Sequence record: OZ196593.1
Reading direction: 5' to 3' (one strand)
DNA: 64,000 nucleotides
In this document: positions 1-64,000 of the stretch, one piece after another
How the letters are laid out: each line of letters begins with the position of its first letter
Position numbering within the stretch: the stretch's first letter is position 1
Program-made: the position numbers and the translations under genes
Notes under the pieces: model-generated
Seen by the model: the letters and a program-made list of their open reading frames with translations, nothing else
The model's database searches: none
Told to the model about the DNA's origin: nothing

Positions 1-167
1 CAGCTATCAACGATAGAGGTAAGTCGCTTGCTAATAGCACTGTGCGTCGCGAGATCAGTCGATTGCTCGATGAATCATGCAACTGGGAACGCTGTGGCGT
101 TACTAAAACTGGTCGCAAACTCTATGAGCGAATCAAATCAACTGACCTAAGCGAGTTCACACAATGA
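1..167 (+). CDS. 3' end of hypothetical protein (partial)
   Basis: Open frame from base 3 (AINDRGKSLANSTVRREISRLL...EFTQ*); its TGA overlaps the ATG at 164. Confidence 0.6.
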   Translation, partial: AINDRGKSLANSTVRREISRLLDESCNWERCGVTKTGRKLYERIKSTDLSEFTQ

Positions 168-787
168 ATCCATACGATTTAGTACGCAAAATGCAAAAAG
201 TTGTCAACTCATGCACAACTGTTGAACAACTGCGCAATGCTCGTAAGTATCTGCTGCGTTGCTATGACTATGCTAACACGCTCGATGACTCTGGCGCGTT
301 CTTGACTGTGACTCTTGGTGCTGAAGAAATGGATGGCATCATTACTCAACGTCTGTGTGAACTGAGCGACACGCGTGGCATGTTAGCTGTTGATACTGGC
401 ATAATCAAACTCGGTCTTGATATTCATGGCGTGATCGATAAAGCACCTGAGCTGTTCACGCTTATCAGCAAACTACCAGTCGAAGTGCATATCATCACTG
501 GCATTAAAGAAGAGCTTGACGACCAAGTACCTGATGAGCTAGAATACGACAAGTGGTTCAGTATTCATCAACACTTAGAAGACAAAGGCGTTGTATTCTC
601 ATACGACGAGAAAGGCAGACCGTGGTGCAATCCCAAACTATGGGACGATGCTAAAGCAGAATACTGCAAAGAGCATAACATCACAATGCTTATCGATGAC
701 TCACCGAACTACGTTGACTCATTCGCTGCTCTTGATACTCTGTATCTTCAGCTTACCAATACTAAACGTGAAGATTGGAGAAAGTAA
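164..787 (+). CDS. HAD-superfamily hydrolase-like protein with N-terminal helical extension
   Basis: Motif I-like LGLDIHGVID and motif IV-like MLIDDSP. Confidence 0.55.
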   Translation: MNPYDLVRKMQKVVNSCTTVEQLRNARKYLLRCYDYANTLDDSGAFLTVTLGAEEMDGIITQRLCELSDTRGMLAVDTGIIKLGLDIHGVIDKAPELFTLISKLPVEVHIITGIKEELDDQVPDELEYDKWFSIHQHLEDKGVVFSYDEKGRPWCNPKLWDDAKAEYCKEHNITMLIDDSPNYVDSFAALDTLYLQLTNTKREDWRK

Positions 788-2754
788 TGCACACTCTCAA
801 CCCTGACTTTATTAAACGTGCGATTCAACAAGGCGAAGTGTTCAAACGCGTCGCTGAGATAATCGGTCAAGCGCGTCACGATCACTCGCAACTGCAAAAC
901 TGTGTGATACTTGATACACGCGTTGTCGTTGTGCTGTTCGTTGCAGGTCATACTAAACGTGAGTTCGTTACGTACGAAGAGATCAGCGACTACATTCACG
1001 AACACGATGTTCAATTCACATAGGCAATATCATGAACGTATCTCAATTACTTGACCAAGCAAGACAACTACAACTCATTGTTAAACGCATCGCGCTTGAT
1101 CGTCACGATGATGATATGCTCGTTGTCTCTACGTGTTGGACTGGCATCTACTACAAAGTAATGATGTGCAAGAAAGGTCGTGGCGCTAAACCATTTACTG
1201 AAATCATTCGCACGAGTGAACTCGAAGAACGTTTAGCTGAAATTAAACGCATCAAAGATGAACCACTATGACATTTGATCCTAAAATGAAATCAGCACGC
1301 ATCATGCAAGAGTATGAACAACTCAAAGATGCTGTGACTCAATGCATTGACTTGCGTGATGATGAGTCTGTAACTCACGTTGAATACTGTAGACAAAGCA
1401 ATGTGTTCACTGCTGTTGTCGCTACTGATATGTGGCTCGACAATATACAAGTCGATGGCATTACTGTTGAAACTAAATTGAGAGAAATCGATGAACGCAC
1501 ACGAAACAGTTAAACATTACCAACGCATCAAGCGAACAATCGTTACCATCATCGATGAGAACTTCAAAGGCAACTTCACTATCATGGATGCTTTCTATGA
1601 TGATGAACACAAGCATTGGGAAGTTAGCGTCTACGATAATGGCAAAACAGTTGAATACTTCATTACTTCTCATGAACTCGACTGCCGATTCGAATTCGAA
1701 GACATGAAACTGTCTGTTCCATTACCTGATGTGCTGTGCATGAACGACGACGTGCTCGATGAACTGAAGAAAAAACTATGGACGTAAAAGAAACTGTTCA
1801 ACGACACGCGTTCATCTTTAAGAAACTCGATGAACTGCTTGAACTAAACTCGTGTCAATACACTGACCTTGTAGTATGGGATGATGAACGCGAACTGTTC
1901 GAAGTGTGCATCGTCACTGAATCAGAGAATGGCACTGAATATGATGACGTTGAAGTAACGCTCATCACAATACAAAACTATATCGATAAGGAACTATCAT
2001 GAATAGCATGAGACTAGCACTACCAACTTACCTGCAACATCTAACTGTTGTTGAGAACTCTATCACTGTTGATTCTGCACGCGATAAAGCATTGCTTGTT
2101 GAATGGCTGAAGTCAGCGAAAGCTAAGTTCACTATTGAACAAACAACTATCTCTCGCGCTGTGTATCACGTTAAACGTATCGAGGTATAGCATGAGCCAT
2201 ACGATGAAAGCAATGCTGCACACGCTTGAACAAACTGAAATGGCTATTGCACAAGAGTTTGATCTCGATGAACTGTGGCACGGACTGATTGACTGCACTA
2301 ACGATAACTTTGTGTTCTCTATCTGTACCGATGACGTGAAAGATGTCGAACAAGTGCTTGAACAAATACGTGAAGTGAACTACCAGTTCGATACCATTGA
2401 TGACCTCAATGATGGCGATTGCTATGCCATTGAAGTATACGGCACTAGCGTATGGTTGAGCAAAGACAAACAGTATTGCTTAATCGTTGGCTCTCAAAAC
2501 AATCTCGACATGAACTTCTATCTGTTTGATATGAAGAACAATCGCAACAACGAATGGACTGACGAGTAATGCCGTACGCAATCATCTTGACTAATACTAA
2601 TGGCGAAACATGCGAAATCAAACCATTGGTTAACAACTCACTCAAATCTGAATATGGTCTTGAGTGCCGTAAGATTCAACAAAACGCTGCTCTACTCGCT
2701 AAACGAATAGAGAAATTCGACGACGTTGAATCATGTGTCGTTAAACACTATTAA
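787..2754 (+). other. Array of small hypothetical early CDS: 787-1023, 1032-1271, 1268-1513, 1491-1787, 1778-2002, 1999-2190, 2192-2569, 2569-2754
   Basis: Abutting or overlapping (ATGA-type) co-directional ORFs; no recognisable domains. Confidence 0.75.
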
Positions 2755-2779
2755 CTGAAGCGCAATCACAATAAAGTGG

Positions 2780-2808
2780 TTGCGCTTTTTTTTTGCAATC
2801 AGTATAAT
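2780..2808 (+). promoter_or_regulatory. sigma70-type early promoter
   Basis: TTGCGC-17 bp-TATAAT; leader ends GGAGAACATTATG (ATG 2846); TCACA half-site ends 9 bp upstream of the -35. Confidence 0.8.
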
Positions 2809-2845
2809 GAACACAAGAAACAAAAGAATCAAATCGGAGAACATT

Positions 2846-3886
2846 ATGACACTCATTATCTCATTCGTACTCGCTGTCATTACTATCATGACATTCGTTA
2901 GTGCTATTAAACGCTTCAGCTTCTTGCTGCTACTCCTAAGCGCAATCACTGGACTATGCTCGTACATAATGCTGTACGCTTCATTCATGTAAGGAACAAA
3001 CATGGCTATTCTAATCGCAGTGCTAATGGCTTTCTTTGCCATGATGCTGTTCATCAATCTCGTTACTGATTTCTTAACGCTATCAGATACACGATTCTTT
3101 GTAATAGCTCTAGCTATCGCAACTATCGTTAATGCCGCTCACCATATCATTACACATCTATACGGAGTACCACTATGATTGTACAATTGCAGAAACTCAT
3201 TGAAGAAAACAACAAGCACGAGAACTCTATCAATGGCAATATGCTGTTCGCTGAAGTAAACGCGATTCAAGCTCGTATCACTCTCAATAAAGTAGAGATA
3301 GAAGAACTGAGCAAGCAACTCTTTAAACAATTCGTGCAAGTCATTAAAAGAAACAAACACGAAGGCAAATACGATAGAGCTGCTAATCGTTACACTCAGT
3401 TCTGGAGCTTCATTGAACTAGACAATAAGTTTCTTACTGTTAATCTACGCTATGATGGCTATGATGAACCAGATACGTATGAAGATGTAAAGATACCATT
3501 ACTTGCATTAACCAACGAAGAGCAATTCGCTAAACAACAAATCATTACTCTTGCTCAACAACGTGTAGAATGGAGCATTAGCCATCTAGCTAGACTAGAG
3601 AAAGAAATCGTGACTGCGCGTGAACGTCTTGCTAAAGATAACGCTGAACTACAACAACTGGTGAACTCAAATGATTAAAGCTATCTGTAATGACATTACT
3701 TCTCCTCGTGTAGACGATAACACTAAATTACCAACTGGCATTACCGTCGGCTCTTGCTACTCAGTACACATGTACAACGATAACGCAGATAACAACAAAC
3801 GTCCTCCTATGATTCGTATCACGAACGACTTAGGACAACGCGCTTCGTATGCTGCTGAACGCTTTACACTGCTGCTGAACGAATAA
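2846..3886 (+). other. Small CDS: two membrane peptides (2846-2992, 3002-3178), coiled-coil protein (3175-3678), hypothetical (3671-3886)
   Basis: Hydrophobic two-helix ORFs followed by coupled ORFs. Confidence 0.7.
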
Positions 3887-4471
3887 ACAACGCAACTGTA
3901 CTCTAACAACACGCTCGTTCAATACAGAAGCTCTCAGAAGCTCTCAGAGCGTGTTACAGACGATATCAGATGTAATGCTTTTTCATATGACGCACCATGC
4001 CTCGTTATTATCAGCAAATGGTATGACGTGAGAGAATATCACTATGATGTGGGTATGAACGTGTGTCATAAGTGTTTGAATAATATCGCGTCGTACAGAA
4101 ATATGCAGTATAATGAGCTGCGAATTGTGTGTTGGTTAGATGATTGAGATAGAGTGACGAAAATTGGTGAAGTCTCACGCGGACACGTGTAGTCGAGAAC
4201 AGCCAAGAATGGTACACAATTTCGAAAAGGCTAAGCCATCCGCAGATGATTGACAGAAAAGATTTGACACGCTGCGGTTGGTTGTGTTAGCGTAGTCCAG
4301 TCCAATAACATAGAGAGAATGACAGATGATTACATTAAGTGTGTTTTACATAGCGCGAGACATGCCATATGGTGAGCGTCCCGAAGAGTTATATTGGGGT
4401 ACGGTGTTGATAGACGTATTGATGTTTCCAACCGCGTACTTTTTACTTGAATTATTGATGAGAACATAGAA
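3887..4471. other. 585-bp gene-free region with repeats and a GC-skew switch; candidate replication origin or control region
   Basis: No credible ORF; inverted repeat AACACGCTC (3908-3916)/GAGCGTGTT (3947-3955) encloses CAGAAGCTCT x2; top strand is C>G before about 4000 and G>C after. Confidence 0.4.
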
Positions 4472-5056
4472 ATGAAGCAGATACGTAGACAGAAAACGCA
4501 GCTTGATAAGCAAGCACTGGTGCAAGATGGTACAATGATCCAAGCATCGAACCATTACAACTCGTACACTGGTTACAAGATGACAATGCCGACAATCAAA
4601 GAGATTGAGGGTGGTACTTGTTTGGTAACAGATGAGAAGTATTTGAAGATATCGTTTGACTCGATGAATGGTTCAGTTGCACGCGGTGAACGAGATCATG
4701 TGCAAGTTAAAGCTCGATTGCAGTTGCCAGCCAAAGATTGGGCATGGTATAACTGTAAATGGGTTGGTGACCAGTTGAAATACTTGTACAAAGAGACAGA
4801 TTTCGTTGATGAAGAGAACGTATTTGTTGTTGGTGAGTTGATTGACGTACGCGCCATTGGTGATTTCGTTGATGAAGACGAAGTATTAGAGGGTACAGTC
4901 GTAGCAGTGAACGATACACAGATGGCGGTAGAAGTAAACGGCTTGTTTGTTGTATTCGCTCCGAACGAGTTAGCCAGTACAGAGTCGGTCAGTTCTTGCA
5001 GTGAGTTTGTCATTGATGGTCATTACTTTGCCACTACAGATGATGAGCGCGAGTAA
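4472..5056 (+). CDS. Hypothetical protein with C-terminal SH3-like beta segment
   Basis: 194 aa; VVGELIDV...EGTVVAVND resembles the segment in 7016-7528. Confidence 0.65.
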   Translation: MKQIRRQKTQLDKQALVQDGTMIQASNHYNSYTGYKMTMPTIKEIEGGTCLVTDEKYLKISFDSMNGSVARGERDHVQVKARLQLPAKDWAWYNCKWVGDQLKYLYKETDFVDEENVFVVGELIDVRAIGDFVDEDEVLEGTVVAVNDTQMAVEVNGLFVVFAPNELASTESVSSCSEFVIDGHYFATTDDERE

Positions 5057-5083
5057 AAACGATTAATTTCAATTATTTTCGGT

Positions 5084-5120
5084 AAAGGGGTTGACGATTG
5101 TCAGCCCTTTTTGCTATATT
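5084..5120 (+). promoter_or_regulatory. Terminator hairpin fused with early promoter
   Basis: AAAGGGGTTGAC-GATT-GTCAGCCCTTTTT contains the -35 TTGACG (5091); TATATT at 5115; leader AGCTCTATCGAAACG...GAGAGCACATTATG. Confidence 0.8.
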
Positions 5121-5151
5121 AGCTCTATCGAAACGAACAAGAGAGCACATT

Positions 5152-5424
5152 ATGACTTCAACTAAGCTGATTACACGTAGCAAAATCAATCACGATTCAC
5201 TTTGGGTAAAGATTCTTACGTCTGATAAGAGTGAAGTCAAGCTGTTCATTGGTCGTAGTGGTGTGCGTATTACGCGTAAATCTACGCCTGTCAATGCTGA
5301 ACTTATGCGTACAATTGGTGAGAACATGACTACCATGTTCCAAGACTTGTACAAAAGCGGCTCTTCATATGGTGAAATCATCAACAAGATTGAAGCTGAG
5401 TACAAGAAAATCCACCAGCTATAG
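5152..5424 (+). CDS. Hypothetical early protein
   Basis: ATG directly after the conserved leader; MTSTKLITRSKI... Confidence 0.75.
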   Translation: MTSTKLITRSKINHDSLWVKILTSDKSEVKLFIGRSGVRITRKSTPVNAELMRTIGENMTTMFQDLYKSGSSYGEIINKIEAEYKKIHQL

Positions 5425-5516
5425 TCACAAAAAGCGTATAATTAGTCACTTGTATTCGTATTTTCCCGGGAATTTGCGAACAAGAGTGCATTTTCAGTCA
5501 AAAAAGTGAGTAAAAT

Positions 5517-5900
5517 ATGACTATTTTAGAATTGTTCCAAGAGAAAGCACGTATGTTGTTAGACGACGCGGTGTTTATTCGTAACCCTGATTGCTATAGC
5601 TGTCAGAATTTAGAAGTACACGTGCGTGAAGTTGCGGGTTCGTATTGTGGTGTTCATGATGAGCTGTCTCGTTTACAGACGGGGTTCAAAGAAATGCTTC
5701 GCGCCGATCCGATGGCAGTAATTGGTTTTGAGCTTGCAGAGCCATCTTTGAAGCGTTTAGCAAGTGGTAATTGCACTGCGTTCGTTCATGTTGTATGCTA
5801 CGATGAGAACGAAAACATGTACGAAGACGAAGAACTAGCTGCGCGATTCATTGCTGCACGTACAGCATGGTTACAATTCATTATTGACAAAGAGGTTTAA
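5517..5900 (+). CDS. Tandem paralogue 1 (CTAFVH..CY...AWLQFII family)
   Basis: Shares LF/YFQ..A..LL.D, GFEL, CTAFVH and AWLQFII motifs with the next two genes. Confidence 0.85.
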   Translation: MTILELFQEKARMLLDDAVFIRNPDCYSCQNLEVHVREVAGSYCGVHDELSRLQTGFKEMLRADPMAVIGFELAEPSLKRLASGNCTAFVHVVCYDENENMYEDEELAARFIAARTAWLQFIIDKEV

Positions 5901-5901
5901 C

Positions 5902-6282
5902 ATGACCATTCTAGCTTATTTCCAAGAGAAAGCAATTCAACTTCTAGAAGACGAGTCTTTTCTTGGTAATCCGAACGAGTACACTTGCCATGATATGATG
6001 GCTCATGTGCCACGTTTGTATGACTCGCGTGACATTAGCAAAGAGATTGAATGCCTGCAAGAGCTATTCAAAGCTAAATTGCTTGCTGATTCGATGTCAT
6101 TGACGGGGTATGAGCTGTCGCGTACGTCTCGAAACATCATGACTGATTCGCTTTGTACTGCGTTTGTGCATGACGCGTGCTACTCTGAAGAGGGTGGCAA
6201 ATACGTTTCCGAGCAATACGACGCGGTATTTACTGCTACTCGTAAAGCATGGTTACAATTCATTATTGAGCAAGAGGCTTAA
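5902..6282 (+). CDS. Tandem paralogue 2
   Basis: MTILAYFQEKA...CTAFVHDACY...KAWLQFIIEQEA. Confidence 0.85.
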   Translation: MTILAYFQEKAIQLLEDESFLGNPNEYTCHDMMAHVPRLYDSRDISKEIECLQELFKAKLLADSMSLTGYELSRTSRNIMTDSLCTAFVHDACYSEEGGKYVSEQYDAVFTATRKAWLQFIIEQEA

Positions 6283-6283
6283 C

Positions 6284-6679
6284 ATGAACATTCTCAAATT
6301 GTTCCAAGCACACGCGGCTGAATTGCTACAAGATGACGACTTTCTACAGAACAGAAACATGTACAGTTGCACTCAGATGTCCACCAATGCGACTATGAAA
6401 GCAATGGAAAGTGGTAAGGTCTATTCTAGTGTGTCTGATGAAATTGAATCATTGCAAACTGAATTCAGAAAACTTTTGCGAGAAGACGCGAAATCTGTGC
6501 TTGGATTTGAGCTTCCGCCACGCGTACTTGAAGATCTAGAGAGCCCTTATTGTACTGCGTTCGTACATACTGCTTGTTACGATGAGCATGACGAAGAATA
6601 CACTGGTGATGAATACACACAACGATTTGTAGCAGCCCGTAAAGCATGGTTACAATTCATTATTGACAAAGAGGTTTAA
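6284..6679 (+). CDS. Tandem paralogue 3
   Basis: MNILKLFQAHA...CTAFVHTACY...KAWLQFIIDKEV. Confidence 0.85.
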   Translation: MNILKLFQAHAAELLQDDDFLQNRNMYSCTQMSTNATMKAMESGKVYSSVSDEIESLQTEFRKLLREDAKSVLGFELPPRVLEDLESPYCTAFVHTACYDEHDEEYTGDEYTQRFVAARKAWLQFIIDKEV

Positions 6680-6680
6680 C

Positions 6681-9600
6681 ATGACATTACACGAGCTATT
6701 TCAGATTTCAGAAGACCATCCGTATTACTGTGCGACTTCGAACTTTTACAGTAACGACGCGACTGGTCATCACGCCACCATGACTGACTTCTTAGATGAG
6801 TTTGAAGACGCCGACGTTGACATGAATTACGTGTTTCGTTGGGACATTGATTTTCACGATGGTTCTTATTCTGCTGAAGTGCATATGATTGCGCAGCGTA
6901 AAGGTATTTTCATGCCGCAGATCATTGAACGTATTGAAGAGCACGAAGTCGAGCGATTCTTAGATTACTTGAAACGCCACAAAGACGTTGGCGACTTACT
7001 ATGGAGCGGCATCTAATGCAGATCATCAAAACAGAAGAAACTAAAGAGCGCAAGAAAGTATCGGCTTATACTGGTCAAGTCGCCGAGCTGATTACACGTG
7101 ACTCGCGCATCTACGGTACATTGCACTCAATCGAAGGCACTAATCGATTCGTTCTAATCACCGTAGATGGTACTGAAGTACACCCAATTCAACTAGGGCT
7201 TAATATCACGCCATCGTATCAACTATTCGATGAGCAAGGTAACGCGTTTGATTATCACAACGGTCGCCTTATCACGCTTGGTGAAGAAACGACTGTAACG
7301 ACGACCAAGCAAGTTGATATTGTCGTTGGTGATAAGATTACAATGGCGAAGAAGCGTTCAGACCAAGAAGTCGTTGGTACTGTTGTTGCTGTAGACGCCA
7401 TGCATCTAGTCATTGCTGATGGTACAGATTGGTACTTGTTCAATTGCGGCAATGCGAGAGCACAAGCCAATCTTGAGAGCGAATGCAGCTTTATGTACAT
7501 CCCTGGCAAATTGACGGCTAATACATGAGCTGGTGGGCATTGCCTCTAGCATACTTCGTGATTGCTGCTTTGTATTACTTGTTCTGTGTAACACACGACT
7601 ACGTGCTTTACATATGGAAAGGTGTACTTGACAATAAAGCACCAATCACCAGTCTTACTACGCATAAAATTTATGCATTGGTGAGTTTATTATGGCTCCC
7701 AATGCTGATATTCTTAACGTACTGTCATTTCAACAACAAGAGAAAAACATGAAAGACTATAATCAAGTTCTATTGAACGTGAACTACACTAGCGGCACTC
7801 GTGTTGCATTCTGGGTTCATAGCTTTACGTACGAACGTTCTATGAGCCAATCGAACATTACGTGGGATTCTAGCGGGTTTACGCCAGTCACTAATGACGC
7901 TGTAACTCGTGAAGATTTATCACTTGCGGGCATCATTTATGCAGTACGCCCGTTGAAACTAGCGATGGACTTTGATACAATCGAATCAGTGTTCGTTCTT
8001 TCTGAATACGAAGGCGAAGATGGAGATAAACCAGATGACGCTGAATAAAATCTACGAAGGCGTTCTAATCGTCTTCGGCTTAATCGGGGCTGTAATACTG
8101 GCTATTGTCGGCATTGTATGGAGCATTATCGAGTTCTGCATTGGCATTGCGCTAATGATCTTGACTGCGATGTTCGGTGCTCTATGTGCTCTAGTCGGTA
8201 TTGTCATTGCTTGCGTCATTTACCCATTCGCTAAGATTGGTGAATATTTTGGAACTGATAAATCTAATTCCGACAAGTAAGCGTATATGGCCAGTTCTAG
8301 ACATGTGTCGTTGTGACACGTGTCTTACTGAAATGCATACGTCGAAAGCGATAGACGATCATGGTCATCATGACGGGTGGGAAATGCCCCCTTATACGAT
8401 GTACATGTGTCCGTTATGCACTGACGGTTATATGGAAGATTTCTGGCCAAGTCATGAGTCTTACATGAACTGGCGTACTGAAACAGAGCTATCGCCAGAA
8501 GAATTCAAACGACTTTACTATGGAGATTGGCAATGCGAGACGTAACATATATCGTACGACCAGTATTATTCGGGTTATTCTGGAAAGTGGTTTTACACGC
8601 GAACAGCTATGACCGACGCACAATGAGCTTTCATTTATCGCATTATGCAGCTTCAAGCGCAGCCGTAACGTATAGGAATAGCTAATGACCGACAAAATGC
8701 AGCTAGTGTTATCTCAAATTCGCAATGGTGATATGACGGTTATTATGCATATCAATGCTGCGGGTGATAAGTGCTTTACTTCATTGCTCGACAATACGCC
8801 AACCTTGTATTTGACATTGACTTGTCGCGCTTTACTGAAAGCGGGCTTAATACAACCAACACAGACTGAATACGGTCTGATGATGAAATAGGAACTCATA
8901 TGCAAATCGGAGACAAGGTGATTGTTGTAGCAGCACCTGCTAGTAACTATCATATCATCAATGGCGAAGAAGTAACGATCATCAATATGTTCATGTACAA
9001 AGACAAAGCGGTCTTTACTTTCATTCATAAAGACATCGGCTATGGCGCGATGCAAGCTCACGGATTCAAGGTGAAATAATGTTCTATCGATTCTGGGAAA
9101 CAGACGACGGCGATATGCTAGTTGAAATGCTCGACGACTTGTGCGACGAGGTTGGTACTAAAGCGTATATGACAGACATGAACGAAGTCTACCGTACTGA
9201 GAGCGGTCGCCATATGCTATTGCAACATGTTCACAATTGGGGTACAGTCGATTTCCAAGATTGGGATATTCGTACTTTACGCGGTCTTGGCAGCTCTATT
9301 GAAATGCCGAGTTTAACGCTGTCTCCAAGCGACAAAAGCGTGCTTGAACGTACGGTGAAGAAAGAAGGGCTTGACTATGCTATGCTGCACTACAGCAAGT
9401 ATGACGGTGACGTTGGTTTCAACAAAGTCGATTCCAACGAGTTTCACGGTCTGAGAAACGCCTTTGTCGATGCTCGTCAACAACTACAATCGTGGTTAGC
9501 ACTGAACGGGATCACTGAATGAACGTAGAAACAATTGACAGAGAGCTATCGATCATACGCAAGCGCATATTTGCACTACGTAATGCCGAGCGCGTTCTCT

Positions 9601-11046
9601 ATTCTGAACGTCGAAAAGCAATCTCTGGCGAACCACCTGTTCTACGTACTGGTGATTTACGTTACCGTAGTCGTGACGGTCATAGTGGCGTTCAAGATTA
9701 TGAGAACAATATGTTCTATCGTTTCTTCAACGAATGGGTTTACAATGACATTTTCATTGTGCCAGTTGCTGGTGGACAGAAGTTCATGCGTTGTCGAGTA
9801 GAGCGCCATGCATATGACGGTTATGTTGATCTCATCAAAATAGGAATGTGTGAATGAGTGAAATGGAATACAACAAGGGTACGTTACGCCCCGTAACAGA
9901 TGAACAGTTACAAAAGTTAGACATAGACTTGCCGATTTATTACGACAACATCTACCAATACTTGAAAGAAGACGGTGCTGAATGGGGCATTCATTTCTTA
10001 AACGGTCGTTTCTACGAAGTGAACTATGAAGCCGAGTCTGAAGAACTCACTCATATCGCACGTGCTACAGAAGAGCCGAATGGTGACATTCAGTTTGAGA
10101 CGTATCACTATAACGGTGGTGGTCATTGGACAGAGGTCGTTGAGAAAGCACTTAAAGGTGATATGTAATGAAATCATACGCAGTCAAATTCAAAAGCGGT
10201 GGTTATGTTCACGAGAACTGGGACTATCAGATTGGTAGTCTTAGATACGAGGGCAATCACACCGATGACATTAATAAAGCAAAGCTTTGGAAGAAGCTAG
10301 GCATGGTACAGAACTTCATGCGCAATAACGGTCGTTTTTATTCGTCTCGTGGTGAATACGTGATTGTGGTGATTGAACAAGTGCGCGTAGAAATGGGAGC
10401 TATGGGATGAACACAGAAGTCCATGAGTGGATTGATGAGTTGAACGCGTTGTACAAGCGTGGTAGAGCAGATGATTATCAGTTTGTACAAGCCGATGCTA
10501 CATTGCACCAAGAGCTTTACTACAAGATTGTAGCAGCGGCAGTAGCTGAATCGTTCCCGATGACAATGGTACAGACTGAGAAGCTAGATCGTTACAACAT
10601 TCTAGTTGATGTGTATAGTCGTGCCGGTCCGCAGCCATATTCGGCTGATAATGAAGTCACTAAAGCGCAACACGATCTTATGCGTTCACTTGGTGTAGAT
10701 ACACGCGGTTAGGAGCAATCAAATGAGAATAGTTAAGCTCGAAGAGCAGATGAAAGAACTCCAAGCGGAGATTGACAAAGAGCGCAGTAAGTGTGCTCAT
10801 ACGCGAGTAACTTACAAGATGACCGCCTCTGATGGTGATCCGTATAGTCGTGACACGTATTACAATACGGTGCGTTGTATCGACTGTAAAACTGTGCATC
10901 GTTTTTGTTCAGACGATGATATCACGAACTATCATATGCGTGGTGAGATTGGTAGTGCGTATGCTATTGAAGAAAGCAAGTACAAGGTTTATCTTGAAGT
11001 CTTAGCGAAGATCGATGGTACGCCAGTTCCGCCTTACCCGTACTAA
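6681..11046 (+). other. Array of small hypothetical CDS: 6681-7016, 7016-7528, 7525-7752 (TM), 7749-8048, 8035-8280 (TM), 8303-8545, 8533-8685, 8685-8891, 8900-9079, 9079-9522, 9519-9857, 9854-10168, 10168-10410, 10407-10712, 10723-11046
   Basis: Continuous coupled plus-strand ORFs; some not in the supplied track and read by eye. Confidence 0.75.
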
Positions 11047-11049
11047 ATA
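11042..11049 (+). promoter_or_regulatory. Possible T4-type late promoter variant
   Basis: ACTAAATA (TAAATA core of TATAAATA), 20 nt before ATG 11069. Confidence 0.4.
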
Positions 11050-11068
11050 CATTTCTTTGGGGTATACA

Positions 11069-11779
11069 ATGAAGTTCGAACAGTTTATGGAATCGTTGAA
11101 TCGCACAGTGCCGATACGTTGGAATCATTCGCCTAGCAGAGACCAAGGTGTATTTCGTGTTGGTAGTGAAGAGTATCACATACAGATTAGCAAGCTGAAC
11201 AATGAAAGCACATTGAACGTGTCATTCACGGGTGCTAATGCCGATGGTGAGCAATCTCATAGCGCGAGTGGTAAAGGGAATGAGTTAACGGTACTAGCTA
11301 CGGTTATACAAGGGATACGTGAGTCTATTGAGCTATACGATCCAGCCAAGATATCATTCGTAGCGAATGCAGACGTATCGAGTCGTAAAAAGCTTTATGA
11401 CAGAATGGTGAAGAAGTTCGCGAAAGAAGAGAATTACAAGTACATCATTTCTGGTGATAACTATACGCTAGTGCGTGACAGCAAGAAGCATATGTCTTTG
11501 CCGAAGCACGATGACTTGAGCGACGCTATGCTATCGCCAGCCACTGTTGATGACGACCTCATTATGGCGGTTGGATTTGATTCAAGCGATTTATCTGAGA
11601 AAGAGATAGACATTTTAGCAGCGCATCCCGACTTGTATGGTTTTACTATTGGTGTTCAGACATGGACAGACGTGATGATTCCAGATGGTGAACAGCCGAG
11701 CGTAGCAGCGATTGAATCAGTGTTTAACAGCATTGGGTTATCGAGTATCATACCTAAGATTAAGTATTACGCAAATTAG
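11069..11779 (+). CDS. Putative internal head (capsid-targeted) protein
   Basis: N-terminus MKFEQFMES resembles T4 capsid-targeting sequences (MKTY/FxEFxxE); late-promoter-like site upstream. Confidence 0.45.
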   Translation: MKFEQFMESLNRTVPIRWNHSPSRDQGVFRVGSEEYHIQISKLNNESTLNVSFTGANADGEQSHSASGKGNELTVLATVIQGIRESIELYDPAKISFVANADVSSRKKLYDRMVKKFAKEENYKYIISGDNYTLVRDSKKHMSLPKHDDLSDAMLSPATVDDDLIMAVGFDSSDLSEKEIDILAAHPDLYGFTIGVQTWTDVMIPDGEQPSVAAIESVFNSIGLSSIIPKIKYYAN

Positions 11780-11786
11780 GTGAAAC

Positions 11787-12353
11787 ATGGCAAAGCTTTA
11801 TTACAACTATAGTGCAATGAACGCGGGCAAGTCTGCTCAGTTATTGCAAGCTGCTCATAACTACGAGCAGAATGGCAGTCACGTATGGTACTTTAACTAC
11901 TACGCTGACAATCGTTTTGGAACGGGTAAGATCTCTAGTCGAATTGGTTTAGAGCATGACGCAATCATGTTCAGTGAAGACTTTGATTTTCGCCATTACT
12001 TTATGACTGAGACTACTACGCCGAAAGCGATCTTCATAGATGAATGTCAGTTCTTAACGCCAGAACAGGTGCTTGTTCTAGGTCGAATTGTTGACGAGTT
12101 CAATATCCCTGTGTTATGTTACGGTATACGCAATGATTACATGGGTAATTTATTTGCGGGTTCTGCTGCGCTTATGTGTCATGCAGATGAGATACGCGAG
12201 ATTAAAGCGATGTGCAGTCATCCGAGTTGTGGTAAGAAAGCGACTCATATTGCATTGTACATTGGCGGAGAGCGCGTTTTAGATGGTGAACAGACATATA
12301 TCGGTGATACAGATTACCGTAGTTTATGTCGCAAACATTTTATGAGAGAATAG
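11787..12353 (+). CDS. tk: Thymidine kinase
   Basis: YSAMNAGKS P-loop, ISSRIG, IFIDECQF, VLCYGIRNDY, IGDTDYRSLCRKH. Confidence 0.97.
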   Translation: MAKLYYNYSAMNAGKSAQLLQAAHNYEQNGSHVWYFNYYADNRFGTGKISSRIGLEHDAIMFSEDFDFRHYFMTETTTPKAIFIDECQFLTPEQVLVLGRIVDEFNIPVLCYGIRNDYMGNLFAGSAALMCHADEIREIKAMCSHPSCGKKATHIALYIGGERVLDGEQTYIGDTDYRSLCRKHFMRE

Positions 12354-12354
12354 C

Positions 12355-13209
12355 ATGGGCTTTATAGAGTTCTTAGTTACGCTGTCTTTTTGTTACGTTG
12401 GTAACATATTAGGGCGTACAATATCAGTGAGCAATGGTTACTACAAAGGTAAAGAACCATACGCATTTAAAAACATGAATCACGTAATGAACGTTGCAAT
12501 TGCATTGTTCGTGTGGTCACTTCCCCTATAGGTATATTATGAAATACGTACGTTATGTTGAACGCAATGACAACGAAGGCGAGACATGGATTCGTTGGTT
12601 AAAAGAGACTGACCCATTGCTGTCAGTTTTGAAAGAGTATCTTTCTCGTATCTCACTTGAAGCAGAGGGTTTTGACCCAGACGCTTACGAGCTTGAGACT
12701 TACGAAGATGGTGACCTTGTTCTATATGATGAAGCTTATGTGCAAGCGACGCTTGACGAGAGCGATTATCATGATGGTTATTTTGATGCATATCGCGTCG
12801 TAGCTATCCATTCGAAGTTCTCGCTTGATTGGATTAAAGACGGTGATCCAGCCGAGCAGCTTTACAAACTACAACATTTGGTGAACATTTAATGAAAACG
12901 ATTATTGAACATGCGACGGCATGGAATAAAGAGCGCGGTTATGACTGCTCAGAAGATGGTCTAGTAGAGACTATTGTCGAGTGTCTAAGTGAATACACAG
13001 TACAGACTACAACCGAGTCTGAGCATCGTTGGTATGATAGACGTTCGGTAGTGCATCAAATCACTATTGATGGTGTAGCTCGATACTTCTCGATTCCTGA
13101 CTTTCATATTACTGGTGACAATAGCGCACGTGATATGGGCTTAGAAGTTGAGTTAAGCGACATTAAAGAAGTGTACGCGAAAGAGATCACTACTACAGTG
13201 TACGAATAG
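12355..13209 (+). other. Small hypothetical CDS: 12355-12531 (TM), 12539-12892, 12892-13209
   Basis: Coupled ORFs. Confidence 0.7.
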
Positions 13210-13228
13210 CGTGACTTGAGTCACACAA
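13207..13228. promoter_or_regulatory. CRP-box-like palindrome
   Basis: CGTGA-CTTGAG-TCACA (9/10 core match to TGTGA-N6-TCACA). Confidence 0.5.
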
Positions 13229-13252
13229 AAGCCCCTTAATTGGGGTTTTTTT
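13227..13252 (+). terminator. Intrinsic terminator
   Basis: AAAAGCCCC-TTAATT-GGGGTTTTTTT. Confidence 0.85.
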
Positions 13253-13272
13253 AGGTTTAATGAAAATACCGG

Positions 13273-13301
13273 TTTACAGCCTAATGGTAAAAGCGTAATA
13301 T
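13273..13301 (+). promoter_or_regulatory. sigma70-type early promoter
   Basis: TTTACA-17-TAATAT; leader CATCGAAACG...GAGAGAATATTATG. Confidence 0.8.
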
Positions 13302-13351
13302 TAACTCATCGAAACGCACAACGCGATTCACAACTGAAAAGAGAGAATATT

Positions 13352-13957
13352 ATGCCTTCTAATCTAAACAAACTTAAAATCAAAGACATTCGCGACTTCG
13401 GTATCTCTACTGTAGAATACAAGGGATTCGAAATCATGGCTACTGAAGACGATGGTGAAATCGTACTAGCAGCAATCGTTTCTTACGACGAAAACTCTGA
13501 CGCTCACGTTTCTGTACTAGAAATCTGCGGTGACACGATGAAAGAAGCGAAAGAACTACTTGTTCTTGAGTTGAACGACATCAAGCACACTTCTAACGAG
13601 ATTAAAGAACTAGCGATTAAGCACAGCTTCGTTGGTCACTACGACAAGCTTCTTAACAAACTAGCTGCGCCGAAAGCAACTAAAGCTGCTAAAGCTAAGA
13701 CTGTGAAAGTTGCGCCAGTAACTAAGCCAGTTGAAGTAACGGGTACAGTTGTTAAGCCACTTAATGCACGCGGTGCAGCGGGTCGTGACCAAGTACGTGT
13801 ACTAGCTGAAGAGAATCTAATGATGAGCGCAATCAAATTCGAACAGCGTGGCAAATACAAAGACTGGTACATCATGGCTGCTGATGTTGAAGGCAAAGAG
13901 TTCGAACAGCGCCTAGACGTATTCAAGAAATCTCTACGCACTAAAGGTATTCTATAA
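13352..13957 (+). CDS. Early protein: acidic N-domain, Ala/Lys-rich linker, C-terminal domain
   Basis: 201 aa; AAPKATKAAKAKTVKVAPVTKP linker. Confidence 0.8.
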   Translation: MPSNLNKLKIKDIRDFGISTVEYKGFEIMATEDDGEIVLAAIVSYDENSDAHVSVLEICGDTMKEAKELLVLELNDIKHTSNEIKELAIKHSFVGHYDKLLNKLAAPKATKAAKAKTVKVAPVTKPVEVTGTVVKPLNARGAAGRDQVRVLAEENLMMSAIKFEQRGKYKDWYIMAADVEGKEFEQRLDVFKKSLRTKGIL

Positions 13958-16433
13958 TGAACAAGCTAATAAGAGCCATTCTGTGGCTCTTCATTCAAGC
14001 GCGATGGGCTTACTTTCATATCAGTCCATCGTATAAGAAGTTCTACATGATTGCAGACGAAGCGCACTTTCAGCATTTAAAGCGCGGTACGATTCACTCT
14101 AACTTATCGCTGAGGGATGCTAATGACGTTTCTAGTTAGAATGCACGAGCAGCAAATGCAAGAAGCTCTAGCAGTGTTAGGCGCACATTTAGAAGAGTGC
14201 GGTTTAACAGACAAAGCGAGTAATCACAGAGCGAAGCTAATGGGCTGTGAAGTTGACGAGTGGCGTTGGAATGATCTAGAAGACAGCACATCGCCAGTAT
14301 ACGAAGCACTGATCGTCGTACAAGGTTACGATTGGATGATTGGTGCAGATTTGAACTTGAAAAGCAAACATGAAATTCGGAGAACGAAATGACTTATCTA
14401 GAAAAATTACAAGCACTGCGCGATGAACTAGAATCACACTTAGATATCGGTACGTCGCTAGATTATATCCGTTCATCATACGGTTTATGTACGTTCTTCA
14501 ACGCTGAGTTTAAATATGATTTGAAAGAGTGGTGGGTGATCGAGCTTGAGAAAGTTGAGCGTGTTAATCCGAATTACGCAACTGTAATGCGCTCACACGA
14601 GTCAGACGGGTTCTACATCTATGATCGCACGTTCACTGCTACGCCATGCCAGATGTACGGTGATGAGCTATACGAGGGCGTTCAAGGTAACATGCGTCTT
14701 GAAGTATTGAACTTTATTCTGGAGAAGTACAATGGCTGATATGATTGGTGTTGCTATTTACTTGTTTGGTCTTGTTGCTATCGCGCTTTACATCGTTATT
14801 ACTGAAGTGCGCGACAACAAAGACAAGAAAACGCGTGATGATTTCGGTTCACATGTTTTTGTAATCTCGATTGCATGGCCAGTTGTGGGTATGTTGTTAC
14901 TGTGTGGTGGTTTAGCTGAACTAACAGATCGCGGTTTCACTGCATTAATAGAAAAGCTAAAGGGGCGTTAGATGCGAAAGTTCACTATCTCAAGAGCGCG
15001 TGTTGTCTATGATCGCACGATAATCGAAACTGCCGAAGACTTGCTAGAGAACATCACAGACGTTCGACGTTACAATGATGAGCTTGATTTGTATTACTCA
15101 GACGGTCGTCCGGGTATGTTGTCGAAGCTCACTGATATTAAATGTGACGATGTTGGCTTTGATGGTAAAACATTCGAAGACGCGTTGGCTCATTTCAAAG
15201 CCAACCACGAAAAATACTGGGAGGCTCTATGCAACCAATATTCGTAGGCGATAGACTGCCAGAAGTTAGCGGTGAATATTTCTGCATACGTTTTGGTATG
15301 TCTTATGCGCCAGAGCCGATTGACTTTCACGCGCCTGATGAAGACGACGAAGACGATTACCCGCGATGGGGTGATACGATACCGCATTACGGTGGTGGCG
15401 GTGTTGTGCCGTACAAAGAGTTGTCAAATCGTGAGAAATACTTTCGAGATAACTACGGTCGCGTGATGTATTGGTTCGAAAAGCCAGAAGCTACGTTGTC
15501 ACATTCGCAATTTGTTGAGTTCATGCTTGATGAAATGCGCGAGAAGAACATTGACCCCGACGAAGTAACGGGAGTTGCAGACTACAGGAAACACGAATGG
15601 AAACTTTAACTACATATCGTTGTGAGTATTGCGGTGAGATTTCGCCAGAGCAAAAAGTTATTGCTATTTGTGAAGATCGCTGTGCCAGACACAAAACATT
15701 TTTAGACGTTAAGCGTCTTGGTGATATTCAAGCAGAGGCTTACTTGGACAGCATTCGTTTACGTGCTTGCAGCATTCCGCACTTGTTCAAGATCATTCTA
15801 GACGAAGAAGACTTGATCATGGCAGCGGTAGCGCGTTTGCATTTCGTAGATAAACGTCCGCCACCACGCATGTACAATTTCAGTTATGAGCACGTACACT
15901 TCACGAACGCGTATCAGCCGTTCAAAGAAGATCGTATGACGCACAGCTCACCGATTGGTAAGCCGCGTTGCCCGCAGTGGCCTAAAGAAGCGACCGTCTC
16001 GGGGTTAGCTGCTGCTGTGCGAATCAACTTCAAACAGAAAGGCAACAAGAAGCGCATTGATATTTACGAAAAGTACATTCAGTATATCCCTGGTATCAAT
16101 ACGGGTACTGGTGGTGGCTGTGAGAGCGTAAATATTTATTTGACTTTGTGGAAAGAAGACTTTCCATTAATGGGGTGATTATGTTGACATTCGACGAACG
16201 ATTGCGTTTACTAGAGCAAGAGCTAGAGAAGAAAACGCCAGATCAAGTGCTTGCTGAGTTGCAGAGTCACGCAGCAATCGGTCCGAACGCTGATGAGTAT
16301 TGCAAAACACTGGTTAAGAGCGATGGTTAAGTTTTTTGCATGTTGGTTATTGATGATTGTTATGTTAGGCATAGCAAGTCGTGGTGCAATGCCGACAATT
16401 GATTTTCCAATTATTTACTCAATTAAGAACTAG
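13957..16433 (+). other. Array of small hypothetical CDS: 13957-14139, 14117-14392, 14389-14739, 14732-14971 (TM), 14972-15247, 15229-15609 (DUF551-like), 15597-16178 (N-terminal CxxC), 16181-16330, 16323-16433 (TM)
   Basis: Coupled ORFs; 15229 has RLPEVSGEYFC...VMYWFEKPE, a DUF551-like pattern. Confidence 0.7.
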
Positions 16434-16442
16434 ATCACATTT
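16421..16442. promoter_or_regulatory. CRP-box-like site
   Basis: AATTAAGAACTAGATCACATTT, 18/22 to the CRP consensus AAATGTGATCTAGATCACATTT. Confidence 0.6.
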
Positions 16443-16478
16443 AAAGGGTTGCTTCGGCAGCCCTTTTCGCGTTATATT
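16443..16478 (+). promoter_or_regulatory. Terminator hairpin fused with early promoter
   Basis: AAAGGGTTGC-TTCG-GCAGCCCTTTT holds the -35 TTGCTT (16449); TATATT at 16473; leader AGCTCTATCGAAACGAAAC. Confidence 0.8.
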
Positions 16479-16508
16479 AGCTCTATCGAAACGAAACGGA
16501 GCAACACA

Positions 16509-17338
16509 ATGACTGAACTAATGAACTTGCGCGATGTATTCGTCGCAGCACGCGGAGAGATTGTAAAAGAAACGCACTTACGTGGTGTTAATCTTCCTGC
16601 TCAGTGGGTAGCAGAGTGTATCTTTGTTGATTATCTAACTGCTAATCAGCGTCAGACGTTGCACAATACGTTTGAATCACGCGCTCATTCTGTTGCATTC
16701 ATTCTTGAAAACATGAAGTAGAGGTCTGTATGTACACTGATCCTGACATCATTAAGACACGTACGTTCATCAAGTCAGCGCACGGACAAGCTCTTATGTG
16801 CAACGTAGACCTGTCTGATACCTTATTAGATGCTAACAGTGACCAAGAAGCTGTACTTGTTCAGTACATCGCAACTGACGAGTTTGAAAACACTGATTTC
16901 GACGAATCAGAGTATGCAGAACTCGACTCGTACATGTATTGTGGTTATTGGTCAAAAAGTTACATTATGGGCTTGCAATTACCAATCAAGTCTGTATAAT
17001 ACTTGATATCAACTTAACGCAGAGAGAACATTATGAACTACACACAGCAAACTATCAAAACTTGTATCGCTACAATCGAACGTCTTGTGCCAAAAAACAA
17101 GATTACTAAAGGTGCGATTCAGAAAGTTCGTGTTGAGTACATGGGTTCAAACAAAGGTAACTTTGATCAAGAGACTCGTATTGCGTTAAGTTCTATCTGT
17201 CACAGTGCAGAACGTCAGCTTGATCGCAAAGCTGCTAATCGTCCGTCGTTTATGAAGTGTGCAGAAACGCACTTGAACTTCGATTGGAATAACATTCCTG
17301 GGTGCATCGGTTTCGAACGCATCACGGTAGAGGCATAA
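16509..17338 (+). other. Hypothetical early CDS: 16509-16721, 16730-16999, 17033-17338
   Basis: ORFs after early leaders; a second promoter TTGCAA-16-TATAAT (16973-17000) and GAGAGAACATTATG precede 17033. Confidence 0.75.
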
Positions 17339-17340
17339 TT

Positions 17341-17619
17341 ATGAACTTTTTTAAGAAAATTCGTGCGCTATTCGCAGAACCTGCACTGCCAGAAATCGGT
17401 AGTATCTGGATTCACAACCCTCACGCGCAGAAGTACACAAAGGATTTAGACTTAGCTATTGTCACGAACGTGTCAGAAGCGAACAACACAGTTACGATGA
17501 CGTGGTATCGTTTAGATGGTCGCTTAGTCACAGTGAGTATCATGAAAGCGAGTAACTTGACTATTCCGGTTCGAGCGTTCTATCAACAACTATCAGAAGA
17601 GTACAAAGATCGTGACTAG
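17341..17619 (+). CDS. Amphipathic-anchor beta-barrel family protein (P-x-(I/V)-G motif)
   Basis: PEIGSIWIH...AIVTNVSEANNTV; similar to 18302, 18616 and 18949. Confidence 0.65.
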   Translation: MNFFKKIRALFAEPALPEIGSIWIHNPHAQKYTKDLDLAIVTNVSEANNTVTMTWYRLDGRLVTVSIMKASNLTIPVRAFYQQLSEEYKDRD

Positions 17620-18028
17620 AATAAACTGCGTGCCCGTTGAAACGCTCTCTGATAAGCATTTGCTTGCCGAATACAAAGAGATTTCTCGCCCATTCAACAA
17701 GGTTCAGAAGCGCATAGAAGCTGATACAATGAGTAATATCAATGTAGCTGAACATTACATTCTTGGCACAGGGCACGAAACGTTTTTCTTTGACAAACTT
17801 TTGTACTTGCACACGCGCTATGTTGCTCTCATCGAAGAGTTATTGCATCGCGATTTCAACATCAACGTTGAGCAATTCGAAGAAATTAGCGATTGGATTG
17901 TGACTACGTTTGAAAACACGCCGTATTGGAATGATTGGACACCTCGTCCAGAAGACATGTATTTGAATATGGCAAGACTAGTAAAGCGTTCGAACTTCGA
18001 CGCAGCAAAAGAAGAGGCAGTATCATGA
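17612..18028 (+). CDS. denV: Pyrimidine dimer DNA glycosylase (T4 endonuclease V family)
   Basis: MTRIN..P...L.DKHLLAEY.EI.R and LGTGH.TFF.DKL.YL motifs. Confidence 0.93.
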   Translation: MTRINCVPVETLSDKHLLAEYKEISRPFNKVQKRIEADTMSNINVAEHYILGTGHETFFFDKLLYLHTRYVALIEELLHRDFNINVEQFEEISDWIVTTFENTPYWNDWTPRPEDMYLNMARLVKRSNFDAAKEEAVS

Positions 18029-19624
18029 TTAAACTATCACTAGCTATCGCGTCTGAATTTACAGACAAAACAGACCGCGTGCTGCCAACTGACATCGTTA
18101 CACGCGTAAACGAGCGCGTATCAAAGTTCGGTTGGAATTATTACACTGCTGAGTCGAAGTGGTTAGACACTGCTGATCGCGATGTTGTGTTCGATTTCAT
18201 CGCTGAAGAACTCGGCTTTCAAGATGGTTGGCCACTGTTCGGCTCGTCAATGGAATACACTCAGTCGTTTTTCAACAAACTATCAGAACTGGAGAAAGCA
18301 GATGCTTAAACGAATCAAAGCATGGCTCAAGAAATTCGAGCCTACACCAATTGAAATCGGTCAGCAATACGCTCACGTTGACAATACATGGCAACTCAAG
18401 ACAGAGAAAGTGAGCATTATTGAAATCACTAACGTATCTGTTGATGGTAAAGATGCGTTGTACTCTCATATTCGAGTTGCCGGCATGACACCTGCATACA
18501 TTGAACCGTCATCGCCGTTCCCACGTGAAGATTACAAAACAACTGCTGCGTATCTTCGAAGCAAACACATGCGTCTGTTGACTGAAGACGAGCGAATCGA
18601 CCACGGGTACTTCTAATGAAAAATGCTATTAGAACGTTGTGGCGTGATATGAAAGTGTTCATTGTCATGCTTATCATGTGCGTGTCACTCATCGTCGGGT
18701 CGATGCTCGATCACAATAGAGTGTTTGAGTCTGATCCGCACGTTGGCGAACATTGGGTATCGTATCAAGAGCCTGAGTTTCACGATGAAGAACGATTAGT
18801 AACTCGCGTGAAAGTCGATGCAATCTCGCTTGATGGTGATAAGGTACGTTACCGCTATGAAATGATCGATAACGAAACATCACACGCCCCTGATATGACG
18901 TTCGAAACGAACAAGAAATGGTTCAAACAAATCTACGACAAGGAATAAATGATGGCTTTAGCACACGACCCACGAGAAGAAGAAAACGAAAACCTAAGAG
19001 CGTCGTCACATATGCTCCCTCATAAGCGTCGTGTGCCGTCACCACCAAAGGCACCGAAAGAGCCTGACATCCCTGAAATCAAAACAGTCAAGATCAAAGA
19101 AAAGACGTGGTGGGATTACTTGAAGACCACTATGGTATTCGCGATGATTATAATGTTCTTCTGTGCATTGGTTGAGATTGTAGATCGCCCAGATATTGGT
19201 GACATTTACTACACATCGACGAGCACAGGGTGGGAATCTGAAGAAGATACACGCGTTTACATTGAAATCGTTGACGTGAACGACGATAAAGGTCTAGTTC
19301 GCTATAAGTTTTTAGACAATCGTCGCCCTGAAGTGAAAGAAATGCAATACTACGTGCTACACAATCTTTTTGAAGAATCATATTTTGGAGTTATTGGAAA
19401 TGAAAGCAACCGACAAACAAATATATCTGTGCAACTTGCTCATTGATAATGGCGCGCCATTTGAGCTGAAGCACCCGCACGAGAACAGCATCGAAGCTGC
19501 TGACGCGTTCATAAAAGAGAATCGTCACTATCTACAGCGCGGTCTTGTCAAGCATGAGAACTATTACCAAGCGATGACTGAAGGCGGAATGACGCCCGAA
19601 GACTTCGGTGTGCTGAATATGTGA
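18025..19624 (+). other. CDS 18025-18309, 18302-18616, 18616-18948 (TM), 18949-19446 (Pro-rich, TM), 19400-19624
   Basis: Coupled ORFs; three share the P-x-(I/V)-G-x-x-(W/Y) beta motif. Confidence 0.7.
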
Positions 19625-19638
19625 TGTAGATCACTAGA
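19617..19638. promoter_or_regulatory. CRP-box-like site
   Basis: ATATGTGATGTAGATCACTAGA: TGTGA-N6-TCACT, ending 9 bp upstream of the -35. Confidence 0.6.
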
Positions 19639-19644
19639 AAGTGG

Positions 19645-19673
19645 TTGTGCTGTGAGTCGATAAAGCCTATTAT
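19645..19673 (+). promoter_or_regulatory. sigma70-type early promoter inside a nested inverted repeat
   Basis: TTGTGC-17-TATTAT; leader GCGAGAACATTATG (ATG 19710). Confidence 0.75.
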
Positions 19674-19709
19674 AGCTTTACTGACACAGCACAACGAAGC
19701 GAGAACATT

Positions 19710-20812
19710 ATGACTTACACAGAAGCTAAAGCATCAACTGACTTAATCAAGACTGTTTGTGCAATCAACGAAGAGCAGTTTTACGAAATCATTTCTGCTT
19801 CTAACGCTGCGACTGACTTCGAGTTTTCAGCAATGTTCATGCGTGCGCAGTCAAACGCTCGTAAACAATCGTTAATCAACTACTAAGGTATTACAATGAG
19901 TAAATCATTTATCTTGAAAGTTAAAATTTGGCGTGCGACTCGCGCAGTCGTTCTTTTCACTCACGCAGTATGCGTAGCAATAGCGAGATCTTTCTAATGG
20001 AACCAATGACTCTGCGCGTTCAGCGCAAACGTACTCTTCATCTTGAAGTTGGTACGCGTGTCGAGATATTCGGCAACGGTGAAGTACATCGCGGTGATGT
20101 TGTTCACATCGGCTCAACCGTCGTGTGTGAGGGTGAGAGAAAAGCATTCTCATTCACTCATAAAATCGTTCAAGGCGAAGATGTGAGTATCAATGGTCAC
20201 GTGAGAGGTCATGTTTTCTATGGTGGTGATAAGCACGCCCTTGAATGGAAAAATGGTCTGCCACAGATTAGCGTAGTCGAAACGTTCGCTGAACAAATCG
20301 GTGTACTTGATTCAGTACCAGTTAAAGTAACTGGCGATGAATATGTATCACAATTCGAAGTAGTCTACTACAACGACGTATCAGTGTGTTTACGCGACCC
20401 GCGCTCAGACGAGCTATACGTTTTCTATCGCGGTGAGTCAACGAGCACTTGCGAAGCTGCAACATTGGAGCATGTATTATCATGATAGTTTATCAAAATG
20501 CAACTGCGAACGATAAAATGGTTCGCTTTGAGTTACTAGGGAAGCAGACTCAAAAACGTGTAGCAGCAAAGGGCGTGCTACGTGTTGAAAAAGAAGCTGT
20601 TGAAACGTTCAAACTACTGAGCACTACAACACTGGATTAGAAATGATTGAGATCATCGATTCAAAGCCAATTGGTTTTGAGCAGTTCAATGAATTAATCG
20701 ATAGCGGCGTTGAAATTGAAAAGCGCCGCGTAGCACTTAAACAAGAAGAAAGCGTGAACTGGTTTTTAATGCGCTTTCACACACACGGAAACGGAGACAT
20801 CTATGAACGATA
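19710..20812 (+). other. Small CDS: 19710-19886, 19896-19997, 19997-20485, 20482-20640, 20643-20812
   Basis: Translated by eye where absent from the track; coupled starts and stops. Confidence 0.65.
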
Positions 20813-21957
20813 ACGAACGCAAGGGTTTACCAGCCGATATCGATTTAGTCGAGTCAGCAATCAAAGCACTGAAACGCAAGCCGAATGATGTACGTCGTTC
20901 GCGTCACTTGAACTCAGTTATGCAACGTCTGGGTGGTCAGATTGATACCAAGATTGGTGAGTTGATGCGATATAACCATGTTGGTGTTATTGGTAAGTTT
21001 CATAATTACCATCAAGGTCACTTTAAGCTAATCAAGCACGCACTTGAACTTGGTAAAACTGTGACTGTGTTCTTGTGTCAAGAAGACGATGATCCCGTGC
21101 CTACGTACAAGCGTGTTGGTTGGATGTACGGTGACTTTGGTCGTCGTATTAACATCGAAGTGATTCAGCCGTCAAGTCACAACTTGTCAAACAAGTCTGA
21201 GTCTGATCGTCAAGTCAGTAAAGAGTGGGCGGGGTTCTTCGATGACAACTATCCAGAAGTTGAAGCGTTCGTCGGCTCTGAGCAATACATCATGTACTGT
21301 GCTGAATATGGTAACTTCGATGGTGTTATGTATGATGAAGCGCGAACCATCACGCCATGTAGCAGCACGCAAGTTCGCAAACAGAATCAACATGAATTCT
21401 ATTCGCCTGCTGCACAGCAAGACCGCGTTACGAAGATCGCGTTCATCGGTCCCGAGTCTTGTGGTAAGTCTGTGACTGCTGAACTGATTTGCGAATCAAA
21501 TGGATTTGAACTTATCACTGAGCAAGCACGCGACATGATGGACGACACGTTTTACACGATGCAAGACTTGAATGAGTTTGCAGCCGCGCAGAATGTCGAG
21601 ATCGTCAAGTCTGGTAAGAAAAGTGACGTTGTAATCGCTGACTCAAGCGCAGTAACTACAGCAATGTATGCGAAGCAAACGTTCGGTGAAGTTCCAAACA
21701 CGCTTGGTGCGTTAGCTGCGTTCGAAGATATCGATGCATACGTTCTATTCAGTCCATTTGAGTTCGTTCAAGACGGTACGCGTGTACAGACTGAGCAGCA
21801 ACGCAATGAATGGTTCTACAACGCGCAGCAATTTTTACTGAATTCAAACAAGCCGTTTCTGTATGTTCGCAAGGGCAATACGTGGGATGAACGTGCTCAA
21901 GAAGCTGCGCAAGCAGTATCACTACTCAAACATAAGGTTCAAAATGATGATGCCTAG
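20803..21957 (+). CDS. nadR: NadR-like bifunctional NMN adenylyltransferase / nicotinamide riboside kinase
   Basis: GKFHNYHQGH (HxGH), EAFVGSEQY, P-loop GPESCGKS, EFVQDGTR. Confidence 0.9.
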   Translation: MNDNERKGLPADIDLVESAIKALKRKPNDVRRSRHLNSVMQRLGGQIDTKIGELMRYNHVGVIGKFHNYHQGHFKLIKHALELGKTVTVFLCQEDDDPVPTYKRVGWMYGDFGRRINIEVIQPSSHNLSNKSESDRQVSKEWAGFFDDNYPEVEAFVGSEQYIMYCAEYGNFDGVMYDEARTITPCSSTQVRKQNQHEFYSPAAQQDRVTKIAFIGPESCGKSVTAELICESNGFELITEQARDMMDDTFYTMQDLNEFAAAQNVEIVKSGKKSDVVIADSSAVTTAMYAKQTFGEVPNTLGALAAFEDIDAYVLFSPFEFVQDGTRVQTEQQRNEWFYNAQQFLLNSNKPFLYVRKGNTWDERAQEAAQAVSLLKHKVQNDDA

Positions 21958-22964
21958 TATCTGGTTATTTTTCTTCGTGCTGCCATTCGTGATTGTTGCA
22001 GTTGTAACAGTCACGTGTCGATACGCATTCATGATTGAATTCAACGCACGCAAGCCATTGCAGATGTTGCAAACATTCAAATATCGATTGCTGTTCACGA
22101 AAGAACAATGGGAGGATTTCCAAAATGATGGTCGCGACGATCTATGGTGGGAATTCGGACTATGGTTCATGTTCGATTTAATTCTATTCGGCGTGCTGAT
22201 TATGATCGCTGATTTAGTAACCGCAATTCCATTGATCATTGCACTTAGCTTCATGGTCATTCGTTCACTTATTATCGGGGTTAGAAAATTATGATTTCTA
22301 AAATTGCACTGCTTTTATACACCCTAAACCTCGCGATTCCGATTATTGTAATCACAGCCGAAGTGATCATCAATTTCAGTCTTCGCACTAAGCTAAACTG
22401 GTCGAAGCCCGTTATCAAATATCAGGGCATGAAGTACAATCGCTTCGGGCGCGTCGTAGATGCAGCCGACGCTTTTATTAGCTGCATATGGCTCGATGTT
22501 ATCGTGGGTGGTGTTGTGTTATTCGCAACATTGTTTCTTCTCAACTTCGCACCGTGGGCGCTTGCTCTAATTGCTACCCCATTTGTTCTTCGTTACCTAA
22601 CTAGAGGCAAAAAATAATGCTCATTTTTATTCTTTCAACAATCGGCATTGTGTATTTGGCAAACGCGTTATTATTTCCAATCTTGAGCTTGCTTGAGCTT
22701 CTATACAACTTCAGTTTCATGAAGAACTCAGAACGCATTCGCGATACTCACTTGAAATATCAGAATGTCAAGTATGGGTGGATTGAAGATGGTCTGTACA
22801 CTCACGACGACGCGTGGTTCACTGCGATAGTCTTCGATATGCTCATTATTGGTATCATGACACCGATATTCATGATGATTGTTTTAAATGTACCGTGGAT
22901 TGTGCTTGCAATCGCAACTCCATTCGTGCTAAGATTCATCACGAAACTTAGAAAAAGGAAATAA
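21944..22964 (+). other. Three tandem paralogous small membrane proteins (21944-22294, 22291-22617, 22617-22964)
   Basis: Shared layout TM-KY..-DD/DA-(W/F)..D..TM-PW..AIATPFVLR. Confidence 0.75.
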
Positions 22965-22965
22965 C

Positions 22966-23226
22966 ATGTGTCTTAACAACATTTCAACCGAAACACTGAA
23001 AGCTGAAATCGCACGACGTGAGCGCGAAGAAAAGCTCAACAACGAGTTTGTACCGATGTCACCGATGACAGATTTCGAACGTAAGATCGTTCAATCTGCC
23101 ACAGAAGATATGCAAACACTGATTCTAGGTGACGAAGTTGACACGCAATACACATACGAAGCTGTAATGAAAGCAGTATACGGTGATAATGTGTTTGATA
23201 AAATCAACAAACTAATCCGCGACTAA
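22966..23226 (+). CDS. Hypothetical protein
   Basis: 86-aa ORF in the operon. Confidence 0.65.
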   Translation: MCLNNISTETLKAEIARREREEKLNNEFVPMSPMTDFERKIVQSATEDMQTLILGDEVDTQYTYEAVMKAVYGDNVFDKINKLIRD

Positions 23227-23249
23227 TCTAAACTTGTGAGAACTATATT

Positions 23250-23948
23250 ATGTATGATTTTTTATTCAATATTCAACACACTCTATTCACTATTGCTGAT
23301 TATCCAGTAAGTGGTCTAGAGTTATGGGCTACATTAACGGGTCTGATCTGTGTAGTAATGGCGCGCATGAACTTGCGTCACAACTTCACAGTCGGTATCG
23401 TCAACTGTATTGGCTTTGCTATCTTGCTCTTCCAAGTGCAATTGTATAGCGACGTGCTACTGCAAGGCTTCTTTATCTTGGCAAGTATCTACGGTTTTGT
23501 GCAGTGGAGCAAGAAAGACGCGAACGAAGTACCGATTACGTACTTGAATATGACTCAATGGCGTATCTCAATCATTGCAACACTCGTAGGTACGATGGCA
23601 TTAGCATACTTCATTGACCCGATTATGAACGCAAGTGGTAGCTTACTAGTGAGCGACTACACACATATCCCTGCTGAACTAGCGATGCGTGATGCGTTTA
23701 CGACGTGTGCAAGCATCATGGCGTTCGCTCTAATGTGTCAGCGTAAAGTCGAAGCATGGTTCTATTGGGTTGCTGTGAACGTTGTGTGCATCTTCAACTA
23801 CGCTACACAAGGTGTAATTGTGCTTGCTGCTGAATACGCTGTGTTCTTAATCAACGCAATCTGGGCGCTTTGGGCTTGGCATACGACTGCACATGACAAC
23901 GCAATCGCTCAAGGTAAAGAATTAGAGTTCATGAAAGAGCAAATCTAA
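23250..23948 (+). CDS. pnuC: Nicotinamide riboside transporter PnuC
   Basis: Multi-TM; LE..A...G..CV, YGFVQW, DAFTT..SI.A..LM.QRKVE.WFYWV..N motifs. Confidence 0.93.
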   Translation: MYDFLFNIQHTLFTIADYPVSGLELWATLTGLICVVMARMNLRHNFTVGIVNCIGFAILLFQVQLYSDVLLQGFFILASIYGFVQWSKKDANEVPITYLNMTQWRISIIATLVGTMALAYFIDPIMNASGSLLVSDYTHIPAELAMRDAFTTCASIMAFALMCQRKVEAWFYWVAVNVVCIFNYATQGVIVLAAEYAVFLINAIWALWAWHTTAHDNAIAQGKELEFMKEQI

Positions 23949-24887
23949 TGAAAAGACTAGTATTACGCGATGAATTCGAAGGCAGTACGCATGAGCAGAT
24001 GGGTAATCTGAACTATGTCTTCGAAAAAGTGCAACCATATTGGGATGAATGCTCGATGCTAGACAACGAAGAACGCTTTCGTCTAGCTCAGTGTCATGCA
24101 ATGTGCATACGTACCGTGCTTCGCAACGCAATCATTGATGGTAATCGATGGAAGATCATGAGGCGTCTACAGCAAGAAGAAGCTGACAGACGCGGTCATG
24201 GCGACCCAGGCAAGCTTTACTTGTACTACCCACACCATCTTGTCGATGAAGAATACCCGCTGCACCAGACCTTTCACGTGTCGTATTGCGAGAAAGATGT
24301 AGTAAACATCGAAAAAGCACTGCGCGTTAGCAAGTACGCAGGTGGTTATAAACTACCTGCTGACCGCATGATGCACGTCGAGACGATGGAAGAAGTGTTC
24401 AACGAAATGCGATTCAAGCTGAAACGCAGATTCTTAATGTAGAGGCTAACATGTTACTAGAAACAGTATACCACTTGATGAACGACAATGTATATACAAC
24501 ACTCGCGGTGATCATTGCACTTACCGCAGCGATTATGGTTGGTATCGAGACCAAGATACCTGTTTTAATCTTCATTCCGACTGTGCTGTTTACGTTTCTA
24601 GGGACTGTCGGTCTGTTCTATGTGCCAATAGGAGCACTATCATGAGCTTACCAAGCAACGCACAATTCTTTAAAGTACGCCCTTGTGGTGAACGAGTACA
24701 CGTAGGCAATATGTTTTGCAACTGCGGATGGTACTATAACGAAGACCACTTATTAGGTGACCTTGCAGATGAGATAGAACATAGTAAGATTGTCAACGGC
24801 ACGATGAAGAAAGACATCGAGTGGGATTACCTTGTAGCCTATGGTTATGCACACTCGAAAGAAAAAGTTTTAAGTTATTTGCAATAA
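23948..24887 (+). other. Hypothetical CDS 23948-24442, 24451-24645 (TM), 24642-24887
   Basis: Coupled ORFs. Confidence 0.7.
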
Positions 24888-24891
24888 ACGG

Positions 24892-24920
24892 TTGCGCGTT
24901 GTTTCGAAAAAGCCTAATAT
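24892..24920 (+). promoter_or_regulatory. sigma70-type early promoter
   Basis: TTGCGC-17-TAATAT; leader AGCTCTATCGAAAC...GAGAGAACATTATG (ATG 24958). Confidence 0.85.
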
Positions 24921-24957
24921 AGCTCTATCGAAACAACGCAGCACAAGAGAGAACATT

Positions 24958-27784
24958 ATGAAAACACATCTACGCGACAATGCGACAACTAGTGTCGACC
25001 ACATTGAACTTGATATCACAACTGAAGTTCTCGGCTGGTTTAACAATCAGTACAATCGCGCAGACGGTTGGGTTATTGTCGACCTCGATGAGTTTGAGCG
25101 CATTATGCTTGAGCACGCGAATATCGACCACTCAGACGTGTATCGCGTTATGACTGACGACCGCACGAGCTTGTGTCGCATCAATGTAGAAAGCGAATCA
25201 TATGCTTTCCTCGACAATGCGGAATATATGGAAACGGGTATGCTTCGTTTCGAACGACTATCGAAGTACACTAGCTTGTACATCGATTCACACAACGCAC
25301 TATTAACGCGAGGCAAATAATATGCTTAAACTAACAACTTTCAATCAAGAATTCGTCGTGCAAGTTGGCATGGCAATTCGAATTCAAAACGTACGCACTG
25401 AACAAGTCTTCACTGCGCATGTTGGTCTTATTCGCGGCACTAACGTAGCAGTGTTCGAAGAAGATGCAATCTATGTATTCAGTGCCGACGACCGTTTAGA
25501 CGACACTGAAATGTTTCAACTTGCTGACAAAGCAACTCTATCACATCACTAAGAGGTAATATTATGTTTGGATTTATTGGCGACGCTATCGACTCTGCTG
25601 TAGACTCTGTATCAAATACTGTAGATGACTTTGTACACGATCCAGTTGGTACGACTGTAGACATGGCTCTATCGCCTGTTTACAACGCTGCTGACGTTCT
25701 AGATGGGCTGACAGAAGGCGAGATTCGCGTAATGGCTGCTGCTAAACTAGGCGCTGACGTTGCGGCTGGGATGGCAATGTCTGAAATCATCGAAGCACTT
25801 TCTGAATAGGTGACTGTATGTTGAAAGCTACGACGAAATTTCAAATCTTTATGTCATTCTTGATGATGTGGCTGTCATGGGATTGGTTTAGTATCAATCA
25901 CGCGACCGATGCGATACCATACTTCATTGCAATCATTCCGGGTGTTATGTGTGGCATGGCGATTCAATCAAGCATCAACGACTTGGGAGATTATTTGAAT
26001 GATAAGCGTAGTAATTAGACTACTGGCAAGTGTTGTGATGTGCTTAGTTGCACCACTTGCATATGCAAACGCAGGTAGTATCGGTGTGATATCGGCAACA
26101 CTTGCAATCACTGCGATCAACTCATCGCTATTTTTAGACTTTAAACGATTAATGGACAAACAATGAAACGAGCATTTATAGAGGCAGGCATCGGTGGTAT
26201 GTCACTTGTAGGCGTACATGGCGAATACCCATACGGTCACGGTAATTACTGCACTAATACACAAGGCTACTACTTCACCAATATCTGGGCAGAGAACTTA
26301 GAACACGTGCGCGATGTGCTGAATCTATTGCCAGATGGTAAGATAGAAGTTCTACTGTTTCGCGGTGAGTCTAAAACAAACTACGTGTATGCCTACGTTA
26401 TAGACGAGCGTGTGCCGAAAGAAGCGTTACATGCTCCTTACTTCTGTGGTATTAAGACAAACACAGATATTATTCGACATCACTACGACATCCCTGACGA
26501 CAAATGTCTGTGCGATTTTGACGATCTCAAGTTACTCAGTTTCCGTTCGTCAAACAACAAAGGTCGTATCAAAGCGTCATGCTACGAGTGCGATACTGTC
26601 TTCGAATTTCAGCGCGTTAGAGCAACTGGCGTATATCGTGTGCAGAAAGCTACCGATGATGGTTGGAATCGATGGGTACTCGCGTGGTTTGACGACGGGA
26701 CTTTCCGACAACTACCGGATATGGTCGAGCTGTTCCCTAGCGACATCATCAAAGTTGACGTTGAGCGCGTGCATGAATTCGGTAGCGGTGCTGAACAAAG
26801 TGGCGCGGTTGCCGTAGATGATTTCTTGTTTAACGGAATCGTTAGCAAAGATGTGAAACAATTGTAACAAAAATCGGCGTTCCTGCGGAGCTAGTGTCTT
26901 GCAGACACTTGGCTCCTTGGCGAGGTAAAGATGAACGAGGTAAATCTTATGGGTAAAGTTCTTGATGCACGAGGCAACGAGTATGATCTTGATGCTTTAT
27001 ATCGCATAACACCCGCGCACATAAGCAGCGTATATCGTGAACCATCATACATTGGCAAAGTTACTGCTGATTTTGACTTCGCGTACAACGATGTTGAAGA
27101 AATCGAAGATGCGAAGATCGGTACGATCAAGCGTCAGCCACCACAGCTTGAGTTCGGTCATGTGTATTCGTTCGTTCTTCTAGCAGATGGTAATCGCGCA
27201 GTTGGTATTTGGCACGGCTCTGAAGTTGGCTTTGCATGTGGTCCCGTTTACGTAACCAAGTCTGAAATCGACTGTTACACAATCAAGAGAATGAATAATG
27301 CACTTTAGTATTGAACAACTAGACCAAATCGAGAACAACTATCGCGTAGTTGATACAATCAATGTAGGTGAGCGTAAAGGTTCACCGCAAGCGAAGTACG
27401 TAATCGAAATCACTAAGGGCGATTACTGGCATGGCGGCATGAATGAAATGCAGTACGTCGATGATGAACTCGTCGGTCACTGGATTCTTGAATACGCTGT
27501 TGACCCATATTGGGATGGCGTCGATAAATGCGTCAAGACTGACGAATGGACTCGCGCTAGAGAAGTGACTGTAACTACATGGGTGGCGGCAGATGAAGTG
27601 TGAATGTTGCGGTGACCCTGACGGCTCAAGTGATGGCGTAGGCATGATTCTATGTGATGATTGCTATTACAATGGCTATCGCGGTGATTCTCGTGCGACT
27701 ACTGGTCAGACTGAGAAAGGTCAAACTGTATTCGTACCTGCAAGCCTGTTAGAAAAAGTGAAAGATGTATTGAAAAAGGGTTGA
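24958..27784 (+). other. Array of hypothetical CDS: 24958-25320, 25322-25552, 25564-25809, 25818-26018 (TM), small TM ORF near 26000-26165, 26163-26867, 26931-27308, 27298-27603, 27593-27784 (CxxC)
   Basis: Coupled plus-strand ORFs. Confidence 0.7.
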
Positions 27785-27810
27785 CTTCGGTCAACCCTTT
27801 GCTGTATTCT
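27775..27810 (+). promoter_or_regulatory. UUCG terminator hairpin fused with early promoter
   Basis: AAAGGGTTGAC-TTCG-GTCAACCCTTT contains the -35 TTGACT; TATTCT at 27805. Confidence 0.75.
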
Positions 27811-27841
27811 ACGTATACGAAATCAAAACGGAGAACGAAAC

Positions 27842-28850
27842 ATGAAACTTGAACAGATTAATTGGCTGTGGGATGACAACGAACGTCGTCACCATAAACG
27901 CGTATACGACTTCGTTAGCGAAATCGACGGTACTGGTATTCGTCTACTTGTGAATCGTCACAATCAATACGACTTGAAAGCCGTTCACCCTGAAGTTCCA
28001 ATGTGCGATGCATTCGAAATCGAAGAAGAAATCGACGCGACTATCAGCTTCCACAAGCAAAGCTACACAGTTGTTGAAGTAACTCGCGACTCATTCAGCG
28101 TAATGTTCTCTGAGCGTGCTTCTCCGCGTACTATTGAAGATGTGACCACACTTATCAACGATTGCTCTTATCAGTGGTCTGAGCAGCGCATAGAGACGCT
28201 CACGCAGCGTTACGCTATCGTTTGGAACTCACATCAACAAGGTTACATGATTGACACGGTAGTTTATGATAGGGATTGGTCATGAGTGTATCATTGTTTG
28301 AAGTATTCGTGTTCTTCGCATCGGTGATTGCACTGGTTGGTATTCACGCGCTCATGTGCAAGTGGTCAGACAGTTGCGCACACGATTGGATCACCGTGAT
28401 AAACGAGACTACGAAAAGTCAAGGTGAGTTGTACGGTGAAGCAACGGGACGAGTGCCATCACCCAAAACATCATATCAACTTGAAGAATTAACGAAGCGC
28501 AAGCGCATTATCATTATGAAGTGCGCGAAGTGTGGTAAACTAGACAAAACAGTGGAGACGATCTAATGCAATACACAGTAGACTTTCTAAACAAAACACT
28601 AGAAGATTTGAAAAGCCAACAACTCGGTTGGGTAGTTGCACGCGACGAGAAGCAAGGCGACGATCTCACACGCGTTGATGGCATTCTCGCTGAACTGTCA
28701 GTCAAGGTGACATCGCTTGAGCATGACCTTGCAATTATCAAAGCGTCACGCGGTCTGAACGCGAAGTACGTGAAGAATTTAGTTGACAATCATTATCGAC
28801 TTCATCATAATCTAGATGAGAATGACAATTTCATCGACGAGGCAAAATAA
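27842..28850 (+). other. Hypothetical CDS 27842-28285, 28282-28566 (TM plus CxxC), 28566-28850 (coiled coil)
   Basis: Coupled ORFs. Confidence 0.7.
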
Positions 28851-29623
28851 TGAGTATTGAAATCGAACGCAAATGGCTAGTATCGCCAGAACAATACCGT
28901 CACTTCGTGAGCAACTTGCTTAACGCTGAGAAACAGCAAATACAGCAACGTTACTTGCGACGCAAAGAATGCGTGTACAGTGGTGGTGCATTTTATCTAT
29001 TCCCGAATCACTCAGGTTACGACACCGTGATTCTACGTGCGCCAGAGGGCTGTCCAGACTTGTCAGGTCAAGATTTACGTAAGCTTGGTGCTCGTGTGCG
29101 ATTGTACACACCATCAAACAAAGGTGAATTCACTGTCAAGTTGCCAATCGGTAAAGGCGTGAAGCACGAAATCAACATCAAATTCGATGCCATCGACTTG
29201 ATTGTAGATGCAGCGCGTGAAGATTACGATGCACGTGACACTGCCGCGACCGGTTTCATTCACAAGATTCGTTGGTCAGAGAAAGTCGATGACATTCAAT
29301 ACGACTGTGATCGATTCAAGAATCGCCCGTATCGCATCATCGAAGCTGAGTTCAAGTCAATCGAAGCAGCGAACGAGTACGAGCCATGCTTTGATTACAT
29401 TCGTGAAGTCACAGACGACAAAGCATTCGCGAACAAAAACATGGCGTTTGCATTGAACGAACTCGACATCTTGAAGCACAACATCGAGATCTTTTGTAAA
29501 GAACTTGACGACGAAGCGACGTACTTCACTGAAGAGCGCGAAGATGTCAGCTACAAAACACACGCACATCAGTTAAAGATGACTGCGCGTAAACTACGAC
29601 TACTTACGGGGAACGATCAATGA
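28850..29623 (+). CDS. CYTH (triphosphate tunnel metalloenzyme) domain protein
   Basis: N-terminal EIERKWLV, RVRLY, TVK, IHKIR, IIEAEF, EVTDDKAFANKNMA. Confidence 0.85.
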   Translation: MSIEIERKWLVSPEQYRHFVSNLLNAEKQQIQQRYLRRKECVYSGGAFYLFPNHSGYDTVILRAPEGCPDLSGQDLRKLGARVRLYTPSNKGEFTVKLPIGKGVKHEINIKFDAIDLIVDAAREDYDARDTAATGFIHKIRWSEKVDDIQYDCDRFKNRPYRIIEAEFKSIEAANEYEPCFDYIREVTDDKAFANKNMAFALNELDILKHNIEIFCKELDDEATYFTEEREDVSYKTHAHQLKMTARKLRLLTGNDQ

Positions 29624-31766
29624 GAGTTCATGCAATCGAAATCAACAATCTGACAACTGGCATGATGTGCGGTGGCGTGACTCAACAAGGTAGCTTGAAC
29701 TTTAAAGTTGACCGCATTCCCGCTGAAGCAATTTATGAACGTCACGGCAAGTTTCTGATCAGCAATACCGATGGTGTATGGCGTCATTTCACTATCGGCA
29801 GTCAAGGCGGCTTTGCAGGTCGCACGTTCAAGCTGAAGATGAAAGGCGGCAAAGTGTTCAAAGACAAGGGTTGGCACTACGAAGAGTTTGAAGGTAACTT
29901 GTGGGATTCTGCGGCTGGTCATGAGAAGTGCGAAGAACTTGCAGGCAGTCAACTGATCTCTATCGCGTTGCGTGCGTCTAGTGATCGCTGTCAAGTATAC
30001 TGTGGTGGTTATCTGTTCAGCTTAGAAGAAGTGATTCGTAAAATCGGTCACCTTGTTACACTGAGCAACCCAACTCAAAACCAATTCATCGACTTTGGTG
30101 GCTAATATGAATCAGTTTTTTAAATTAACAGAAGCGGGTCGCGTGAAAATTAGCAAATTTCTCACGGACGATGAAAAACTGTGCGCGGAAATTTCTGCGT
30201 ATAAAGATCTCATCGAAGAGCTAGAAGCATTGCGCCACGAAAAGGCTGGTGATGTTAGTGGTGAAATTTCACACATCTCACCCGCGTCTCTCATCTATAT
30301 GTCTGAGCTGTATCAATCGCGTGATGATATTACGGACAAGCGAGAAGAAGAGAACAGACATCTTAACGTTGCATGGGAGGCTTGCAATGAACGCAGATCC
30401 TAATAAGCGACTTGAACGACGAGTCGCTGAACTCGAACGTCAAGTTCGAATGCTAATGAGAGTTCCAAAAGAAAGGCTTGGTACTCGCGATCCCGATTAC
30501 ATAATCGAAGACGACTTTGTAGAAATGCACGAAGCGGACAATCACTTCGATGCGTTTCGCATTAAAGCCGAGTTAATCGCTGCACTGAGTCAGTCTTCAA
30601 TTAACTATCTTGAACTGACGTTTGAGAACTACCCTGAAGCTGCTCGATACAAGGTTTATCAGAATCATCTTATTCAAGAGACGAAGTTGACTGACGCAGA
30701 CCGTAAGAAGCTCGCTAAAACGCGCTATCTGCTCGCGTCAGAAGCGGAAGTGGGTGACGTGATAGAATGCCCGGGCTGTGGCACTAAAATCGCTAAGAAG
30801 ACGTATCAGCATCGTTTCTGTTCGCATAAGATTGTCGGTCAAAGCACTTGCAAAGACTTCATCAACAATTGGTTCAATCCCAAGCGTCTTGAGCGCACGT
30901 TAAAATGGTTGGAAAGCTAATGTTCGGAATATTCAAAAAGAAAAAATGGTTCGTTGTTGGGCGTTCTGAAAATCTCGACTTATGGACGGTGACACATGAC
31001 AGACCACAAGTGAAATGTCGTCTATTGCTTCTAGCGTCTGAGTGTGGTAGCCGCGACTACGTGCTTGATATGCTCGACGCATCGCCTAGCAAATTCAATT
31101 CGTCCATTCGCTACTGCATGATTGATCAGATCATCCCACGCGAATACGTACATAAGTTCTTGAATGGGTGGACTACTGACAAGATTAACCGCGTACACGG
31201 TCAGAAAGTGTTCAACATCGAGAAGACCCCATACGAATCATTCAAATCGTGGAGGTAGCTAATGCCAAGTACCACTTATGTTTGTTTTGATTGTCGCACG
31301 ACGAAGCGTTCTATAACTGAGCGTTTCTGGCATCACGTATCGCACGCTGATCCGTCATTGACGTGTCAACATTGTCGCGGTGAAATGAAACCGTTGTCTA
31401 GCAGTCACGCGATACCAAAGAAGAGCGACGACAAAGCATGGAGAGCTTTGATGCAGCACGTAAGCCAACTGCGCATCAAACAAGAAGCTGAAAACCGTTG
31501 GCGAAATCATAACAGATGCGTGAGGTTACGCGATGAAGCACAGAATAGTACATCTTAAAGACGGTCTTGGTATAGACGTGTATCGTCTTCAGTATAAAAC
31601 GACTTTCTTTCCATTCTGGCGATGGGTGAAAGGTCACGGAGAAGGCGGATCGTACGGGATTCGTGAGTTCATGACATCAACGACCGCAGAACAGCATATC
31701 ACGACTCGATTGAATCGAATCAAGAGTCGCAAGCTGCGCATAGTCGCATATCGAGAAGCACCTTAG
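29620..31766 (+). other. Hypothetical CDS 29620-30105, 30107-30403, 30387-30920 (C-terminal Zn ribbon), 30920-31258, 31262-31558 (CxxC/CxxC), 31533-31766
   Basis: Coupled ORFs; CPGCG...FCS..CKD and CFDCR...CQHCR motifs. Confidence 0.7.
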
Positions 31767-31778
31767 GGTGCTTTTTTT
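31756..31778 (+). terminator. Intrinsic terminator
   Basis: AAGCACC-TTAG-GGTGCTTTTTTT. Confidence 0.85.
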
Positions 31779-31798
31779 CGGTTTATTGAAAATAAAGC

Positions 31799-31827
31799 TT
31801 GCATCGTGTTTAGAATAAGCCTAATAT
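31799..31827 (+). promoter_or_regulatory. sigma70-type early promoter
   Basis: TTGCAT-17-TAATAT; leader CTATCGAAACGAAAC...GAGAGAACATTATG (ATG 31863). Confidence 0.85.
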
Positions 31828-31862
31828 GTGTCTATCGAAACGAAACACAGAGAGAGAACATT

Positions 31863-33818
31863 ATGATTCATCAAACTTCAGAACTAAACGAGCTAATCAC
31901 TTCAATCGTTCGCAAGCAACTTAAAGATAAAGAAATGACTTATGTTCATCTTTACCGCGAACCACGTAAGACTGAAACTCAGTCAAACATCGGTGGTAAG
32001 TCGATTCGCTTCTGTGGTGTTCGTACTCGTAACATTTCTTTCGAACGCTTGCAAACTGTACTATCAGACATCGATAACGAACTAGCGCAACACGGTTACA
32101 AAACACTGCTGCGTTCTATGGGCGGTCAGCGTTACTTCAATACGATTCAAGTAATGAGAGGTTAATATGATTGAGAAGCTTGAGCATATGCTAACCGTGG
32201 GTGATATCACGTACGGTTCGTCGTGGGATGAATTCATCAAACTCAATGACGACGATAAGATGATCGTTCTTAATGGCACTCTTAAAGATGGTAAGAAGCT
32301 GCCGACGTTTGAACACGAAGAGCTTGATCATGTTCTCGCTACGATTAAACAGTCATTATCTGACCGAGTGAGCGCAATCAATCCGTTGAATCGTTTCATC
32401 GTGATTCATTCAGATCACAAAAAATTCAAAGTTCGATTTGGTTACGGTGGTATTAGTAAATCACCTGCGAACTTTATTCATGAAATTGCAATTGGAGTTA
32501 AAAACAAATGATGGATCCCGAAGTAGATATGGACAACTGGTCTGAGTTGTCAAAAGATGAGCGTCGTGATCGTCGTCGTGCGATGAATGCAGAACGCGAT
32601 AAGATGCAAGATACAGTAGACGCACTGTGTGACGCACTGCGATACGATCTTGATAGCTATGAAGTTCATACGCACACAATCAAGTTCGACAACGGTACTG
32701 AACTGTGGCGTAGCGATTTGAGTCAAATCTGGACAGGTACGACTACTGAAACAGTATTCACGCACAAGCAAGCAAGAGAGATTTCAGATGCGTATATCGA
32801 GGGGCGTGAAACTAAGAAGACTCGCGCTCAAGAACAAATGCAAAAACGCTTCGCGCCTAAGCCGAAGAAAGAAAAGAAAACCCCGCCCGTTGAAATAGAA
32901 ACTAACGGAACTAATTTAGTCGATGACCGACCTTGGTGGAGATTTTGGTAATGAACGATACAAAAACAAAACTAGCACTTGCGATCAGTGCAATGAATGA
33001 ATTCGATGTTGATGTAACATACTCGGCAGCAAAAGAAACAGATCGCATGAATCGCGGCCCGAGTGTCATGCACGCTCTACCTGCAAACATCAAAGAAATG
33101 TGGAAGCATCGTGATGAGCTAAACGCTCGTATCGTACGCACAATTTACAACACTGGCATTACGATCAGAGAGGGACTTCAAGTAATCGATGATCCACTCG
33201 CTGCAATCGGTAAGCGCGTGTCTAAAAAATCAGGCAAGCCGTTCAAAGGTGGCGATGATGTTATCACCATTCATGGTGTAATCAAGCACCCGAACACAAA
33301 AGGTTATGCGTTCACTTACATGTACGTCGATGAACATGGGACTGCTCAGACTTCATACGTACATACATCAATGGTTAAAATCGACTTATCAGAATACACG
33401 GAGCTATTCAATGCTAACTAATCTAAGCACATTCATTCAAGACAACCCATTCAAAGCACTAGGTCTAGCACTTCTAATCGGTGTTGTTGGTACTAAAATC
33501 GTACAAGAGAATCCGCTTGAAGAAAAGCCATTACTCAAGTATCGAGTAGTGTACGAGCACACGGCAGAATACGGTCGCGAATGTGGCGATACTGGTCCCG
33601 GTTACTACTGGTTTGCACAAGAACTACACGAGGGCTTTCTGTCAGAGTCATGGGAACCTATGGGTTGGTGTGCTGACACAGAACGCAAAGCGATTGCAAA
33701 CGCTGAAGATGTAATCAAGAAGCGTGTTGAAACGATGAACTCTAAGAACAAAGTTTATCAAGCATGGGCAACTAAAGAAGACTCTGTTCGATTCGAACCG
33801 TTAAAGGTGGAAGAATGA
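31863..33818 (+). other. Hypothetical CDS 31863-32165, 32167-32511, 32508-32951, 32951-33421 (KSGKPFK motif), 33411-33818 (N-terminal TM)
   Basis: Coupled ORFs. Confidence 0.7.
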
Positions 33819-34144
33819 TTGAACTTCATATCTTAATTGCACTGTTCGCAGTGCATTTCATTGCTGATTTCTTCGTACAGACAGAACATCAAGCACTGAA
33901 CAAAAGCAAAAACATTTGGCCACTTACTCGTCACTGCATTACATACGGATTGTGTTTCTTACCATTCGGTGCAGTGTTCGCAATCTTAACTGGTATGCTG
34001 CATATCGTTGTTGATTATGCGACATCGCGAATGACAAGTAAGCTTTGGGCAAAAGGCGAGACTCGTAAATTCTTCCAAGTTATTGGGCTAGATCAGTTCT
34101 TACACGCGATTAGTTTAGTAACAGTTTACGTTATTTTGCAATAA
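33815..34144 (+). CDS. DUF3307-family integral membrane protein
   Basis: HFIADFFVQ, HCITY, LHIVVD and GLDQFLH His/Asp motifs. Confidence 0.8.
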   Translation: MIELHILIALFAVHFIADFFVQTEHQALNKSKNIWPLTRHCITYGLCFLPFGAVFAILTGMLHIVVDYATSRMTSKLWAKGETRKFFQVIGLDQFLHAISLVTVYVILQ

Positions 34145-34150
34145 TCGAGA

Positions 34151-34187
34151 TAAAGTGGTTGCGCATTGCAGCCACTTTCAGTATTAT
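34151..34187 (+). promoter_or_regulatory. Hairpin-embedded early promoter
   Basis: AAAGTGGTTGC-GCATT-GCAGCCACTTT holds TTGCGC (34159)-17-TATTAT; leader GAGAACATTATG (ATG 34224). Confidence 0.8.
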
Positions 34188-34223
34188 AGCTCTACTTCCA
34201 GTGAACTTAAACAAGAGAACATT

Positions 34224-34900
34224 ATGAAAATCAACTTACGCAAACTTCTAATGTGGTGGGACGAGCAAGAACAACTAGCTGACATGTTCACTGAGTTCGT
34301 TCTAGAATACGCTATGAAAGCAGGTAGCGATAACTTCGTTTCTGACTATGCACGTGTTCTACGCGATTCTGGCAAGTTTACAGTGCCGAATCTAGCTGAC
34401 TTAGAAAGTCTATTGCGTCATGCGGGTTTGAATACAGAGTTCGACGGTCGTCAAACACGCGTTAATCTATAGAGGTAATCATGTTCAAGAATTTTTGGTA
34501 CAAACTATTCGGTGACCCTGAATGGAAAGTTGCGGGCTATACAAAGCAACATAGATTTTCAGTGACTGGTTCATGGGGTGATACAGGCAAGGTTACGTGC
34601 CGTGCAGTTGTTCTAGTCAACAAACACGACGAACGTACCATCAGAATTGTGTATGATGAATATGACTACACTCAGTCATTAAGTGACACACATCATCGTC
34701 TCATTGACAAGATTATTTCTGTTAAAAAGCAAAATCTGATTCACAGTAGTATGTCAACGAAGAAGCTCAACTCGTATGACGACTTTGACTTGTGTCTACA
34801 CCATAACGCATTCTTTGACTGGGAATCATTCAACGACGATTTCATATACGGTGAAGTCAATCTAGATGGCACATTAATCGAAAAGAGCGAAGCGGAATAA
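34224..34900 (+). other. Hypothetical CDS 34224-34472 and 34481-34900
   Basis: ORFs with leader or RBS. Confidence 0.7.
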
Positions 34901-34978
34901 TGGTAGAGGCGGAAAAATTCCGTCTCATCTTAGTAGAATTAGTGATCTTCGAGATATTCGAGATATTAGGAGTATTAT

Positions 34979-35671
34979 ATGAATCGTAAACTTGCACTTG
35001 TAGCTGCATTTGCAGCATTTGCACTGACTGGCTGTAATGACGTTACACTCGCAACAACAACAAACGAGAAAATTCTTGCAGTGCGTGATGTTTTAAATCA
35101 CGAAGAATCTGTTATGATTAATCGATGGCTTGAATTAGCAAGTCGTGATTCGTACTTGTACGATGATATGTGGGCTGCGCTTGCGACTCGTAACAAGTAT
35201 GGCGGGACAGCTAATCAACGTTCTAACTCAGAACTGCCGTTCTGTGATGTGATCGAGGGTGTCGTAAAGAGTGAAAAACGTATTCGTGATTCATTCAAAG
35301 GCACGTTGTCTAATCAGTGGAAGACGAAATACGGTTTGACTCTTGCTCAACAGTGTGATTACACGCCACCACTGACGAAGAAAGAAAAAATAGCGTTGAT
35401 TGAAGAACGCGAAATCGATCTTCAGCTTGAAGAAGCGAAAACGTCTCAACCAAAGACGATGAACGAAGTCGTTGATTCGGTTAACACGTTGCTTGACCCG
35501 CATGAGTATGACTATCTGATTGAGTCTGCGCGTGAGTGTAAACGTGCTAAGGTGAAGTTGTTGAGTCTGACTAACGTAGGTCAACCATTGACGATACAAG
35601 ACGGTGACGACGCTCGTAAGCTAATCATCGAATGTAAAATGCACAAACTAGAAGTGGAATTGAACAAATGA
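34979..35671 (+). CDS. Lipoprotein, paralogue of 53564-54283
   Basis: Lipobox ALTGC; PFCDVI, QW..KYG.TL..QC, CK/NRAK.KL, C.MH.LEVELNK shared with the paralogue. Confidence 0.85.
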   Translation: MNRKLALVAAFAAFALTGCNDVTLATTTNEKILAVRDVLNHEESVMINRWLELASRDSYLYDDMWAALATRNKYGGTANQRSNSELPFCDVIEGVVKSEKRIRDSFKGTLSNQWKTKYGLTLAQQCDYTPPLTKKEKIALIEEREIDLQLEEAKTSQPKTMNEVVDSVNTLLDPHEYDYLIESARECKRAKVKLLSLTNVGQPLTIQDGDDARKLIIECKMHKLEVELNK

Positions 35672-36450
35672 AAAAACTAACATGTGACGTTATGCTGAGA
35701 CGCGGCGTTGATCTACACGATGGCGATACAATCGCGAACGTTGACGATGATGATTGGTCGGTAGCGTTCTGGGGTCAATGTTGCCAGACGATTATATCTG
35801 GTCAGAACGTATGCCCTGCTTGGGTTATTCGAAACTTCGCTTGGCGTGATTACTCGATGAACAAGCCGACTGAGGGTAGCAACTATCCAGTTGAATACAG
35901 AGTCGCAGGCGGTGGTATTGGTTTCACGACCTCTAATCATCTTGCTCAAACTAAACTAATTAAAGAATGGAGACCTTGCATGAAATCGTTGCAAGTCGAT
36001 ACCGTAACACCGAAGAGCGTTGAAGCCCTTCTCGAAGAACTTGGTGAAATGCCGTCAACGACTGCTGAACAAGTTGTCGATGAATCACTTCCTGCTAACG
36101 GAACGCAGTCGCTGCACGAAGAAAACGGCATGACAGATGCAGAACTAGACGAAGCACTCGACGTAATCACTGAGTTCGCGACTGAACCAGACGACATTCC
36201 GCGTCTTGATATGTCTAAAGTTCCTACTGTGATTTACATGGGCAAGCCTCACGCGATTATCGGTGATGACCCGTTTGACTTTGAATACATGTACCTCATC
36301 GGTGATAATCAAATCGCGGTGCGTGTTCCCAAGACTCAAGTCGCGACACAAACCGAGTTCGACGAAGCAGCGCGATTCGAGCTTGAACACAAACAGATGT
36401 GGACAACTCAAGACTACGTTCACTTGATTCGTTCTGTTCGCGAAGTGTGA
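35668..36450 (+). CDS. Hypothetical protein with acidic linker
   Basis: 260-aa ORF coupled to the lipoprotein gene. Confidence 0.7.
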   Translation: MKKLTCDVMLRRGVDLHDGDTIANVDDDDWSVAFWGQCCQTIISGQNVCPAWVIRNFAWRDYSMNKPTEGSNYPVEYRVAGGGIGFTTSNHLAQTKLIKEWRPCMKSLQVDTVTPKSVEALLEELGEMPSTTAEQVVDESLPANGTQSLHEENGMTDAELDEALDVITEFATEPDDIPRLDMSKVPTVIYMGKPHAIIGDDPFDFEYMYLIGDNQIAVRVPKTQVATQTEFDEAARFELEHKQMWTTQDYVHLIRSVREV

Positions 36451-36464
36451 TGAAAATCACATAT
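36443..36464. promoter_or_regulatory. CRP box (perfect core)
   Basis: AAGTGTGATGAAAATCACATAT: TGTGA-N6-TCACA centred about -60.5 from the estimated start of the promoter at 36479. Confidence 0.7.
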
Positions 36465-36472
36465 TAAATATA

Positions 36473-36507
36473 CAGGGGTTGCATTGCAGCCCCTTTAACT
36501 GTAAGAT
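36473..36507 (+). promoter_or_regulatory. Hairpin-embedded sigma70 promoter
   Basis: AGGGGTTGC-ATT-GCAGCCCCTTT holds TTGCAT (36479)-17-TAAGAT. Confidence 0.75.
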
Positions 36508-36540
36508 GTATTCAGTTACTTAATTCAAGGGAATAAAACA

Positions 36541-37968
36541 ATGAAAAAACTAATTTTAGCATCAGTTGTTTCGACATTCATCTTAGCCGGTTGTGGTGGC
36601 GGAGGTTCTGAGGGTGATTGTGGCGATTGCAACGCACCTGATCCAACACCAACAACTACGATCACTGGTAAAGTGATTGATGGTTACGTGTCTGGTGCGA
36701 CAGTCTTCTTAGATTTGAACGCAAACTCTGAGCTAGATAGCGGTGAGCCGTCAACTGTGACTCAAGCAGCGGGCGCGTACTCATTAGATTTGAACAGTGA
36801 TCAAGACGCATGTGTTGGCTATGTTCCAATCGTGACTCACGTTCCAGTCGGTGCGATTGACTCTGACTACGGTGAAGTTACAGAAGCTTATACGATGGTT
36901 ACACCGCCAACGTTTGAGCGCGACGAGCCGCAAAACGTCACACCACTGACTACAATGGTTTGGCAAGAAGCAATTTCTGGTCTAGAAATGGATCACTCTC
37001 AAGCATACGCAAATGGCGGGTGTCAAGAGATTGCACAAAACGAAGAGCTTTACAATGAGCTTTCAACTCAACTTGACGCGTCAGTTATCGAGTTTCAACG
37101 AGCTTACAACATGACAGAAGAAGAAATCTTCTCTGATTATGTTGCACGTGGTGACGTTGAAGCGCACGCACTAGCAGCCGCAGCGGTTGAAGGTTTTCAA
37201 CGTGCTTATGCTGAACGCGCAGTCATGATTGAAGAAGGTAAGCACGTGTGGGCACACATGTATACGTATGTTGAACAAGCGAATGCAAACACGCGTAACG
37301 CTAACCCGTATTCATGGAAACTTCATACTGGTTATAGTGAAGATTTGAGTGCTGATTCTGCACGAACTTACTCAGAAATCACGCTAGTTGATGATCTTGA
37401 TGCTCCGATTAACACGTATGTTATCTTTGCAACTGACGTACTTGACGACAAAGTGACACTTGAAACATACGACCGCGTTGCTGTGAGCACTGGTTTCATC
37501 ATCGATGATAACGTATGTAAAGGTTCAGTTGGATTTGATGCACATGATAAACGCGGTGAAGCAACATACTACCGTCGCATGGCAACTGGTCATCTAGTCG
37601 ATTCAGTTCAAGCATGTGCTGATAGCTACGACACTACGCTTACTAACGACTCAATCGAGCAGTCTTCTAATCTAGAATACTTCTACATGGGTTCAGAGAT
37701 TGGCGGTTCGCCTGCAATGGCTTACGACATCTACGACGTTGACGGCATCATCGGTGAGCTTGACAACTGGTACATTGGTTACTATCAAGTTGATACTGAA
37801 ATGCCATTCGCAGACTGGTGGAGAAAGGGTGTACGTCTTCCTGAGAACGACTTGATGACTGAACACACTCGTGACATCGACGGCTACGAAGAAACAACAA
37901 TCTGGTACAACGACGGTACATACGAGCGTACTTGCTTTGTTGACAGCGTACCAACAACATGTAAATAA
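36541..37968 (+). CDS. Large acidic lipoprotein with bacterial-type N-terminal beta-sandwich
   Basis: Lipobox FILAGC followed by GGGGS; ITGKVIDGYVSGATVFLDLN.N..LD.GEP...T...G.Y pattern. Confidence 0.8.
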   Translation: MKKLILASVVSTFILAGCGGGGSEGDCGDCNAPDPTPTTTITGKVIDGYVSGATVFLDLNANSELDSGEPSTVTQAAGAYSLDLNSDQDACVGYVPIVTHVPVGAIDSDYGEVTEAYTMVTPPTFERDEPQNVTPLTTMVWQEAISGLEMDHSQAYANGGCQEIAQNEELYNELSTQLDASVIEFQRAYNMTEEEIFSDYVARGDVEAHALAAAAVEGFQRAYAERAVMIEEGKHVWAHMYTYVEQANANTRNANPYSWKLHTGYSEDLSADSARTYSEITLVDDLDAPINTYVIFATDVLDDKVTLETYDRVAVSTGFIIDDNVCKGSVGFDAHDKRGEATYYRRMATGHLVDSVQACADSYDTTLTNDSIEQSSNLEYFYMGSEIGGSPAMAYDIYDVDGIIGELDNWYIGYYQVDTEMPFADWWRKGVRLPENDLMTEHTRDIDGYEETTIWYNDGTYERTCFVDSVPTTCK

Positions 37969-37978
37969 CACGATATTG

Positions 37979-38001
37979 AAAGCTCCTTCGGGAGCTTTTT
38001 T
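37979..38001 (+). terminator. UUCG intrinsic terminator
   Basis: AAAGCTCC-TTCG-GGAGCTTTTTT. Confidence 0.9.
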
Positions 38002-38003
38002 CG

Positions 38004-38032
38004 TTTATAGTGTCGTATAAACATAGTACAAT
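38004..38032 (+). promoter_or_regulatory. Promoter region of the radical-SAM operon (late-like and/or sigma70-like)
   Basis: TATAAACA at 38016-38023 (7/8 to T4 late TATAAATA); also TTTATA-17-TACAAT. Confidence 0.45.
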
Positions 38033-38047
38033 GATGATGAGGTGAAT

Positions 38048-39271
38048 ATGAAAACTGGAAATATACGTACTGAAGACGACCCAATTTGTTTAGCGCCATT
38101 TGTAGGCTTGTTTAGCGCGCCTGCTAGAATGTCGCCGTGTTGTGAAATGGTTCACGACGGCTATAAAGACTTAGACGAAATGTGGAATAGTGATTTGATG
38201 AAAGGTCTACGAAAGAGCTTCATCAACGGTGACACTGAAAACATACCGAACTACTGCAAAGACTGCTTAAAGTCTCCAACGTCACATCGTGACTATTACT
38301 ATCTACCTGACCGGTCTTACTACAAAGAGACGTTTGAAAAATACAAGCACAGCGTGCTAGAAGATGGCACGATGACTGAAACTCCAATTTCATATCTTGC
38401 AATCGGTGTTTCGAACAAGTGCAATCTCGCGTGTCGTATCTGTTACCCAGGTATCAGCTCGAAACGTCAATCTATCGCTGAGTCAATCGGTGAAATCTCT
38501 GTAAAAGAACTGCTACCGAGCTTAGTCGATGAAAAATACGAAGCGGACAACGAACTAGATTACGAGAAGCTTCTAATTGAGCACTCAGACACGCTAGACG
38601 AGGTTGTAATACATGGCGGTGACCCAACGCAACACAAAGATCTTCCGTTTCTTCTAGACCTCTTAGAGAAGCATTTAAAGCCCGATTGTAAAATCAGCTT
38701 CTTGTCGAACGGTACATTTAGAAAGTGCATTGACGGTGAAGTAATCTGGGACAAGCTGCGTCGCTTCAAAAATCTGCATGTTGTGTTCAGCATGGACAGC
38801 ACGAAAGAAGTGAACGAGTACAGTCGTACGGGATTGAAGCATGACAGACTAGTGAAACTCATTTGGGAAGCTAAAGAAGCAATCCCCCATGCATACATTG
38901 GGTGTCACGCGACGTTGAACAACATGACCGTAGTTCGATTTGCTGAGTTCTTAGCGTATTACGAGAAAGAGTTTTTCGACAGGGGTGTGTGGTTGAGCTG
39001 TAACGTAGTTAACGGCCCAAAAGAATACAGCCCGTGTAACTTGCCTGTTAAGCTGCGTGCTCAAGTAATGATGGACTTGCATAAACTGAAGTTCGACCAC
39101 TGGCATATGGAAGAAATGCGACAATGGGCTATCAAAGCTGTGACGTTGCAACCATTTGATCAGCATCTTTGGAACAAGTTCTTAGTGAAAGAACAGAAGA
39201 TGGACAAACTTGTTGGCGATGACATGTTCGCTGTCTTGCCTGAATTTAAGGAATATCAATGCATAATGTAG
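38048..39271 (+). CDS. Radical SAM protein 1 with N-terminal twitch/SPASM-like Cys domain
   Basis: CLAPF..SPCC..CKDC; CNLACRIC; HGGDPT; SNGT; FSMDS. Confidence 0.92.
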   Translation: MKTGNIRTEDDPICLAPFVGLFSAPARMSPCCEMVHDGYKDLDEMWNSDLMKGLRKSFINGDTENIPNYCKDCLKSPTSHRDYYYLPDRSYYKETFEKYKHSVLEDGTMTETPISYLAIGVSNKCNLACRICYPGISSKRQSIAESIGEISVKELLPSLVDEKYEADNELDYEKLLIEHSDTLDEVVIHGGDPTQHKDLPFLLDLLEKHLKPDCKISFLSNGTFRKCIDGEVIWDKLRRFKNLHVVFSMDSTKEVNEYSRTGLKHDRLVKLIWEAKEAIPHAYIGCHATLNNMTVVRFAEFLAYYEKEFFDRGVWLSCNVVNGPKEYSPCNLPVKLRAQVMMDLHKLKFDHWHMEEMRQWAIKAVTLQPFDQHLWNKFLVKEQKMDKLVGDDMFAVLPEFKEYQCIM

Positions 39272-40194
39272 TGTTTATTTCAAGTATAGGTGATGCAGAA
39301 TATCATTCGATTGGTCGCGTGTTGATTGAATCAATTCGTTATAATTCTCCTAACCCGAATTATGATTTAGTGTGGTTCATGGATGGTGAAGAAGTTGATA
39401 TGTCAGACGTTGATTGTATAACTGAGCGGGTTACCGCGCCGGTTATGCCGAACCCATTTAATTACCCAGATACGTTTGTGTCTGGGTGTGCGATGAAAAT
39501 AATATGTGCTGAATACCTACAACAGCGCGGTTATAAACGCGCAGTCTCTATTGATTTCGATACGATAGTGAACATAGATTTGAATGCATTATTTGATCTT
39601 GACATGAACGACATTGAAATCGCAGGTGTTTCTGGTTGCGGGTGTGCGATGTTCAGTCATTATAGTGAAAAGCTGCCAAAGATCAGGGACATTGGTGATA
39701 CGACATCGAACCCTGACATGTTTTGCAATAAGCCCGAGACCGATGAAGCAATATGTAAACGAAAGTTTAATGGTGGGTTGTATGTATTCAATATGGACAT
39801 GTGTGTGTTCAATGATTACGTTGAGTTGTATAAGAGCAACCCGATGAGAAATAATGACGAGGATTATGTGGAGCGCACGTTCACGAAGAAAATGATGCTC
39901 CCGCGTGAGTTGAATTACTTTGTGTTGTTTGGGGATCAGTTAATCAGACAGAACCCAGCTCTATACAAAAAAATTAACCACGACGCGTATAGCGCAAGTA
40001 TTATGCACTATCAGTATGTTTCTAAGCCATTTCATTTTGAAGGGCCCGGGAATCTGAACAATGAGCTTCATAGTCCGGTTAAGTATTTTAAATATTTTGA
40101 CCGAGTTCGTGACAAAATGCCCGACGTGTTTTGTGACAATGTTGATGCTTTCAAACGCTATTATAATGATGAACTGATAATGAGGTTGCGATGA
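39259..40194 (+). CDS. Glycosyltransferase family 8-like (GT-A)
   Basis: SIDFDTIV (DxD), FNGGLYVFN, IMHY...KPF. Confidence 0.85.
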   Translation: MHNVVFISSIGDAEYHSIGRVLIESIRYNSPNPNYDLVWFMDGEEVDMSDVDCITERVTAPVMPNPFNYPDTFVSGCAMKIICAEYLQQRGYKRAVSIDFDTIVNIDLNALFDLDMNDIEIAGVSGCGCAMFSHYSEKLPKIRDIGDTTSNPDMFCNKPETDEAICKRKFNGGLYVFNMDMCVFNDYVELYKSNPMRNNDEDYVERTFTKKMMLPRELNYFVLFGDQLIRQNPALYKKINHDAYSASIMHYQYVSKPFHFEGPGNLNNELHSPVKYFKYFDRVRDKMPDVFCDNVDAFKRYYNDELIMRLR

Positions 40195-41351
40195 AATGTA
40201 CATTACCATTTGATGGTTTTTTCGTAAACGCGATGGGAAAATTTTCCCCGTGCTGTGCGTTGTCTGTAATGAACGAAGACAGCAACGAGGAATCATCTAT
40301 CACGATTGACATGGATGGTGATTTCATAAATCACGAACGCATGGTCGAGCTACGCAAAGAACATGCAAGTTGTGATATCAAAAATCAGACATGCATCGAC
40401 TGCATCGCGAGATATAAAGGTAGTGACACGTTTAATAGTGATTTGGTGAGTGGTGAATTGCCTGACACATATGACGCAGACACGGGTCGAATATCAACGC
40501 CAGATTTCAAACATTTGAATGTCGCGTTTAGCAATCGCTGCAACTTAGCATGCCGTATGTGTTCTTCGATGAACTCTAATAAGTTTGGCGAAATGATGCA
40601 CAACAAGATTCGATTACAAGACATTATCTACTTGTCTGATCAGTGGTATAACGAAGAAAATCCAGGTAAAGTAAACAACGCATTTGATGATGATAGTCTC
40701 GGGTACTTAATAGAACATAGCCAGAACACTGACACCATAACTATTCATGGCGGTGAACCCTTTCTCGAACCGAGAGTCGTGCAGTTCCTTGATTCTGTGA
40801 AGAAAACGAAGAAGTTATACATCACAACTAACGGAACTCGTAAACCAAGGCAAACTATAATCGACGCGATTAATAATAACAACTCAGGTATAATGTTCAG
40901 CATCGAGGGTACGAAAGATGTACAGGAATATGTTCGAATCGGATCGAAGATGAGCGACATTTGGGATAATATAGCTTACATACGAGAGAAGTGCCCGAGT
41001 GCTGAGTTTTACACGAATACGGTTGTCACTGCGTACAACTGGCTAGATCTGGCTGATTTCATTCGTTTAGCACCTGAGTTTTCGAAGTTCGGGGTGGTAA
41101 ATATGTTCCTTGATTGGAACGCCACATATAGCCACATTGATTTCTTTCATGTTCTGAGCGAAGAAGATTTCAATGAGGGTAAGTCTAGACTTACTAGAGT
41201 CATGTATGATATACATCACATGGATATCCCAGAACGTCTAAAGCAGTCATGTAGAAAGTCAGTTCAGCAATTCGTTCATGCTAAATATCAACCAAATGAA
41301 CGTCTAAAAGGTCACTTTAATGAGTACAATAAACAAGTCGATGATTTGTAA
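40191..41351 (+). CDS. Radical SAM protein 2 (same architecture)
   Basis: CTLPF..SPCC..CIDC; CNLACRMC; HGGEPF; TTNGT; FSIEG. Confidence 0.92.
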   Translation: MKCTLPFDGFFVNAMGKFSPCCALSVMNEDSNEESSITIDMDGDFINHERMVELRKEHASCDIKNQTCIDCIARYKGSDTFNSDLVSGELPDTYDADTGRISTPDFKHLNVAFSNRCNLACRMCSSMNSNKFGEMMHNKIRLQDIIYLSDQWYNEENPGKVNNAFDDDSLGYLIEHSQNTDTITIHGGEPFLEPRVVQFLDSVKKTKKLYITTNGTRKPRQTIIDAINNNNSGIMFSIEGTKDVQEYVRIGSKMSDIWDNIAYIREKCPSAEFYTNTVVTAYNWLDLADFIRLAPEFSKFGVVNMFLDWNATYSHIDFFHVLSEEDFNEGKSRLTRVMYDIHHMDIPERLKQSCRKSVQQFVHAKYQPNERLKGHFNEYNKQVDDL

Positions 41352-42450
41352 AGCACCGTTCACGTCTCAAGTAGTGTGGACTAGTGGCGAAGTTCAGATG
41401 TGTTGTAATGATCAGCCGAGTGAAAAGCAATACAGCTTAGAAGATGAATGGAACAGTGAGTCGCGCAAACAAGCACGACGTGAATGGTTGTCGGGTGAGA
41501 TTCCCGACCGTTGTAAGTCATGCGTGAAGCGTATGGAATCTGGTGATGCTACTCTCCCTGTTTGGTATGACAAGATCATCGAAACAGTTGAGCTAACCGA
41601 AGAAGTATCAATGCCTGTTTATCTGCATATGAGTCCGTCGAATCAGTGCAATCTCGCGTGTCGCATGTGCAACGGTGAGATATCAAGCACGTATGACAAA
41701 CTGATATGTGATTCATCGAATGGCGAACGACACAATGACATCGTTGAATATGTGAAGAAATGCTTGCCAAAGCTTGAGCACTATGTTTTTCACGGCGGTG
41801 ACCCGATGTTCTACAAAGACTTTCTTCGCGTTGTCGAAGTGCTGAAAGGGCGTAAAGATGATTTGTACATCAACGTAATCACGAACGGCACGCATCACAA
41901 GTCAGATGGCGTTGATATGATACCGCATTTGAAAGAGTTCAAGAACTTGAAAGTGACGTTTTCGATTGACAGCATCGGCAAGTACAACGACTACATGCGT
42001 ACTCTGACCAAGACGAGTCGCGTTGTTGACAACTTCAATAAATGGTGTCGCGAAGTTCCTCATGCAGAAATGTCTATACACACCATAACGACGAACATTT
42101 CTTCGCTCGGTATCGTTGAGCACTTGCGCAATATATACAACAGCGATATGTTTGACCGAGTTGATGCGTTCAGTCATTTCATGGTTGACTGGCCAGTTGA
42201 ATATCGCGTACACAATCAACCACCTGCGATGCGTCAGCGCGTGCTAGATAGCATCAATGAATTTCGCGATGAAGTCGAATCGTATATCGGTGCAGATATT
42301 GAAACTGCTAAGAACATTCTGATTAATATTGAGCGACAATTCGAACGACCATTTGACATTAAAGAATGGGCAATGTTCTTGAAGAAGAACAAAGAACACG
42401 ATGTACTGAGTAAATCAGACACGAGTATAATTGAAATTATGAAGGTCTAA
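41320..42450 (+). CDS. Radical SAM protein 3 (start may be 41341)
   Basis: CKAPF..QMCC..CKSC; CNLACRMC; HGGDPM; ITNGT; FSIDS. Confidence 0.92.
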   Translation: MSTINKSMICKAPFTSQVVWTSGEVQMCCNDQPSEKQYSLEDEWNSESRKQARREWLSGEIPDRCKSCVKRMESGDATLPVWYDKIIETVELTEEVSMPVYLHMSPSNQCNLACRMCNGEISSTYDKLICDSSNGERHNDIVEYVKKCLPKLEHYVFHGGDPMFYKDFLRVVEVLKGRKDDLYINVITNGTHHKSDGVDMIPHLKEFKNLKVTFSIDSIGKYNDYMRTLTKTSRVVDNFNKWCREVPHAEMSIHTITTNISSLGIVEHLRNIYNSDMFDRVDAFSHFMVDWPVEYRVHNQPPAMRQRVLDSINEFRDEVESYIGADIETAKNILINIERQFERPFDIKEWAMFLKKNKEHDVLSKSDTSIIEIMKV

Positions 42451-42451
42451 A

Positions 42452-43537
42452 ATGAAGAAAATTGGGATTATGATTGACGGCTATTTTGTGTCGTCTGGTT
42501 CTGGCATTAATACGTACGTACGTCACTTGTGTCAGACGCTGATTAAAGATCTTGGTTATGATGTGACGCTGTTCGTCGATACTCCGATTGAAGAGAAAGT
42601 GAGTCTCAATCAATACAACAAAATCGGTGTGAATATCGTGAACGCAAACGAGAACTATCGCGTGCGTACGTTCACTGCGTCATTCGAAGAGAATCACGTA
42701 GCTAGAGTATTCAAAGACATTTGTCAACCGTGGGTCGATGAGCATAAGCCAGTCGCGATGATTTCTCATAGCTACGGAACTGCTCTTGCTGTGCGCGACT
42801 TAGAGTTCGATGGTAAGAAATGCATCGTCACTCATATCGGTGATGTAATGGCGCCTGACTTACCCGACTTGTGGGACTTTGAAGATCATACAGTGCGCAG
42901 CTTCTTGCAATCGCTTGACAATAACGACATTGATTTGGTGTGTCAGACAGAAGGGATTGTGGACAATCATCTTAAAGTGCTGAAGAATCGCGACCGAAAG
43001 AGTTGTATTGTGTGTCATGAACCATTTCACGTTGCGATTGACCGACAGCTTAGACCTGTTCGTGAGGGAGCGATTGTAGTGGCGGGTAATTACAAGCGTA
43101 AGCGACTGCACGACGTGATCGATGTGTGCGCTAAAGCTGACATACCCTTGACGATAATCACGGGCGATAAGACGGGTTACGGCGAAGATTTAGACATGTA
43201 TTGCATCAAGCAAAAGGTTCGATACAACATCATCGAGAAACTAGCGAACGATTTCGTTGTTCCTCAGATTAGAAGTCATCGAATCATGATTCACTTGAGC
43301 GACATTGAAGTGTGTCCGTACAGTGTAATCGAAGCGATGCCGTACGTGCATTGTTTAGTGAAGAAAGGCGCGCCGTGGACTCACAAGTTTTACCCTGAAT
43401 ACACGACGCGAATCGATTTAGATGACATAGACATCGTAAAAGATGCCTATGAGAATTACGACAAGTACGAGACAATGGATCTCGCTGAGTATCAGAAGTC
43501 AGTTAACGACTCATGGGAAGCTTACTTGAGTTCGTGA
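42452..43537 (+). CDS. GT-B fold glycosyltransferase (GT4-like)
   Basis: N-terminal GSGINTY..L...L...GYDVT; C-terminal E-X7-E (IEVCPYSVIEA). Confidence 0.75.
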   Translation: MKKIGIMIDGYFVSSGSGINTYVRHLCQTLIKDLGYDVTLFVDTPIEEKVSLNQYNKIGVNIVNANENYRVRTFTASFEENHVARVFKDICQPWVDEHKPVAMISHSYGTALAVRDLEFDGKKCIVTHIGDVMAPDLPDLWDFEDHTVRSFLQSLDNNDIDLVCQTEGIVDNHLKVLKNRDRKSCIVCHEPFHVAIDRQLRPVREGAIVVAGNYKRKRLHDVIDVCAKADIPLTIITGDKTGYGEDLDMYCIKQKVRYNIIEKLANDFVVPQIRSHRIMIHLSDIEVCPYSVIEAMPYVHCLVKKGAPWTHKFYPEYTTRIDLDDIDIVKDAYENYDKYETMDLAEYQKSVNDSWEAYLSS

Positions 43538-44784
43538 AGTTCATCTTGAAGTTTGAAAAGGGCGATTAGATTATCGTCCTTTTCTTTTAAGTGCGTTGAG
43601 TAATCGCCTGTCCAAAACTCACAAGCTGAAACCGCAGCTTGATACACAAAGTTTTCCAATTCACCGTAGCGTTCTGCATACGGTTCCAACTCATCAATGA
43701 GTATTTTCAAACGTCGTACCGTGTCATCTAGAACTTCTGGTGCGAGATCTTCGACAATCAGCTCTGGTCTACCCGTCACATATTCAAATGAACAGCAATT
43801 CACACCCATATCTTTATACTCAGTCAATATTTCGCGTAGAAACTCTGGCATATGCGGGTATGTGATGCGTGTAACGCACGCTGCGATGTTGTAACACACT
43901 TCAGGGTTGTAAGCTATGTATTCACGCAAATTCTTCTTCACGTGCTCTGTGTTCGTTCCTAGACGCTGGTAGTCATTTATCTCTGCAATCGAATCGATGC
44001 TGAAATTCACGACATGTAAGTTGGGTTGGTCAAGCATTGTTCGAATACGGTCATTCAGCTTGATCGTACCATTCGTCACGACACCAATTTCACTTGTGCT
44101 TTCAACGATGAAATCAATCGTCTTGTTATTCATCAATGGCTCACCGCCAACTACCGATGTGATCGTGTGACTGTCAGTGTATTTGTGAATCGTAGATGGG
44201 TTGATTTCTTTCTCAAGTGGCACGAAACATGCTTCGACGGAATTCAATTTCTCGCTTTGTTTACGAGCAGTCGGATGTTTGTCGTATTTCTTGCGAATCT
44301 TATTTGATGCATATGAATTACACATGCGGCATTCGAGGTTACAATTACTGCCGAAACTGATTACATTGTTTTTCAGTTTGACGTTTGTATTGTCGTAATC
44401 CCATGAACCATCTTCGCCAGTCTCAACGAAAATATCTTCAGCATCTTGACCGCGCAATAAACGCAATCGACTTCGATGTTCTTTTGACACTTCATCACAG
44501 AAAACAGTTTTACCCCGAGTTTCGATACACTGAGCGCACACTTTATTCATCGGCTGTTCGCCAATCATTTGCAAGCGTAGATTTTTCATCGCTTTTGTGT
44601 TCATATCTTTGTTGAGTTCGAAAGGCGTGTCGTCGTAGACATACTCAGGGTCGAGTTCTTTCATGTGAGCTGACAGCCAACAACAAGGGGCGATTTCATT
44701 GTTCGCCCCAATTTGCAGACCAGCCCAGGGATAGTGACACGGAACCGTATCAGGAATTTGTGGCGTGGCGTATGTGTTCTGCAT
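43522..44784 (-). CDS. Radical SAM protein 4 (same architecture)
   Basis: CHYPW..APCC..CAQC; CNLECRMC; GGEPL; TNGT; FSIDS. Confidence 0.92.
   Translation of the reverse strand: MQNTYATPQIPDTVPCHYPWAGLQIGANNEIAPCCWLSAHMKELDPEYVYDDTPFELNKDMNTKAMKNLRLQMIGEQPMNKVCAQCIETRGKTVFCDEVSKEHRSRLRLLRGQDAEDIFVETGEDGSWDYDNTNVKLKNNVISFGSNCNLECRMCNSYASNKIRKKYDKHPTARKQSEKLNSVEACFVPLEKEINPSTIHKYTDSHTITSVVGGEPLMNNKTIDFIVESTSEIGVVTNGTIKLNDRIRTMLDQPNLHVVNFSIDSIAEINDYQRLGTNTEHVKKNLREYIAYNPEVCYNIAACVTRITYPHMPEFLREILTEYKDMGVNCCSFEYVTGRPELIVEDLAPEVLDDTVRRLKILIDELEPYAERYGELENFVYQAAVSACEFWTGDYSTHLKEKDDNLIALFKLQDELHELK
43556..43588 (+). terminator. Terminator of the plus-strand operon, inside the 3' end of the convergent gene
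   Basis: AAAAGGGCGAT...ATCGTCCTTTTCTTTT. Confidence 0.6.
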
Positions 44785-45763
44785 ATTTTTTATCTCTCAT
44801 TTCAATAATATTTTCAAGTAACTCTAGGTGCTCTGCATTGCACATTTGACCTAGCAGTCTTTCATCGTCTTTGAGATATTTAATAAGCAAAGAAAAGTCG
44901 GCACAGAATATACCCTGTCCCAATCGATGTAGAGGTACACCAATCTGCATTTCTTTTTTCACACGCTCGAATTGATAGTGGAAGTATTTTTGTTCATACA
45001 GATACTGAACGATTCGACGGTCTTCTGTGTGATGACGTGTCAATTCGCGAATGAAATCTTCTTCAGTTTCCATATGGTTTAGATGTGTCCACGTACGTAT
45101 GTTGTACGCGTTACTGATCACTTTGAAATTGCCATTGATCATGATGTTCAAGAACTCTTGATCACAATATCGTTGATAGTACAAGTCGCACCACATTCTG
45201 AAATCTGGTAGATTCAGCTTGCGCCATTCTGCACAGTCAGCAACAACAAGCCCTGCATTGAACGTCATCGGTACTGATTTAAGTAGCGCGATGAACTTTT
45301 CGCTTGCATCGGGGTGATCTAGATTGCGCCAGTAGTCATAATGACCGTCCATGCCGAAATCTTTATGCCAATCCATGTTACTTGCCATCGGTTTACCCTC
45401 AAGATCGCAAGTCACTAACTCGTCAAGATTGCCACACGCAACCATATCTAAGTCGAAGTAGATGGCGCGTTCATATTTCCCCTCACGAGCTGCGTGCTCT
45501 AATGAGTCAGGACAAAGACTGAACGCAGGTAAAGCAAACGCTTGATCCCCGTCTAATCCCTCAAGATCATGTTTCGGTAGTTCGATGATCTCGACTGGGA
45601 ATTCATCTATAACACATGGTACAGTTTCAGCATCATTCGTGTACCAACGATAATCAACGTCTTCAGTAATATTGTCATGAATTGAGCGAAGTACGATATT
45701 ACCCCACTTCGCATAGTCAATGTTTTGGTTACTGGTAGCGACGTACACTACGCATTTAGCCAA
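44750..45763 (-). CDS. Glycosyltransferase family 8-like (GT-A); TTG start after GGAG RBS
   Basis: YFDLDMV (DxD), FNAGLVVAD, DQEFLN, AYN motifs. Confidence 0.85.
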   Translation of the reverse strand: MAKCVVYVATSNQNIDYAKWGNIVLRSIHDNITEDVDYRWYTNDAETVPCVIDEFPVEIIELPKHDLEGLDGDQAFALPAFSLCPDSLEHAAREGKYERAIYFDLDMVACGNLDELVTCDLEGKPMASNMDWHKDFGMDGHYDYWRNLDHPDASEKFIALLKSVPMTFNAGLVVADCAEWRKLNLPDFRMWCDLYYQRYCDQEFLNIMINGNFKVISNAYNIRTWTHLNHMETEEDFIRELTRHHTEDRRIVQYLYEQKYFHYQFERVKKEMQIGVPLHRLGQGIFCADFSLLIKYLKDDERLLGQMCNAEHLELLENIIEMRDKKYAEHIRHATNS

Positions 45764-46835
45764 TGTATTTCTCCCAAGGTGAAGCATCCCACGAAGAGCG
45801 TACTTCTTTTTCAGAAACAGAGAACGTGTCAACGGTCTCAATCAAAACGCCAAGAACTTCAACGGGATCGCTGTAATCTGAAATGTCGATTACTGAATCT
45901 TTGTCAAGGTCGATGTCAGCGCCTTTCAAAATGTATTTGTACGAGTCGATGACGTTTTCAGATACCGATTCGATGTTGTGCAAGTTGTAGTCGATAACCA
46001 TTGCAGCTTCACACAAGTCTTTCACTTCAGATGAATCAATAGTCGTGATGATATCGATTTTGAAACCAAGCGGTGCGACCGACTGTAGAATCGAATCAAG
46101 CTCGTCTTTCTGATTACACACAATGCCCAATGAGTTCGTGTTGATGACGCTTACAAGGTCATACAGCTCGATAAATTCACGATTTACGATATCATTCAGC
46201 TCTGGACGAACGTTGTCGATGTACAGTTGAGAATGGGGAATCGACCAAGTGATATTTTCAAGGTCATTTGTACACTTGCCGCTGAAGCTCAAGCACTTCT
46301 TATCAGTCCCGCCAAGCTTATTGATCATGTGATCTGCTTGCTCAGAGAATGACACGAATGTTTGAATGCTACCAAAGTCAGCCGTTTCGTCAGTCAACCC
46401 GTCGAAAATAAATGCTGTTTTGTACTTTGATGATAGATGACGCACAAGCGTATCTTCGCGCAGCGGTGCAAGTAAGATAATCTTTTTGAAGTTCAGACGA
46501 TTCAACGAGTTTACCGAAAGCTGTAGTCGTGAAATATCGCGCACAGCGTCTTCGTAGTTCATCGTATCATCAACCATAATCGCGATTGTCGAACCGTCGA
46601 TATCAACATTGGTATCTTCTTCACGAATTCGAAGCAATCCCCATTCGAATTCAATCTGTTCTTTCGTAACTTCGATGATGTTGTCAAAGCTGTCTTTCAG
46701 TGTTGCGCACTTAGCGTCAGCGTCACACTCAAGCACTTCATACGTGCGGTCATCGGGGTCAAGTGAAGACACGACATAAAGCATTTTCTCTTGAAAATAC
46801 TTCGGATTGTCGCGCAGTTCTTTAATCGTTATCAT
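45756..46835 (-). CDS. Acidic hypothetical protein, possibly a degenerate Rossmann/GT-A-like fold
   Basis: 359 aa; alpha/beta pattern TIAIMV...LSVNSL..KKIILL; coupled to both neighbours. Confidence 0.6.
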   Translation of the reverse strand: MITIKELRDNPKYFQEKMLYVVSSLDPDDRTYEVLECDADAKCATLKDSFDNIIEVTKEQIEFEWGLLRIREEDTNVDIDGSTIAIMVDDTMNYEDAVRDISRLQLSVNSLNRLNFKKIILLAPLREDTLVRHLSSKYKTAFIFDGLTDETADFGSIQTFVSFSEQADHMINKLGGTDKKCLSFSGKCTNDLENITWSIPHSQLYIDNVRPELNDIVNREFIELYDLVSVINTNSLGIVCNQKDELDSILQSVAPLGFKIDIITTIDSSEVKDLCEAAMVIDYNLHNIESVSENVIDSYKYILKGADIDLDKDSVIDISDYSDPVEVLGVLIETVDTFSVSEKEVRSSWDASPWEKYIG

Positions 46836-47509
46836 GTTTTAATCCTATTTTTGAACACAAGTGACATGTAAGAGTATGAACCCGAAATGCCGCCTGTCTG
46901 ACTGCCATAACTATTTGATACTGTGCCTAACGACGCGCCACTTTTGTAACCTGCTAGAGACGTGCTTGTTGTATTGAACACAGCGTAACCAGAGTTTGCG
47001 TGATAAATGTAGTAGTACACTCTATATAGTGTCGCAGTACCGTACCATGCACCCCATGATGGGTAACGACCACTATCCATTAGACCTTTAACAGCAGCTA
47101 AGTTTGTGCTTCCGTCTTTCACGTAAGCCCACGTGTTGTAGCCGCCACTCGCCCCTGATACTGTAATTGAACGACTTGTGTTGTTATTGATCCATGAACC
47201 AACTGGTGCATAGTAGAACGTACCGTCGATGTTATCGTAACGTTTCGTCGTGAACTGAAAACGTACTTGAATCGCGTCCATCCAAAGACCGTGATTGTCG
47301 CTCGTAGCTGAACCGGCTAGGTTGTACATTGACACTGCGCCATTGTCTGGCATTAGTGTATCGCCGTTCGTACCCCAGTATGTGTAACGCGGCAATTGAT
47401 TGGCAGTTGAAACCGACTGAGTTGACGTGTGTACTTGACGGTAGTTGCTCAATGCAGTTCCGTAGTTCTTACACCAAGCGTCACGAATCGCTGTAATTGA
47501 AACACTCAT
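46832..47509 (-). CDS. Late Gly/Ser/Thr/Tyr-rich protein; putative tail-fibre adhesin or virion appendage
   Basis: Composition; P..GAVSMYNLAGS resembles the N-terminal attachment motif of gp38-like adhesins; perfect late promoter upstream. Confidence 0.55.
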   Translation of the reverse strand: MSVSITAIRDAWCKNYGTALSNYRQVHTSTQSVSTANQLPRYTYWGTNGDTLMPDNGAVSMYNLAGSATSDNHGLWMDAIQVRFQFTTKRYDNIDGTFYYAPVGSWINNNTSRSITVSGASGGYNTWAYVKDGSTNLAAVKGLMDSGRYPSWGAWYGTATLYRVYYYIYHANSGYAVFNTTSTSLAGYKSGASLGTVSNSYGSQTGGISGSYSYMSLVFKNRIKT

Positions 47510-47554
47510 TATTAATGTCCTCAGTGTTTAAAATTGAAATAAGTAGCTATACAA

Positions 47555-47562
47555 TATTTATA
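47555..47562 (-). promoter_or_regulatory. T4-type late promoter
   Basis: TATTTATA on plus = TATAAATA on minus, 45 nt upstream of the 47509 start. Confidence 0.75.
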
Positions 47563-47584
47563 GTTAACACATAGCGAGAAAATC

Positions 47585-48055
47585 ATGAGAAATTATAGCG
47601 ATCTACTGTTCAACGTACTGACGAATGGTCGTCCAGTATCAAATACTGAAATTCAATTGCAAGGCGTTACGTTTGAACACAGCGCGCCACACGCCCCAAT
47701 CACGTGCATGTTCGATCATGAGATCAAGTTCGAAGAAGATGAAACTCACGTAATCGATATGATTGACGAGTTGACCTATGTCAAGCAAGTCGGTGTTGTG
47801 TCGCCTTTACAGATGTATATTGAGACTGTTCACGGCTACTTAAATACACTGTATCGCTCACAAAAGACTGGACAGCCAGTCGGTCGCATCGTCATTCAAG
47901 CTGAAGCAGTTGAAGTTAAGCGCGAAGACATGGACGCGTATTTGAATATCATCGGTAAAGAAATGGTGTTCGGGCCGCGTCTTGAAGGGTCGCCAGTAAC
48001 GGCAGAATTCGTTGACGGTGAGCTGAAATTAAACAACTTCAATATCATTGGGTAA
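47585..48055 (+). CDS. Truncated or degenerate thymidylate-synthase-fold protein
   Basis: YSDLLFNVLTNG resembles the TS N-terminus; QKTGQPVGRIVI and GPRL...NFNIIG resemble the TS C-terminus; catalytic PCH absent. Confidence 0.45.
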   Translation: MRNYSDLLFNVLTNGRPVSNTEIQLQGVTFEHSAPHAPITCMFDHEIKFEEDETHVIDMIDELTYVKQVGVVSPLQMYIETVHGYLNTLYRSQKTGQPVGRIVIQAEAVEVKREDMDAYLNIIGKEMVFGPRLEGSPVTAEFVDGELKLNNFNIIG

Positions 48056-48060
48056 AATAA

Positions 48061-48510
48061 ATGAAAAAACTTCTTGCAATTGCTGCAACAGCACTGCTAT
48101 TATCAGCTCCAGTTCAAGCAGATGACATTTCGCTTCACATCGGGTCATATACACATGCGTGGGATGACGACCGAATGAACGAACAGTCATTTAACATCGG
48201 TGGTCGTTATGAAGACTTCGCGTTCGGTTACATTGATCGCAACGTCTTTGACAATCACAGTGTTTATGCTTATTGGAACCCTCGCGTTTACAAGTCAGAA
48301 CATTTCGACTTCGGCTTTGCACTTGGTGCACAGACGGGTTGGGAAGATGACGCTTGCTACGACGGCTGGGGTTATGAAGACAAATTTACAATCGGTGATC
48401 ATATTGCACCGCTAGTTGGTCTGACAGCAGAAGCTAAAGTCGGTGACGTTGGCATTGAAACTGTCATCACGCCTATGCTAGTGCGTACAAACTTTGTGAT
48501 TCACTTCTAA
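48061..48510 (+). CDS. Secreted small outer-membrane beta-barrel, PagP-like
   Basis: Signal peptide (VQA/DD), alternating beta strands, H..D..R.NE...GG and FDFGFALG motifs, C-terminal Phe. Confidence 0.55.
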   Translation: MKKLLAIAATALLLSAPVQADDISLHIGSYTHAWDDDRMNEQSFNIGGRYEDFAFGYIDRNVFDNHSVYAYWNPRVYKSEHFDFGFALGAQTGWEDDACYDGWGYEDKFTIGDHIAPLVGLTAEAKVGDVGIETVITPMLVRTNFVIHF

Positions 48511-48520
48511 GGGTGAATAA

Positions 48521-49327
48521 ATGGAGCTAACAGAATCGATTACAGTTCATGGTCGAGCGTTGCACACTGAGAAAGCGGTTGGGGTGATTTTACACCCCGC
48601 TGAACACGGCATATCATTTACGATTAAAGGGGCTACTTTTCATAGCTCGTCGCGCTCAACCGTTTCGAAAGAACTATGTTCGATGATGATGTTTGATATC
48701 AAACGTCATGTTCTGACGTACGAACATCTTTTAGCTGCACTGAATCAGTTGCACATCCCGAACATTCGCATTGAATTGCTTGATGGTGCAACTGAACTGC
48801 CAATTCTTGACGGTTCCGCTCAGGGTTGGGTTGATTTGTTGAAGTACAACATCAAGTCGATGGGGCAGACTAAATTTAATCAGATTAAATTAATCAAGCC
48901 TGTTACTGTGCGCGATGGCGATGCGTATATCATTGCGCTACCGTCACGTGAGCCGGTTTACTCGTACGAGCAAAACTTCGATCTTCACGCGACTCAAAGC
49001 ATGACGAGAATGAAAATGTTCAACTTGTCTCGCGGTGATTGGTTTGATATCATGGCTGAACCGACGATTACCGTCGAAGGCATGGGCAACGAGCACAAAT
49101 ACAACACTGGTTTTTCGAATTACATCTCCGACGAAAGCACGTCGTGCCATCGCGACTCGCTTGTAAATCACAAGTTACTAGACTTGATCGGTGATACGTA
49201 CGCAAACGGTATGCGCTTAATCGCAGACATCGAAGCGTACAAAACGGGTCATTCGCATAACAACATGTTGATGCGAAAGATATTGAGTGATGAGACGAAT
49301 TACATCATCGTTCAAAAAGAAGTTTAA
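48521..49327 (+). CDS. lpxC: LpxC-family Zn-dependent deacetylase
   Basis: G..LHT.K, TYEHLLAAL, ELPILDGSA, NHKLLDLIGD, AYKTGH..N: all catalytic and Zn motifs present. Confidence 0.9.
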   Translation: MELTESITVHGRALHTEKAVGVILHPAEHGISFTIKGATFHSSSRSTVSKELCSMMMFDIKRHVLTYEHLLAALNQLHIPNIRIELLDGATELPILDGSAQGWVDLLKYNIKSMGQTKFNQIKLIKPVTVRDGDAYIIALPSREPVYSYEQNFDLHATQSMTRMKMFNLSRGDWFDIMAEPTITVEGMGNEHKYNTGFSNYISDESTSCHRDSLVNHKLLDLIGDTYANGMRLIADIEAYKTGHSHNNMLMRKILSDETNYIIVQKEV

Positions 49328-49387
49328 CAGCAACAAAAACTGACTCATAATAGAGTCTCAATCAATCGCATATTTGGGGAGTCCATC

Positions 49388-50947
49388 ATGCAAAAATTAA
49401 ATAAAGTAACACAAGCAATCGGTCAAATTCAAAACATCGGAACAGGCACTAACTTCATTGGTGCGTCAACTAACATCGTAACGGCAGTTGACAGTTATAA
49501 AGTCTCACACTGGTCACAATTCCCACGCGGTCTTGAGATCAGCCAATATTACGTCGAAAGCCGAGGCGGCAAGTTCGACAAGATTATGGTCGATGGTATT
49601 GCACGTATGTGTCGTATTCTCGAAAAGGGTGTTTCGAAAGGTGATGTAGCGTATGCGAAGCGATTGTTCAAGAAGCACTTTGGTTCTGAAGTGTTCAATG
49701 ACAAGGGGTTTGATATCATCGTCAACGAACTGAACGGCAAACTGCCAATCAAGATTCGTGCGGTGAAAGAGGGCATCGTCGTGCCGACAAAACACCCAAT
49801 CTTGACAGTTGAGAACACAGATTCACGTTTCGGCTGGTTACCTGGCTATCTTGAAACGTTCGTCTTGCGTGCTATCTGGTACCCGACTACAGTAGCGACT
49901 ATTTCGTTTGAAGTTAAGAAAATCATCCGCCAGTACATGAAGAAGACTGTAGATGATGAGCTTATCCCTCAACTCGAACCGTTTAAGCTTCACGACTTTG
50001 GAGCACGTGGTGTCTCTAGTGCAGAATCAGCAGCGATTGGCGGCTCTTCTCACTTGAAAAACTTTTTAGGCACTGACACGGTAGAAGCACTGGTTGACGT
50101 TGAAGAGCTTTACGGCGATGATTTAGAAGATTTCATCGCGGGATTCTCTATCCCTGCACGTGAGCACTCAACAACAACAATCTACAAGAAAATGGGCGAA
50201 GACCTAGCGTTCTTGAACTCGATTGACCAATGGGGTGGCGGTCTATACGCTTGTGTAATGGATTCATACGATTACGAAGCAGCTATGGAACGTGTATCAA
50301 CTGGTCGATTCAAAGAACTGATCATCAGTAAAGGCGGAACGTTCATCGCTCGTCCTGACTCTGGTGTGCCAGTAGATGTAGTCATGAAAGGTCTAGAAAT
50401 TCTCGGTAAGAACGTTGGCTACACAGTCAATAGCAAGGGCTACAAAGTGTTACACCCTAGCTACCGCATCATTCAAGGTGACGGTGTGAATATCGAAGAG
50501 ATTCGCAGAATCTTAGACTTCATGGAAGCTAAGGGCTGGTCTGCGGAAAACATTGCATTCGGCATGGGTGGTGGTTTGCTTCAGCAATCTGACCGTGATA
50601 CTCAACGTTTCGCAATGAAAATGTCAGCAGCAATCATCAACGGTGAATACGTTTCTGTGTTCAAGATGCCAAAGACTGACCCAAGCAAAGCTTCTAAAGC
50701 GGGATTCTTGGATCTTATCGCGGTAAAACCAGACGAGCCAAACCCAGCCGCACGCGGTTATGTTACTGTCTCGACTGAGAGCTATGAATCACGCGTACAC
50801 CCGAACAGTGTTATGGTGACTGTGTTTGAAGATGGTGAAACAGTTTACGACTTCTCACTTGCAGAGGCGCGCCACTTCTCTGACGAACAAGCGAACTTTC
50901 TTAACGAAGGCGAGTGGAAAATCAATAAAAAGCCATTAACGGCTTAA
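49388..50947 (+). CDS. nadV: Nicotinamide phosphoribosyltransferase
   Basis: DSYKVSH, LHDFGARG, GTDT, EHS, DSYD, RPDSG, IQGDG, FGMGGGLLQ, KTDPSKASKAG. Confidence 0.96.
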   Translation: MQKLNKVTQAIGQIQNIGTGTNFIGASTNIVTAVDSYKVSHWSQFPRGLEISQYYVESRGGKFDKIMVDGIARMCRILEKGVSKGDVAYAKRLFKKHFGSEVFNDKGFDIIVNELNGKLPIKIRAVKEGIVVPTKHPILTVENTDSRFGWLPGYLETFVLRAIWYPTTVATISFEVKKIIRQYMKKTVDDELIPQLEPFKLHDFGARGVSSAESAAIGGSSHLKNFLGTDTVEALVDVEELYGDDLEDFIAGFSIPAREHSTTTIYKKMGEDLAFLNSIDQWGGGLYACVMDSYDYEAAMERVSTGRFKELIISKGGTFIARPDSGVPVDVVMKGLEILGKNVGYTVNSKGYKVLHPSYRIIQGDGVNIEEIRRILDFMEAKGWSAENIAFGMGGGLLQQSDRDTQRFAMKMSAAIINGEYVSVFKMPKTDPSKASKAGFLDLIAVKPDEPNPAARGYVTVSTESYESRVHPNSVMVTVFEDGETVYDFSLAEARHFSDEQANFLNEGEWKINKKPLTA

Positions 50948-50968
50948 AATGTGACGTAGATCACACAA
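50947..50968. promoter_or_regulatory. CRP box (perfect core)
   Basis: AAATGTGACGTAGATCACACAA, 17/22 to consensus; centred about -62.5 from the estimated start of the promoter at 50985. Confidence 0.75.
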
Positions 50969-50977
50969 AACAATGAC

Positions 50978-51013
50978 AAAAGGGTTGCTTCGGCAACCCT
51001 TTTTGCGTATTAT
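50978..51013 (+). promoter_or_regulatory. UUCG terminator hairpin fused with early promoter
   Basis: AAAAGGGTTGC-TTCG-GCAACCCTTTTT holds TTGCTT (50985)-17-TATTAT; leader AGCTCTATCGAAACGAAAC...GAGAGAACATTATG. Confidence 0.85.
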
Positions 51014-51055
51014 AGCTCTATCGAAACGAAACGACGAAAACAAAGAGAGAACATT

Positions 51056-51947
51056 ATGCAACTAACTACTACAATGACTAAAGCGCAAAAACTTAAAGTA
51101 ATCGAAGGTTTCAACTTTGAACGTGCAACTGGTCAAAGTCAGTACAAATACCGCAACGGTACTTACATCATGGAAGGTGGTGATACTGCACGTCGTCTTC
51201 AACTTGTTTCTACTCTAATCACTGGTAAGCCATGTGAAATTGAAGAAGCATCACTTGAGAACTTCGTTGATGTTGTATACATGCAATCTGTATGTGACCG
51301 TTTCTTCAGCATGTACAATGATAAAGAAGGTCAAGACAAACTTGGTGCTAAAATTCTTGAAAGATTCGCAAAATAACGCTTGACTCGAATCACCAAAAAG
51401 CCGATAATACTTGTATTGAAACGATACAGACAAAGAGAGAACATTATGACTAAGCTAACTATCAAGCAACGCACTCATGACTTCGACGGCGAAAAAGAAA
51501 CTATCTTCACTGTAAATGGTTGTAACATCATCTATTGTGTGTTCACAAGCGATGGTCGCAATTGGGGTTATCAAGTTCGCTCGTTTGCGGGTGCTGATAA
51601 CAACAAAGTTGTTGCTACTGGTCGCAACTGGTCAGATGTTCGTTCAAAAGCGCGTAAGCTTGCACCAGAGCTTTACGCACAACACGCTGCACATCACGGG
51701 TTGTAATATGTACGCAATCAAAGCTGTAAGTCATTACGTTCAATTCGTTCTCAAGACTGTGAGCGTAAGTGGCTTCCCGAAGTATACGCGAATGTATACG
51801 TTCAATTTAGCATTAATCACCACGTTCGCTACGCGTGAAGAGTGTCAGAAAATGATCGACGAGTACGATCCTAAACCTGACGCTTGTCTGCCGTGGCGAG
51901 TATACAAACTAGATGATCACGAAATCAAACAACTGGAGTTACACTAA
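51056..51947 (+). other. Hypothetical early CDS 51056-51376, 51446-51706, 51708-51947
   Basis: Conserved leaders; promoter TTGACT-17-GATAAT at 51380-51408. Confidence 0.75.
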
Positions 51948-53224
51948 TGGGTTCATTCAATACAACATGCGCTATCACTCGTACACCAATTCAAGAAGGC
52001 GCACTTGCACGTGTATTTTTCTTAGAAATGGACGCATGGGAGCTGAATAACGGATATCGAAATGGTCTTATCGGCAACATCATGACTGGTTGTGGCTGTT
52101 ACCCATGGGATAACTTCAAGATTCTCGGTTTACCTCTTCTCGGTAAGTACGATGACTACAATCGCTACGTATTTCAAGACTCTGCGACTGAACAACTGAC
52201 GTTAGACGCGATTCGCGAACGCTACTTGCCGAATAAAATCGCCGAGGGCAAGACGATGGAAGACTACAACAGTTGTCATGATTACATGGAAATTTCGAAC
52301 ATTTCTGACATGCATGAACTGCAAGACATGGAACATTCAAGTGCATTGCGCATCAAGAGCGTGCATGGTTACCCAACGCACGTCGTTAAAATGGCGATTC
52401 ACGAAGAAGTGTACCAAATGATGCTTGAAGGTACGATGCGTGAGGGTTGGGGCGAAGACGCGAAGACGTACACGTTTGCAGACGAAGTACAAGCGTGCCT
52501 CAAACAACACACTAACGTTGCGACGGGCTGGGATTCGCTGACAGAAGAGCAGAAAGATTACATCAATGCAGTACGTGACGGTATGTATGCGAAAGCAGAT
52601 GCGGGTGAAATCAACGAGCGCACAGAAAAGCCGTATACTCGCGAAGCTACTGACATGCGTGTTGAGCGTCTTATCGAATCATTCGCTGAGGGACTTGATC
52701 TCGGTCTTCGTGAACGCACAGAATGGTTCGCTCGAATCGACTTGCGTCAGATGTTCCGTAATGTCGGTGAAGACGAAGAAGCGACCGATGCTGAACTTCT
52801 AGCACTCGCTGAAGCGTATATCGGTGCTAAGTGGTGCGCTCGTTGGATGCAATGCCACAATTATGAATTCGGTCCCGCGATGACTTGTGGTCAAGACTAC
52901 GACACGTCATCACACTCAAGCCGTCTACGTAAGCTTGCAGACATCATCGAGAGCAAGAAAAGCGAATATCACTACGAAGAGGCAGTCGAAGTTAAAACTA
53001 TTCGTAGCGTGCGTTCTGAGCTGTCAGTCGCTGAGATTAAACGTCGCTTCACTGAATGGTACGATGAGTCTGATACAGAATACAAAGACATGATTGACAT
53101 CGTTGACAAGTCAGTTGGTTCGCTTTACGTAGTCGGTGATGAGAGTGACTTCGATAAGTTCAGCGAAACATACGGTGTTATTCGTGACTTCGAAGCCGGT
53201 GACGAAATTTATATCGTCGAATAA
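51947..53224 (+). CDS. Hypothetical phage protein (MGSFNTTC...PI N-terminus)
   Basis: 425-aa ORF coupled to the previous gene. Confidence 0.75.
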   Translation: MGSFNTTCAITRTPIQEGALARVFFLEMDAWELNNGYRNGLIGNIMTGCGCYPWDNFKILGLPLLGKYDDYNRYVFQDSATEQLTLDAIRERYLPNKIAEGKTMEDYNSCHDYMEISNISDMHELQDMEHSSALRIKSVHGYPTHVVKMAIHEEVYQMMLEGTMREGWGEDAKTYTFADEVQACLKQHTNVATGWDSLTEEQKDYINAVRDGMYAKADAGEINERTEKPYTREATDMRVERLIESFAEGLDLGLRERTEWFARIDLRQMFRNVGEDEEATDAELLALAEAYIGAKWCARWMQCHNYEFGPAMTCGQDYDTSSHSSRLRKLADIIESKKSEYHYEEAVEVKTIRSVRSELSVAEIKRRFTEWYDESDTEYKDMIDIVDKSVGSLYVVGDESDFDKFSETYGVIRDFEAGDEIYIVE

Positions 53225-53235
53225 TCATTTAGTTG

Positions 53236-53277
53236 TTGACAATGCCAGTGAGAAAGCCGATAATTCTCTCACTGGCA
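53236..53277 (+). promoter_or_regulatory. Early promoter with the -10 in the loop of an 11-bp inverted repeat
   Basis: TTGACA-17-GATAAT; TGCCAGTGAGA (53243-53253)/TCTCACTGGCA (53267-53277). Confidence 0.8.
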
Positions 53278-53294
53278 AACACAGAGAGAAAATT

Positions 53295-53564
53295 ATGAAA
53301 AATCAGCTTATATTGACAATTCAGAATGCTTGGTGTCGCCGTCGTGCATATCGTGTGCTCTTTGAAAAGCCGCGCTTCGGTGAGAAACGCAAATCGCAGT
53401 GGGAAGAAGATTGCAAAGAATTTTGGTATGTCTTAGGTCGATTGAACTCCGAGTTCATTGACAATTGCCCTGAAGACTGCAACGTTGTTCTAACGTGTGC
53501 ACCGTTACCACGCAACACCACTCAAATGTATTATGTTCAATATCAGAAAAAGGCGAACAAATAA
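53295..53564 (+). CDS. Hypothetical protein
   Basis: ATG after GAGAGAAAATT leader. Confidence 0.7.
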   Translation: MKNQLILTIQNAWCRRRAYRVLFEKPRFGEKRKSQWEEDCKEFWYVLGRLNSEFIDNCPEDCNVVLTCAPLPRNTTQMYYVQYQKKANK

Positions 53565-54283
53565 TGAAAAAACTATTTACAGCAGCAGCACTAATCGGTT
53601 CACTATTCCTAGTTGGTTGCAACGAAACGACTGAAAACACCGACAACGATCTTTTACTGAATGCATTACCTGCAATGTCGAAAACTGAAAAAGCTATGCT
53701 TGATCATTTGACTCAATCAGCATACTTGAGCTATCACAACGATACGTATGCCGAGATTATTCGAACTCGTATCACATTCGGTCGCGACGTTACAGCACGT
53801 CCCGATGAACTTGTACCGTTCTGTGATGTAATTGGTACTGTGAACGCTGACGAGAAATCTCGCGATGTTGTGGGTCGTCACTTTACTCTGAATTCTCAGT
53901 GGTTCGAGAAATACGGTATCACTCTGACTACACAGTGTAATCAAATTCAATACGACAAAGAACAGATTGAACAAGCGCGTCAACGCATGATCGAACAAGC
54001 AAAAGCTGACGAACTTGAAGTATCAAACTCAGTTGTTTCGAAAGAAGCAGTACGAGTTGAGAAGATTCTAGAAGACACAGTGATCATCAAAGATGAAGCT
54101 GTACTGTCACCTGAATTGGTACGTGAGCTGCGTCAATCAGTTACTGACTGTAATCGCGCTAAAATCAAACTAATCGGTATCGTTGATTCTGGTGAGACTT
54201 TGACAACTACACACTACGATGACGTGCAAAGTCTTGTGCTTCAGTGTGAAATGCATCAACTTGAAGTTGAATTGAATAAATAA
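53564..54283 (+). CDS. Lipoprotein, paralogue of 34979-35671
   Basis: Lipobox FLVGC; shared Cys-containing motifs and identical LEVELNK end. Confidence 0.85.
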   Translation: MKKLFTAAALIGSLFLVGCNETTENTDNDLLLNALPAMSKTEKAMLDHLTQSAYLSYHNDTYAEIIRTRITFGRDVTARPDELVPFCDVIGTVNADEKSRDVVGRHFTLNSQWFEKYGITLTTQCNQIQYDKEQIEQARQRMIEQAKADELEVSNSVVSKEAVRVEKILEDTVIIKDEAVLSPELVRELRQSVTDCNRAKIKLIGIVDSGETLTTTHYDDVQSLVLQCEMHQLEVELNK

Positions 54284-54284
54284 T

Positions 54285-54307
54285 AAAAGCCCTCCGGGGC
54301 TTTTTTT
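54285..54307 (+). terminator. Intrinsic terminator
   Basis: AAAAGCCC-TCCG-GGGCTTTTTTT. Confidence 0.9.
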
Positions 54308-54331
54308 AGGTCTGAGGTAAATCGCAGACAC

Positions 54332-54358
54332 AAAAAAGGGAGCAATTAGCTCCCTTTT
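54332..54358 (-). terminator. Intrinsic terminator of the minus-strand module
   Basis: AAAAAAGGGAGC-AATTA-GCTCCCTTTT. Confidence 0.85.
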
Positions 54359-54359
54359 G

Positions 54360-55415
54360 TTATTTTACCATTTTGATTTCTATCTTGTTGGTCATGTATG
54401 CCATTTTCTTTTCGAACTCGACATCATATTCTGGTCGATGTTCATACTCAACTGACAACATTTCTTTCAAGCAACGAAACAGCTCGTTCTTGTAGTACCC
54501 TTCTTTCATGCCTTGCATTTGCTTGTATTGCTTCTGCATAGCTTCTTTGATGATATCGGGGTGCATGAACTTGATTGACATTTCACGCGGTGCTTTCACA
54601 GTACCGAAGTCAACGTACACTTGAGCCTTTTCTGCGACTTGAATGAAGTCGTAGATTGTGTCGTAGCTCATACGCGATAGCGTGTGGTGCATACACAAGT
54701 GTTTGCTGTGTGCTTTAAGAATCGGCACGTTAGCAAGCATCAAGTCGTGATCGATATTCTGGCGAATGTATTCGTTACGCTCTTTACCGCCATCACATGA
54801 GATTGTGAACACGATGCGACTGCGGTACAGTTTACATAGTGCTAGAATCTTCTTAGCTAATGGTGTGTGCAGAACAGTTCCGTTTGTCAGAATGAACACT
54901 TCAGCTTTAGTGTCTTCAAGCACTTCTTTCAGCACTTCAAGAGTACGCTTGTCCATGAACGGTTCACCACCATACAGAACAACAGTTTCAACGCCTTTCG
55001 GGATGCTGAAGTCAAGCTGCTTGTAATCGTATTCATCTTCGATATCGTACAAGTCCATGTACGTCTTGCTGTTCTTGCCGTAGCACATACGACATGCAAG
55101 GTTACATTTGTTTGACATCAAGATTTGAATCGTACGCGGGTGCTCTTCTAACGCCTCATATTCGAAGTATTTCTGATCAGAAAGTTCACCGTAGCTCATA
55201 CACTCTTTGCAGTATTCTGGTAGAGTGTCGTAGTCGAACATGCGTTCGCGCACTTCATTGATGATATCAGAGTGCCACCAGTCTTCAACGTTCTTGAATG
55301 GCTCACTTAGCTGAGAACAGCAAATGTGATAACCGTCTGGCTTTGCGTCGCGTGTGTTGAATGGAGAGCCGCACAGCGGCTTTCTCCCGTCTTTAAATCC
55401 GAACTTATCTAACAT
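54360..55415 (-). CDS. Radical SAM protein 5 (same architecture)
   Basis: CGSPF..HICC..CKEC; CNLACRMC; YGGEPF; TNGT; ISCDG. Confidence 0.92.
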   Translation of the reverse strand: MLDKFGFKDGRKPLCGSPFNTRDAKPDGYHICCSQLSEPFKNVEDWWHSDIINEVRERMFDYDTLPEYCKECMSYGELSDQKYFEYEALEEHPRTIQILMSNKCNLACRMCYGKNSKTYMDLYDIEDEYDYKQLDFSIPKGVETVVLYGGEPFMDKRTLEVLKEVLEDTKAEVFILTNGTVLHTPLAKKILALCKLYRSRIVFTISCDGGKERNEYIRQNIDHDLMLANVPILKAHSKHLCMHHTLSRMSYDTIYDFIQVAEKAQVYVDFGTVKAPREMSIKFMHPDIIKEAMQKQYKQMQGMKEGYYKNELFRCLKEMLSVEYEHRPEYDVEFEKKMAYMTNKIEIKMVK

Positions 55416-55684
55416 TAGTTTAACTCATCTAGCAGTGATTGAAATTCTTCGTCGCGTTCAGCGTCTAATACGCCATTCATAAGTGCTTCGAGCGCGTCTA
55501 GAGATTGAATCTCTGGTGCTTTTGGTCGAAGATCTTCGAGAATATGAATCAACGATTCTTGTGGTAGGTCGTTATACACGATTTCGTCTGGTAATTCGTG
55601 TTTGTAAACACAGCCATCACCCCAATCGATTACGACTGCGTGTTCCCATTTGTCAATTTCTAGTATTTTAAAGTTCGGTTTCAT
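55415..55684 (-). CDS. Small acidic hypothetical protein
   Basis: 89 aa, overlapping both neighbours. Confidence 0.7.
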   Translation of the reverse strand: MKPNFKILEIDKWEHAVVIDWGDGCVYKHELPDEIVYNDLPQESLIHILEDLRPKAPEIQSLDALEALMNGVLDAERDEEFQSLLDELN

Positions 55685-56690
55685 GTTTTAATCCCCAGAG
55701 TGCTTCCCACTGCTCTCTTGACTGAGCGCGGTACATTTCAATATTCAATTTTTCATGTGGTTTTTTGATAACGTCTTTAACGATATTCGTCAAGTTACCT
55801 TTGTTTATATCGGCTTTTTCAACCGGAAAGATGAAGTCGCGTGTATACGGTGCATCATGTTGAACAATACACGGGATGTATTGACTCGCTTCTAATATCG
55901 CATACGGCATGATCTCGATGTGAGACATGTGCAGCAAGCATTTACTCTTCATCATCGCAGCGATTACTTTCTCGCGTGGCTGACATACGTGAACTTTGCA
56001 GTCTAATCCGGGTGGCGGAGTAGTCGTTCCCGTGCTGTATACATGCACTTTAAGCCCGCTCTTAGCTAACGAGCGAAGCATTTCGGGTATTTGCTTACGT
56101 TTGTATGCGCCAGACACAATAACCACGTCAGTCTCTTCAGCAGCGTCTAGCTCTTCTTGTGATATCTTCGGTAGTTCGAATGGTTCGAATGCTGTGACGT
56201 GTTTGCCACCCATTAGATATTCGCCCCAATACTTAATGCCGTCAGACTGAGCAATGTTCGTAACTAGACGTTCGATGCTCATCATTTGTTTCCACTGCTT
56301 GAGATTGTACATCATGTGAATGTCCATGTACTTCTTGTAGCTCTCAGGCACGATTAAGTCACCGAAGTGATGTTGATTATAGCATTTACGATTCGCTTCA
56401 ATACAAGCGCGTAGAGCTTCAAATGAGTGCGTATAGATGATAGTGTCTTCATCTAGTGAGCGCATCGCCATCGCGTTTGCTTTGTAGTCATCAAAAGCGC
56501 GATTGGTAAGAACATGTTCGCAACCGAAGTCCCAGTATTTTGCATGAGGACAATATTTGTCACCAAGTACAATCACTTTGACATCGCAATTATACGTCTT
56601 CATTAATCGGACGTGATCTTGAATGAATGTATAGATACCACCACCGATACCTAGCATAAAATCAGTGACCACATAACGAACTTTTTTCAT
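55668..56690 (-). CDS. GT-B fold glycosyltransferase (GT4-like), paralogue of 42452-43537
   Basis: GGGIYTF; HFGDL; YKRK; E-X7-E (IEIMPYAILEA). Confidence 0.75.
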   Translation of the reverse strand: MKKVRYVVTDFMLGIGGGIYTFIQDHVRLMKTYNCDVKVIVLGDKYCPHAKYWDFGCEHVLTNRAFDDYKANAMAMRSLDEDTIIYTHSFEALRACIEANRKCYNQHHFGDLIVPESYKKYMDIHMMYNLKQWKQMMSIERLVTNIAQSDGIKYWGEYLMGGKHVTAFEPFELPKISQEELDAAEETDVVIVSGAYKRKQIPEMLRSLAKSGLKVHVYSTGTTTPPPGLDCKVHVCQPREKVIAAMMKSKCLLHMSHIEIMPYAILEASQYIPCIVQHDAPYTRDFIFPVEKADINKGNLTNIVKDVIKKPHEKLNIEMYRAQSREQWEALWGLKHETEL

Positions 56691-56697
56691 AAATTTG

Positions 56698-56726
56698 TTG
56701 ACTCTCTGTTTGTTATTGTGTAAGCT
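56698..56726 (+). promoter_or_regulatory. sigma70-type promoter divergent from the GT-B module
   Basis: TTGACT-17-TAAGCT with TG extension. Confidence 0.65.
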
Positions 56727-56759
56727 CTATTTTAACGCAAGCAACATGGGAATTAAACA

Positions 56760-57441
56760 ATGCGAATTCTTTCGCAAGACCTTATTCGCTTACGTGTTGA
56801 AGAGTTACCGTTTGTTAGATTAGACGTTGACAAGCAGCGCAGAATATGCGAGTATTTAAACACGCTAGATGACGAAACAATCTACGCACTTGAAGAACAC
56901 ACCGAAGATGCCGACGGCACTCGTAAAATTTTGAAATTCTTATTGAAGAAAATTGGAGAAAAATGATATGGCTTACGAATCAGTATTTAACGGAACAAAT
57001 CGTTACAAAGTTCTACGCGAGGGTCGCGATTACATCAACAAAGTCGCACACAGACACGGCGCAGTTGATAAAGGTATTTACGTGACTATTGACTATCATG
57101 TAATTGACAGAATCATGGATCACGAATTCCCTGCTCGTGTATTCGAAGTCATCGTCGGTCGATTGATCAAAAATCACCAAGATGAGATCATGAAGCTTGC
57201 AAATATGCCAGACGACGAACGTCCGAAGCACATCAACGTGTACGGTAACAAGCCAGGCTCACCTTACATGGTTGGCGTGACAATCAACAAAGCAGCAACT
57301 GGTAAAGTTTACGTGAATCTGCGTACTTGTTACAAAGAACGCAACAGTAAATATCGTCAACGCATCATCGAAGCATACAAAATTCGTGTGAAGACATCTT
57401 CAGAGATTGAAGCTGAAAATGCAGTGATTGACGACTTCTAA
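56760..57441 (+). other. Hypothetical CDS 56760-56966 and 56953-57441
   Basis: Coupled ORFs. Confidence 0.7.
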
Positions 57442-57462
57442 ATAGAAAACAATTTAAAAAGC

Positions 57463-57490
57463 ACTACCGTCCTCAATGGGCGGTAGTTTT
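57463..57490 (+). terminator. Intrinsic terminator
   Basis: ACTACCGTCC-TCAAT-GGGCGGTAGT-TTT. Confidence 0.75.
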
Positions 57491-57587
57491 CGTTTGAGTA
57501 AAATATAATGACAAAAATGTTTATTCACAGTCGTATTGATACGATAATGTGAAACATCAGAGAACAATAACAAACAGGGGAATATTG

Positions 57588-59834
57588 ATGCTTGTAGTAA
57601 AGTCTTCCGGTATAACGGAAGAGTATGAAGAAAGAAAGTTGATGCGCGTTCTATCAGATGCATGTGAGAACACGTCCATCGACCCACGACATCTTCTAGA
57701 CCGTGTAAAAGCACAGCTTGTAGACGGTATGACGAGCAAAGACATTCAAAAGGCAGCAGTTAAAATCGCAGCCGATAGCATTACAGTAGAAGAGCCCGAC
57801 TATCAATACGTCGCTGCTCGTCTCGCTATGTATGGTCTTCGCAAAGATGTATATGGTCAGTTCGACCCAATCCCATTCAAACAACTAATCGAAAAGAACA
57901 CAGCAATCGACGTTTACGATCCTGAGATTCTAGAAAAATGGTCAGACGAAGAGCTGCGCATTCTAGAAACGAACGTGATTCATGAGCGCGACTTTGAATT
58001 CGCATACGCAGGCGTGATGCAGCTCAAAGAGAAATACTTGTGTAAAAACCGCGCAACTCAAGAAATTTATGAGTCGCCACAGTATGCTTACATGCTGATC
58101 GCGATGTGCTTGCACCAAGACGAGCCAACGAATCGTATTCAACACGTTATTGACTTCTATAACGCGGTAGCAACTCAGAAACTTTCATTACCAACTCCGA
58201 TTATGGCGGGTGTTCGTACACCAACACGTCAATTCAGCTCGTGTGTGAAAATCGAATCTGGTGATTCACTAGACTCAGTAAATGGCGTAGCTTCAGCAAT
58301 CGTGAAGTATATCAGTAAACGTGCAGGTATCGGCGTGAACGGTGGACGTATTCGTGCTGAGGGTTCAGTCGTTCGTGCAGGTGAAATTCGTCACACTGGC
58401 GTTATCCCATTCTGGAAGCACTTTCAAACAGCAGTGAAATGTTGTTCGCAAGGTGGCGTACGTGGTGGTGCAGCAACTCTAACTTACCCATTGTGGCATT
58501 TAGAAGTTGAGAAACTACTTGTACTGAAGAACAACAAAGGCGTAGAAGAAAACCGTATTCGTCACCTAGATTACAGCGTATCGATTTCTCGATTGATGCT
58601 TAAACGTCTTGTGGCAAACGACTACATCACGCTATTCAGTCCAGATGAAGTTGGCGGTCAATTATACGAAACGTATCACACAGACCCTGACGAATTTGAA
58701 CGTCTGTACACGCAACTAGAAGCTGATTCAAGCATTCGTAAGAAGCGTATCAAAGCAAGTGAATTGTTCAGCATGTTCTCTCAAGAACGCGCATCAACTG
58801 GTCGTATCTACCCGATCTTTGTTGATAACTTGAACCAACAGTCTCCGTACAAAGAAGCGATCAAGCAATCGAACTTGTGTATGGAAATCGCATTGCCGAC
58901 ATACCCGCTTGAAGCTGACAAAGATGGTAACACTGACGGTACGGGCGAAATCGCTCTGTGTACTCTTGCTGCATACAACTTAGGTGCAATCGAATCACCA
59001 GATGAGTTTAAGCAACTAGCAAGAATCGTTATTCGTGCGCTTGATAATCTACTCGATTACCAAGACTACCCTGTAGCTGAAGCGTTGAAAGCTAAGAAAC
59101 GTCGCGCTCTAGGTGTTGGTATTACGAACTTTGCTTACTTCTTAGCGAAGAACTTTGTTGGTTACGATGATTCCGCGAAGTATCTTGTGCATGAGTGGAT
59201 GGAAGCAATGTCTTTCTACAACATTCAAGCATCGATGGAACTTGCGATGGAGCGCGGTGCTAACGATTGGCACAGTCGCACTAAGTGGGCTGACGGTCTA
59301 ATGCCCGTTGATCGCTACAACAAAAACGTAGATAAACTAGTCAAACCAGTTTACAAACGTGATTGGGACTGGCTACGCGGTGAAGTTTTACGTCACGGTA
59401 TGCGTAACGATACGACTTCAGCATTCATGCCGTGTGAAAGTAGCTCACAAGTTTCAAACAGTACAAACGGCATTGAGCCGCCACGTGCTCTTGTATCAAC
59501 TAAACAGTCGAAAGACGGTCTGTTCAACCAAGTTGTTCCAGAAGTTGATTTATTAAAAGACGAATACGGTCTAGCATGGAAAGTGTGTGCGAAAGACAAC
59601 TACGGTTATCTTGCACTTGTAGCTATCATGCAGAAGTTTGTTGATCAGTCGATTTCAGCAAACACAAGTTACGACCCAGAACAATGGGACGATAACAAGA
59701 TTCGTATTGAACGACTGTTCGAAGAGCTGGCATATTGTAGTCACTACGGCATCAAGACTCTTTATTACTCAAACACCCGCGATGGTGCAGATGGTAACGA
59801 AGATGATGCAGATTGTGATGGTTGTAAAGTTTAA
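57588..59834 (+). CDS. nrdA: Class Ia ribonucleotide reductase alpha subunit
   Basis: ATP cone (VVKSSG), PTPIMAG, QFSSC, SNLCMEI, CTLA, PCESSS, YY, C-terminal DCDGCKV. Confidence 0.98.
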   Translation: MLVVKSSGITEEYEERKLMRVLSDACENTSIDPRHLLDRVKAQLVDGMTSKDIQKAAVKIAADSITVEEPDYQYVAARLAMYGLRKDVYGQFDPIPFKQLIEKNTAIDVYDPEILEKWSDEELRILETNVIHERDFEFAYAGVMQLKEKYLCKNRATQEIYESPQYAYMLIAMCLHQDEPTNRIQHVIDFYNAVATQKLSLPTPIMAGVRTPTRQFSSCVKIESGDSLDSVNGVASAIVKYISKRAGIGVNGGRIRAEGSVVRAGEIRHTGVIPFWKHFQTAVKCCSQGGVRGGAATLTYPLWHLEVEKLLVLKNNKGVEENRIRHLDYSVSISRLMLKRLVANDYITLFSPDEVGGQLYETYHTDPDEFERLYTQLEADSSIRKKRIKASELFSMFSQERASTGRIYPIFVDNLNQQSPYKEAIKQSNLCMEIALPTYPLEADKDGNTDGTGEIALCTLAAYNLGAIESPDEFKQLARIVIRALDNLLDYQDYPVAEALKAKKRRALGVGITNFAYFLAKNFVGYDDSAKYLVHEWMEAMSFYNIQASMELAMERGANDWHSRTKWADGLMPVDRYNKNVDKLVKPVYKRDWDWLRGEVLRHGMRNDTTSAFMPCESSSQVSNSTNGIEPPRALVSTKQSKDGLFNQVVPEVDLLKDEYGLAWKVCAKDNYGYLALVAIMQKFVDQSISANTSYDPEQWDDNKIRIERLFEELAYCSHYGIKTLYYSNTRDGADGNEDDADCDGCKV

Positions 59835-59843
59835 AGGTAGATA

Positions 59844-60965
59844 ATGAAAACGATTTTTAATACAGAAGTAGTTGCTCACTTAGAGCAACCGCTTTTCTTG
59901 GGCGAAGACCCAAACATTTCACGCTTCGAAACTACGAAGCACTCGGTATTCGAACAACTGACTGAAAAGCAGCTATCGTTTTTCTGGCGACCAGAAGAAG
60001 TTGACTTGACGCTTGATGCTCAAGAATTCGAACGTATGCCTGAGCACTGGAAGCACGTGTTCACGCAGAACTTGAAATACCAATCTCTGCTTGATTCGGT
60101 ACAAGGTCGTGCACCGACACTTGCGCTTCTACCGATTGTTAGTGACGTTTCTCTAGAGAACTGGATCACTACATGGGGTTTCAGTGAAACTATTCACTCA
60201 CGCTCATACACGCACATCATGCGTAACTTGTACGCGAACCCAAGTGAAATCTTCGACGAGATCATTCTTGACGACGCGATCATGAAGCGTGCGAAAGCAG
60301 TTACTGAATACTACGACCGATTGATGCGCGAAACGCATAAACTTGAACAGCTTAAATCGATGCAACTCGACGAAGCAATCGTTCTTATGCAAGAAACTGC
60401 CGTGAAAGAAGCACTTTACTTGTGTATGCACGCAGTAAACGCGCTTGAAGCTATTCGTTTCTACGTTTCGTTTGCATGTACTTTCAACTTTGCCGAGCAA
60501 GGTATCATGGAAGGCAACGCGAAAGTAATGAAGCTGATCGCACGTGATGAGCAATTGCACTTGAAAGGTACTCAAGCTCTTATCTCATTGTGGCAGAACT
60601 ACAAAGATGATCCAGAAATGGCTCGAATTTCTGAAGCTCTTCAACCAGAAGCTGAAGCAATTTTCATCGAAGTAGCTGAACAAGAGAAAGAATGGGCGAA
60701 TAGTCTGTTCTCTAAAGGCACTGTACCCGGTCTTAATGCTGAGATTCTATGTACGTACGTTGAATATCTAACGAATAGTCGCATGAATTCAGCGGGATTG
60801 AACTCACCGTACCCGAAACACAAGCACCCATTACCGTGGATTAAGAAGTGGCTAAATAGTGATTCAGTACAAGTGGCAGCACAAGAAGCTGAATTGAGTT
60901 CGTACTTGGTTGGTCAGCTTGATTCAACAGTGCGCCCAGAATTCTTAGAAACGTTAGAGGTGTAA
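59844..60965 (+). CDS. nrdB: Ribonucleotide reductase beta subunit
   Basis: FFWRPEE, LDSVQGR, ETIHSRSY, EAIRFYVSF, RDEQLH. Confidence 0.98.
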   Translation: MKTIFNTEVVAHLEQPLFLGEDPNISRFETTKHSVFEQLTEKQLSFFWRPEEVDLTLDAQEFERMPEHWKHVFTQNLKYQSLLDSVQGRAPTLALLPIVSDVSLENWITTWGFSETIHSRSYTHIMRNLYANPSEIFDEIILDDAIMKRAKAVTEYYDRLMRETHKLEQLKSMQLDEAIVLMQETAVKEALYLCMHAVNALEAIRFYVSFACTFNFAEQGIMEGNAKVMKLIARDEQLHLKGTQALISLWQNYKDDPEMARISEALQPEAEAIFIEVAEQEKEWANSLFSKGTVPGLNAEILCTYVEYLTNSRMNSAGLNSPYPKHKHPLPWIKKWLNSDSVQVAAQEAELSSYLVGQLDSTVRPEFLETLEV

Positions 60966-60966
60966 T

Positions 60967-61263
60967 TTGTTGTTAGAAATATTTGGTTGGGATCCCGAAG
61001 ACTTTCGTTGTGGCCCATGCTTGAAAGCAAAGCGTTTAGCAGAAACACGCGGTATGGTTTACGATTTCATCCCGCTTGCTAAAGAAAAAATCGAAGAGAA
61101 TCACGCGCTAAATCGCGAAGAACTCGAAAAACGAATGGCAGAACACGCCATCGAGTTGAAAACTCTTCCGCAAATCTTCTTTGATGGTAAATTGATTGGT
61201 GGTTTTGATGATTTCAAAGCGAAAATTCAATCACTTGAAGAAGAACGATGGAATCGTATGTAA
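60967..61263 (+). CDS. nrdC: Glutaredoxin (T4 NrdC-like)
   Basis: CGPC active site, TLPQIF, IGGFDD. Confidence 0.9.
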   Translation: MLLEIFGWDPEDFRCGPCLKAKRLAETRGMVYDFIPLAKEKIEENHALNREELEKRMAEHAIELKTLPQIFFDGKLIGGFDDFKAKIQSLEEERWNRM

Positions 61264-61271
61264 AATAATCA

Positions 61272-61310
61272 AAAAAAGGGTTGACTTCGGTCAACCCTTT
61301 TTTGTATCAT
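61272..61310 (+). promoter_or_regulatory. UUCG terminator hairpin fused with promoter
   Basis: AAAAAAGGGTTGAC-TTCG-GTCAACCCTTTTTT, core identical to 27775-27800; TTGACT-18-TATCAT. Confidence 0.85.
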
Positions 61311-61333
61311 TCAGGCTGAACACGGAGAATATT

Positions 61334-61888
61334 ATGAAACGCTTTTTAACTTTGATGCTTTTACTCGCGTCAACAACTGCAACTGCTTCACAGTGCGCGT
61401 ACAGATCTGAATTCAACGACTACCAATGGGAAAACATTCGAACTGTTTACATTGCGGGTTGGTACACGGGATTCAAATGGTCACTCGCTGCTATAACCAT
61501 CGTTGAGACGAGCGCAGGGCTTGATAAAGAGAACGAACGCACGAAAGACTATGGATTGATGCAGAATAACATCAAGACCGCTAAGAAGCGTCTGAAAGCA
61601 TGGCAAGACGCAGGTCGCGATTTCGGTGAGTATGACATCACGAAAGACGCTGACGTGCGCAGATTGCTACTAGAACGCTCTGATATCTCTATCGCGCTTG
61701 CAGTTGAAGAGCTACGCTTTTGGAAGCGTGTTCGAAACGGTAATTGGCACGAAATCTATGCAAGCTATAATGGCGGCTATTACAAAGGTCAGTCGTGGGA
61801 GAATTGGTCTCTGCACTACACTGATAAAGTCATAACTGCTCTATCTAAAATACAACAATGTGAATCACTACTAAATCGAGGTCTATAA
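61334..61888 (+). CDS. vs.1: Vs.1-like secreted SLT/lysozyme-fold protein
   Basis: Signal peptide; AAITIVETSAG, DYGLMQN, EL.FW, SYNGG match the T4 Vs.1 pattern. Confidence 0.75.
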   Translation: MKRFLTLMLLLASTTATASQCAYRSEFNDYQWENIRTVYIAGWYTGFKWSLAAITIVETSAGLDKENERTKDYGLMQNNIKTAKKRLKAWQDAGRDFGEYDITKDADVRRLLLERSDISIALAVEELRFWKRVRNGNWHEIYASYNGGYYKGQSWENWSLHYTDKVITALSKIQQCESLLNRGL

Positions 61889-62315
61889 TGTCAGTTTATC
61901 TAATCGCAGCAAGCATCGTAATCGCTTTCCCGGCTCTTAAAGCTATCTTTTGTCTATTCAATTGGCACACGTGGGACTATAAGAAAGGCGGGCATCGCGA
62001 ATGTCGTTGGTGCAAGAAGTCGCAATCACGCGTACGTATTGGTAAAGATCAGGGGTGGCACTAATGGTTAATGCAGCAGAACGACTCAATCTAATTGCAT
62101 TGTGTAAAGACCGATGCACGTACAATCTAAAATATGCTTGTCATATGTTCGAAGAGCATGGCTTTGAATTCTATTGTATGGATAAGCCGCTCGTTGGCGA
62201 TGAAATTAACAGCGTGACCTTTCTATACAAAGGCATCATGGCTCAGATTACGCCAAACACGTACTTCGGTTGTACAGTGAACATCTTGACCGATGAACAT
62301 GGTATTTTAAAATAA
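61888..62315 (+). other. Small CDS 61888-62064 (TM plus C..H...CxxC) and 62055-62315
   Basis: Translated by eye or from the track. Confidence 0.6.
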
Positions 62316-62329
62316 TTTAAATAAAGTGG

Positions 62330-62358
62330 TTTACAAGGTCTGCGGATGGCTGTAATAT
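62330..62358 (+). promoter_or_regulatory. sigma70-type early promoter
   Basis: TTTACA-17-TAATAT; leader CATCGAAACGAAAC...GAGAGAACATTACATG. Confidence 0.85.
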
Positions 62359-62410
62359 TCTCTACATCGAAACGAAACACACAAATCGACTACTAAAGAG
62401 AGAACATTAC

Positions 62411-63415
62411 ATGCAAGCAATCATCACTAACGCACTTTACCGCAAAACAGAAATCAACGGCACATTCACTCTTATCGAAAAATGTTGGAATTCGTCTGAC
62501 GCTGGTGAGAAGAACGGTCGTATGAAAATCATGTTAGACGGTGCTGTTCGCACGATTCGAGTGAACAAAGAAGATGTACAGTACGTTGATGAAGCTGACG
62601 CGTCTCAAACACCAGTAGCTGCACTAGCGCCTGTAGTTGTTCAAGAAACGACTGAAGAAATCGCAGACCGCATCATTGAAGCGTTCGACGCAATGGACAT
62701 CTTCACGGTTGGTGCTATCGCAGGTCACGTTAAGTCACTTATCATTTCTGGCGCAGCAGGTGTTGGTAAAACATTCACTCTAGAGCGTGAACTAAAAGCA
62801 GCAGAAGCACGCGGTGACATCAACTTCAAGAAAGTAGCAGGTACTTGTTCTGGCATCGGTCTTTTCACTAAACTTTGGGAATGTCGCGGTCCAAATGATG
62901 TTCTACTACTAGACGACGTAGACGTTTTCAAAGACGAAGATCAAATGAACACTCTAAAAGCTGCACTAGATACTGGCGAAGAGCGTTGGGTTTCTTGGGC
63001 AAAAGCAAGCTCTTACCTAGAAGAGCAAGGCATCGACAAAGAATTCTTGTTTGAAGGTACTGTAATCTTTATCTCAAACAAAGACTTTGACCGCGAACTA
63101 GCAGCGAACACTAAGCTTTCTCCACACTTCGAAGCTTTAATCTCGCGCTCAATCTACCTTGACCTTGGTGTTCACACTAAAGAAGAAATCATGGTACGCA
63201 TTAAGCAAGTAGTTTCTGCTTCAACTATGCTAGAAGATCTTGGTCTAGTTACTGAACAAATCGTAGACATGCTAACGTGGATCGAGTCTCACATCTTCGA
63301 ATTGCGTTCACTTTCTCTTCGTACTTGTTTACACATCGCTGATATGATGTTAACCTCTCCTACGAAGTGGAAATCACTTGCTAAGATGACTATGCTTACA
63401 AAGAAGCGTAAATAG
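62411..63415 (+). CDS. P-loop (AAA+-like) ATPase with small N-terminal domain
   Basis: Walker A GAAGVGKT, Walker B LLLDDVD, IFISN, ALISRS. Confidence 0.85.
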   Translation: MQAIITNALYRKTEINGTFTLIEKCWNSSDAGEKNGRMKIMLDGAVRTIRVNKEDVQYVDEADASQTPVAALAPVVVQETTEEIADRIIEAFDAMDIFTVGAIAGHVKSLIISGAAGVGKTFTLERELKAAEARGDINFKKVAGTCSGIGLFTKLWECRGPNDVLLLDDVDVFKDEDQMNTLKAALDTGEERWVSWAKASSYLEEQGIDKEFLFEGTVIFISNKDFDRELAANTKLSPHFEALISRSIYLDLGVHTKEEIMVRIKQVVSASTMLEDLGLVTEQIVDMLTWIESHIFELRSLSLRTCLHIADMMLTSPTKWKSLAKMTMLTKKRK

Positions 63416-63426
63416 ATTTTTAAACT

Positions 63427-63445
63427 GGGGCTTTCGAGCCCCTTT
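63427..63445 (+). terminator. UUCG intrinsic terminator
   Basis: GGGGCT-TTCG-AGCCCC-TTT. Confidence 0.8.
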
Positions 63446-63462
63446 GTCAACTGAGGAAAACG

Positions 63463-64000
63463 ATGGAGAGAAAACTTACAGATATTGTAAATGATGAAGC
63501 ACTTGAATATGCAATGTACACAATCGAGAATCGAGCTTTAGCAAATGGCGTTGATGGTTTGAAACCAGTTCAACGCTTTGTGCTTTATAGCGTTCTGCGC
63601 GACGCATCGACATCGTTTGATAAGGTAGCAGCACTCGGTAGCTCAGTTTCAAAGATTGGTTACAATCACGGTGAGACTTCAGCTCAAGACGCTCTAGCGT
63701 TAATGGCAGCTAACTGGAAAAACAACGTGTCGATTGTTGAGGGTCGTGGTAACTTCGGTTCACGAATGGTTCAAGAGCCCGCGAGTGCTCGTTACGTGTA
63801 CGCGAAGCTGCACGAAAACTTCAAGCAATACTTCAAAGATATTCACCTTGCACCAGAACACAAAGACGTTGAACACGTCCCACCGCAGTTCTACGTGCCC
63901 GTGATACCGACAATTCTATTGAATGGCGTGTTCGGTGTTGCGACCGGCTTTGCGTGTAACATTCTACCGCACGATCCGAAATGGGTTAAGAAAGCAGTTG
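63463..64000 (+). CDS. 52: DNA topoisomerase II medium subunit (T4 gp52-like), 5' partial
   Basis: Read by eye: EALEYAMYTIENRA, DGLKPVQR, YNHGE.S, GRGNFGSR, ASARY (catalytic Tyr). Confidence 0.95.
   Translation, partial: MERKLTDIVNDEALEYAMYTIENRALANGVDGLKPVQRFVLYSVLRDASTSFDKVAALGSSVSKIGYNHGETSAQDALALMAANWKNNVSIVEGRGNFGSRMVQEPASARYVYAKLHENFKQYFKDIHLAPEHKDVEHVPPQFYVPVIPTILLNGVFGVATGFACNILPHDPKWVKKAV

Follow-up and report, generated by a model that had tools for sequence, protein, structure and literature searches.

Predicted CRP-type sites at the edges of early promoter cassettes in a lytic KVP40-like vibriophage

Introduction

Early transcription in T4-type phages is usually pictured as strong, constitutive use of the host sigma70 polymerase, independent of host regulators. 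The DNA analyzed here, a 64,000-nucleotide stretch of sequence record OZ196593.1 (the window), raises the question of whether host CRP may enter this programme at a few promoters. The window is ~99.6% identical by sequence comparison to Vibrio phage K566, a 255-kb, KVP40-like, lytic Schizotequatrovirus. The receptor in the K566/K567 subclade has switched to LamB, a porin that E. coli expresses only with active CRP.

A sequence-only reading of the window had proposed six CRP boxes at phased positions upstream of the promoters of accessory genes in a lytic T4-like phage. Its description of the phage was borne out, as the virus is strictly lytic and T4-like (sequence comparison; PMC12028318), and the coordinates, match counts and spacings of the six sites were all correct on recount. 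T4-type phages are known to carry terminator-promoter cassettes (PeSLs), with the nt-1/KVP40 consensus TTGYVH-N17-TAWWAT (Arbiol 2010, PMC2839356; Comeau 2014, PMC4122927). No earlier report of the CRP interpretation was found in the literature, and Comeau 2014 (PMC4122927) mentions CRP or palindromes 0 times. Our analysis suggests that, via predicted CRP sites, a subset of accessory phage genes may respond to host carbon state.

Results

The claim of six CRP boxes held for four true palindromes with TGTGA-N6-TCACA symmetry in both halves, those at 36446 and 50950 (10/10 core positions) and at 19620 and 13210 (9/10); the sites at 16421 and 2752, the latter already named a half-site in that reading, are right halves only. 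The features are listed below in window coordinates; the sites themselves have no assigned strand.

2755..2770, right half-site CTGAA-N6-TCACA (22-mer span 2752-2773), 9 bp ahead of a -35 at 2780
13210..13225, 9/10 palindrome CGTGA-N6-TCACA (22-mer span 13207-13228), immediately past a TAG stop, then a terminator hairpin at ~13229-13252 and a -35 TTTACA at 13273, 47 bp off; predicted centre -90.5
16424..16439, right half-site TTAAG-N6-TCACA, 9 bp ahead of a -35 at 16449
19620..19635, 9/10 palindrome TGTGA-N6-TCACT (22-mer 19617-19638, 16/22), overlapping the preceding gene's TGA stop, 9 bp from a -35 at 19645; predicted centre -52.5
36446..36461, exact CRP-type palindrome (core 10/10; 22-mer 36443-36464, 17/22), 17 bp from the -35, its left half including the TGA stop of gene 35668-36450; predicted centre -60.5
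36479..36507, plus strand, island PeSL promoter with -35 TTGCAT within the hairpin and a weak -10 TAAGAT at 36502-36507
50950..50965, exact CRP-type palindrome TGTGA-N6-TCACA (core 10/10; 22-mer 50947-50968, 17/22), 2 nt past the nadV (NAMPT) stop codon and 19 bp from the -35; predicted centre -62.5
50981..51013, plus strand, PeSL cassette after nadV, whose terminator-like GC-rich hairpin with a T-run contains the -35
50985-50990 and 51008-51013, post-nadV promoter, -35 TTGCTT and -10 TATTAT with a 17-bp spacer
up to the ATG at 51056, post-nadV conserved leader and ribosome-binding site

Each of the six sites lies at the 5′ edge of a known PeSL, with a sigma70-type core promoter downstream whose -35/-10 spacing of 17-18 bp agrees with the published PeSL consensus. 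As in other T4-type PeSLs, a stem-loop and an early sigma70-like promoter are followed in each unit by a conserved leader, by a Shine-Dalgarno sequence and by the ATG that opens a small gene; copies of the unit recur in the gaps between small early genes and flank insertions or replacements, as at 36453. Insertion, deletion or replacement boundaries were found at PeSLs at 36452/36453 and at the sprT junction. Predicted folding energies of the hairpins are -21.9 to -23 kcal/mol (z-scores -3.5 to -4.0). What distinguishes a subset of the present units from T4-type PeSLs is that they start with a CRP-type palindrome. Cassettes with the same hairpin elsewhere, including loci among the 19 returned by an IMG/VR scan for it, have A/T-rich sequence where the box would be, which indicates that the box is a specific addition and not a generic cassette part. 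A MotA-box reading of TTGCTT was rejected, as the hexamer lies at a 17-bp sigma70 spacer from the -10 and not at the 11-13 bp of T4 middle promoters, and no MotA is recognisable in KVP40-type phages (PMC2988021).

Between TCACA and the -35 hexamer lie 9, 9, 9, 17, 19 and 47 bp at the six sites. To call them "phased" was an overstatement, with one group centred near -52.5, another near -61.5 and a single site at -90.5, all centre values depending on transcription starts inferred solely from -10 matches. The 9-bp group consists of one full site (19620) and the two half-sites at 16421 and 2752 (centres about -52.5/-53.5). The 18/22 score of 16421-16442 is owed only to its flanks and spacer, the left half being TTAAG, and this half-site looks more like a truncated copy of the TAGATCACA cassette edge than like a CRP site. 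According to Busby and Ebright, CRP reportedly also activates from about -72, -83 and -93; none of the known activating positions of CRP is at -52.5. The class I activation position is -61.5, with -41.5 also activating (PMC6050953). The class I geometry suggested earlier would fit 36446 and 50950, at -60.5 and -62.5 from the predicted starts, but not the 9-bp cases near -52.5. K566 has four sites with predicted centres of -60.5 to -62.5: these two in the window, and two at the alc-sprT and rIIB-downstream junctions, both at about -62.5.

Counted over the whole window, sites with at most one core mismatch were unremarkable alone (9 vs 4.95 expected; 6 of 100 shuffles reached 9), and exact sites numbered 2 against 0.30 expected (3/100 shuffles). 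Gene junctions, ~5% of the window, hold four of these nine sites, and the enrichment signal lies in the positional analysis only, not in the window-wide motif count. For the positional analysis in the K566 genome, a box was defined as a site with at most one core mismatch and no more than 100 nt upstream of a model-defined PeSL promoter. The promoter model, a position weight matrix, was trained on 15 promoters of the window and leaves out the sprT promoter; about 30 cassettes with a -35 and a -10 were found genome-wide vs 4 matches in a shuffled genome. The published consensus TTGYVH-N17-TAWWAT was rejected as a promoter definition, as it misses the TTGCTT and TTGAC cassettes and catches coding-region noise.

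A site was present in 5 of the 30 K566 promoter upstream regions, where 0.12-0.24 would be expected (0.12 under a Markov-1 null, 0/20,000 simulations; 0.24 by genome density, Poisson 5e-6). At least four K566 copies have TAGATCAC in common, so that these statistics overcount independent events; with paralogous cassettes collapsed, ~4 independent sites remain, at roughly P = 1e-4. In an unbiased enumeration of all 5-mer inverted repeats (gaps 0-12), TGTGA-N6-TCACA came out on top, and the only enriched hexamers that are not A/T-rich were TAGATC and ATCACA. In support of the sequence-only reading, TGTGA-N6-TCACA is enriched upstream of K566 sigma70-type early promoters, and the enrichment of the box upstream of PeSL promoters is real. 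KVP40 (160 kb) contains just two such sites, both orthologous, and does not independently confirm the enrichment.

The shared TAGATCAC also speaks for a different account, in which the boxes are passengers, a palindrome at the 5′ edge of one ancestral PeSL having been copied by PeSL-mediated exchange, with no regulatory role and only an incidental likeness to CRP sites. Four K566 copies carry TAGATCAC, one of them cut to a half-site, and it is common to the 19620 site and the 50950 cassette. Boxes also sit at homology breakpoints, as D482 homology stops at 36452 and KVP40 homology at the sprT junction begins exactly at the box (query position 293), and PeSLs are documented recombination hotspots (PMC4122927). 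KVP40 is without the sites at 13210, 16421 and 19620. The 19620 site occurs in D482 with a single spacer change, and in KVP40 a stop codon directly abuts the -35 context in its place; the KVP40 junction orthologous to 13210 has no palindrome, and a palindrome-plus-terminator unit of the same type lies at another KVP40 locus (core 8/10). The flank of the 2752 half-site is variable in D482. Cassette recombination has probably spread the elements at 19620, 16421, 2752 and 13210 as copies or fragments, and no function is claimed for them.

The passenger explanation is unlikely, and several observations go against it. The nadV box was found as (T/C)GTGA-N6-TCAC(A/T/G) with an unchanged gap and invariant GTGA...TCAC in 10 KVP40-like phages, and it keeps both halves and its gap at about 78% identity while the adjacent non-coding bases have diverged; between K566 and KVP40, 2/6 spacer bases differ, and the stretch from box to -35 is identical at only 10/19 positions. 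Both the box and a 19-bp gap persist at the nadV-downstream and sprT-upstream junctions in phages that share only about 78% identity. Gaps of 17-19 bp to the -35 recur in three seemingly independent sequence families (nadV, sprT and island), whose flanks and spacers differ. The sprT junction is less distinctive, with the entire promoter well conserved and the box not standing out. Its core matches 9/10 in K566, 9/10 in KVP40 and 10/10 in F86, with a 19-bp gap in all three, has decayed to 7-8/10 in VS2, phi-ST2 and ValKK3, and is missing in 1.081.O. With a perfect -35 and a -10 matching at 5/6 positions, the sprT promoter is near consensus and should need little help.

The 36446 box is the exact left edge of an island specific to K566/K567 and described as an anti-defence island (PMC12028318). 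At this junction D482 reads GTGTAA and the window GTGTGA; the ancestral TAA stop has been replaced by TGA, which completes the palindrome and which also argues against mere carry-over of the box. The gene behind the island promoter (36541-37968) encodes a 475-aa lipoprotein-like product; radical-SAM and glycosyltransferase genes come next, as far as 43537. The earlier description of the downstream genes as accessory agrees with what was found, namely the swapped-in anti-defence island, a SprT-like protein and small genes without known function.

Agreement of the full palindromes with the CRP core is as good as that of the best in vivo-bound Vibrio cholerae CRP sites (PMC6050953), the comparison with the ChIP-seq site table being qualitative, and the V. 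cholerae CRP motif is the same as that of E. coli (PMC6050953, PMC10187061). The palindrome could instead be the operator of another dimeric DNA-binding protein, made early by the phage or supplied by the host, whose site happens to have the CRP core. Few phage genes near the sites have a known function, the possession of AsiA without a recognisable MotA by KVP40-type phages leads one to expect unknown transcription factors (PMC2988021), and the 3′ flanks are A-rich where the CRP consensus flank is T-rich. We regard this as improbable, and more so than the passenger account, given that a search of all reading frames of the phage gave no CRP/FNR homologue (best E-values 0.36 and 2.3), that early promoters are active before any phage protein exists, and that the match covers exactly the positions read by CRP and varies most in the outermost bases, as genuine CRP sites do.

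An RNA element was also considered, in which a short stem-loop in the 3′-terminal part of the upstream mRNA would affect its stability or termination. The location of the palindromes, at or just past stop codons and ahead of terminator-like hairpins, would suit such an element. Stems of -3.6 to -7.7 kcal/mol are predicted, that of 36446 with a z-score of -4.5. These stems are short and weak and have no Rfam match, and changes at the outer positions break pairing without compensation where the GTGA/TCAC sequence itself is kept, which makes such an element very improbable.

Discussion

Tuning of accessory phage genes by host CRP is plausible and partly supported by our analysis, and we put its chances at about even. 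In the proposed scheme, a near-consensus host-CRP site would replace the usual A/T-rich upstream stretch in a few early PeSLs, namely those at 36446 and 50950 in the window and at the alc-sprT and rIIB-downstream junctions elsewhere in K566. cAMP-CRP bound at about -61.5 would touch the alpha C-terminal domain and help to recruit the host sigma70 polymerase (class I), and in high-cAMP cells expression of the genes behind the boxes would be raised during the opening minutes of infection. The computed basis of this scheme comprises the CRP-core match, the promoter enrichment, the position relative to predicted -35/-10 elements, the conservation at two junctions and the lack of a phage CRP homologue; the transcription starts are predictions, as are binding by CRP and any effect on expression, in its direction as in its size.

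The arrangement resembles class I CRP promoters of the lac P1 type in enterobacteria and vibrios in its 16-bp TGTGA-N6-TCACA box above a sigma70 promoter, its non-consensus -35 (here TTGCTT and TTGCAT), its predicted centres of -60.5 to -62.5, and an A-rich stretch between box and -35, the expected seat of the alpha C-terminal domain. Unlike those promoters, the phage sites are predicted, lie on a lytic genome and are joined to a terminator hairpin in which the -35 is embedded. Phage DNA may further contain 7-deazaguanine, and a phage Alt-like enzyme may ADP-ribosylate polymerase alpha. In a close relative dPreQ1 substitutes for 15% of dG (PMC12028318), and CRP contacts G2 and G4 of TGTGA via the major groove (PMC10187061); dPreQ1 in phage DNA could block these contacts. 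An Alt-like ADP-ribosyltransferase is encoded by the phage, and T4 Alt modifies alpha Arg265, a residue required for CRP and UP-element contacts (PMC2988021).

A precedent exists in coliphage T1, where cAMP-CRP controls the pir, dam and recE promoters (Laganenka 2019, PMC6737242). There too, in a phage long thought lytic, host CRP acts directly at promoters and links phage expression to carbon state. CRP represses in T1 and feeds a lysis-lysogeny-like switch, whereas the geometry in K566-type phages, which are T4-like and have no lysogeny, suggests activation of early accessory genes.

A broader hypothesis, which we hold only tentatively and consider doubtful as a whole, is that cAMP-CRP would directly activate a limited and changing group of early promoters in Schizotequatroviruses with a strictly lytic life, with boxes gained, lost and moved on mobile PeSLs. 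In K566/K567, the subclade with the switch to LamB, a perfect box would then drive the newly acquired anti-defence island, and the accessory and anti-defence genes would be matched to the physiological state of the cells that the phage can enter.

If the CRP reading fails, the recurrent palindrome still marks the edges of PeSL recombination. If it is true, PeSL cassettes would shuffle regulatory inputs as well as genes, and a virulent phage would sense the carbon state of its host at entry and adjust selected accessory and anti-defence genes.

Identity of the phage

Vibrio phages K566 and K567, 255-kb phages isolated from seawater and oysters, matched window 36000–40000 at 100% (megablast), and the whole window aligned to K566 ~124,019–187,500 at 97–100% identity with a few indels. 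K566 is a schizotequatrovirus, one of the strictly lytic, KVP40-like relatives of T4 with Vibrio crassostreae as host (PMC12028318). About 316 bp at window 22295–22611 (ORF 22291–22617) are missing from K566, and the following 1.8 kb (22611–24453) is only 97.3% identical to it, indicating that the window represents a very close relative or variant of K566 and not the K566 record itself. The K566 annotation, carried over to the window, gave 134 genes, nearly all on the plus strand, and ~5% non-coding DNA. Genes for NAD salvage and reconstitution lie at 20803–21957 (NMN adenylyltransferase), 23250–23948 (PnuC-like transporter) and 49388–50947 (NAMPT, nadV), with a conserved CRP-like box directly 3′ of the NAMPT gene; the NAMPT pathway is cited as the NARP2 counter-defence (PMC12028318). 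No PeSL-type promoter lies in the long, 141-bp non-coding gap at window 3887–4027, where CAGAAGCTCT-like units form a short tandem repeat.

CRP-type palindromes at PeSL promoters

Re-scoring of the window sequence and inspection of the contexts bore out the coordinates, match counts and spacings of all six CRP-like boxes that the sequence-only reading had placed upstream of phage promoters. At 16421–16442 and 2752–2773, the TCACA half alone is present, and the 18/22 score of the former is due to its flanks and spacer.

CRP-type sites just 5′ of PeSL promoters in K566 (core, matches to the ten scored bases of TGTGA-N6-TCACA; gap, end of TCACA to the -35 hexamer)
63542, outside the window: core 9/10, gap 19 bp
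114520, outside the window: core 9/10, gap 18 bp
137227, window 13210–13225: core 9/10, gap 47 bp
143637, window 19620–19635: core 9/10, gap 9 bp
159946, window 36446–36461: exact core 10/10, gap 17 bp
174450, window 50950–50965: exact core 10/10, gap 19 bp

The left halves of the sites touch or overlap the preceding gene's stop codon, with a TGA stop inside TGTGA at 36446 and at 19620. The promoters 3′ of the sites are parts of one repeated cassette, comprising an AAAG(G/T)GG context, a -35 element (e.g., TTGCTT, TTGCGC, or TTGACN) often within a GC-rich hairpin that precedes a T-run, a 17–18 bp spacer, a -10 TAWWAT, the conserved leader CTATCGAAACGAAAC and a GAGAGAACATT-ATG ribosome-binding region. 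The cassettes downstream of the sites qualify as PeSL promoter-terminator cassettes, a type known from nt-1 and KVP40. PeSL cassettes mediate modular gene shuffling, and their upstream part is described as generally AT-rich, with CRP unmentioned (PMC4122927); apart from the nadV copies, the sequence 5′ of same-hairpin cassettes is A/T-rich in KVP40 and VH7D as well as in unrelated contigs of Vibrio phages. The same hairpin (GGGTTGC stem, TTCG loop, T-run), followed by a -10-like TATAAT and a shared leader, was seen in six IMG/VR contigs of 111–128 kb; these are contigs of Vibrio phages with no relation to KVP40, indicating that the cassette type crosses phage families. Two short annotated K566 genes, VPHK566_0251 and VPHK566_0316 (window 16381–16512 and 50973–51065), cover the PeSL hairpin, -35, -10 and leader and are probably annotation artefacts masking intergenic regulatory DNA. 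The palindrome and GCCCCTTAATTGGGG terminator at window 13210–13252 recur as a unit at a non-orthologous KVP40 junction (KVP40 locus L009, ~8985–9042; core 8/10), which suggests a second mobile cassette type. The third exact TGTGA-N6-TCACA of the K566 genome, outside the window (K566 43118–43133), lies just 5′ of the DNA primase ATG and its good Shine-Dalgarno sequence, within the gene's annotated 5′ end, and no PeSL promoter follows it.

The enrichment signal is positional and not a window-wide count. Across the whole window the count falls short of significance (9 sites with one core mismatch or none versus 4.95 expected; 2 exact sites versus 0.30); the K566 genome has 24 such sites, including 3 exact ones, and 6 of the 24 lie just 5′ of PeSL promoters. 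When promoters were defined without upstream sequence, by a weight matrix that scored the -35 together with the -10 plus leader (30 hits in K566 versus 4 in a shuffled genome), 5 of the 30 upstream regions contained a site, where a Markov-1 null predicts 0.12 (0/20,000 simulations) and genome-wide density 0.24 (Poisson 5e-6). An unbiased count of every 5-mer inverted repeat with a gap of 0–12 ranked TGTGA-6-TCACA first, as the sole top-ranked repeat not purely A/T, and TAGATC and ATCACA were the only enriched hexamers that were not A/T-rich. Since TAGATCAC is common to four K566 cassettes (174450, 114520, 143637, and 140448), these are copies of one cassette edge, reducing the independent families to about four (nadV-type, sprT, 137227, and the island headed by the 36446 box); by our own calculation, four independent events versus 0.24 expected correspond to roughly P = 1e-4. 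At 140448 (window 16421) the right half alone survives, and this half-site is best read as a truncated cassette-edge copy.

Conservation and the K566/K567 island

In the nadV 3′ junction alignment (K566, KVP40, PG216, F86, PVA8, phi-pp2, phi-ST2, VH7D, VS2, and QD01), GTGA...GATCAC was invariant in all ten phages, with variation at the outermost bases only, and the 19-bp gap was constant; K566 and KVP40 differ at 2 of the 6 spacer bases and share only 10 of the 19 from box to -35. The alc-sprT junction core is 10/10 in F86, 9/10 in K566 and KVP40, 8/10 in ValKK3 and 7/10 in VS2 and phi-ST2, with a 19-bp gap in every phage with the box, whose first base is the exact start of KVP40 homology; junction comparison found no such box in 1.081.O. 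The 13210, 16421 and 19620 sites occur in D482 (97–99% identical) and, by junction comparison, absent from KVP40. Only two promoter-linked sites, both orthologous, occur in the 160-kb early region of KVP40, so the higher number in K566 is a lineage-specific expansion.

The 36446 box lies at the exact end of D482 homology, where D482 has GTGTAA versus GTGTGA in the window, a stop-codon change that completes the palindrome. The island (window 36453–49362) is K566/K567-specific, standing in place of a different block of D482-type relatives, and extends from the CRP-like box to 25 bp 5′ of the NAMPT start codon; it has been described as a swapped anti-defence island (PMC12028318). Its Pfam matches are three radical-SAM proteins and glycosyltransferases.

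Genes of the island
Plus strand: a lipoprotein-like 475-aa gene, three radical-SAM genes, glycosyltransferase family 8 and 4-like genes
Minus strand, 43522–47509: four genes
Also present: a PagP-like gene

Candidate binder and promoter geometry

An E. coli CRP query found no CRP/FNR homologue in the phage (tblastn best E 2.3; phmmer best E 0.36, all open frames). At window 22080–22130, in a 135-aa hypothetical gene without a Pfam hit, tblastn aligned 17 residues with the E. coli CRP recognition-helix region (53% identity, E = 7), most likely by chance. The RNA stems predicted for the palindromes are weak (-3.6 to -7.7 kcal/mol), their variation among relatives breaks pairing instead of compensating for it, and an Rfam search of them gave no match. 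The Vibrio cholerae CRP motif is that of E. coli CAP (PMC10187061), and a ChIP-seq table lists CRP-bound sites that can hardly be told apart from the phage boxes, one of them closely matching even the "degraded" VS2 variant (PMC6050953). Taken together, these results make a DNA-level protein site the best reading of the palindromes, with host CRP as the obvious candidate binder.

With all transcription starts predicted, at 7 nt 3′ of each -10 hexamer, the sites with 17–19 bp gaps, from three families with differing flanks and spacers, are centered at -60.5 to -62.5, the 9-bp group at -52.5 or -53.5, and 13210 at -90.5. Further class I positions reportedly lie near -72, -83 and -93 (Busby and Ebright), with ~-52 not among them. 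CRP activates from -41.5 or -61.5 (PMC6050953), and at class I promoters its AR1 surface touches the alpha C-terminal domain (PMC10187061). On the predicted starts, the two best window sites (36446 and 50950) would have class I geometry and the trio with 9-bp gaps (19620, 16421, and 2752) would not. Motif and core promoter agree with those of class I CRP-dependent promoters, and the phage architecture would act as a promoter of this class joined to a PeSL. The nearest phage precedent is T1, whose pir, dam and recE are repressed by cAMP-CRP (PMC6737242); for T4-type and KVP40-type phages, the literature search turned up no earlier description of CRP boxes.

K566 encodes an Alt-like ADP-ribosyltransferase, and in T4 the alpha residue Arg265, required for UP-element and CRP contacts, is a target of Alt and ModA (PMC2988021). 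In a close relative, dPreQ1 replaces 15% of dG (PMC12028318), and G2 and G4 of TGTGA are read by CRP R180 and R185 in the major groove (PMC10187061), so CRP binding to native phage DNA might be poor. The sequence of the sprT promoter is already close to consensus.

In E. coli, lamB is a CRP-dependent gene. The receptor of K566 and K567 is reportedly LamB, not OmpK (PMC12028318). If Vibrio lamB were likewise CRP-dependent, the cells open to these phages would, speculatively, be tied to an active CRP state.

Follow-up and report, generated by a model that had tools for sequence, protein, structure and literature searches.

The 64-kb window analysed here belongs to Vibrio phage K566, a KVP40-like Schizotequatrovirus, and contains nine genes (g1 to g9) that are a horizontally mobile accessory cassette of two converging operons (Table 1). 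Seven of the nine products belong to enzyme families and have intact motifs: g1, g3, g4 and g6 are radical SAM enzymes with an N-terminal twitch domain, while g2, g5 and g7 are glycosyltransferases or resemble them. Our tentative preference is for a cassette that assembles a glycan, modifies it by radical chemistry and has a late phage protein as its target.

Table 1. Features of the cassette, its island and the related trio (window positions).
Feature	Coordinates	Strand	Description
Replacement island	36453..49362	none	12.9 kb, 13 genes, VPK566_0302 to _0314; contains the cassette
Predicted lipoprotein	36541..37968	+	475 aa; island gene, outside conserved cassette
Terminator-like hairpin	37978..37999	+	9-bp stem, then T run; closes upstream gene
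Candidate sigma-70-like promoter	38004..38032	+	g1-g5 operon; TTTATA, 17-nt spacer, TACAAT; consensus match only
g1	38048-39271	+	N-terminal-twitch radical SAM enzyme, 407 aa
g2	39259-40194	+	GT8 glycosyltransferase, 311 aa
g3	40191-41351	+	N-terminal-twitch radical SAM enzyme, 386 aa
g4	41320-42450	+	N-terminal-twitch radical SAM enzyme, 376 aa
g5	42452-43537	+	GT4-like GT-B glycosyltransferase, 361 aa; paralogue of conserved phrog_27514 gene
Terminator-like hairpin	43555..43584	+	12-bp stem, then TTTT; just past g5 stop, inside g6 3' end
g6	43522-44784	-	N-terminal-twitch radical SAM enzyme, 420 aa
g7	44750-45787	-	GT8 glycosyltransferase, 345 aa counted from annotated ATG
g8	45756-46835	-	Orphan acidic protein, 359 aa
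g9	46832-47509	-	Orphan Ser/Thr/Gly/Tyr-rich beta protein, 225 aa; heads minus-strand operon
T4-type late-promoter motif TATAAATA	47555-47562	-	45 nt upstream of g9 ATG
156-aa orphan gene	47585..48055	+	Divergent from g9; travels with cassette
Secreted PagP-like protein	48061..48510	+	149 aa; island gene, outside cassette; phrog_3600 at 1e-13
LpxC-like deacetylase	48521..49327	+	268 aa; island gene, outside cassette; Pfam LpxC 1.3e-40
Conserved paralogous trio	54360..56690	-	Outside island; GT-B 55668-56690, 89-aa acidic protein 55415-55684, N-terminal-twitch radical SAM enzyme 54360-55415

Organisation of the cassette and its island

On the plus strand, g1 to g5 are coupled by overlaps of 13, 4 and 32 nt and then a 1-nt spacer, and on the minus strand g6 to g9 overlap by 35, 32 and 4 nt. 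The operons converge at g5 and g6, which share 16 bp (43522-43537). These coordinates agree with the preliminary description, made from the sequence, of nine tightly coupled genes in two converging operons. The late promoter claimed there was also found: the single exact copy of TATAAATA in the 64 kb precedes g9, which heads the minus-strand operon, and a GAGGA ribosome-binding site lies between motif and start codon. One-mismatch variants of the motif are depleted in the window (26 observed vs 60.5 +/- 7.8 expected). The candidate promoter of the plus-strand operon, downstream of which lie GAGGTG and the g1 start codon (ATG, 38048), is sigma-70-like and not late, which we count against a late-protein target.

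The cassette forms the core of an island seen in K566 and K567 only. By blastn, 97-98% identity to sister-clade phages stops at 36452 and returns, at 99.4%, at 49363. The island stands in place of a KVP40-type island with QueC-like and radical SAM genes. PMC12028318 (2025) describes replacement at this locus, labels the K566 island an "anti-defence island" without dissecting its genes, and mentions one of its GT8 genes. The earlier suggestion of an undescribed system therefore holds in part: that paper already mentions the island and one GT8 gene, and a curated family (NF033640) exists for this type of radical SAM enzyme, but neither has been characterised.

Radical SAM enzymes

The products of g1, g3, g4 and g6 all match Pfam Radical_SAM and, over their full length, the NCBIfam model NF033640 ('twitch domain-containing radical SAM protein', cut-off 170 bits), with scores of 202, 154, 193 and 142 bits, respectively; g3 and g6 thus fall under the cut-off. 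In each, five cysteines arranged as C-x16-17-CC-x35-47-CxxC precede the CN(L)xCR(I/M)C motif, and a GG(D/E)P motif is present. Residues 16-86 of g6 also match the Pfam SPASM profile (E 0.004). Pairwise BLASTP E-values of 6e-35 to 7e-12 identify the four as true paralogues and, together with the NF033640 alignments and the cysteine pattern, bear out the original proposal of four paralogous enzymes with a Cys-rich, twitch-like N-terminal domain. The NF033640 family is curated but uncharacterised. Its bacterial members, mostly from Bdellovibrionota, have neighbours without glycosyltransferase enrichment, so the family is not intrinsically devoted to sugar chemistry; this too is counted against the reading we favour.

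Among solved structures, the closest matches to the radical SAM core are the peptide-modifying SPASM/twitch enzymes CteB, SkfB, YydG and anSME, and BtrN, BlsE and viperins, which act on carbohydrates or nucleotides, score about equally. Prokaryotic viperin structures are among these matches, and Table S8 of PMC12028318 marks g3 and g6 'Defense?', with DefenseFinder pVip E-values of 6.8e-12 and 3.2e-08. Nevertheless, it is very improbable that the four enzymes make or destroy modified nucleotides for defence or counter-defence. The curated model NF038283 gives them 23-50 bits against a cut-off of 180, whereas NF033640 matches each of them along its full length at 142-202 bits. The similarity is confined to the common radical SAM core, viperins do not have the N-terminal Cys-rich domain, and such a role would not account for three glycosyltransferase genes coupled so tightly to the radical SAM genes.

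Glycosyltransferases

Both g2 (32.6 bits) and g7 (47.3 bits) exceed the gathering score of the Pfam GT8 family (PF01501, 24.3 bits) and keep the DxD motif, at residues 99 and 112, respectively, as expected from the preliminary description of two GT8 genes. They are 25% identical and have GT8 motifs in common. The sole PDB match of g2 is the O-antigen enzyme WbbM (E 0.004), and the sole NCBIfam match of g7 is an LPS 3-alpha-galactosyltransferase. The third glycosyltransferase, g5, matches phrog_27514 over its full length (3.8e-17) and carries an E-x7-E motif at residues 286-294; its best solved-structure match is the GT4 enzyme WaaB, an LPS galactosyltransferase (E 0.017). The motif and the WaaB match speak for the single GT-B gene proposed earlier, but the match to Pfam Glyco_transf_4, the GT4 N-terminal domain, is under threshold (E 8e-4). 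By sequence, g5 is a putative GT-B enzyme of the GT4 type, with weaker support than the GT8 genes have and matches under curated thresholds, a point that we also set against the favoured reading.

Recurrence in other phages

All KVP40-like phages conserve a trio of genes to which the radical SAM and GT-B genes of the cassette are paralogous; its arrangement is the same in KVP40.0274/.0273/.0272 and D482_0335/_0334/_0333. In the window the trio matches phrog_27514 at 1e-182 and phrog_14086 at 1e-162, and its radical SAM enzyme scores 135 bits on NF033640. In the three annotations inspected, those of KVP40, D482 and the K566 window, GT-B and radical SAM genes share one three-gene unit. A g5-type GT-B gene is present in 40 of 50,697 phage records, every one of them Schizotequatrovirus-like, and a g4-type radical SAM gene in 41, of which 40 are Vibrio phages.

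The same linkage occurs on scaffold_535 and on the metagenomic contig L005. The terminase of scaffold_535 is nearest (54%) to those of Rak2/Munch-like jumbo phages, and the core of the cassette (radical SAM genes, GT-B, g8, g9 and the 156-aa gene) keeps its convergent layout there. Homologues of the 156-aa gene, g9 (36%), g8 (33%), g6 (50%), g5 (52%), g4 (58%) and g1 (54%) are present; that of g6 converges with the GT-B (g5) homologue with a 13-nt overlap, and past the g5 and g4 homologues come further radical SAM genes and the g1 homologue. Orthologues of g1, 54% identical, were found on two metagenomic contigs. On L005, the gene directly before the GT-B/radical SAM block has a Peptidase_S74 tail-fibre chaperone domain at its end. 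The GT8, LpxC-like, PagP-like and lipoprotein genes were not found beside the cassette in other phage contigs. Of the radical SAM-GT8-GT4-adhesin pattern suggested earlier for a neighbourhood search, linkage of radical SAM, GT-B, g8 and g9 recurs on scaffold_535, but the GT8 genes do not.

The orphan proteins and possible protein maturation

The composition of g9 (23.6% Ser+Thr, 10.7% Gly, 9.8% Tyr, 4% acidic) is unlike that of all other products of the cluster; the protein is Trp-rich, with one Cys and no signal peptide. It has no match in Pfam, PHROG, NCBIfam or PDB, and at long range it matches a single protein, of RTX type and 3903 aa, in the cadherin-like repeats. A beta-sandwich is predicted for residues 79-220 (pLDDT 55, pTM 0.60), and Foldseek with this model returned nothing at E <= 0.001 in PDB or BFVD. 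The term adhesin-like, applied to g9 previously, suits the Ser/Thr-rich composition and the RTX-type match, but not the family and fold searches. Homologues of g9 number four small proteins among 1.84 billion representative proteins. One holds the position of g9 on scaffold_535, and two are encoded in bacterial genomes, on small resolvase-flanked islands where neither radical SAM nor glycosyltransferase genes are close by, so g9 can exist apart from the enzymes. These bacterial homologues and the empty Foldseek search both count against a late-protein target.

No family match (Pfam, PHROG, NCBIfam) or PDB match was found for g8. Its only homologue (33%) is found at the equivalent place on two contigs, scaffold_535 being one, and the AlphaFold2 model of g8 is unusable (pLDDT 31). 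The homologue of the 156-aa gene (25% identical, E 3e-12) lies in the same divergent position beside the g9 homologue on scaffold_535.

Since g9 travels with the enzymes and heads an operon whose last gene encodes a radical SAM enzyme, the twitch enzymes could instead act on g9 or another protein, introducing RiPP-like cross-links or epimerised residues, with sugars added later. The peptide-modifying relatives of the radical SAM core, weak NCBIfam matches to cyclophane- and thioether-forming maturases, and the Tyr and Trp content of g9 all fit such a role, and the 4-7 tandem paralogous radical SAM genes per phage contig are typical of multi-site maturation. We nonetheless regard it as unlikely. 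g9 is a folded-looking beta protein of 225 aa with one Cys rather than a leader-core peptide, and homologues without a radical SAM gene beside them conserve its aromatic motifs just as well. A RiPP recognition element, a peptidase and an exporter are all absent, and the non-peptide enzymes BtrN, BlsE and viperins match the core about as well as the maturases do.

Host envelope, DNA and small molecules as possible alternatives

GT8 and GT4 are classic LPS-core enzyme families, and envelope-type genes adjoin the cassette; both facts weigh against a late-protein target. The glycosyltransferases may instead add sugars to the Vibrio LPS core, lipid A or another membrane glycolipid, which the radical SAM enzymes would tailor, acting jointly with the LpxC-like, PagP-like and lipoprotein genes of the island. 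The altered cell surface might then block superinfection or prevent progeny from re-adsorbing to debris. The WbbM, WaaB and LPS 3-alpha-galactosyltransferase matches point in this direction, as do the neighbours themselves. The LpxC-like protein scores 115 bits on TIGR00325, under the cut-off of 187, but its catalytic residues are intact: the Glu-His pair, the His..Asp pair and the late His align with those of solved LpxC structures. The PagP-like outer-membrane protein carries a signal peptide and has no Pfam or NCBIfam match. The lipoprotein begins with a signal peptide and a Leu-Ala-Gly-Cys lipobox; it has no family match (Pfam, NCBIfam, PHROG) and no homologue beside the metagenomic cassettes. 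PMC12028318 places the glycosyltransferase among lipid A genes, and in a pelagimyophage study (PMC7029224) O-chain modification is the role ascribed to GT8 genes and radical SAM cassettes close to tail fibres. A host-surface role is thus stronger than the preliminary description implied; we treat it as the chief rival reading and consider it possible, if on the doubtful side. Against it, other phage contigs have neither the envelope genes nor either of the GT8 genes beside the cassette, yet keep g8, g9 and the 156-aa gene; the KVP40-like trio has no adjoining LPS gene; and none of the nine product translations contains a signal peptide or obvious membrane segment. Half of the cassette appears to be late-transcribed and the latent period of the phage is 30-40 min, which is short for newly made LPS to arrive at the cell surface.

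T4 DNA is glucosylated by GT-B enzymes, and the glycosyltransferases and radical SAM enzymes might likewise decorate phage DNA bases to evade restriction, but GT8 is not known as a DNA glycosyltransferase family. The QueC-like and radical SAM genes of the replaced KVP40-type island could serve base modification, and the published anti-defence label would fit. We rate this explanation as highly unlikely, given that the island has no kinase, base-exchange or nucleotide-metabolism gene by Pfam and NCBIfam and that neither gene 42, for dCMP hydroxymethylase, nor gene 56 has an allele in KVP40 or nt-1 (PMC2993671). Hydroxymethylase and glucosyltransferase terms are absent from the available part of the K566 gene table in PMC12028318, and a paper on glycosylated 5-hydroxycytosine in viral DNA names neither Vibrio phages nor radical SAM enzymes.

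A free pseudo-oligosaccharide or glycolipid-like metabolite, with no macromolecule decorated, would be a most surprising product. The analogy is with aminoglycoside pathways, which have GT4, deacetylase and twitch radical SAM steps: the PDB matches include BlsE and the butirosin-synthesis enzyme BtrN, a twitch radical SAM protein; the island holds both a GT4-like enzyme and an LpxC-like deacetylase; and on a related marine contig the gene for an N-terminal-twitch radical SAM enzyme is linked to a carbamoyltransferase and a QueC-like gene. However, an aminotransferase, a cyclase, a sugar-nucleotide synthesis gene and an exporter are all absent by Pfam and NCBIfam, the deacetylase is not kept with the cassette, and the retention of g8 and g9 would be left unexplained.

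Proposed pathway and comparison with known systems

Glycan building with radical tailoring remains the most economical reading of a cluster in which GT8 and GT4-like genes are so tightly joined to the genes for four radical SAM enzymes. The anatomy on which the preliminary description based this pathway was correct; the virion or late-protein target gains indirect support. That support comes from the sole exact late-promoter motif in the window, which belongs to g9, from an unrelated jumbo-phage contig, where g9, g8 and the 156-aa gene accompany the enzymes with order and convergent layout unchanged, and from the position of the L005 version directly after a tail-fibre gene.

In the pathway proposed here we infer the chemical steps, the substrate, the timing of expression and the status of g9 as a virion protein. 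Glycan assembly would be cytoplasmic. The GT4-like GT-B enzyme g5 would start or extend a sugar chain from nucleotide sugars, to which, in K566, the GT8 enzymes g2 and g7 would attach further sugars. With SAM, the canonical [4Fe-4S] cluster and a second, auxiliary cluster at the N-terminus, g1, g3, g4 and g6 would each perform a different hydrogen-abstraction step on the sugars or the acceptor, candidates being epimerisation, oxidation, deoxygenation and C-C/C-X bond formation. The most probable destination of the product is a late phage protein. We regard g9, which is probably expressed late, as the likeliest acceptor, though another late or virion protein may serve, and g8 and the 156-aa neighbour may be accessory factors. 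Comparable systems are known: in streptococci, GT4 and GT8 enzymes O-glycosylate serine-rich adhesins in the cytoplasm, and mycobacteriophages (genome notes such as PMC11256854) glycosylate their capsid and tail proteins.

Genomic setting of the cluster

The window is identical to sequence of Vibrio phage K566 (OZ196521.1, 254,938 bp) and of its twin K567. K566 is a KVP40-like Schizotequatrovirus with seawater and oysters as its source (PMC12028318). Small early-region genes on the plus strand make up the majority of those in the window, whose GC content varies little (0.40-0.46). The preliminary description delineated a convergent nine-gene cluster, designated g1 to g9, and ORF calling and the record annotation both agree with it on the nine ORFs and where they lie, on the change of strand and on the 16-bp overlap at which the two operons meet (see the table). 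Within each operon, adjacent genes overlap by 4-35 nt or are separated by a single nucleotide, without exception. Mechanical ORF calling and the record differ in two starts, GTG 38042 versus ATG 38048 for g1 and TTG 45841 versus ATG 45787 for g7; the annotated ATG codons agree better with the ribosome-binding site and with the way the genes overlap.

Megablast and blastn searches of 50,697 phage records with the cluster returned no DNA relatives beyond K566 and K567. In blastn alignments the sister clade of 15 phages shares 97-98% identity with the window up to position 36452 and 99.4% from position 49363, with nothing aligning between. Since identity breaks and returns at these two points, the cluster forms the core of a replacement island 12.9 kb long, spanning VPK566_0302 to VPK566_0314. 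The island sits in the early-gene region beside nadV, outside the tail-fibre module. At the same site KVP40 and the sister phages encode QueC-like and NAPRT-like proteins and two convergent, overlapping radical SAM enzymes. These gene pairs overlap by 8 nt (locus L002) and 25 nt (locus L098), so convergent overlap of this sort recurs across different islands. On a marine contig, too, an N-terminal-twitch radical SAM gene is linked to genes for QueC, a thioredoxin and a carbamoyltransferase. The island region is flanked by two phrog_8733 paralogues (E ~1e-74 each) lying about 18 kb apart.

Coordinates of the cluster, its neighbours and related features in other sequences
Feature	Location	Strand	Remark
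phrog_8733 paralogue	34979-35671	+	upstream flank of island region
475-aa lipoprotein with Leu-Ala-Gly-Cys lipobox	36541-37968	+	island gene
g1-g5 operon	38048-43537	+	g1, g3, g4 radical SAM; g2 GT8; g5 GT4-like GT-B
Convergent overlap	43522-43537		16 bp
g6-g9 operon	43522-47509	-	g6 radical SAM; g7 GT8; g8, g9 orphans
Late-promoter motif	47555-47562	-	45 nt upstream of g9 ATG
156-aa orphan	47585-48055	+	island gene; divergent from g9
PagP-like protein, secreted, 149 aa	48061-48510	+	PHROGs label only, 1e-13
LpxC-like deacetylase	48521-49327	+	island gene
phrog_8733 paralogue	53495-54283	+	downstream flank of island region
Fifth radical SAM copy	54360-55415	-	part of the trio
Trio: GT-B, 89-aa acidic protein, radical SAM	54360-56690	-	outside island
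Convergent radical SAM pair	L002 12004-14110		KVP40/sister-clade site
Convergent radical SAM pair	L098 5448-7471		KVP40/sister-clade site
LPP20-like lipoprotein with lipobox	L004 7594-8223		scaffold_535
Tail-fibre/tailspike C-terminus with Peptidase_S74	L005 2-592		upstream of GT-B/radical SAM block
g9 homologue	L010 10001-10660		36% identity; bacterial genome
g9 homologue	L011 9233-9877		28% identity; bacterial genome

Several neighbours of the cluster within the island resemble envelope proteins. The relevant entry of a published table names the 475-aa lipoprotein a 'Hep Hag repeat protein', after eggNOG (PMC12028318). The PagP-like protein has no match in Pfam or NCBIfam. The LpxC-like protein scores 140 bits against 27 with Pfam, but 115 against 187 with TIGR00325. 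Its Glu-His pair, His-x3-Asp pair and late His align with the catalytic and zinc residues of solved LpxC enzymes, and the alignment ranges indicate a shorter protein that stops before their C-terminal tail. Among the 50,697 records labelled as phage, the gene is found in K566 and K567 only, three other matches appearing to be bacterial; a literature search found no paper on a phage-encoded LpxC.

Radical SAM enzymes

Pfam identifies g1, g3, g4 and g6 as radical SAM proteins, each carrying the N-terminal Cys-rich domain attributed to it earlier. All four align end to end with NF033640 ('twitch domain-containing radical SAM protein', N_Twi_rSAM), scoring 202.2, 154.3, 193.1 and 142.4 bits, respectively, and the fifth copy outside the island also matches it at full length (135.4 bits). 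The curated cut-off of this family, 170 bits, is reached by g1 and g4 only. As g3, g6 and the fifth copy match the model throughout and score below this value, they are best called divergent relatives of NF033640. The four cluster enzymes are paralogous, as had been claimed, with 24-28% pairwise identity and E-values down to 6e-35.

In all five copies, five cysteines (C, CC, CxxC) precede the CxxxCxxC core, and the core is accompanied by the SAM-binding motif GG(D/E)P. C125, C129, C132, G190 and G191 (g1 numbering) are invariant in an alignment of 17 sequences. The Pfam SPASM profile aligns to residues 16-86 of g6, and the C-terminal region of NirJ2 to residues 11-75 of g3. The N-terminal twitch, or half-SPASM, domain is predicted to bind an auxiliary [4Fe-4S] cluster; a PDB homologue search found no solved structure covering it. 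Together, these motifs support SAM-dependent radical chemistry with an auxiliary cluster as the likely activity of g1, g3, g4 and g6.

The nearest solved radical SAM cores belong to the peptide maturases CteB, SkfB, YydG and anSME, and the match is limited to the core. BtrN, BlsE and the viperins, which act on sugars or nucleotides, score similarly, again over the core only. The cluster enzymes do not qualify as SPASM-type RiPP maturases, their auxiliary domain being N-terminal and half-sized rather than C-terminal with two auxiliary clusters. All equivalog RiPP-maturase models scored far under their cut-offs, and neither a short precursor-like ORF nor a peptidase is annotated in the cluster. 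We regard direct maturation of the g9 protein by these enzymes as unlikely, and production of a free metabolite by the cassette as more improbable still. The entries concerned in Table S8 of PMC12028318 mark the cluster radical SAM genes 'Defense?' on weak pVip matches. Viperin identity was rejected, the proteins scoring 23.2-49.8 bits on NF038283 against an equivalog cut-off of 180 with similarity restricted to the radical SAM core, and viperin-like chemistry is accordingly very improbable.

Word-index searches with g1 alone or with the 17-sequence alignment gave very few matches. One of them, P0010, has a RiPP-like context and 38% coverage and was set aside. No paper on the function of NF033640 was found in a literature search. 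Cellular relatives, sampled through the common motif CNLACRMC, come mostly from MAGs of the predatory Bdellovibrionota, often with 2-10 paralogues per locus among largely unannotated neighbours. The neighbourhoods of such genes were compared at 57 bacterial loci. Apart from one B12-binding radical SAM family, the gene families that keep appearing beside them lack Pfam matches, and no relative of g5, g8, g9 or the GT8 proteins is among them. That N-terminal-twitch radical SAM paralogues repeatedly occur in batteries is a new observation. Examples among loci L015-L091 (such as L065, L029 and L019) include 10 radical SAM profile matches within 16 kb of a Chloroflexota MAG, seven of them above 120 bits. 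Another battery comprises seven such profile matches in a Bdellovibrionales MAG, and some adjoin the B12-binding radical SAM family.

Glycosyltransferases

The assignment of g2 and g7 to GT8 holds, with PF01501 scores of 32.6 and 47.3 bits, respectively, against a gathering score of 24.3. Their DxD motifs are DFD at residue 99 (g2) and DLD at residue 112 (g7), followed in both by FN(G/A)GL and HYQ. The designation of g5 as a GT-B enzyme stands in part. Its best glycosyltransferase score, on the curated domains Glyco_transf_4 and Glycos_transf_1, is 19.9 bits against a threshold of 28.5, and none of the five members of the g5-family alignment reaches the GT1/GT4 cut-off. All five conserve E286-x7-E294 in the C-terminal domain. 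Compared with solved structures, the g5-family profile aligns weakly over this region to WaaB (E 0.017) and BshA (E 0.34), and the depositor's note on the KVP40 orthologue cites PF00534. g5 is thus only weakly recognisable as a GT4/GT-B enzyme. Taken together, these features support nucleotide-sugar-dependent glycosyl transfer as the probable activity of g2, g5 and g7.

The acceptor could in principle be DNA, for whose glycosyl decoration by a phage the glucosylation of T4 DNA is the precedent. KVP40-type phages lack genes 42 and 56 (PMC2993671), and we consider DNA hypermodification scarcely credible.

The orphan proteins g9 and g8

The preliminary description called g9 adhesin-like. The composition of the protein suits that label: it contains 23.6% Ser+Thr, 10.7% Gly, 9.8% Tyr and 4% acidic residues, unlike all surrounding products. 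It has no signal peptide and no repeats, and searches of Pfam, PHROGs, NCBIfam and PDB sequences and a PDB profile search gave no match. An AlphaFold2 model predicts, with modest confidence (pLDDT 55, pTM 0.60), a beta-sandwich over residues 79-220, for which Foldseek found nothing at E <= 0.001 in the PDB and BFVD (TM-scores ~0.1-0.2). With a surface-like composition but no adhesin domain in Pfam, no repeat architecture and no significant fold match, g9 may fairly be called adhesin-like in composition and not as a family assignment.

When 1.84 billion representative proteins were searched exhaustively with HMMER, four homologues of g9 emerged. Three are small (210-219 aa). The fourth is a 3903-aa RTX-type protein with 32 cadherin-like repeats and RTX repeats, which match g9 residues 64-151 with 30% identity and a summed E of 4.8e-22 over the repeats (phmmer). 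A word-index search with g9 returned only itself, tblastn of g8 and g9 against phages found nothing outside K566 and K567, and scans of IMG/VR with g9, g4 and the g1- and g5-orthologue alignments gave no matches. Two homologues (L010 and L011) are encoded in bacterial genomes, in small, resolvase-flanked, phage-like islands, each at the end of a run of small same-strand genes. One of these genomes is evidently Vibrio-type, having an HlyU gene close by. Both islands lack radical SAM and glycosyltransferase genes, and the genes surrounding the homologues match only PHROGs of unknown function.

g8 is an acidic protein of 359 aa with one homologue. Its single-sequence model (pLDDT 31) is unusable and a PDB profile search was empty. 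A relationship of g8 to either glycosyltransferase family was rejected, hhalign probabilities being below 1% against both GT-B and GT8.

The late promoter previously ascribed to g9 is present as a motif. The sequence TATAAATA, the 8-nt late-promoter consensus of phage T4, lies upstream of g9, and the exact motif is unique in the 64 kb. Counted with its one-mismatch variants, it is strongly depleted in the window (26 observed versus 60.5 +/- 7.8 expected), a pattern that would fit selection acting against stray late promoters among early genes. Ahead of the g1-g5 operon lie a terminator hairpin and a match to a sigma-70-like promoter.

Recurrence of the cassette in other phages

A smaller set of related genes, the trio, is conserved throughout the KVP40-like phages. 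In KVP40 it comprises KVP40.0274, KVP40.0273 and KVP40.0272, encoding a phrog_27514 GT-B protein, an acidic protein of about 90 aa and a phrog_14086 radical SAM protein, respectively. In KVP40, in D482 and in the K566 window the three genes are translationally coupled. The two enzyme families of the trio occur in about 40 Schizotequatrovirus records: among the 50,697 phage records searched, g5-type GT-B genes are present in 40, from Vibrio phages, and g4-type radical SAM genes in 41, of which 40 are from Vibrio phages. g5 matches phrog_27514, and g1, g3, g4 and g6 match phrog_14086; the cluster therefore contains paralogues of both enzyme families, adjacent and translationally coupled as in the trio. 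Unlike the trio, the cluster encodes four radical SAM enzymes and, in addition, two GT8 proteins, g8 and g9, arranges its genes as two convergent operons and does without the 89-aa protein; its identity to the trio is only 20-31%. The cluster represents a paralogous expansion of this conserved radical SAM/GT-B module, a relationship that is new.

A closer counterpart is found on scaffold_535, a 28-kb metagenomic contig (ENA ERZ23498523; loci L004 and L008) whose terminase is closest to those of Rak2/Munch-like jumbo phages (54% identity). A divergent homologue of the 156-aa gene (25%) is followed by homologues of g9 (36%), g8 (33%) and g6 (50%), which meet the g5 (52%) and g4 (58%) homologues from the opposite direction, overlapping by 13 nt. 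Beyond the latter come a further three radical SAM genes, an orphan of 627 aa and a homologue of g1 (54%). Gene order, orientation and the convergent GT-B/radical SAM overlap are thus those of K566 at 25-58% identity, whereas the contig encodes six or seven radical SAM enzymes, no GT8 protein and the extra 627-aa orphan, and has another phage backbone. Just upstream of the cassette, this contig carries genes for an unrelated LPP20-like lipoprotein with a lipobox and for GroEL.

On another metagenomic contig (L005), a GT-B relative and then four radical SAM genes directly follow a gene with a C-terminal Peptidase_S74 chaperone domain, and a further contig has seven tandem radical SAM genes. The set that travels together comprises the radical SAM and GT-B genes, g8, g9 and the 156-aa gene. 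Judged by these homologies, the cluster is a mobile cassette that a distant phage lineage also carries, and two orphan proteins accompany the enzymes; both points are new.

These contigs also bear on the main rival reading, remodelling of the host envelope. GT8 and GT4 are LPS-core families, envelope genes adjoin the cluster, and pelagimyophage genes of similar type have been read in this way (PMC7029224). However, the LpxC-like, PagP-like and lipoprotein genes and GT8 are exactly the parts not kept with the cassette, having no homologues on the other cassette-bearing contigs, and envelope remodelling is on balance unlikely. Were LPS the target, the enzymes would form, with the LpxC-like protein, an unusually complete phage programme of host-envelope remodelling.

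Proposed function

We tentatively favour a cassette that builds and tailors a glycan on a late phage protein, with g9 the obvious candidate, though this falls somewhat short of being probable. It is favoured because it is g8, g9 and the 156-aa gene that are retained together with the enzymes, because g9 combines a late-promoter motif with a surface-protein-like composition, and because one relative of the cassette adjoins a tail-fibre gene. We hold it no more firmly since two g9 homologues reside in bacterial islands devoid of such enzymes, the plus-strand operon does not resemble a late one, and the modified protein is deduced from genes. If the target is a phage protein, virion glycosylation would extend to T4-like phages of Gram-negative hosts, with radical chemistry in addition.

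A more specific version, in which g9 is a late or virion protein and four to seven N-terminal-twitch radical SAM enzymes install radical-derived changes on it or its glycan alongside GT4/GT8 glycosylation, is doubtful. If true, it would constitute a kind of modification not yet seen in viruses, the first function for NF033640 and the first case in which a structural protein of a phage is matured by radical SAM enzymes.

The cluster was put forward as an undescribed system. Since the island and one glycosyltransferase have already been mentioned in the literature and the radical SAM type belongs to a curated family, it is not categorically new, while its links to the conserved module and to the mobile cassette are. 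Batteries of paralogues coupled to glycosyltransferases and two orphans, and moved between distant lineages, supply candidate substrates for the NF033640 family, namely g9, a nucleotide sugar or LPS. Replacement of the island marks the origin of the K566/K567 subclade, which has switched receptor from OmpK to LamB and has a narrower host range (PMC12028318). Given this coincidence, the function of the island bears on the adaptation of large marine phages.

Comparison with known systems

All cluster enzymes and the fifth copy share with the NF033640 family a Cys-rich, putative auxiliary-cluster domain that precedes CxxxCxxC. The bacterial members differ in being mostly from Bdellovibrionota and in having other neighbours.

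The cluster appears to combine the same two families as the LPS outer-core glycosyltransferases (GT4 WaaB/WaaG and GT8 WaaI/J/O/R), and its best named matches are to WaaB and to an LPS 3-alpha-galactosyltransferase model. These matches are weak (E 0.017 and 2.8e-6, respectively) and far under the equivalog cut-off, and the cluster has no waa-type heptosyltransferase, kinase or ligase. Radical SAM enzymes are not known to belong to LPS-core pathways.

The serine-rich repeat adhesins of Gram-positive cocci are O-glycosylated in the cytoplasm by GtfA/GtfB (GT4) and then by GT8 enzymes. The K566 cluster similarly sets a putative GT4-type initiator and several GT8 extenders beside a Ser/Thr-rich, surface-like protein. 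It differs in that the adhesins are unrelated in sequence to g9, which has no repeat array, in lacking an accessory Sec system, and in its radical SAM enzymes, which the adhesin system does not have.

In mycobacteriophages, capsid and tail proteins are glycosylated by phage glycosyltransferases. Such virion glycosylation is reflected in PMC11256854. The likeness to K566 is that phage-encoded glycosyltransferases are proposed to decorate structural proteins of the phage; the hosts, glycosyltransferase genes and lineage are different, radical SAM enzymes are not involved, and the K566 modification is putative.

The T4-like pelagimyophages and cyanomyophages are marine phages that, like K566, have GT8 genes and variable radical SAM cassettes (PMC7029224). 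g4 and g5 have no detectable sequence relatives in cyanophage or pelagiphage records. The cassettes of those phages occupy the host-recognition cluster, a hypervariable region near the tail fibres, whereas the K566 island lies beside nadV.

Follow-up and report, generated by a model that had tools for sequence, protein, structure and literature searches.

The four-gene block on the minus strand of this DNA is best explained as a late transcription unit within an accessory island that a KVP40-like phage gained by a horizontal swap, and this explanation as a whole is judged fairly, but not strongly, likely. The window, the whole 64-kb stretch of record OZ196593.1 that was analyzed, matches Vibrio phage K566/K567 at 100% identity, a large T4-like phage of the KVP40-like Schizotequatrovirus group. 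The island (VPK566_0302-0314; positions 36541..49327, 12.8 kb, with genes on both strands) replaces a different cassette of sister phages. It contains four radical SAM enzymes of the N-terminal twitch type, three glycosyltransferases, and PagP-like and LpxC-like genes, and the putative tailoring set formed by the seven enzymes (four radical SAM enzymes and three glycosyltransferases) is divided between two convergent units. Passages of a published study (PMC12028318, ISME J 2025) already report this cassette as the replacement of 6E351A_0314-0326, together with its glycosyltransferase and lipid A genes, and apply the name “anti-defense island” to the ancestral cassette as well as to the one that took its place. 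Table rows of the same study list genes 0310 and 0311 as unknown and flag the island radical SAM genes “Defense? pVip,” and a term search of its text retrieved no mention of a late promoter. Beyond those passages, the present description adds the operon structure, gene 0304 as another GT8, the assignment to the N-terminal twitch family, and relatives in Vibrio islands.

A perfect T4-type late promoter element, TATAAATA, is found on the minus strand at positions 47555..47562, exactly 45 nt from the ATG (47509) of the first gene of the block, as claimed in the preliminary description, and a GAGGA motif lies 8 nt upstream of this ATG. This is the sole perfect copy in the window, a number that by itself is within chance (1 versus 1.83 expected), and copies with up to one mismatch are strongly depleted (26 versus 60.5 ± 7.8 expected). 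In two other parts of the K566 genome, the element is overrepresented and stands upstream of late genes. The first 50 kb of the record (positions 1 to 50000) contains seven copies versus 1.56 expected, a level reached in 0 of 100 shuffles, and 8 of the 12 perfect copies in 164 kb lie 21 to 45 nt before a start codon on the same strand, where 4% would be expected (binomial P = 3e-9). The 8-mer stands upstream of the genes for the sheath (37 nt), scaffold (29 nt), major head protein (39 nt), wedge (21 nt), and fibritin (39 nt), and it also precedes 0011 and uvsW, within a range of 21 to 43 nt. ACTAAATA precedes the head-closure gene, TCTAAATA precedes the tube, long tail fiber, gp48, and 0426 genes, and a TAAATA core is common to all twelve sites before K566 structural genes and uvsW. 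In the syntenic homologue on the metagenome scaffold L004, a candidate phage, ACTAAATA occurs 31 nt upstream of the ATG, and in the island of a sister phage CTAAATA cores lie 23 and 36 nt before the starts of leftward genes. K566 also encodes a homologue of the gp33-type late coactivator (phrog_254, 7e-21). Neither the gp55 sigma factor nor the gp45 sliding clamp was located within the parts of the genome searched; gp55 homologues are retained across T4-related phages (review, PMC2988020). Because TATAAATA stands before structural genes of the same phage, the in silico evidence for a late operon is good, and the block would be the only late unit in the 64 kb. The promoter motif, the tight packing of the four genes, and the gp33 homologue together favor the earlier view of a cotranscribed late unit at a distance from the tail genes. 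K566 late promoters also precede nonstructural genes, such as uvsW, and late timing is therefore no proof of a role in the virion.

The three junctions within the block are overlaps of 4, 32, and 35 nt, and the description of the genes as following one another without gaps is correct; the order previously given, from the 225-amino-acid (aa) protein through an acidic protein and a GT8 to a radical SAM enzyme, likewise holds. The acidic protein VPHK566_0310 (45756..46835, minus strand; 359 aa, pI 4.31), whose gene has the 4-nt overlap with the gene upstream, has no match in the family databases Pfam, PHROGs, and NCBIfam, in the PDB, or in PADLOC, and its sole relative is the positional counterpart on metagenome scaffold L004/L005 (33% identity). 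VPHK566_0309 (44750..45787, minus strand) is a GT8 glycosyltransferase; translation from the annotated ATG yields 345 aa, and from an alternative TTG at position 45841 it would yield 363 aa. It matches Pfam PF01501 at 2.6e-12 and 47.3 bits, above the gathering cutoff of 24.3, its translation shows a DxD motif, and its best NCBIfam match, a weak one, is a lipopolysaccharide (LPS) 3-alpha-galactosyltransferase model. This gene was found in no other phage record. VPHK566_0308 (43522..44784, minus strand; 420 aa) is a radical SAM enzyme with an N-terminal twitch (half-SPASM) cysteine domain that matches NCBIfam NF033640 at 2e-41. Since its 142.4 bits fall below the curated cutoff of 170, it is a divergent relative that would work like this family and not a certified member; its paralogue 0306 exceeds the cutoff, with 193 bits. 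Eight cysteine columns, composed of the CxxxCxxC motif and five N-terminal positions, are invariant across nine radical SAM paralogues, and the only close relative of VPHK566_0308 is the syntenic gene of L004 (50% identity). The label of prokaryotic viperin (pVip) for the radical SAM genes was rejected: the PADLOC match (1.5e-11) is confined to the radical SAM core, and scores of 34 to 50 bits versus a cutoff of 180 reflect generic core similarity, whereas the NF033640 N-terminal twitch model scores these genes at 142 to 193 bits.

After the onset of replication, a late RNA polymerase of the gp55/gp33 type would start a few bases downstream of TATAAATA, a step that we infer from the use of the motif in the K566 genome and from T4 biology. 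The polymerase would then read the four overlapping genes, which are probably translationally coupled. No terminator-like site was found on the minus strand between the four genes or past the last stop codon, the single weak match (43641..43622) lying inside the last gene, 0308, and the transcripts should therefore run antisense into the convergent unit. The unit would yield a 225-aa protein that is basic and sheet-rich; an acidic partner of 359 aa, present beside it in the one further cassette known; and the GT8 and the N-terminal twitch radical SAM enzyme, which would form the late-expressed part of the tailoring set.

The convergent plus-strand unit (genes 0303 to 0307, positions 38048..43537) encodes, in this order, a radical SAM enzyme, a GT8, two further radical SAM enzymes, and a GT4-like glycosyltransferase. 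The final gene of this unit shares 16 nt with the end of the unit on the minus strand. The syntenic L004 genes have 58% identity to 0306 and 52% to 0307. An intrinsic-terminator-like hairpin of 12 pairs followed by a T run (43555..43584, plus strand) would serve this unit; it falls within the final codons of gene 0308 on the opposite strand and is not followed by a T run on the minus strand. The plus-strand unit carries sigma-70-like signals. The element TATAAACA (38016..38023, plus strand), which had been put forward as an upstream signal of this half, is indeed present 24 nt before the ATG (38048) of gene 0303 and behind a terminator-like hairpin (37978-37999), but it has no TAAATA core and falls within a sigma-70-like promoter match, and it is probably not a late promoter. 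The 75-nt spacer that holds the late promoter of the four-gene unit also holds a sigma-70-like match (TTTAAA-17-TACAAT; 47527..47555, plus strand), which faces the opposite way, toward 0312, the PagP-like and LpxC-like genes, and nadV. It agrees with the consensus at 9 of 12 positions, and such matches are about as frequent as chance in this region.

The first gene of the unit, VPHK566_0311 (46832..47509, minus strand), encodes a protein of 225 aa (pI 9.35) that belongs to an orphan family. Serine, threonine, glycine, and tyrosine make up 44% of its residues, versus 22% pooled across the neighboring genes, in line with the richness in these residues noted at the outset. No family was retrieved at an E value of ≤0.01 in Pfam, PHROGs, or NCBIfam, nor was there a PADLOC match or a PDB sequence match. 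Among 1.84 billion representatives, the family comprises four lineages at 50% identity, and as sampled there it is restricted to Vibrio and vibriophages. The AlphaFold2 model built on the 4 sequences is of low-to-moderate confidence (pLDDT, 55; pTM, 0.60) and predicts a beta-sandwich at about residues 78 to 220. Foldseek searches with this model (pLDDT, 55) gave best E values of 0.07 in the PDB and 0.006 in BFVD with TM scores of ≤0.22, none of them significant. The serines and threonines are dispersed through the predicted sheet-rich domain and do not form a low-complexity tract, conserved aromatic and glycine positions span the whole length of the four-lineage alignment, and a variable Ser/Gly-rich segment near the C terminus is modeled with low confidence. 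A RiPP precursor matured by a radical SAM enzyme was considered and rejected, as the candidate has 225 aa, a predicted folded domain, and conserved positions over its full length and is not a short leader-core peptide. Our best guess is that VPHK566_0311 is a nonenzymatic bulk late protein, associated with the virion or the cell surface, and not a gp38-type adhesin.

In K566 and L004, synteny extends over 0312, the trio 0311-0310-0308, and the pair 0307-0306 (identities of 25 to 58%), and because the two cassettes are homologous, the association between the 225-aa gene and the enzymes counts as one evolutionary observation. The L004 operon probably has no GT8, a 100-N gap in a heptamer repeat preventing certainty. 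Two of the four VPHK566_0311 lineages reside in chromosomal islands of Vibrio parahaemolyticus and Vibrio breoganii, where no glycosyltransferase or radical SAM gene was found nearby. These islands are flanked by recombinases and lie beside defense-type genes, namely, a TIR protein matching PDC-S35, a DUF4145 protein, and a PDC-S71-like protein, and those of V. parahaemolyticus contain gene blocks behind T4-type TATAAATA elements. The N-terminal twitch radical SAM enzymes have 502 relatives in IMG/VR and many more in Bdellovibrionota. They form arrays both in phages (median of 4 per locus within 8 kb on either side) and in Bdellovibrionota, where the genes around them encode mainly additional radical SAM enzymes, carbamoyltransferases, and 2OG-Fe oxygenases. 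The K566 cassette is unusual, since glycosyltransferases are atypical beside such arrays elsewhere.

Several other explanations bear on the timing of the unit and on its first gene. It is improbable that TATAAATA arose by chance or is a host-type −10 element and that the unit is not late. The one copy observed in the window does not exceed expectation and the element includes a 5/6 match to TATAAT, but no sigma-70-like −35/−10 pair occurs on the minus strand of the spacer, a random single site has only an approximately 4% chance of falling 15 to 60 nt before a same-strand start, and the genome-wide pattern of the element and the depletion of its near-copies indicate a functional signal. The preliminary description had compared the P..GAVSMYNLAGS segment (residues 54 to 66) with gp38-type adhesins, and the idea that the 225-aa protein is a gp38-like tail-fiber adhesin, glycosylated or tailored at assembly by the cotranscribed GT8 and radical SAM enzyme, draws on the late promoter directly upstream, the enzymes within the same unit, the composition of the protein with its variable near-C-terminal segment, and the persistence of the 225-aa, acidic, and radical SAM genes together in L004. 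It also has a precedent in mycobacteriophages, in which Freeman et al. 2023 reportedly described transferase genes beside capsid and tail genes and glycans on virions. The likeness to gp38 itself was not upheld, as the protein has no such family in Pfam, PHROGs, or NCBIfam and no significant fold match, and its gene is not adjacent to the distal long tail fiber gene. VPHK566_0311 lies at record position 170 kb, about 140, 34, and 76 kb from the three groups of tail-fiber genes (22-29, 204-206, and 246-249 kb, respectively). Passages of PMC12028318 assign the LamB receptor-binding protein of K566 to another gene, numbered VPK566_0420 or _0422. With the probable lack of the GT8 in L004 and the Vibrio family members that have no such enzymes nearby, the tailored adhesin is quite unlikely.

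A stronger contender, with a real but lesser likelihood, is that the enzymes act on a nonprotein target (an envelope glycolipid or LPS, a small molecule, or a sugar nucleotide) and that the 225-aa and 359-aa proteins are separate passengers. Consistent with this are the PagP-like and LpxC-like genes and the two further glycosyltransferases of the island, the LPS galactosyltransferase model weakly matched by the GT8, the arrays that such radical SAM enzymes form elsewhere, the absence of VPHK566_0311 relatives from all 157 other loci with N-terminal twitch radical SAM enzymes (0 of 157), and the sister island, in which a late-type core precedes a radical SAM gene and there is no such protein. 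This proposal names candidate substrates only, however, glycosyltransferases are not the usual company of such arrays, and no benefit from late envelope-modifying enzymes is evident here; in addition, the K566 receptor given in passages of PMC12028318 is LamB and not LPS. A counterdefense or defense-related role for the two proteins as a pair, one basic (225 aa) and one acidic (359 aa), with the late timing incidental, appears unlikely. The published “anti-defense” and pVip labels (PMC12028318, in the passages cited above) and the defense-type neighbors of the bacterial homologues point this way, but PADLOC retrieved neither protein, the viperin matches are generic, and counterdefense genes are usually expressed early and not from late promoters. 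Within the favored explanation of a late unit in a swapped island, the 225-aa protein may be a glycosylation substrate, two copies of its family sitting in Vibrio islands without such enzymes; a role as acceptor for the enzymes of the unit is rather doubtful. The broadest version, in which the family is a new virion or surface protein tailored late by the glycosyltransferase and radical SAM pair and the V. parahaemolyticus islands could listen to the late sigma factor of infecting KVP40-like phages, is highly speculative and improbable.

As it stands, the analysis refines the annotation of an already published accessory island and amends two labels, the “viperin-like” of the published table and the “gp38-like” of the earlier reading. 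Phage protein tailoring has so far been documented mainly on actinobacteriophage virions. If both the late timing and the modification of the 225-aa protein are true, such tailoring would extend to T4-like phages, and late tailoring of this protein by a dedicated pair would be the first such system in the Straboviridae. It would also offer an initial way into the function of the widespread, array-forming N-terminal twitch radical SAM enzymes.

The K566 unit resembles T4-type late units, whose promoter is read by gp55 together with gp33 and the sliding clamp, in having the same 8-mer without a −35 element 20 to 45 nt before the start codon (PMC2988020), in a phage that uses the element before its structural genes and encodes a gp33 homologue. 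It differs in that the predicted late genes are accessory genes of a swapped island and not core virion genes. With the gp38-type tail-fiber tip adhesins of T2-, T6-, and S16-like phages, VPHK566_0311 shares what appears to be a small, late, Gly/Ser/Thr/Tyr-rich protein of a T4-like phage, but it has no family match, its low-to-moderate-confidence model has no significant fold match, and its gene has no place beside the distal fiber gene, and receptor binding in K566 is assigned elsewhere. VPHK566_0308 has in common with NF033640, which includes the “moaA/nifB/pqqE family” genes of KVP40, the N-terminal Cys-rich half-SPASM domain, the CxxxCxxC motif, and tandem or convergent arrays; it scores below the curated cutoff (142 versus 170 bits), and its sole close relative is the L004 copy. 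We know of no NF033640 family member whose substrate is known. The K566 unit and the virion glycosylation of mycobacteriophages have in common glycosyltransferases encoded by the phage, for which a late phage protein could be the target. In K566, the candidate tailoring genes include one for a radical SAM enzyme and stand at a distance from the structural genes.

The four minus-strand genes 0311, 0310, 0309 and 0308 form a gapless run from window position 47509 to 43522, in which successive genes overlap by 4, 32 and 35 nt. The preliminary description of this run proved accurate in its layout: 0311 encodes a 225-aa protein that is rich in serine, threonine, glycine and tyrosine (44% together versus 22% in neighbouring genes; pI 9.35) and contains the P..GAVSMYNLAGS segment, 0310 an acidic protein of 359 aa (pI 4.31), 0309 a GT8 enzyme (Pfam, 47.3 bits versus a cut-off of 24.3) and 0308 a radical SAM enzyme. 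Searches of PDB sequences with all four products gave no match. The 3′ end of 0308 overlaps the last gene of the convergent plus-strand unit by 16 nt, and that unit is terminated by a strong hairpin with a T run behind it, located inside the 3′ codons of 0308 (43555-43584, plus strand). On the minus strand no T run accompanies this hairpin, so late transcripts should run past 0308 and continue antisense to 0307-0303. The TATAAACA sequence described upstream of the plus-strand half is present at 38016-38023 (plus strand).

The perfect T4-type late promoter 8-mer TATAAATA occupies 47562..47555 on the minus strand, 45 nt before the ATG of 0311 at 47509, as previously described, and GAGGA lies 8 nt before this ATG. 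By count, the motif is not above chance in the window (1 versus 1.83 expected). The scan of K566 covered record positions 1-50000 and 205001-254938 and the window, out of 255 kb. The first of these segments contains 7 copies versus 1.56 expected, a number reached by 0 of 100 shuffles. The sheath, scaffold, major head, 0011 and uvsW genes each have one of these copies 29-43 nt upstream. The second holds 4 more copies, two of which precede the wedge gene and fibritin by 21 and 39 nt. Altogether, 8 of 12 copies are placed 21-45 nt before a same-strand start, versus about 4% expected (P = 3e-9). Octamers with at most one mismatch from the motif are depleted in the window (26 versus 60.5 ± 7.8 expected; all 100 shuffles contain at least 26), which suggests selection against stray late-promoter-like sites. 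K566 encodes a gp33 homologue, and gp55 was not located in the examined parts of its genome. The 75-nt spacer upstream of 0311 has no sigma-70-like pair on the minus strand, and a weak pair within it points the opposite way, towards 0312. Given the motif context, the depletion of near-copies, the gp33 homologue and the lack of a minus-strand sigma-70-like pair, a late promoter before 0311 is likely. Late transcription, which the preliminary description had proposed, is likewise likely from the placement of TATAAATA before structural genes in K566, and of the whole reading it is the late operon that this sequence evidence supports well.

Among 50,697 phage records, the stretch from 43522 to 47600 has a 100% match in only two, Vibrio phages K566 and K567 (255 kb), where record positions equal window positions plus 123,500. 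These T4-type myoviruses infect Vibrio crassostreae and belong to the KVP40-like group (Schizotequatrovirus). In sister phages (6E35.1a, K575 and others), 45-46% of window 30000-54000 is matched at ~98% identity, and a different cassette lies between the KVP40.0253 homologue and nadV; PMC12028318 describes island 6E351A_0314-0326 as replaced by VPK566_0302-0314, and its Table S8 lists 0310 and 0311 as unknown and the radical SAM genes as “Defense? pVip.” We rejected the viperin or defence label, as it reflects generic radical SAM core similarity only (34-50 bits versus a cut-off of 180), and for a QueE-like enzyme or a role in DNA hypermodification there are only weak PHROG matches (about 1e-8). 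The island encodes four radical SAM enzymes with an N-terminal twitch domain, of which the three scanned (0305, 0306 and 0308) match NF033640 with E-values of 2e-41 to 8e-57, and the fourth, 0303, is grouped with them by alignment and Pfam only. Its further enzymes are two GT8 proteins (0304 and 0309), the GT4-like protein 0307, a PagP-like protein and an LpxC-like protein. Annotated as hypothetical, VPHK566_0304 (39259-40194, plus strand) is newly recognised as a GT8 by its Pfam match (8.2e-8, 32.6 bits versus a cut-off of 24.3). To the right of the operon, before nadV, the PagP-like protein with a signal peptide (48061-48510, plus strand; phrog_3600, 1e-13) and the short, 268-aa LpxC-like protein (48521-49327, plus strand; Pfam LpxC 1.3e-40, below the NCBIfam cut-off) equip a lytic phage with lipid A enzymes, and PMC12028318 already mentions both. 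The first island gene, 0302, encodes a very acidic protein of 475 aa (pI 4.09) with a signal-peptide-like N terminus and no family match; it and the terminator-like hairpin that follows (37978-37999) lie within 36541-37999 on the plus strand.

Pfam, PHROGs, NCBIfam and PADLOC contain no family that the 0311 protein matches. When 1.84 billion representatives were scanned in full with HMMER, three real relatives with 31-41% identity emerged. These are P0002, encoded on a metagenome scaffold of 28 kb, P0004, which represents a 90% cluster of 20 members (13 V. parahaemolyticus and 1 V. natriegens among the 14 named members listed), and P0005 from V. breoganii. Nothing new was found in IMG/VR, GTDB genomes, JGI metagenomes or the 50,697 phage records, and a profile search of 5.8 billion proteins added no family member. 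All four proteins are basic (pI 9.0-9.4), and 25 invariant columns, often occupied by an aromatic residue or glycine, are spread over their full alignment, which is the pattern expected of a folded domain rather than of a mucin-like acceptor tract. AlphaFold2 with these four sequences, a shallow alignment, predicts that residues 78-220 form a sheet-rich domain of ten strands (pLDDT about 70-80, 55 overall; pTM 0.60), with no confident structure in the N-terminal third; from the single sequence, the pLDDT is 27. Foldseek with this model returned nothing significant in the PDB or BFVD.

The likeness to a gp38-type adhesin seen in the preliminary description found no support in any test run: 0311 has no family match, its low-confidence model has no significant fold match, and its genomic place is wrong; PMC12028318 assigns LamB binding in K566 to a different, fibre-tip-like gene. 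A match to the giant cadherin-repeat adhesin P0003 (3903 aa; E-value 5e-22) was discounted because its score sums 31 weak repeats. These repeats have about 25% identity, and the 0311 family does not conserve the stretch that matches. We regard the match as one of composition that could, at the very most, hint at a beta-sandwich. Size and predicted fold rule out a RiPP precursor, the lack of a signal peptide argues against an outer-membrane barrel, and by inspection the N terminus has no suitably placed acidic residue for the capsid-targeting leader of a T4-type internal protein.

The gene order of K566 recurs in metagenome scaffold loci L004 and L005, where a homologue of 0312 is followed by homologues of 0311 (36%), 0310 (33%) and 0308 (50%), and facing it in the convergent unit are homologues of 0307 (52%) and 0306 (58%) plus additional radical SAM genes. 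The GT8 gene is seemingly absent from the L004 operon, an absence that is not certain because a 7-nt tandem repeat at the junction contains a gap of 100 N. This repeat, between the acidic-protein homologue and the radical SAM gene (L004:2440-2600 and L005:2065-2096), broke both assemblies, at the gap in L004 and at the contig end in L005. The two bacterial homologues of 0311 are found at the end of small-gene blocks in recombinase-flanked islands, and within 10 kb of them there is neither a radical SAM gene nor a glycosyltransferase nor a relative of 0310. In turn, 157 loci of N-terminal twitch radical SAM enzymes contain no relative of 0311, 0310, 0309, 0304 or 0307. Since each occurs without the other, the enzymes would not generally need 0311, nor 0311 the enzymes, and their linkage in K566 and L004 would represent one evolutionary event.

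We read 0311 as a late-made, non-enzymatic, predicted sheet-rich protein with the acidic partner 0310; both would share a transcript with the late-expressed half of the putative tailoring enzymes, which are split over two units. That this enzyme set acts on 0311 itself, as the glycosylation substrate previously suggested, is less likely than not; a host envelope glycoconjugate is a slightly more probable but still tentative alternative, and some other target is a further candidate. Relatives of the N-terminal twitch radical SAM enzymes number 502 in IMG/VR and 95 in GTDB genomes, the latter mostly from predatory Bdellovibrionota. In many viral contigs among the loci sampled (L011-L087 and L088-L167), they stand in tandem arrays of 1-8 per locus (median, 4) within 8 kb on either side. 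Their neighbours are mostly more radical SAM genes, carbamoyltransferases and 2OG-Fe oxygenases. A literature search returned nothing on these enzymes, and we know of no substrate for them.

Late-type elements also occur beyond the operon. The closest bacterial 0311 homologue resides in a V. parahaemolyticus island of ~19 kb (L006:1-19000; GCA_016817955.1, contig JADOWR010000002.1), with a large serine recombinase at its flank and a resolvase and a phage-type helicase-like gene inside. It contains four perfect TATAAATA copies versus 1.56 expected, a count that 7 of 100 shuffles attain, and each of them falls between genes. Three precede the first gene of a block by 26-43 nt; one copy, 43 nt ahead of the block with the 0311 homologue, comes after a terminator-like hairpin. 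This island may be an element whose expression is tied to the late transcription programme of KVP40-like phages. In K566, a second leftward unit (54360-56690, minus strand), comprising 0324 (related to the GT4-like 0307), 0323 (89 aa, very acidic) and 0322 (radical SAM), has no late-type element upstream, the best 8-mer having two mismatches. Both leftward genes of the 6E35.1a cassette carry late-type cores (L002:13607 and 16430, minus strand): GCTAAATA, with a CTAAATA core, lies 36 nt before a radical SAM gene, and TCTAAATA 23 nt before a gene 30.2-like gene. The corresponding KVP40 genes have no such core, and the 6E35.1a cassette has no 0311-like gene. In L004, ACTAAATA is found 31 nt before the first ATG of the 0311-like unit. 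Other K566 structural genes are preceded by TCTAAATA or ACTAAATA, and these sites resemble the variant reported for the T4-related phage Aeh1 (PMC2988020).

Follow-up and report, generated by a model that had tools for sequence, protein, structure and literature searches.

A predicted LpxC-fold enzyme without the canonical acyl tunnel in two lytic Vibrio phages

Background

LpxC catalyses the step that commits bacteria to lipid A synthesis. The family is regarded as having a single function and as a major antibiotic target, and its specificity is attributed to the tunnel formed by Insert II. The occurrence of an LpxC-like gene in a lytic phage raises the question of whether its product acts in lipid A synthesis, as the name suggests, or whether the LpxC fold is more plastic than this view allows, a possibility that would surprise LpxC specialists. 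The gene in question lies in the Vibrio phages K566 and K567 (OZ196521, OZ196593). The DNA analysed here, a stretch of 64,000 nucleotides from OZ196593.1 (hereafter the window), is 100% identical to both, in agreement with the original prediction that the gene is phage-encoded.

K566 and K567 are T4-like phages of ~255 kb belonging to Schizotequatrovirus, and their isolation host is Vibrio crassostreae (PMC12028318). The gene, labelled 'hypothetical protein' in GenBank, received an automated eggNOG description corresponding to the LpxC reaction (Supplementary Table S8, ISME J 2025, PMC12028318), and the published annotation files it under 'lipid A biosynthesis' (PMC12028318). Its bare LpxC homology is already on record in that supplementary table, and our literature search found no paper describing a phage-borne LpxC as an auxiliary gene. 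What is new here, as predicted from sequence comparison and structure modelling, is an LpxC-fold enzyme devoid of the acyl tunnel in a lytic phage. The finding concerns a singleton lineage. A tunnel-less variant with its catalytic machinery would show how far the LpxC fold can be repurposed, and would extend the accessory gene repertoire of large marine phages by a new kind of enzyme.

Results and Discussion

The phage gene and its assignment to the LpxC family

The gene was found as originally described, a plus-strand open reading frame with an ATG start:

48521..49327, plus strand: LpxC-family (CE11-type) open reading frame, 268 aa plus stop, ATG start; VPHK566_0314 (also written VPK566_0314)

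A Shine-Dalgarno-like site, GGGTGA, is found 4 nt 5' of the ATG, and 10 bp separate the gene from the one before it. The protein matched the Pfam family PF03331 (LpxC) in two stretches, with an E-value of 1.3e-40 and a score of 140 bits (gathering score, 27). Its score for the NCBIfam equivalog TIGR00325 was 115.3 bits, and the cut-off of 187.25 was not reached. Sequence matches in the PDB were LpxC chains without exception (E ~7e-19). An AlphaFold2 model built from a 56-sequence alignment reached a mean pLDDT of 82 and a pTM of 0.83, and when it was compared with the PDB by Foldseek, a search in which a different fold would speak against LpxC identity, the top 50 matches were all LpxC (50/50; E ~1e-20, TM 0.75-0.80). 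The fold was not found in the viral protein structure library BFVD, where the model had no match at E <= 0.001. The two-domain beta-alpha-alpha-beta fold and the zinc and acid-base residues are those of bacterial LpxC (PF03331, TIGR00325, CE11; 4MDT, 3P3E, 3NZK). The phage protein differs from these enzymes in carrying a shorter polar loop in place of Insert II, in falling below the equivalog cut-off, in lacking a lipid A or ftsZ neighbourhood and in being encoded by a lytic phage.

The position of the protein within the family was assessed in an alignment of 286 sequences, comprising the query, the Salmonella LpxC (which shares E. coli numbering), 267 database homologues and 17 copies from viral contigs. 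Its median identity to the sampled family was 32%, and the closest sampled member shared 37% with it, the lowest such value among all 286. In 5.8 billion protein clusters the best non-self match showed 35-36% identity, self being represented by two contigs, and among 1.84 billion representative proteins the best matches reached 33-40% over the aligned stretches. Close relatives were found neither in these clusters and representatives nor in IMG/VR or among 50,697 phage records, and the copies in K566 and K567 are identical to each other. The nearest homologue (P0002) lies on a contig of just 2 kb with an uninformative context; from these sequences the donor lineage of the gene cannot be named.

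Conservation of the catalytic core

The family HMM recognizes two blocks of the protein, which carry the catalytic motifs:

48527..49000, plus strand: residues 3-160, domain I and first half of domain II (family HMM, 122.5 bits); E68-H69 at 48722-48727
49130..49318, plus strand: residues 204-266, C-terminal block (family HMM, 69.6 bits); H217-K218-x-x-D221-x-x-x-D225 at 49169-49195 and K241-x-G243-H244 at 49241-49252

In LpxC, zinc is bound by H79, H238 and D242, while E78, T191 and H265 are critical for catalysis (PMC13333357). The corresponding zinc ligands of the K566 protein are H69, H217 and D221, each position being shared by 285-286 of the 286 sequences. The acid-base pair is kept as E68 and H244 (E. 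coli E78 and H265) with D225 (D246) as its supporting Asp, and K218 (K239) and G243 (G264) are retained as well; E68-H69 constitutes the general base and first zinc ligand. D97 (D105) and K241 (K262) are also present, and an aromatic residue is retained at the F161 position as F153. The columns of E68, H69, D97, H217, K218, D221, D225, G243 and H244 are conserved in 235-286 of the 286 family members. The EH, HKxxD and KxGH motifs, which the original prediction had read as intact, are indeed present as E68-H69, H217-K218-x-x-D221 and K241-x-G243-H244, in columns that are invariant or nearly so.

A deep mutational scan of E. coli LpxC named the twelve residues least tolerant of mutation (PMC9842644); the K566 protein keeps seven of these positions, which make up the zinc and acid-base centre. 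Across the family, 33 columns are conserved at >=90%, 27 of them outside Insert II, and 23 of these 27 are kept in the phage protein; R230 (91% conserved) and E234 (99% conserved) are replaced. Since this many conserved columns outside the insert survive at an overall identity of ~32%, the sequence argues for continued selection on catalysis.

A different reading would be that of a catalytically idle remnant, or of a binding or decoy protein, derived from an old capture whose substrate-binding insert has decayed. The extreme isolation of the protein (<=37% identity), the loss of its substrate-binding element (see below), the replacement of E234 and R230 and the confinement of the gene to two near-identical phages would all fit this history. 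We nevertheless consider it very unlikely, given that the reading frame is unbroken, is preceded by a ribosome-binding site and is closely spaced within its operon, that the core of the AlphaFold2 model is confident, and that one would not expect every zinc and acid-base residue, together with most conserved columns outside the insert, to survive neutral decay.

Replacement of Insert II

The two conserved blocks enclose a segment of a different nature:

49001..49129, plus strand: residues 161-203, remodelled Insert II equivalent, 43 residues against 53 profile positions, homology undetectable

The hydrophobic tunnel that accommodates the acyl chain is formed by Insert II, which also has a share in substrate specificity (PMC13333357). 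In E. coli LpxC the loop R190-G193 contacts the glucosamine (PMC9842644) and has a part in oxyanion stabilisation, G210 and A215 line the acyl groove, and R190, T191, F192, G210 and A215 are among the residues least tolerant of mutation (PMC9842644). When the family HMM, made without the query sequence, was aligned to the K566 protein, residues 3-160 and 204-266 were recovered as two separate domains and residues 161-203 were left unaligned. The segment between F161 and H238 (E. coli numbering) spans 63 residues in the phage protein, compared with 76 in Salmonella and a family median of 74; it is 11 residues below the median and shorter than in 284 of the 285 homologues. Both parts of the earlier description of this acyl-binding region, as diverged and about 10 residues shorter, are thereby confirmed.

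The loss extends to positions that are otherwise nearly fixed. The K566 protein keeps only one of the six Insert II columns conserved at >=90%, and even that one (G172) stands in a doubtful alignment, whereas the median for the other 285 sequences is six of six. The R-T-F-G loop columns are 95-99% conserved in the family and the phage protein is gapped or misaligned there; equivalents of R190, T191, F192, G210 and A215, and of the G-G/A-S strand, could not be recovered. Its short P-T-I-T-V strand was placed in three different registers by three aligners, and with this ambiguity T182 or T184 may stand in for T191. An Arg or Lys equivalent of the glucosamine-contact loop was not evident in any of these alignments.

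The structural model agrees with the alignments in this region. Residues 186-206 show pLDDT <50 and no beta-alpha-beta element. Only 14% of these residues are hydrophobic; the family has a median of 44% and does not otherwise fall below 29%, so that the segment is the least hydrophobic of 285 members. The low pLDDT of the replaced loop may reflect the scarcity of homologues rather than true disorder, and the loop may still offer an unconventional acyl-binding surface.

A compensated double frameshift masking a canonical Insert II was discarded, as every DNA frame was negative against the family HMM. A second apparent case of a tunnel-less LpxC among the homologues (P0137, 249 aa), the single exception in the length comparison above, was likewise set aside: it is a gammaproteobacterial-type LpxC of otherwise canonical type from which a clean internal deletion of ~58 residues has removed Insert II and the adjacent strands, and probably represents a defective gene copy or an error of assembly.

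These observations bear on the reading of the protein as a true LpxC, which would hold the acyl chain in some other way and, freed of the FtsH degron and of the region contacted by LapB, would evade host control and raise or sustain lipid A synthesis. The LpxC fold and the complete catalytic set speak in its favour. Because E. coli LpxC cannot do without the missing residues (R190, T191, F192, G210 and A215), a true, deregulated LpxC becomes less likely; the marked polarity of the replaced segment and the missed equivalog cut-off weigh in the same direction, and we regard this reading as unlikely. The first of the two functions originally proposed, that of a degradation-resistant LpxC, is weakened on these same grounds.

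The C-terminal tail

In the K566 protein 24 residues follow the catalytic histidine, compared with 40 in Salmonella and a median of 22 across the family. An FtsH degron characterizes LpxC of the Enterobacteriaceae type, and many lineages are without it (PMC12444477). As the median tail is this short and many lineages dispense with the degron, the short tail of the phage protein is the family norm and not a special feature; the earlier remark that the C-terminal tail is missing holds relative to enterobacterial LpxC, but does not single the protein out. The tail shows only that the K566 protein, judged by its sequence, would not be a client of FtsH/LapB in the way that E. coli LpxC is.

The areas through which LapB contacts LpxC are the degron and a region near the hydrophobic tunnel (PMC12444477). 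The absence of an enterobacterial-type degron, combined with a remodelled tunnel region, would suit a true LpxC that escapes this control (PMC12444477), but a degron absent from so much of the family is no adaptation and says little about resistance to degradation. With both contact areas missing, a role as a decoy for LapB or FtsH is also unlikely (PMC12444477).

LpxC homologues in other viruses

Among the 50,697 records of isolate phages, K566 and K567 were the only ones with an LpxC-family gene. Three other matches in the isolate collection were rejected as phage LpxC, being bacterial contigs with ftsQAZ-lpxC. One of these misfiled contigs, AFYI01000001.1 (L003), belongs to Salmonella Infantis SARB27, and the others (L004) are the 'Acinetobacter phage MD-2021a' contigs CAKLQH020000013.1 / CAKLQF020000016.1.

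In IMG/VR, LpxC relatives were identified at 19 loci. At least eight marine contigs (L006-L013) carry an LpxC copy of 304 aa, which in one of them (L009:7983-8897) lies between genes for a phage exonuclease, an endolysin and SSB, with neither ftsZ nor ftsA nearby. Further copies occur on L005, L014, L018, L019 and L021, as well as on two giant-virus MAG contigs (L016, L017). All are virus-carried members of the LpxC family, as is the K566 protein, to which they are only 25-31% identical. Unlike it, they keep R-T-F-G(F), G-G/A-S and an Insert II of normal length. By sequence, the viral-contig copies are apparently true, working LpxC, and it is the K566 protein that deviates. Their existence implies that phages can profit from LpxC activity, which would be in line with a true LpxC in K566; yet the phage contigs with an apparently true enzyme are precisely those that retain Insert II.

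Non-standard architectures were also found among the homologues, in which the LpxC domain is fused to a response-regulator receiver (PF03331+PF00072) or to FabZ. The sampled fused proteins keep at least four of the six conserved Insert II columns, in contrast to the single in-doubt column of the single-domain K566 protein.

Genomic context of the LpxC-like gene

The LpxC-like gene sits at the right edge of a variable island, as the last gene of a three-gene operon:

36453..49362, no strand assigned: variable island specific to K566/K567, 12.9 kb, with flanks 97-99% identical to sister phage D480
47527..47555, plus strand: sigma-70-like promoter match TTTAAA-17-TACAAT (9/12; a consensus match only), in the divergent intergenic region upstream of the operon
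47585..48055, plus strand: 156 aa orphan, first gene of the operon; family, PDB and phage homologues were searched and none found
48061..48510, plus strand: small secreted protein of 149 aa, Sec signal peptide, C-terminal ...HF; 10 bp upstream of the LpxC-like gene

At the same site D480 carries a different cassette, of 9.9 kb and with QueC-like genes. The GC content of the island (43.2%) equals that of the remaining phage. Besides the operon, the island codes for a 475 aa protein of unknown function, four paralogous N-terminal-twitch radical-SAM proteins (NF033640), two GT8 proteins, a GT-B-like protein of 361 aa and two unknowns of 359 aa and 225 aa. The neighbouring glycosyltransferases (GTs) invoked in the original prediction are therefore real, namely the two GT8 genes and the GT-B-like gene, although comparison of the GT8 and GT-B proteins with the PDB gave a single weak match, to WbbM (E 0.004). 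A defence or anti-defence role for the island proteins was rejected, PADLOC having returned only one weak viperin-like match, to a radical-SAM protein. Whereas bacterial lpxC copies lie in ftsQAZ-lpxC clusters, no lipid A or cell-division genes (lpxA/D, fabZ, ftsZ) surround the K566 gene, whose neighbours are the orphan and putative barrel pair and NAMPT.

The 149 aa neighbour deserves separate consideration, since its label of 'PagP', if right, would point back towards lipid A. From its Sec signal peptide and its C-terminal aromatic residue, of a kind typical for barrels of the outer membrane, the protein is probably an outer-membrane beta-barrel. Its PagP name comes solely from phrog_3600 (E 1e-13, C-terminal half of the profile), and no PagP match was obtained in Pfam, NCBIfam or the PDB with either the single sequence or a 7-member profile, for which reason the identity was rejected. 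A word-index search recovered the protein itself only, and a single-sequence AlphaFold2 model was unusable (pLDDT 31). Its family is small, with single scattered copies in Vibrio, Aeromonas and Stenotrophomonas phages (L028-L033), and has N40, G47, N61, S67, D83, G89, G93 and P117-L118 as invariant residues. The 'PagP' annotation spreads through RefSeq phage records via phrog_3600. Because the label derives from this one profile, the lipid A theme of the operon is without independent support. The published assignment to 'lipid A biosynthesis', which would otherwise favour a true LpxC, can thus be corrected: it joins an unsupported PagP label to an LpxC homologue that fails the tests of a canonical LpxC.

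The relationship of the gene to the rest of the island was examined through homologous modules. The core of radical-SAM, GT-B and 359 aa genes has a syntenic counterpart in a phage contig of metagenomic origin (L024), with 36-58% identity over six genes, and reduced modules occur in L025, where the module has a GT8 gene and lies beside tail-fibre genes, and in L026 and L027. The LpxC-like gene, the barrel and the orphan are absent from all of these modules (L024-L027). The three-gene operon, moreover, is divergent from the neighbouring minus-strand block and has its own promoter match. Given both this arrangement and the homologous modules, the LpxC-like gene is better seen as an add-on than as a conserved member of the GT module, and a role inside the radical-SAM/GT pathway is unsupported by the sequence comparison.

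This affects the proposal that the protein makes a free-amine nucleotide sugar, for example UDP-GlcN from UDP-GlcNAc, for the GT8, GT-B and radical-SAM enzymes of the island. The gene does share the 12.9 kb island with two GT8, one GT-B-like and four N-twitch radical-SAM genes, and the protein retains K218 and K241, which flank the nucleotide/sugar site, and the aromatic F153, while the acyl tunnel is lost. The occurrence of L024 and the reduced modules without an LpxC-like gene, and its location in a separate divergent operon at the island edge, argue against such a supply, and with the glucosamine-contact loop not conserved the sugar itself may differ. We consider this specific version, a sub-case of the explanation favoured below, to be quite unlikely.

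Proposed function of the K566 protein

The explanation that we favour, albeit with modest confidence and from sequence and model together, is that the K566 protein is a cytoplasmic LpxC-fold zinc amidohydrolase, probably active and no longer specific for UDP-3-O-acyl-GlcNAc. Insert II, which in true LpxC provides the acyl tunnel and the glucosamine loop, has given way to a shorter, polar and probably flexible loop. The substrate would carry no long acyl chain and may not present glucosamine in the canonical way, and the bond hydrolysed would be an amide, in the simplest case that of an N-acetyl group. Soluble nucleotide amino-sugars and N-acetylated glycan intermediates are candidates. Expression would take place from an early-type promoter, jointly with the orphan and the secreted small barrel. 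The product may serve the adjacent GT/radical-SAM island, or the reaction may deplete or divert a host envelope precursor.

The second function originally proposed, a neofunctionalised deacetylase of non-acylated UDP-GlcNAc supplying the neighbouring GTs, agrees with this explanation in its general form, since the tunnel is gone and the core intact, and fits better than a degradation-resistant LpxC. UDP-GlcNAc as the substrate amounts to a guess, the R190-G193 loop being unrecoverable, and the supply to the GTs is weakened by the modules that do without an LpxC-like gene.

Sugar N-deacetylases of glycan pathways are known from the LmbE/PIG-L type (CE14) and the PgaB/IcaB type (CE4), which have unrelated folds. 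By analogy, the K566 protein may work as these enzymes do, removing N-acetyl groups in a metal-dependent manner from a non-lipidated amino sugar in a GT-rich cluster; it had no match to CE14- or CE4-type families in Pfam or NCBIfam searches. A further step, which we put forward only as a tentative possibility, is that it would represent the first LpxC-fold (CE11) enzyme outside lipid A chemistry, a zinc deacetylase of a non-acylated N-acetyl compound that either builds an unusual glycan with the island or diverts a host precursor.

Additional features of the island and its surroundings

The combination of a GT-B-like gene with two to five paralogous N-terminal-twitch radical-SAM genes (NF033640), sometimes accompanied by GT8 and the ~359 aa unknown, recurs in unrelated phage contigs, its sites being the following:

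38042-46835 of the window: radical-SAM/GT module of K566/K567
L024:10001-21198: radical-SAM/GT module adjoining terminase, GroEL and SAM-lyase genes
L025:8716-13343: radical-SAM/GT module
L026:1150-7173: radical-SAM/GT module

KVP40-like Vibrio phages carry ~3 distant paralogues apiece.

The right boundary of the island (49362/49363) falls 25 bp 5' of the NAMPT start codon (window 49388-50947), and the NAMPT of the sister phage (L002:13984-15585) is annotated as 42 bp longer; the cassette swap may have altered the 5' end of NAMPT or its promoter. An intergenic repeat of 56 bp occurs at 16443-16498 and 50979-51033 (91% identical), the latter copy just 3' of the NAMPT gene, and a 23 bp core of it is found also at 5115-5137; it may constitute a shared regulatory element. 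Finally, the T4 late-promoter consensus is matched exactly only once in the 64 kb, at 47555-47562 on the minus strand, a number that is not significant against ~1.8 matches expected by chance. This site falls in the intergenic region between the divergent genes, and 46 bp separate it from the minus-strand block downstream, which comprises the 225 aa, 359 aa, GT8 and radical-SAM genes.
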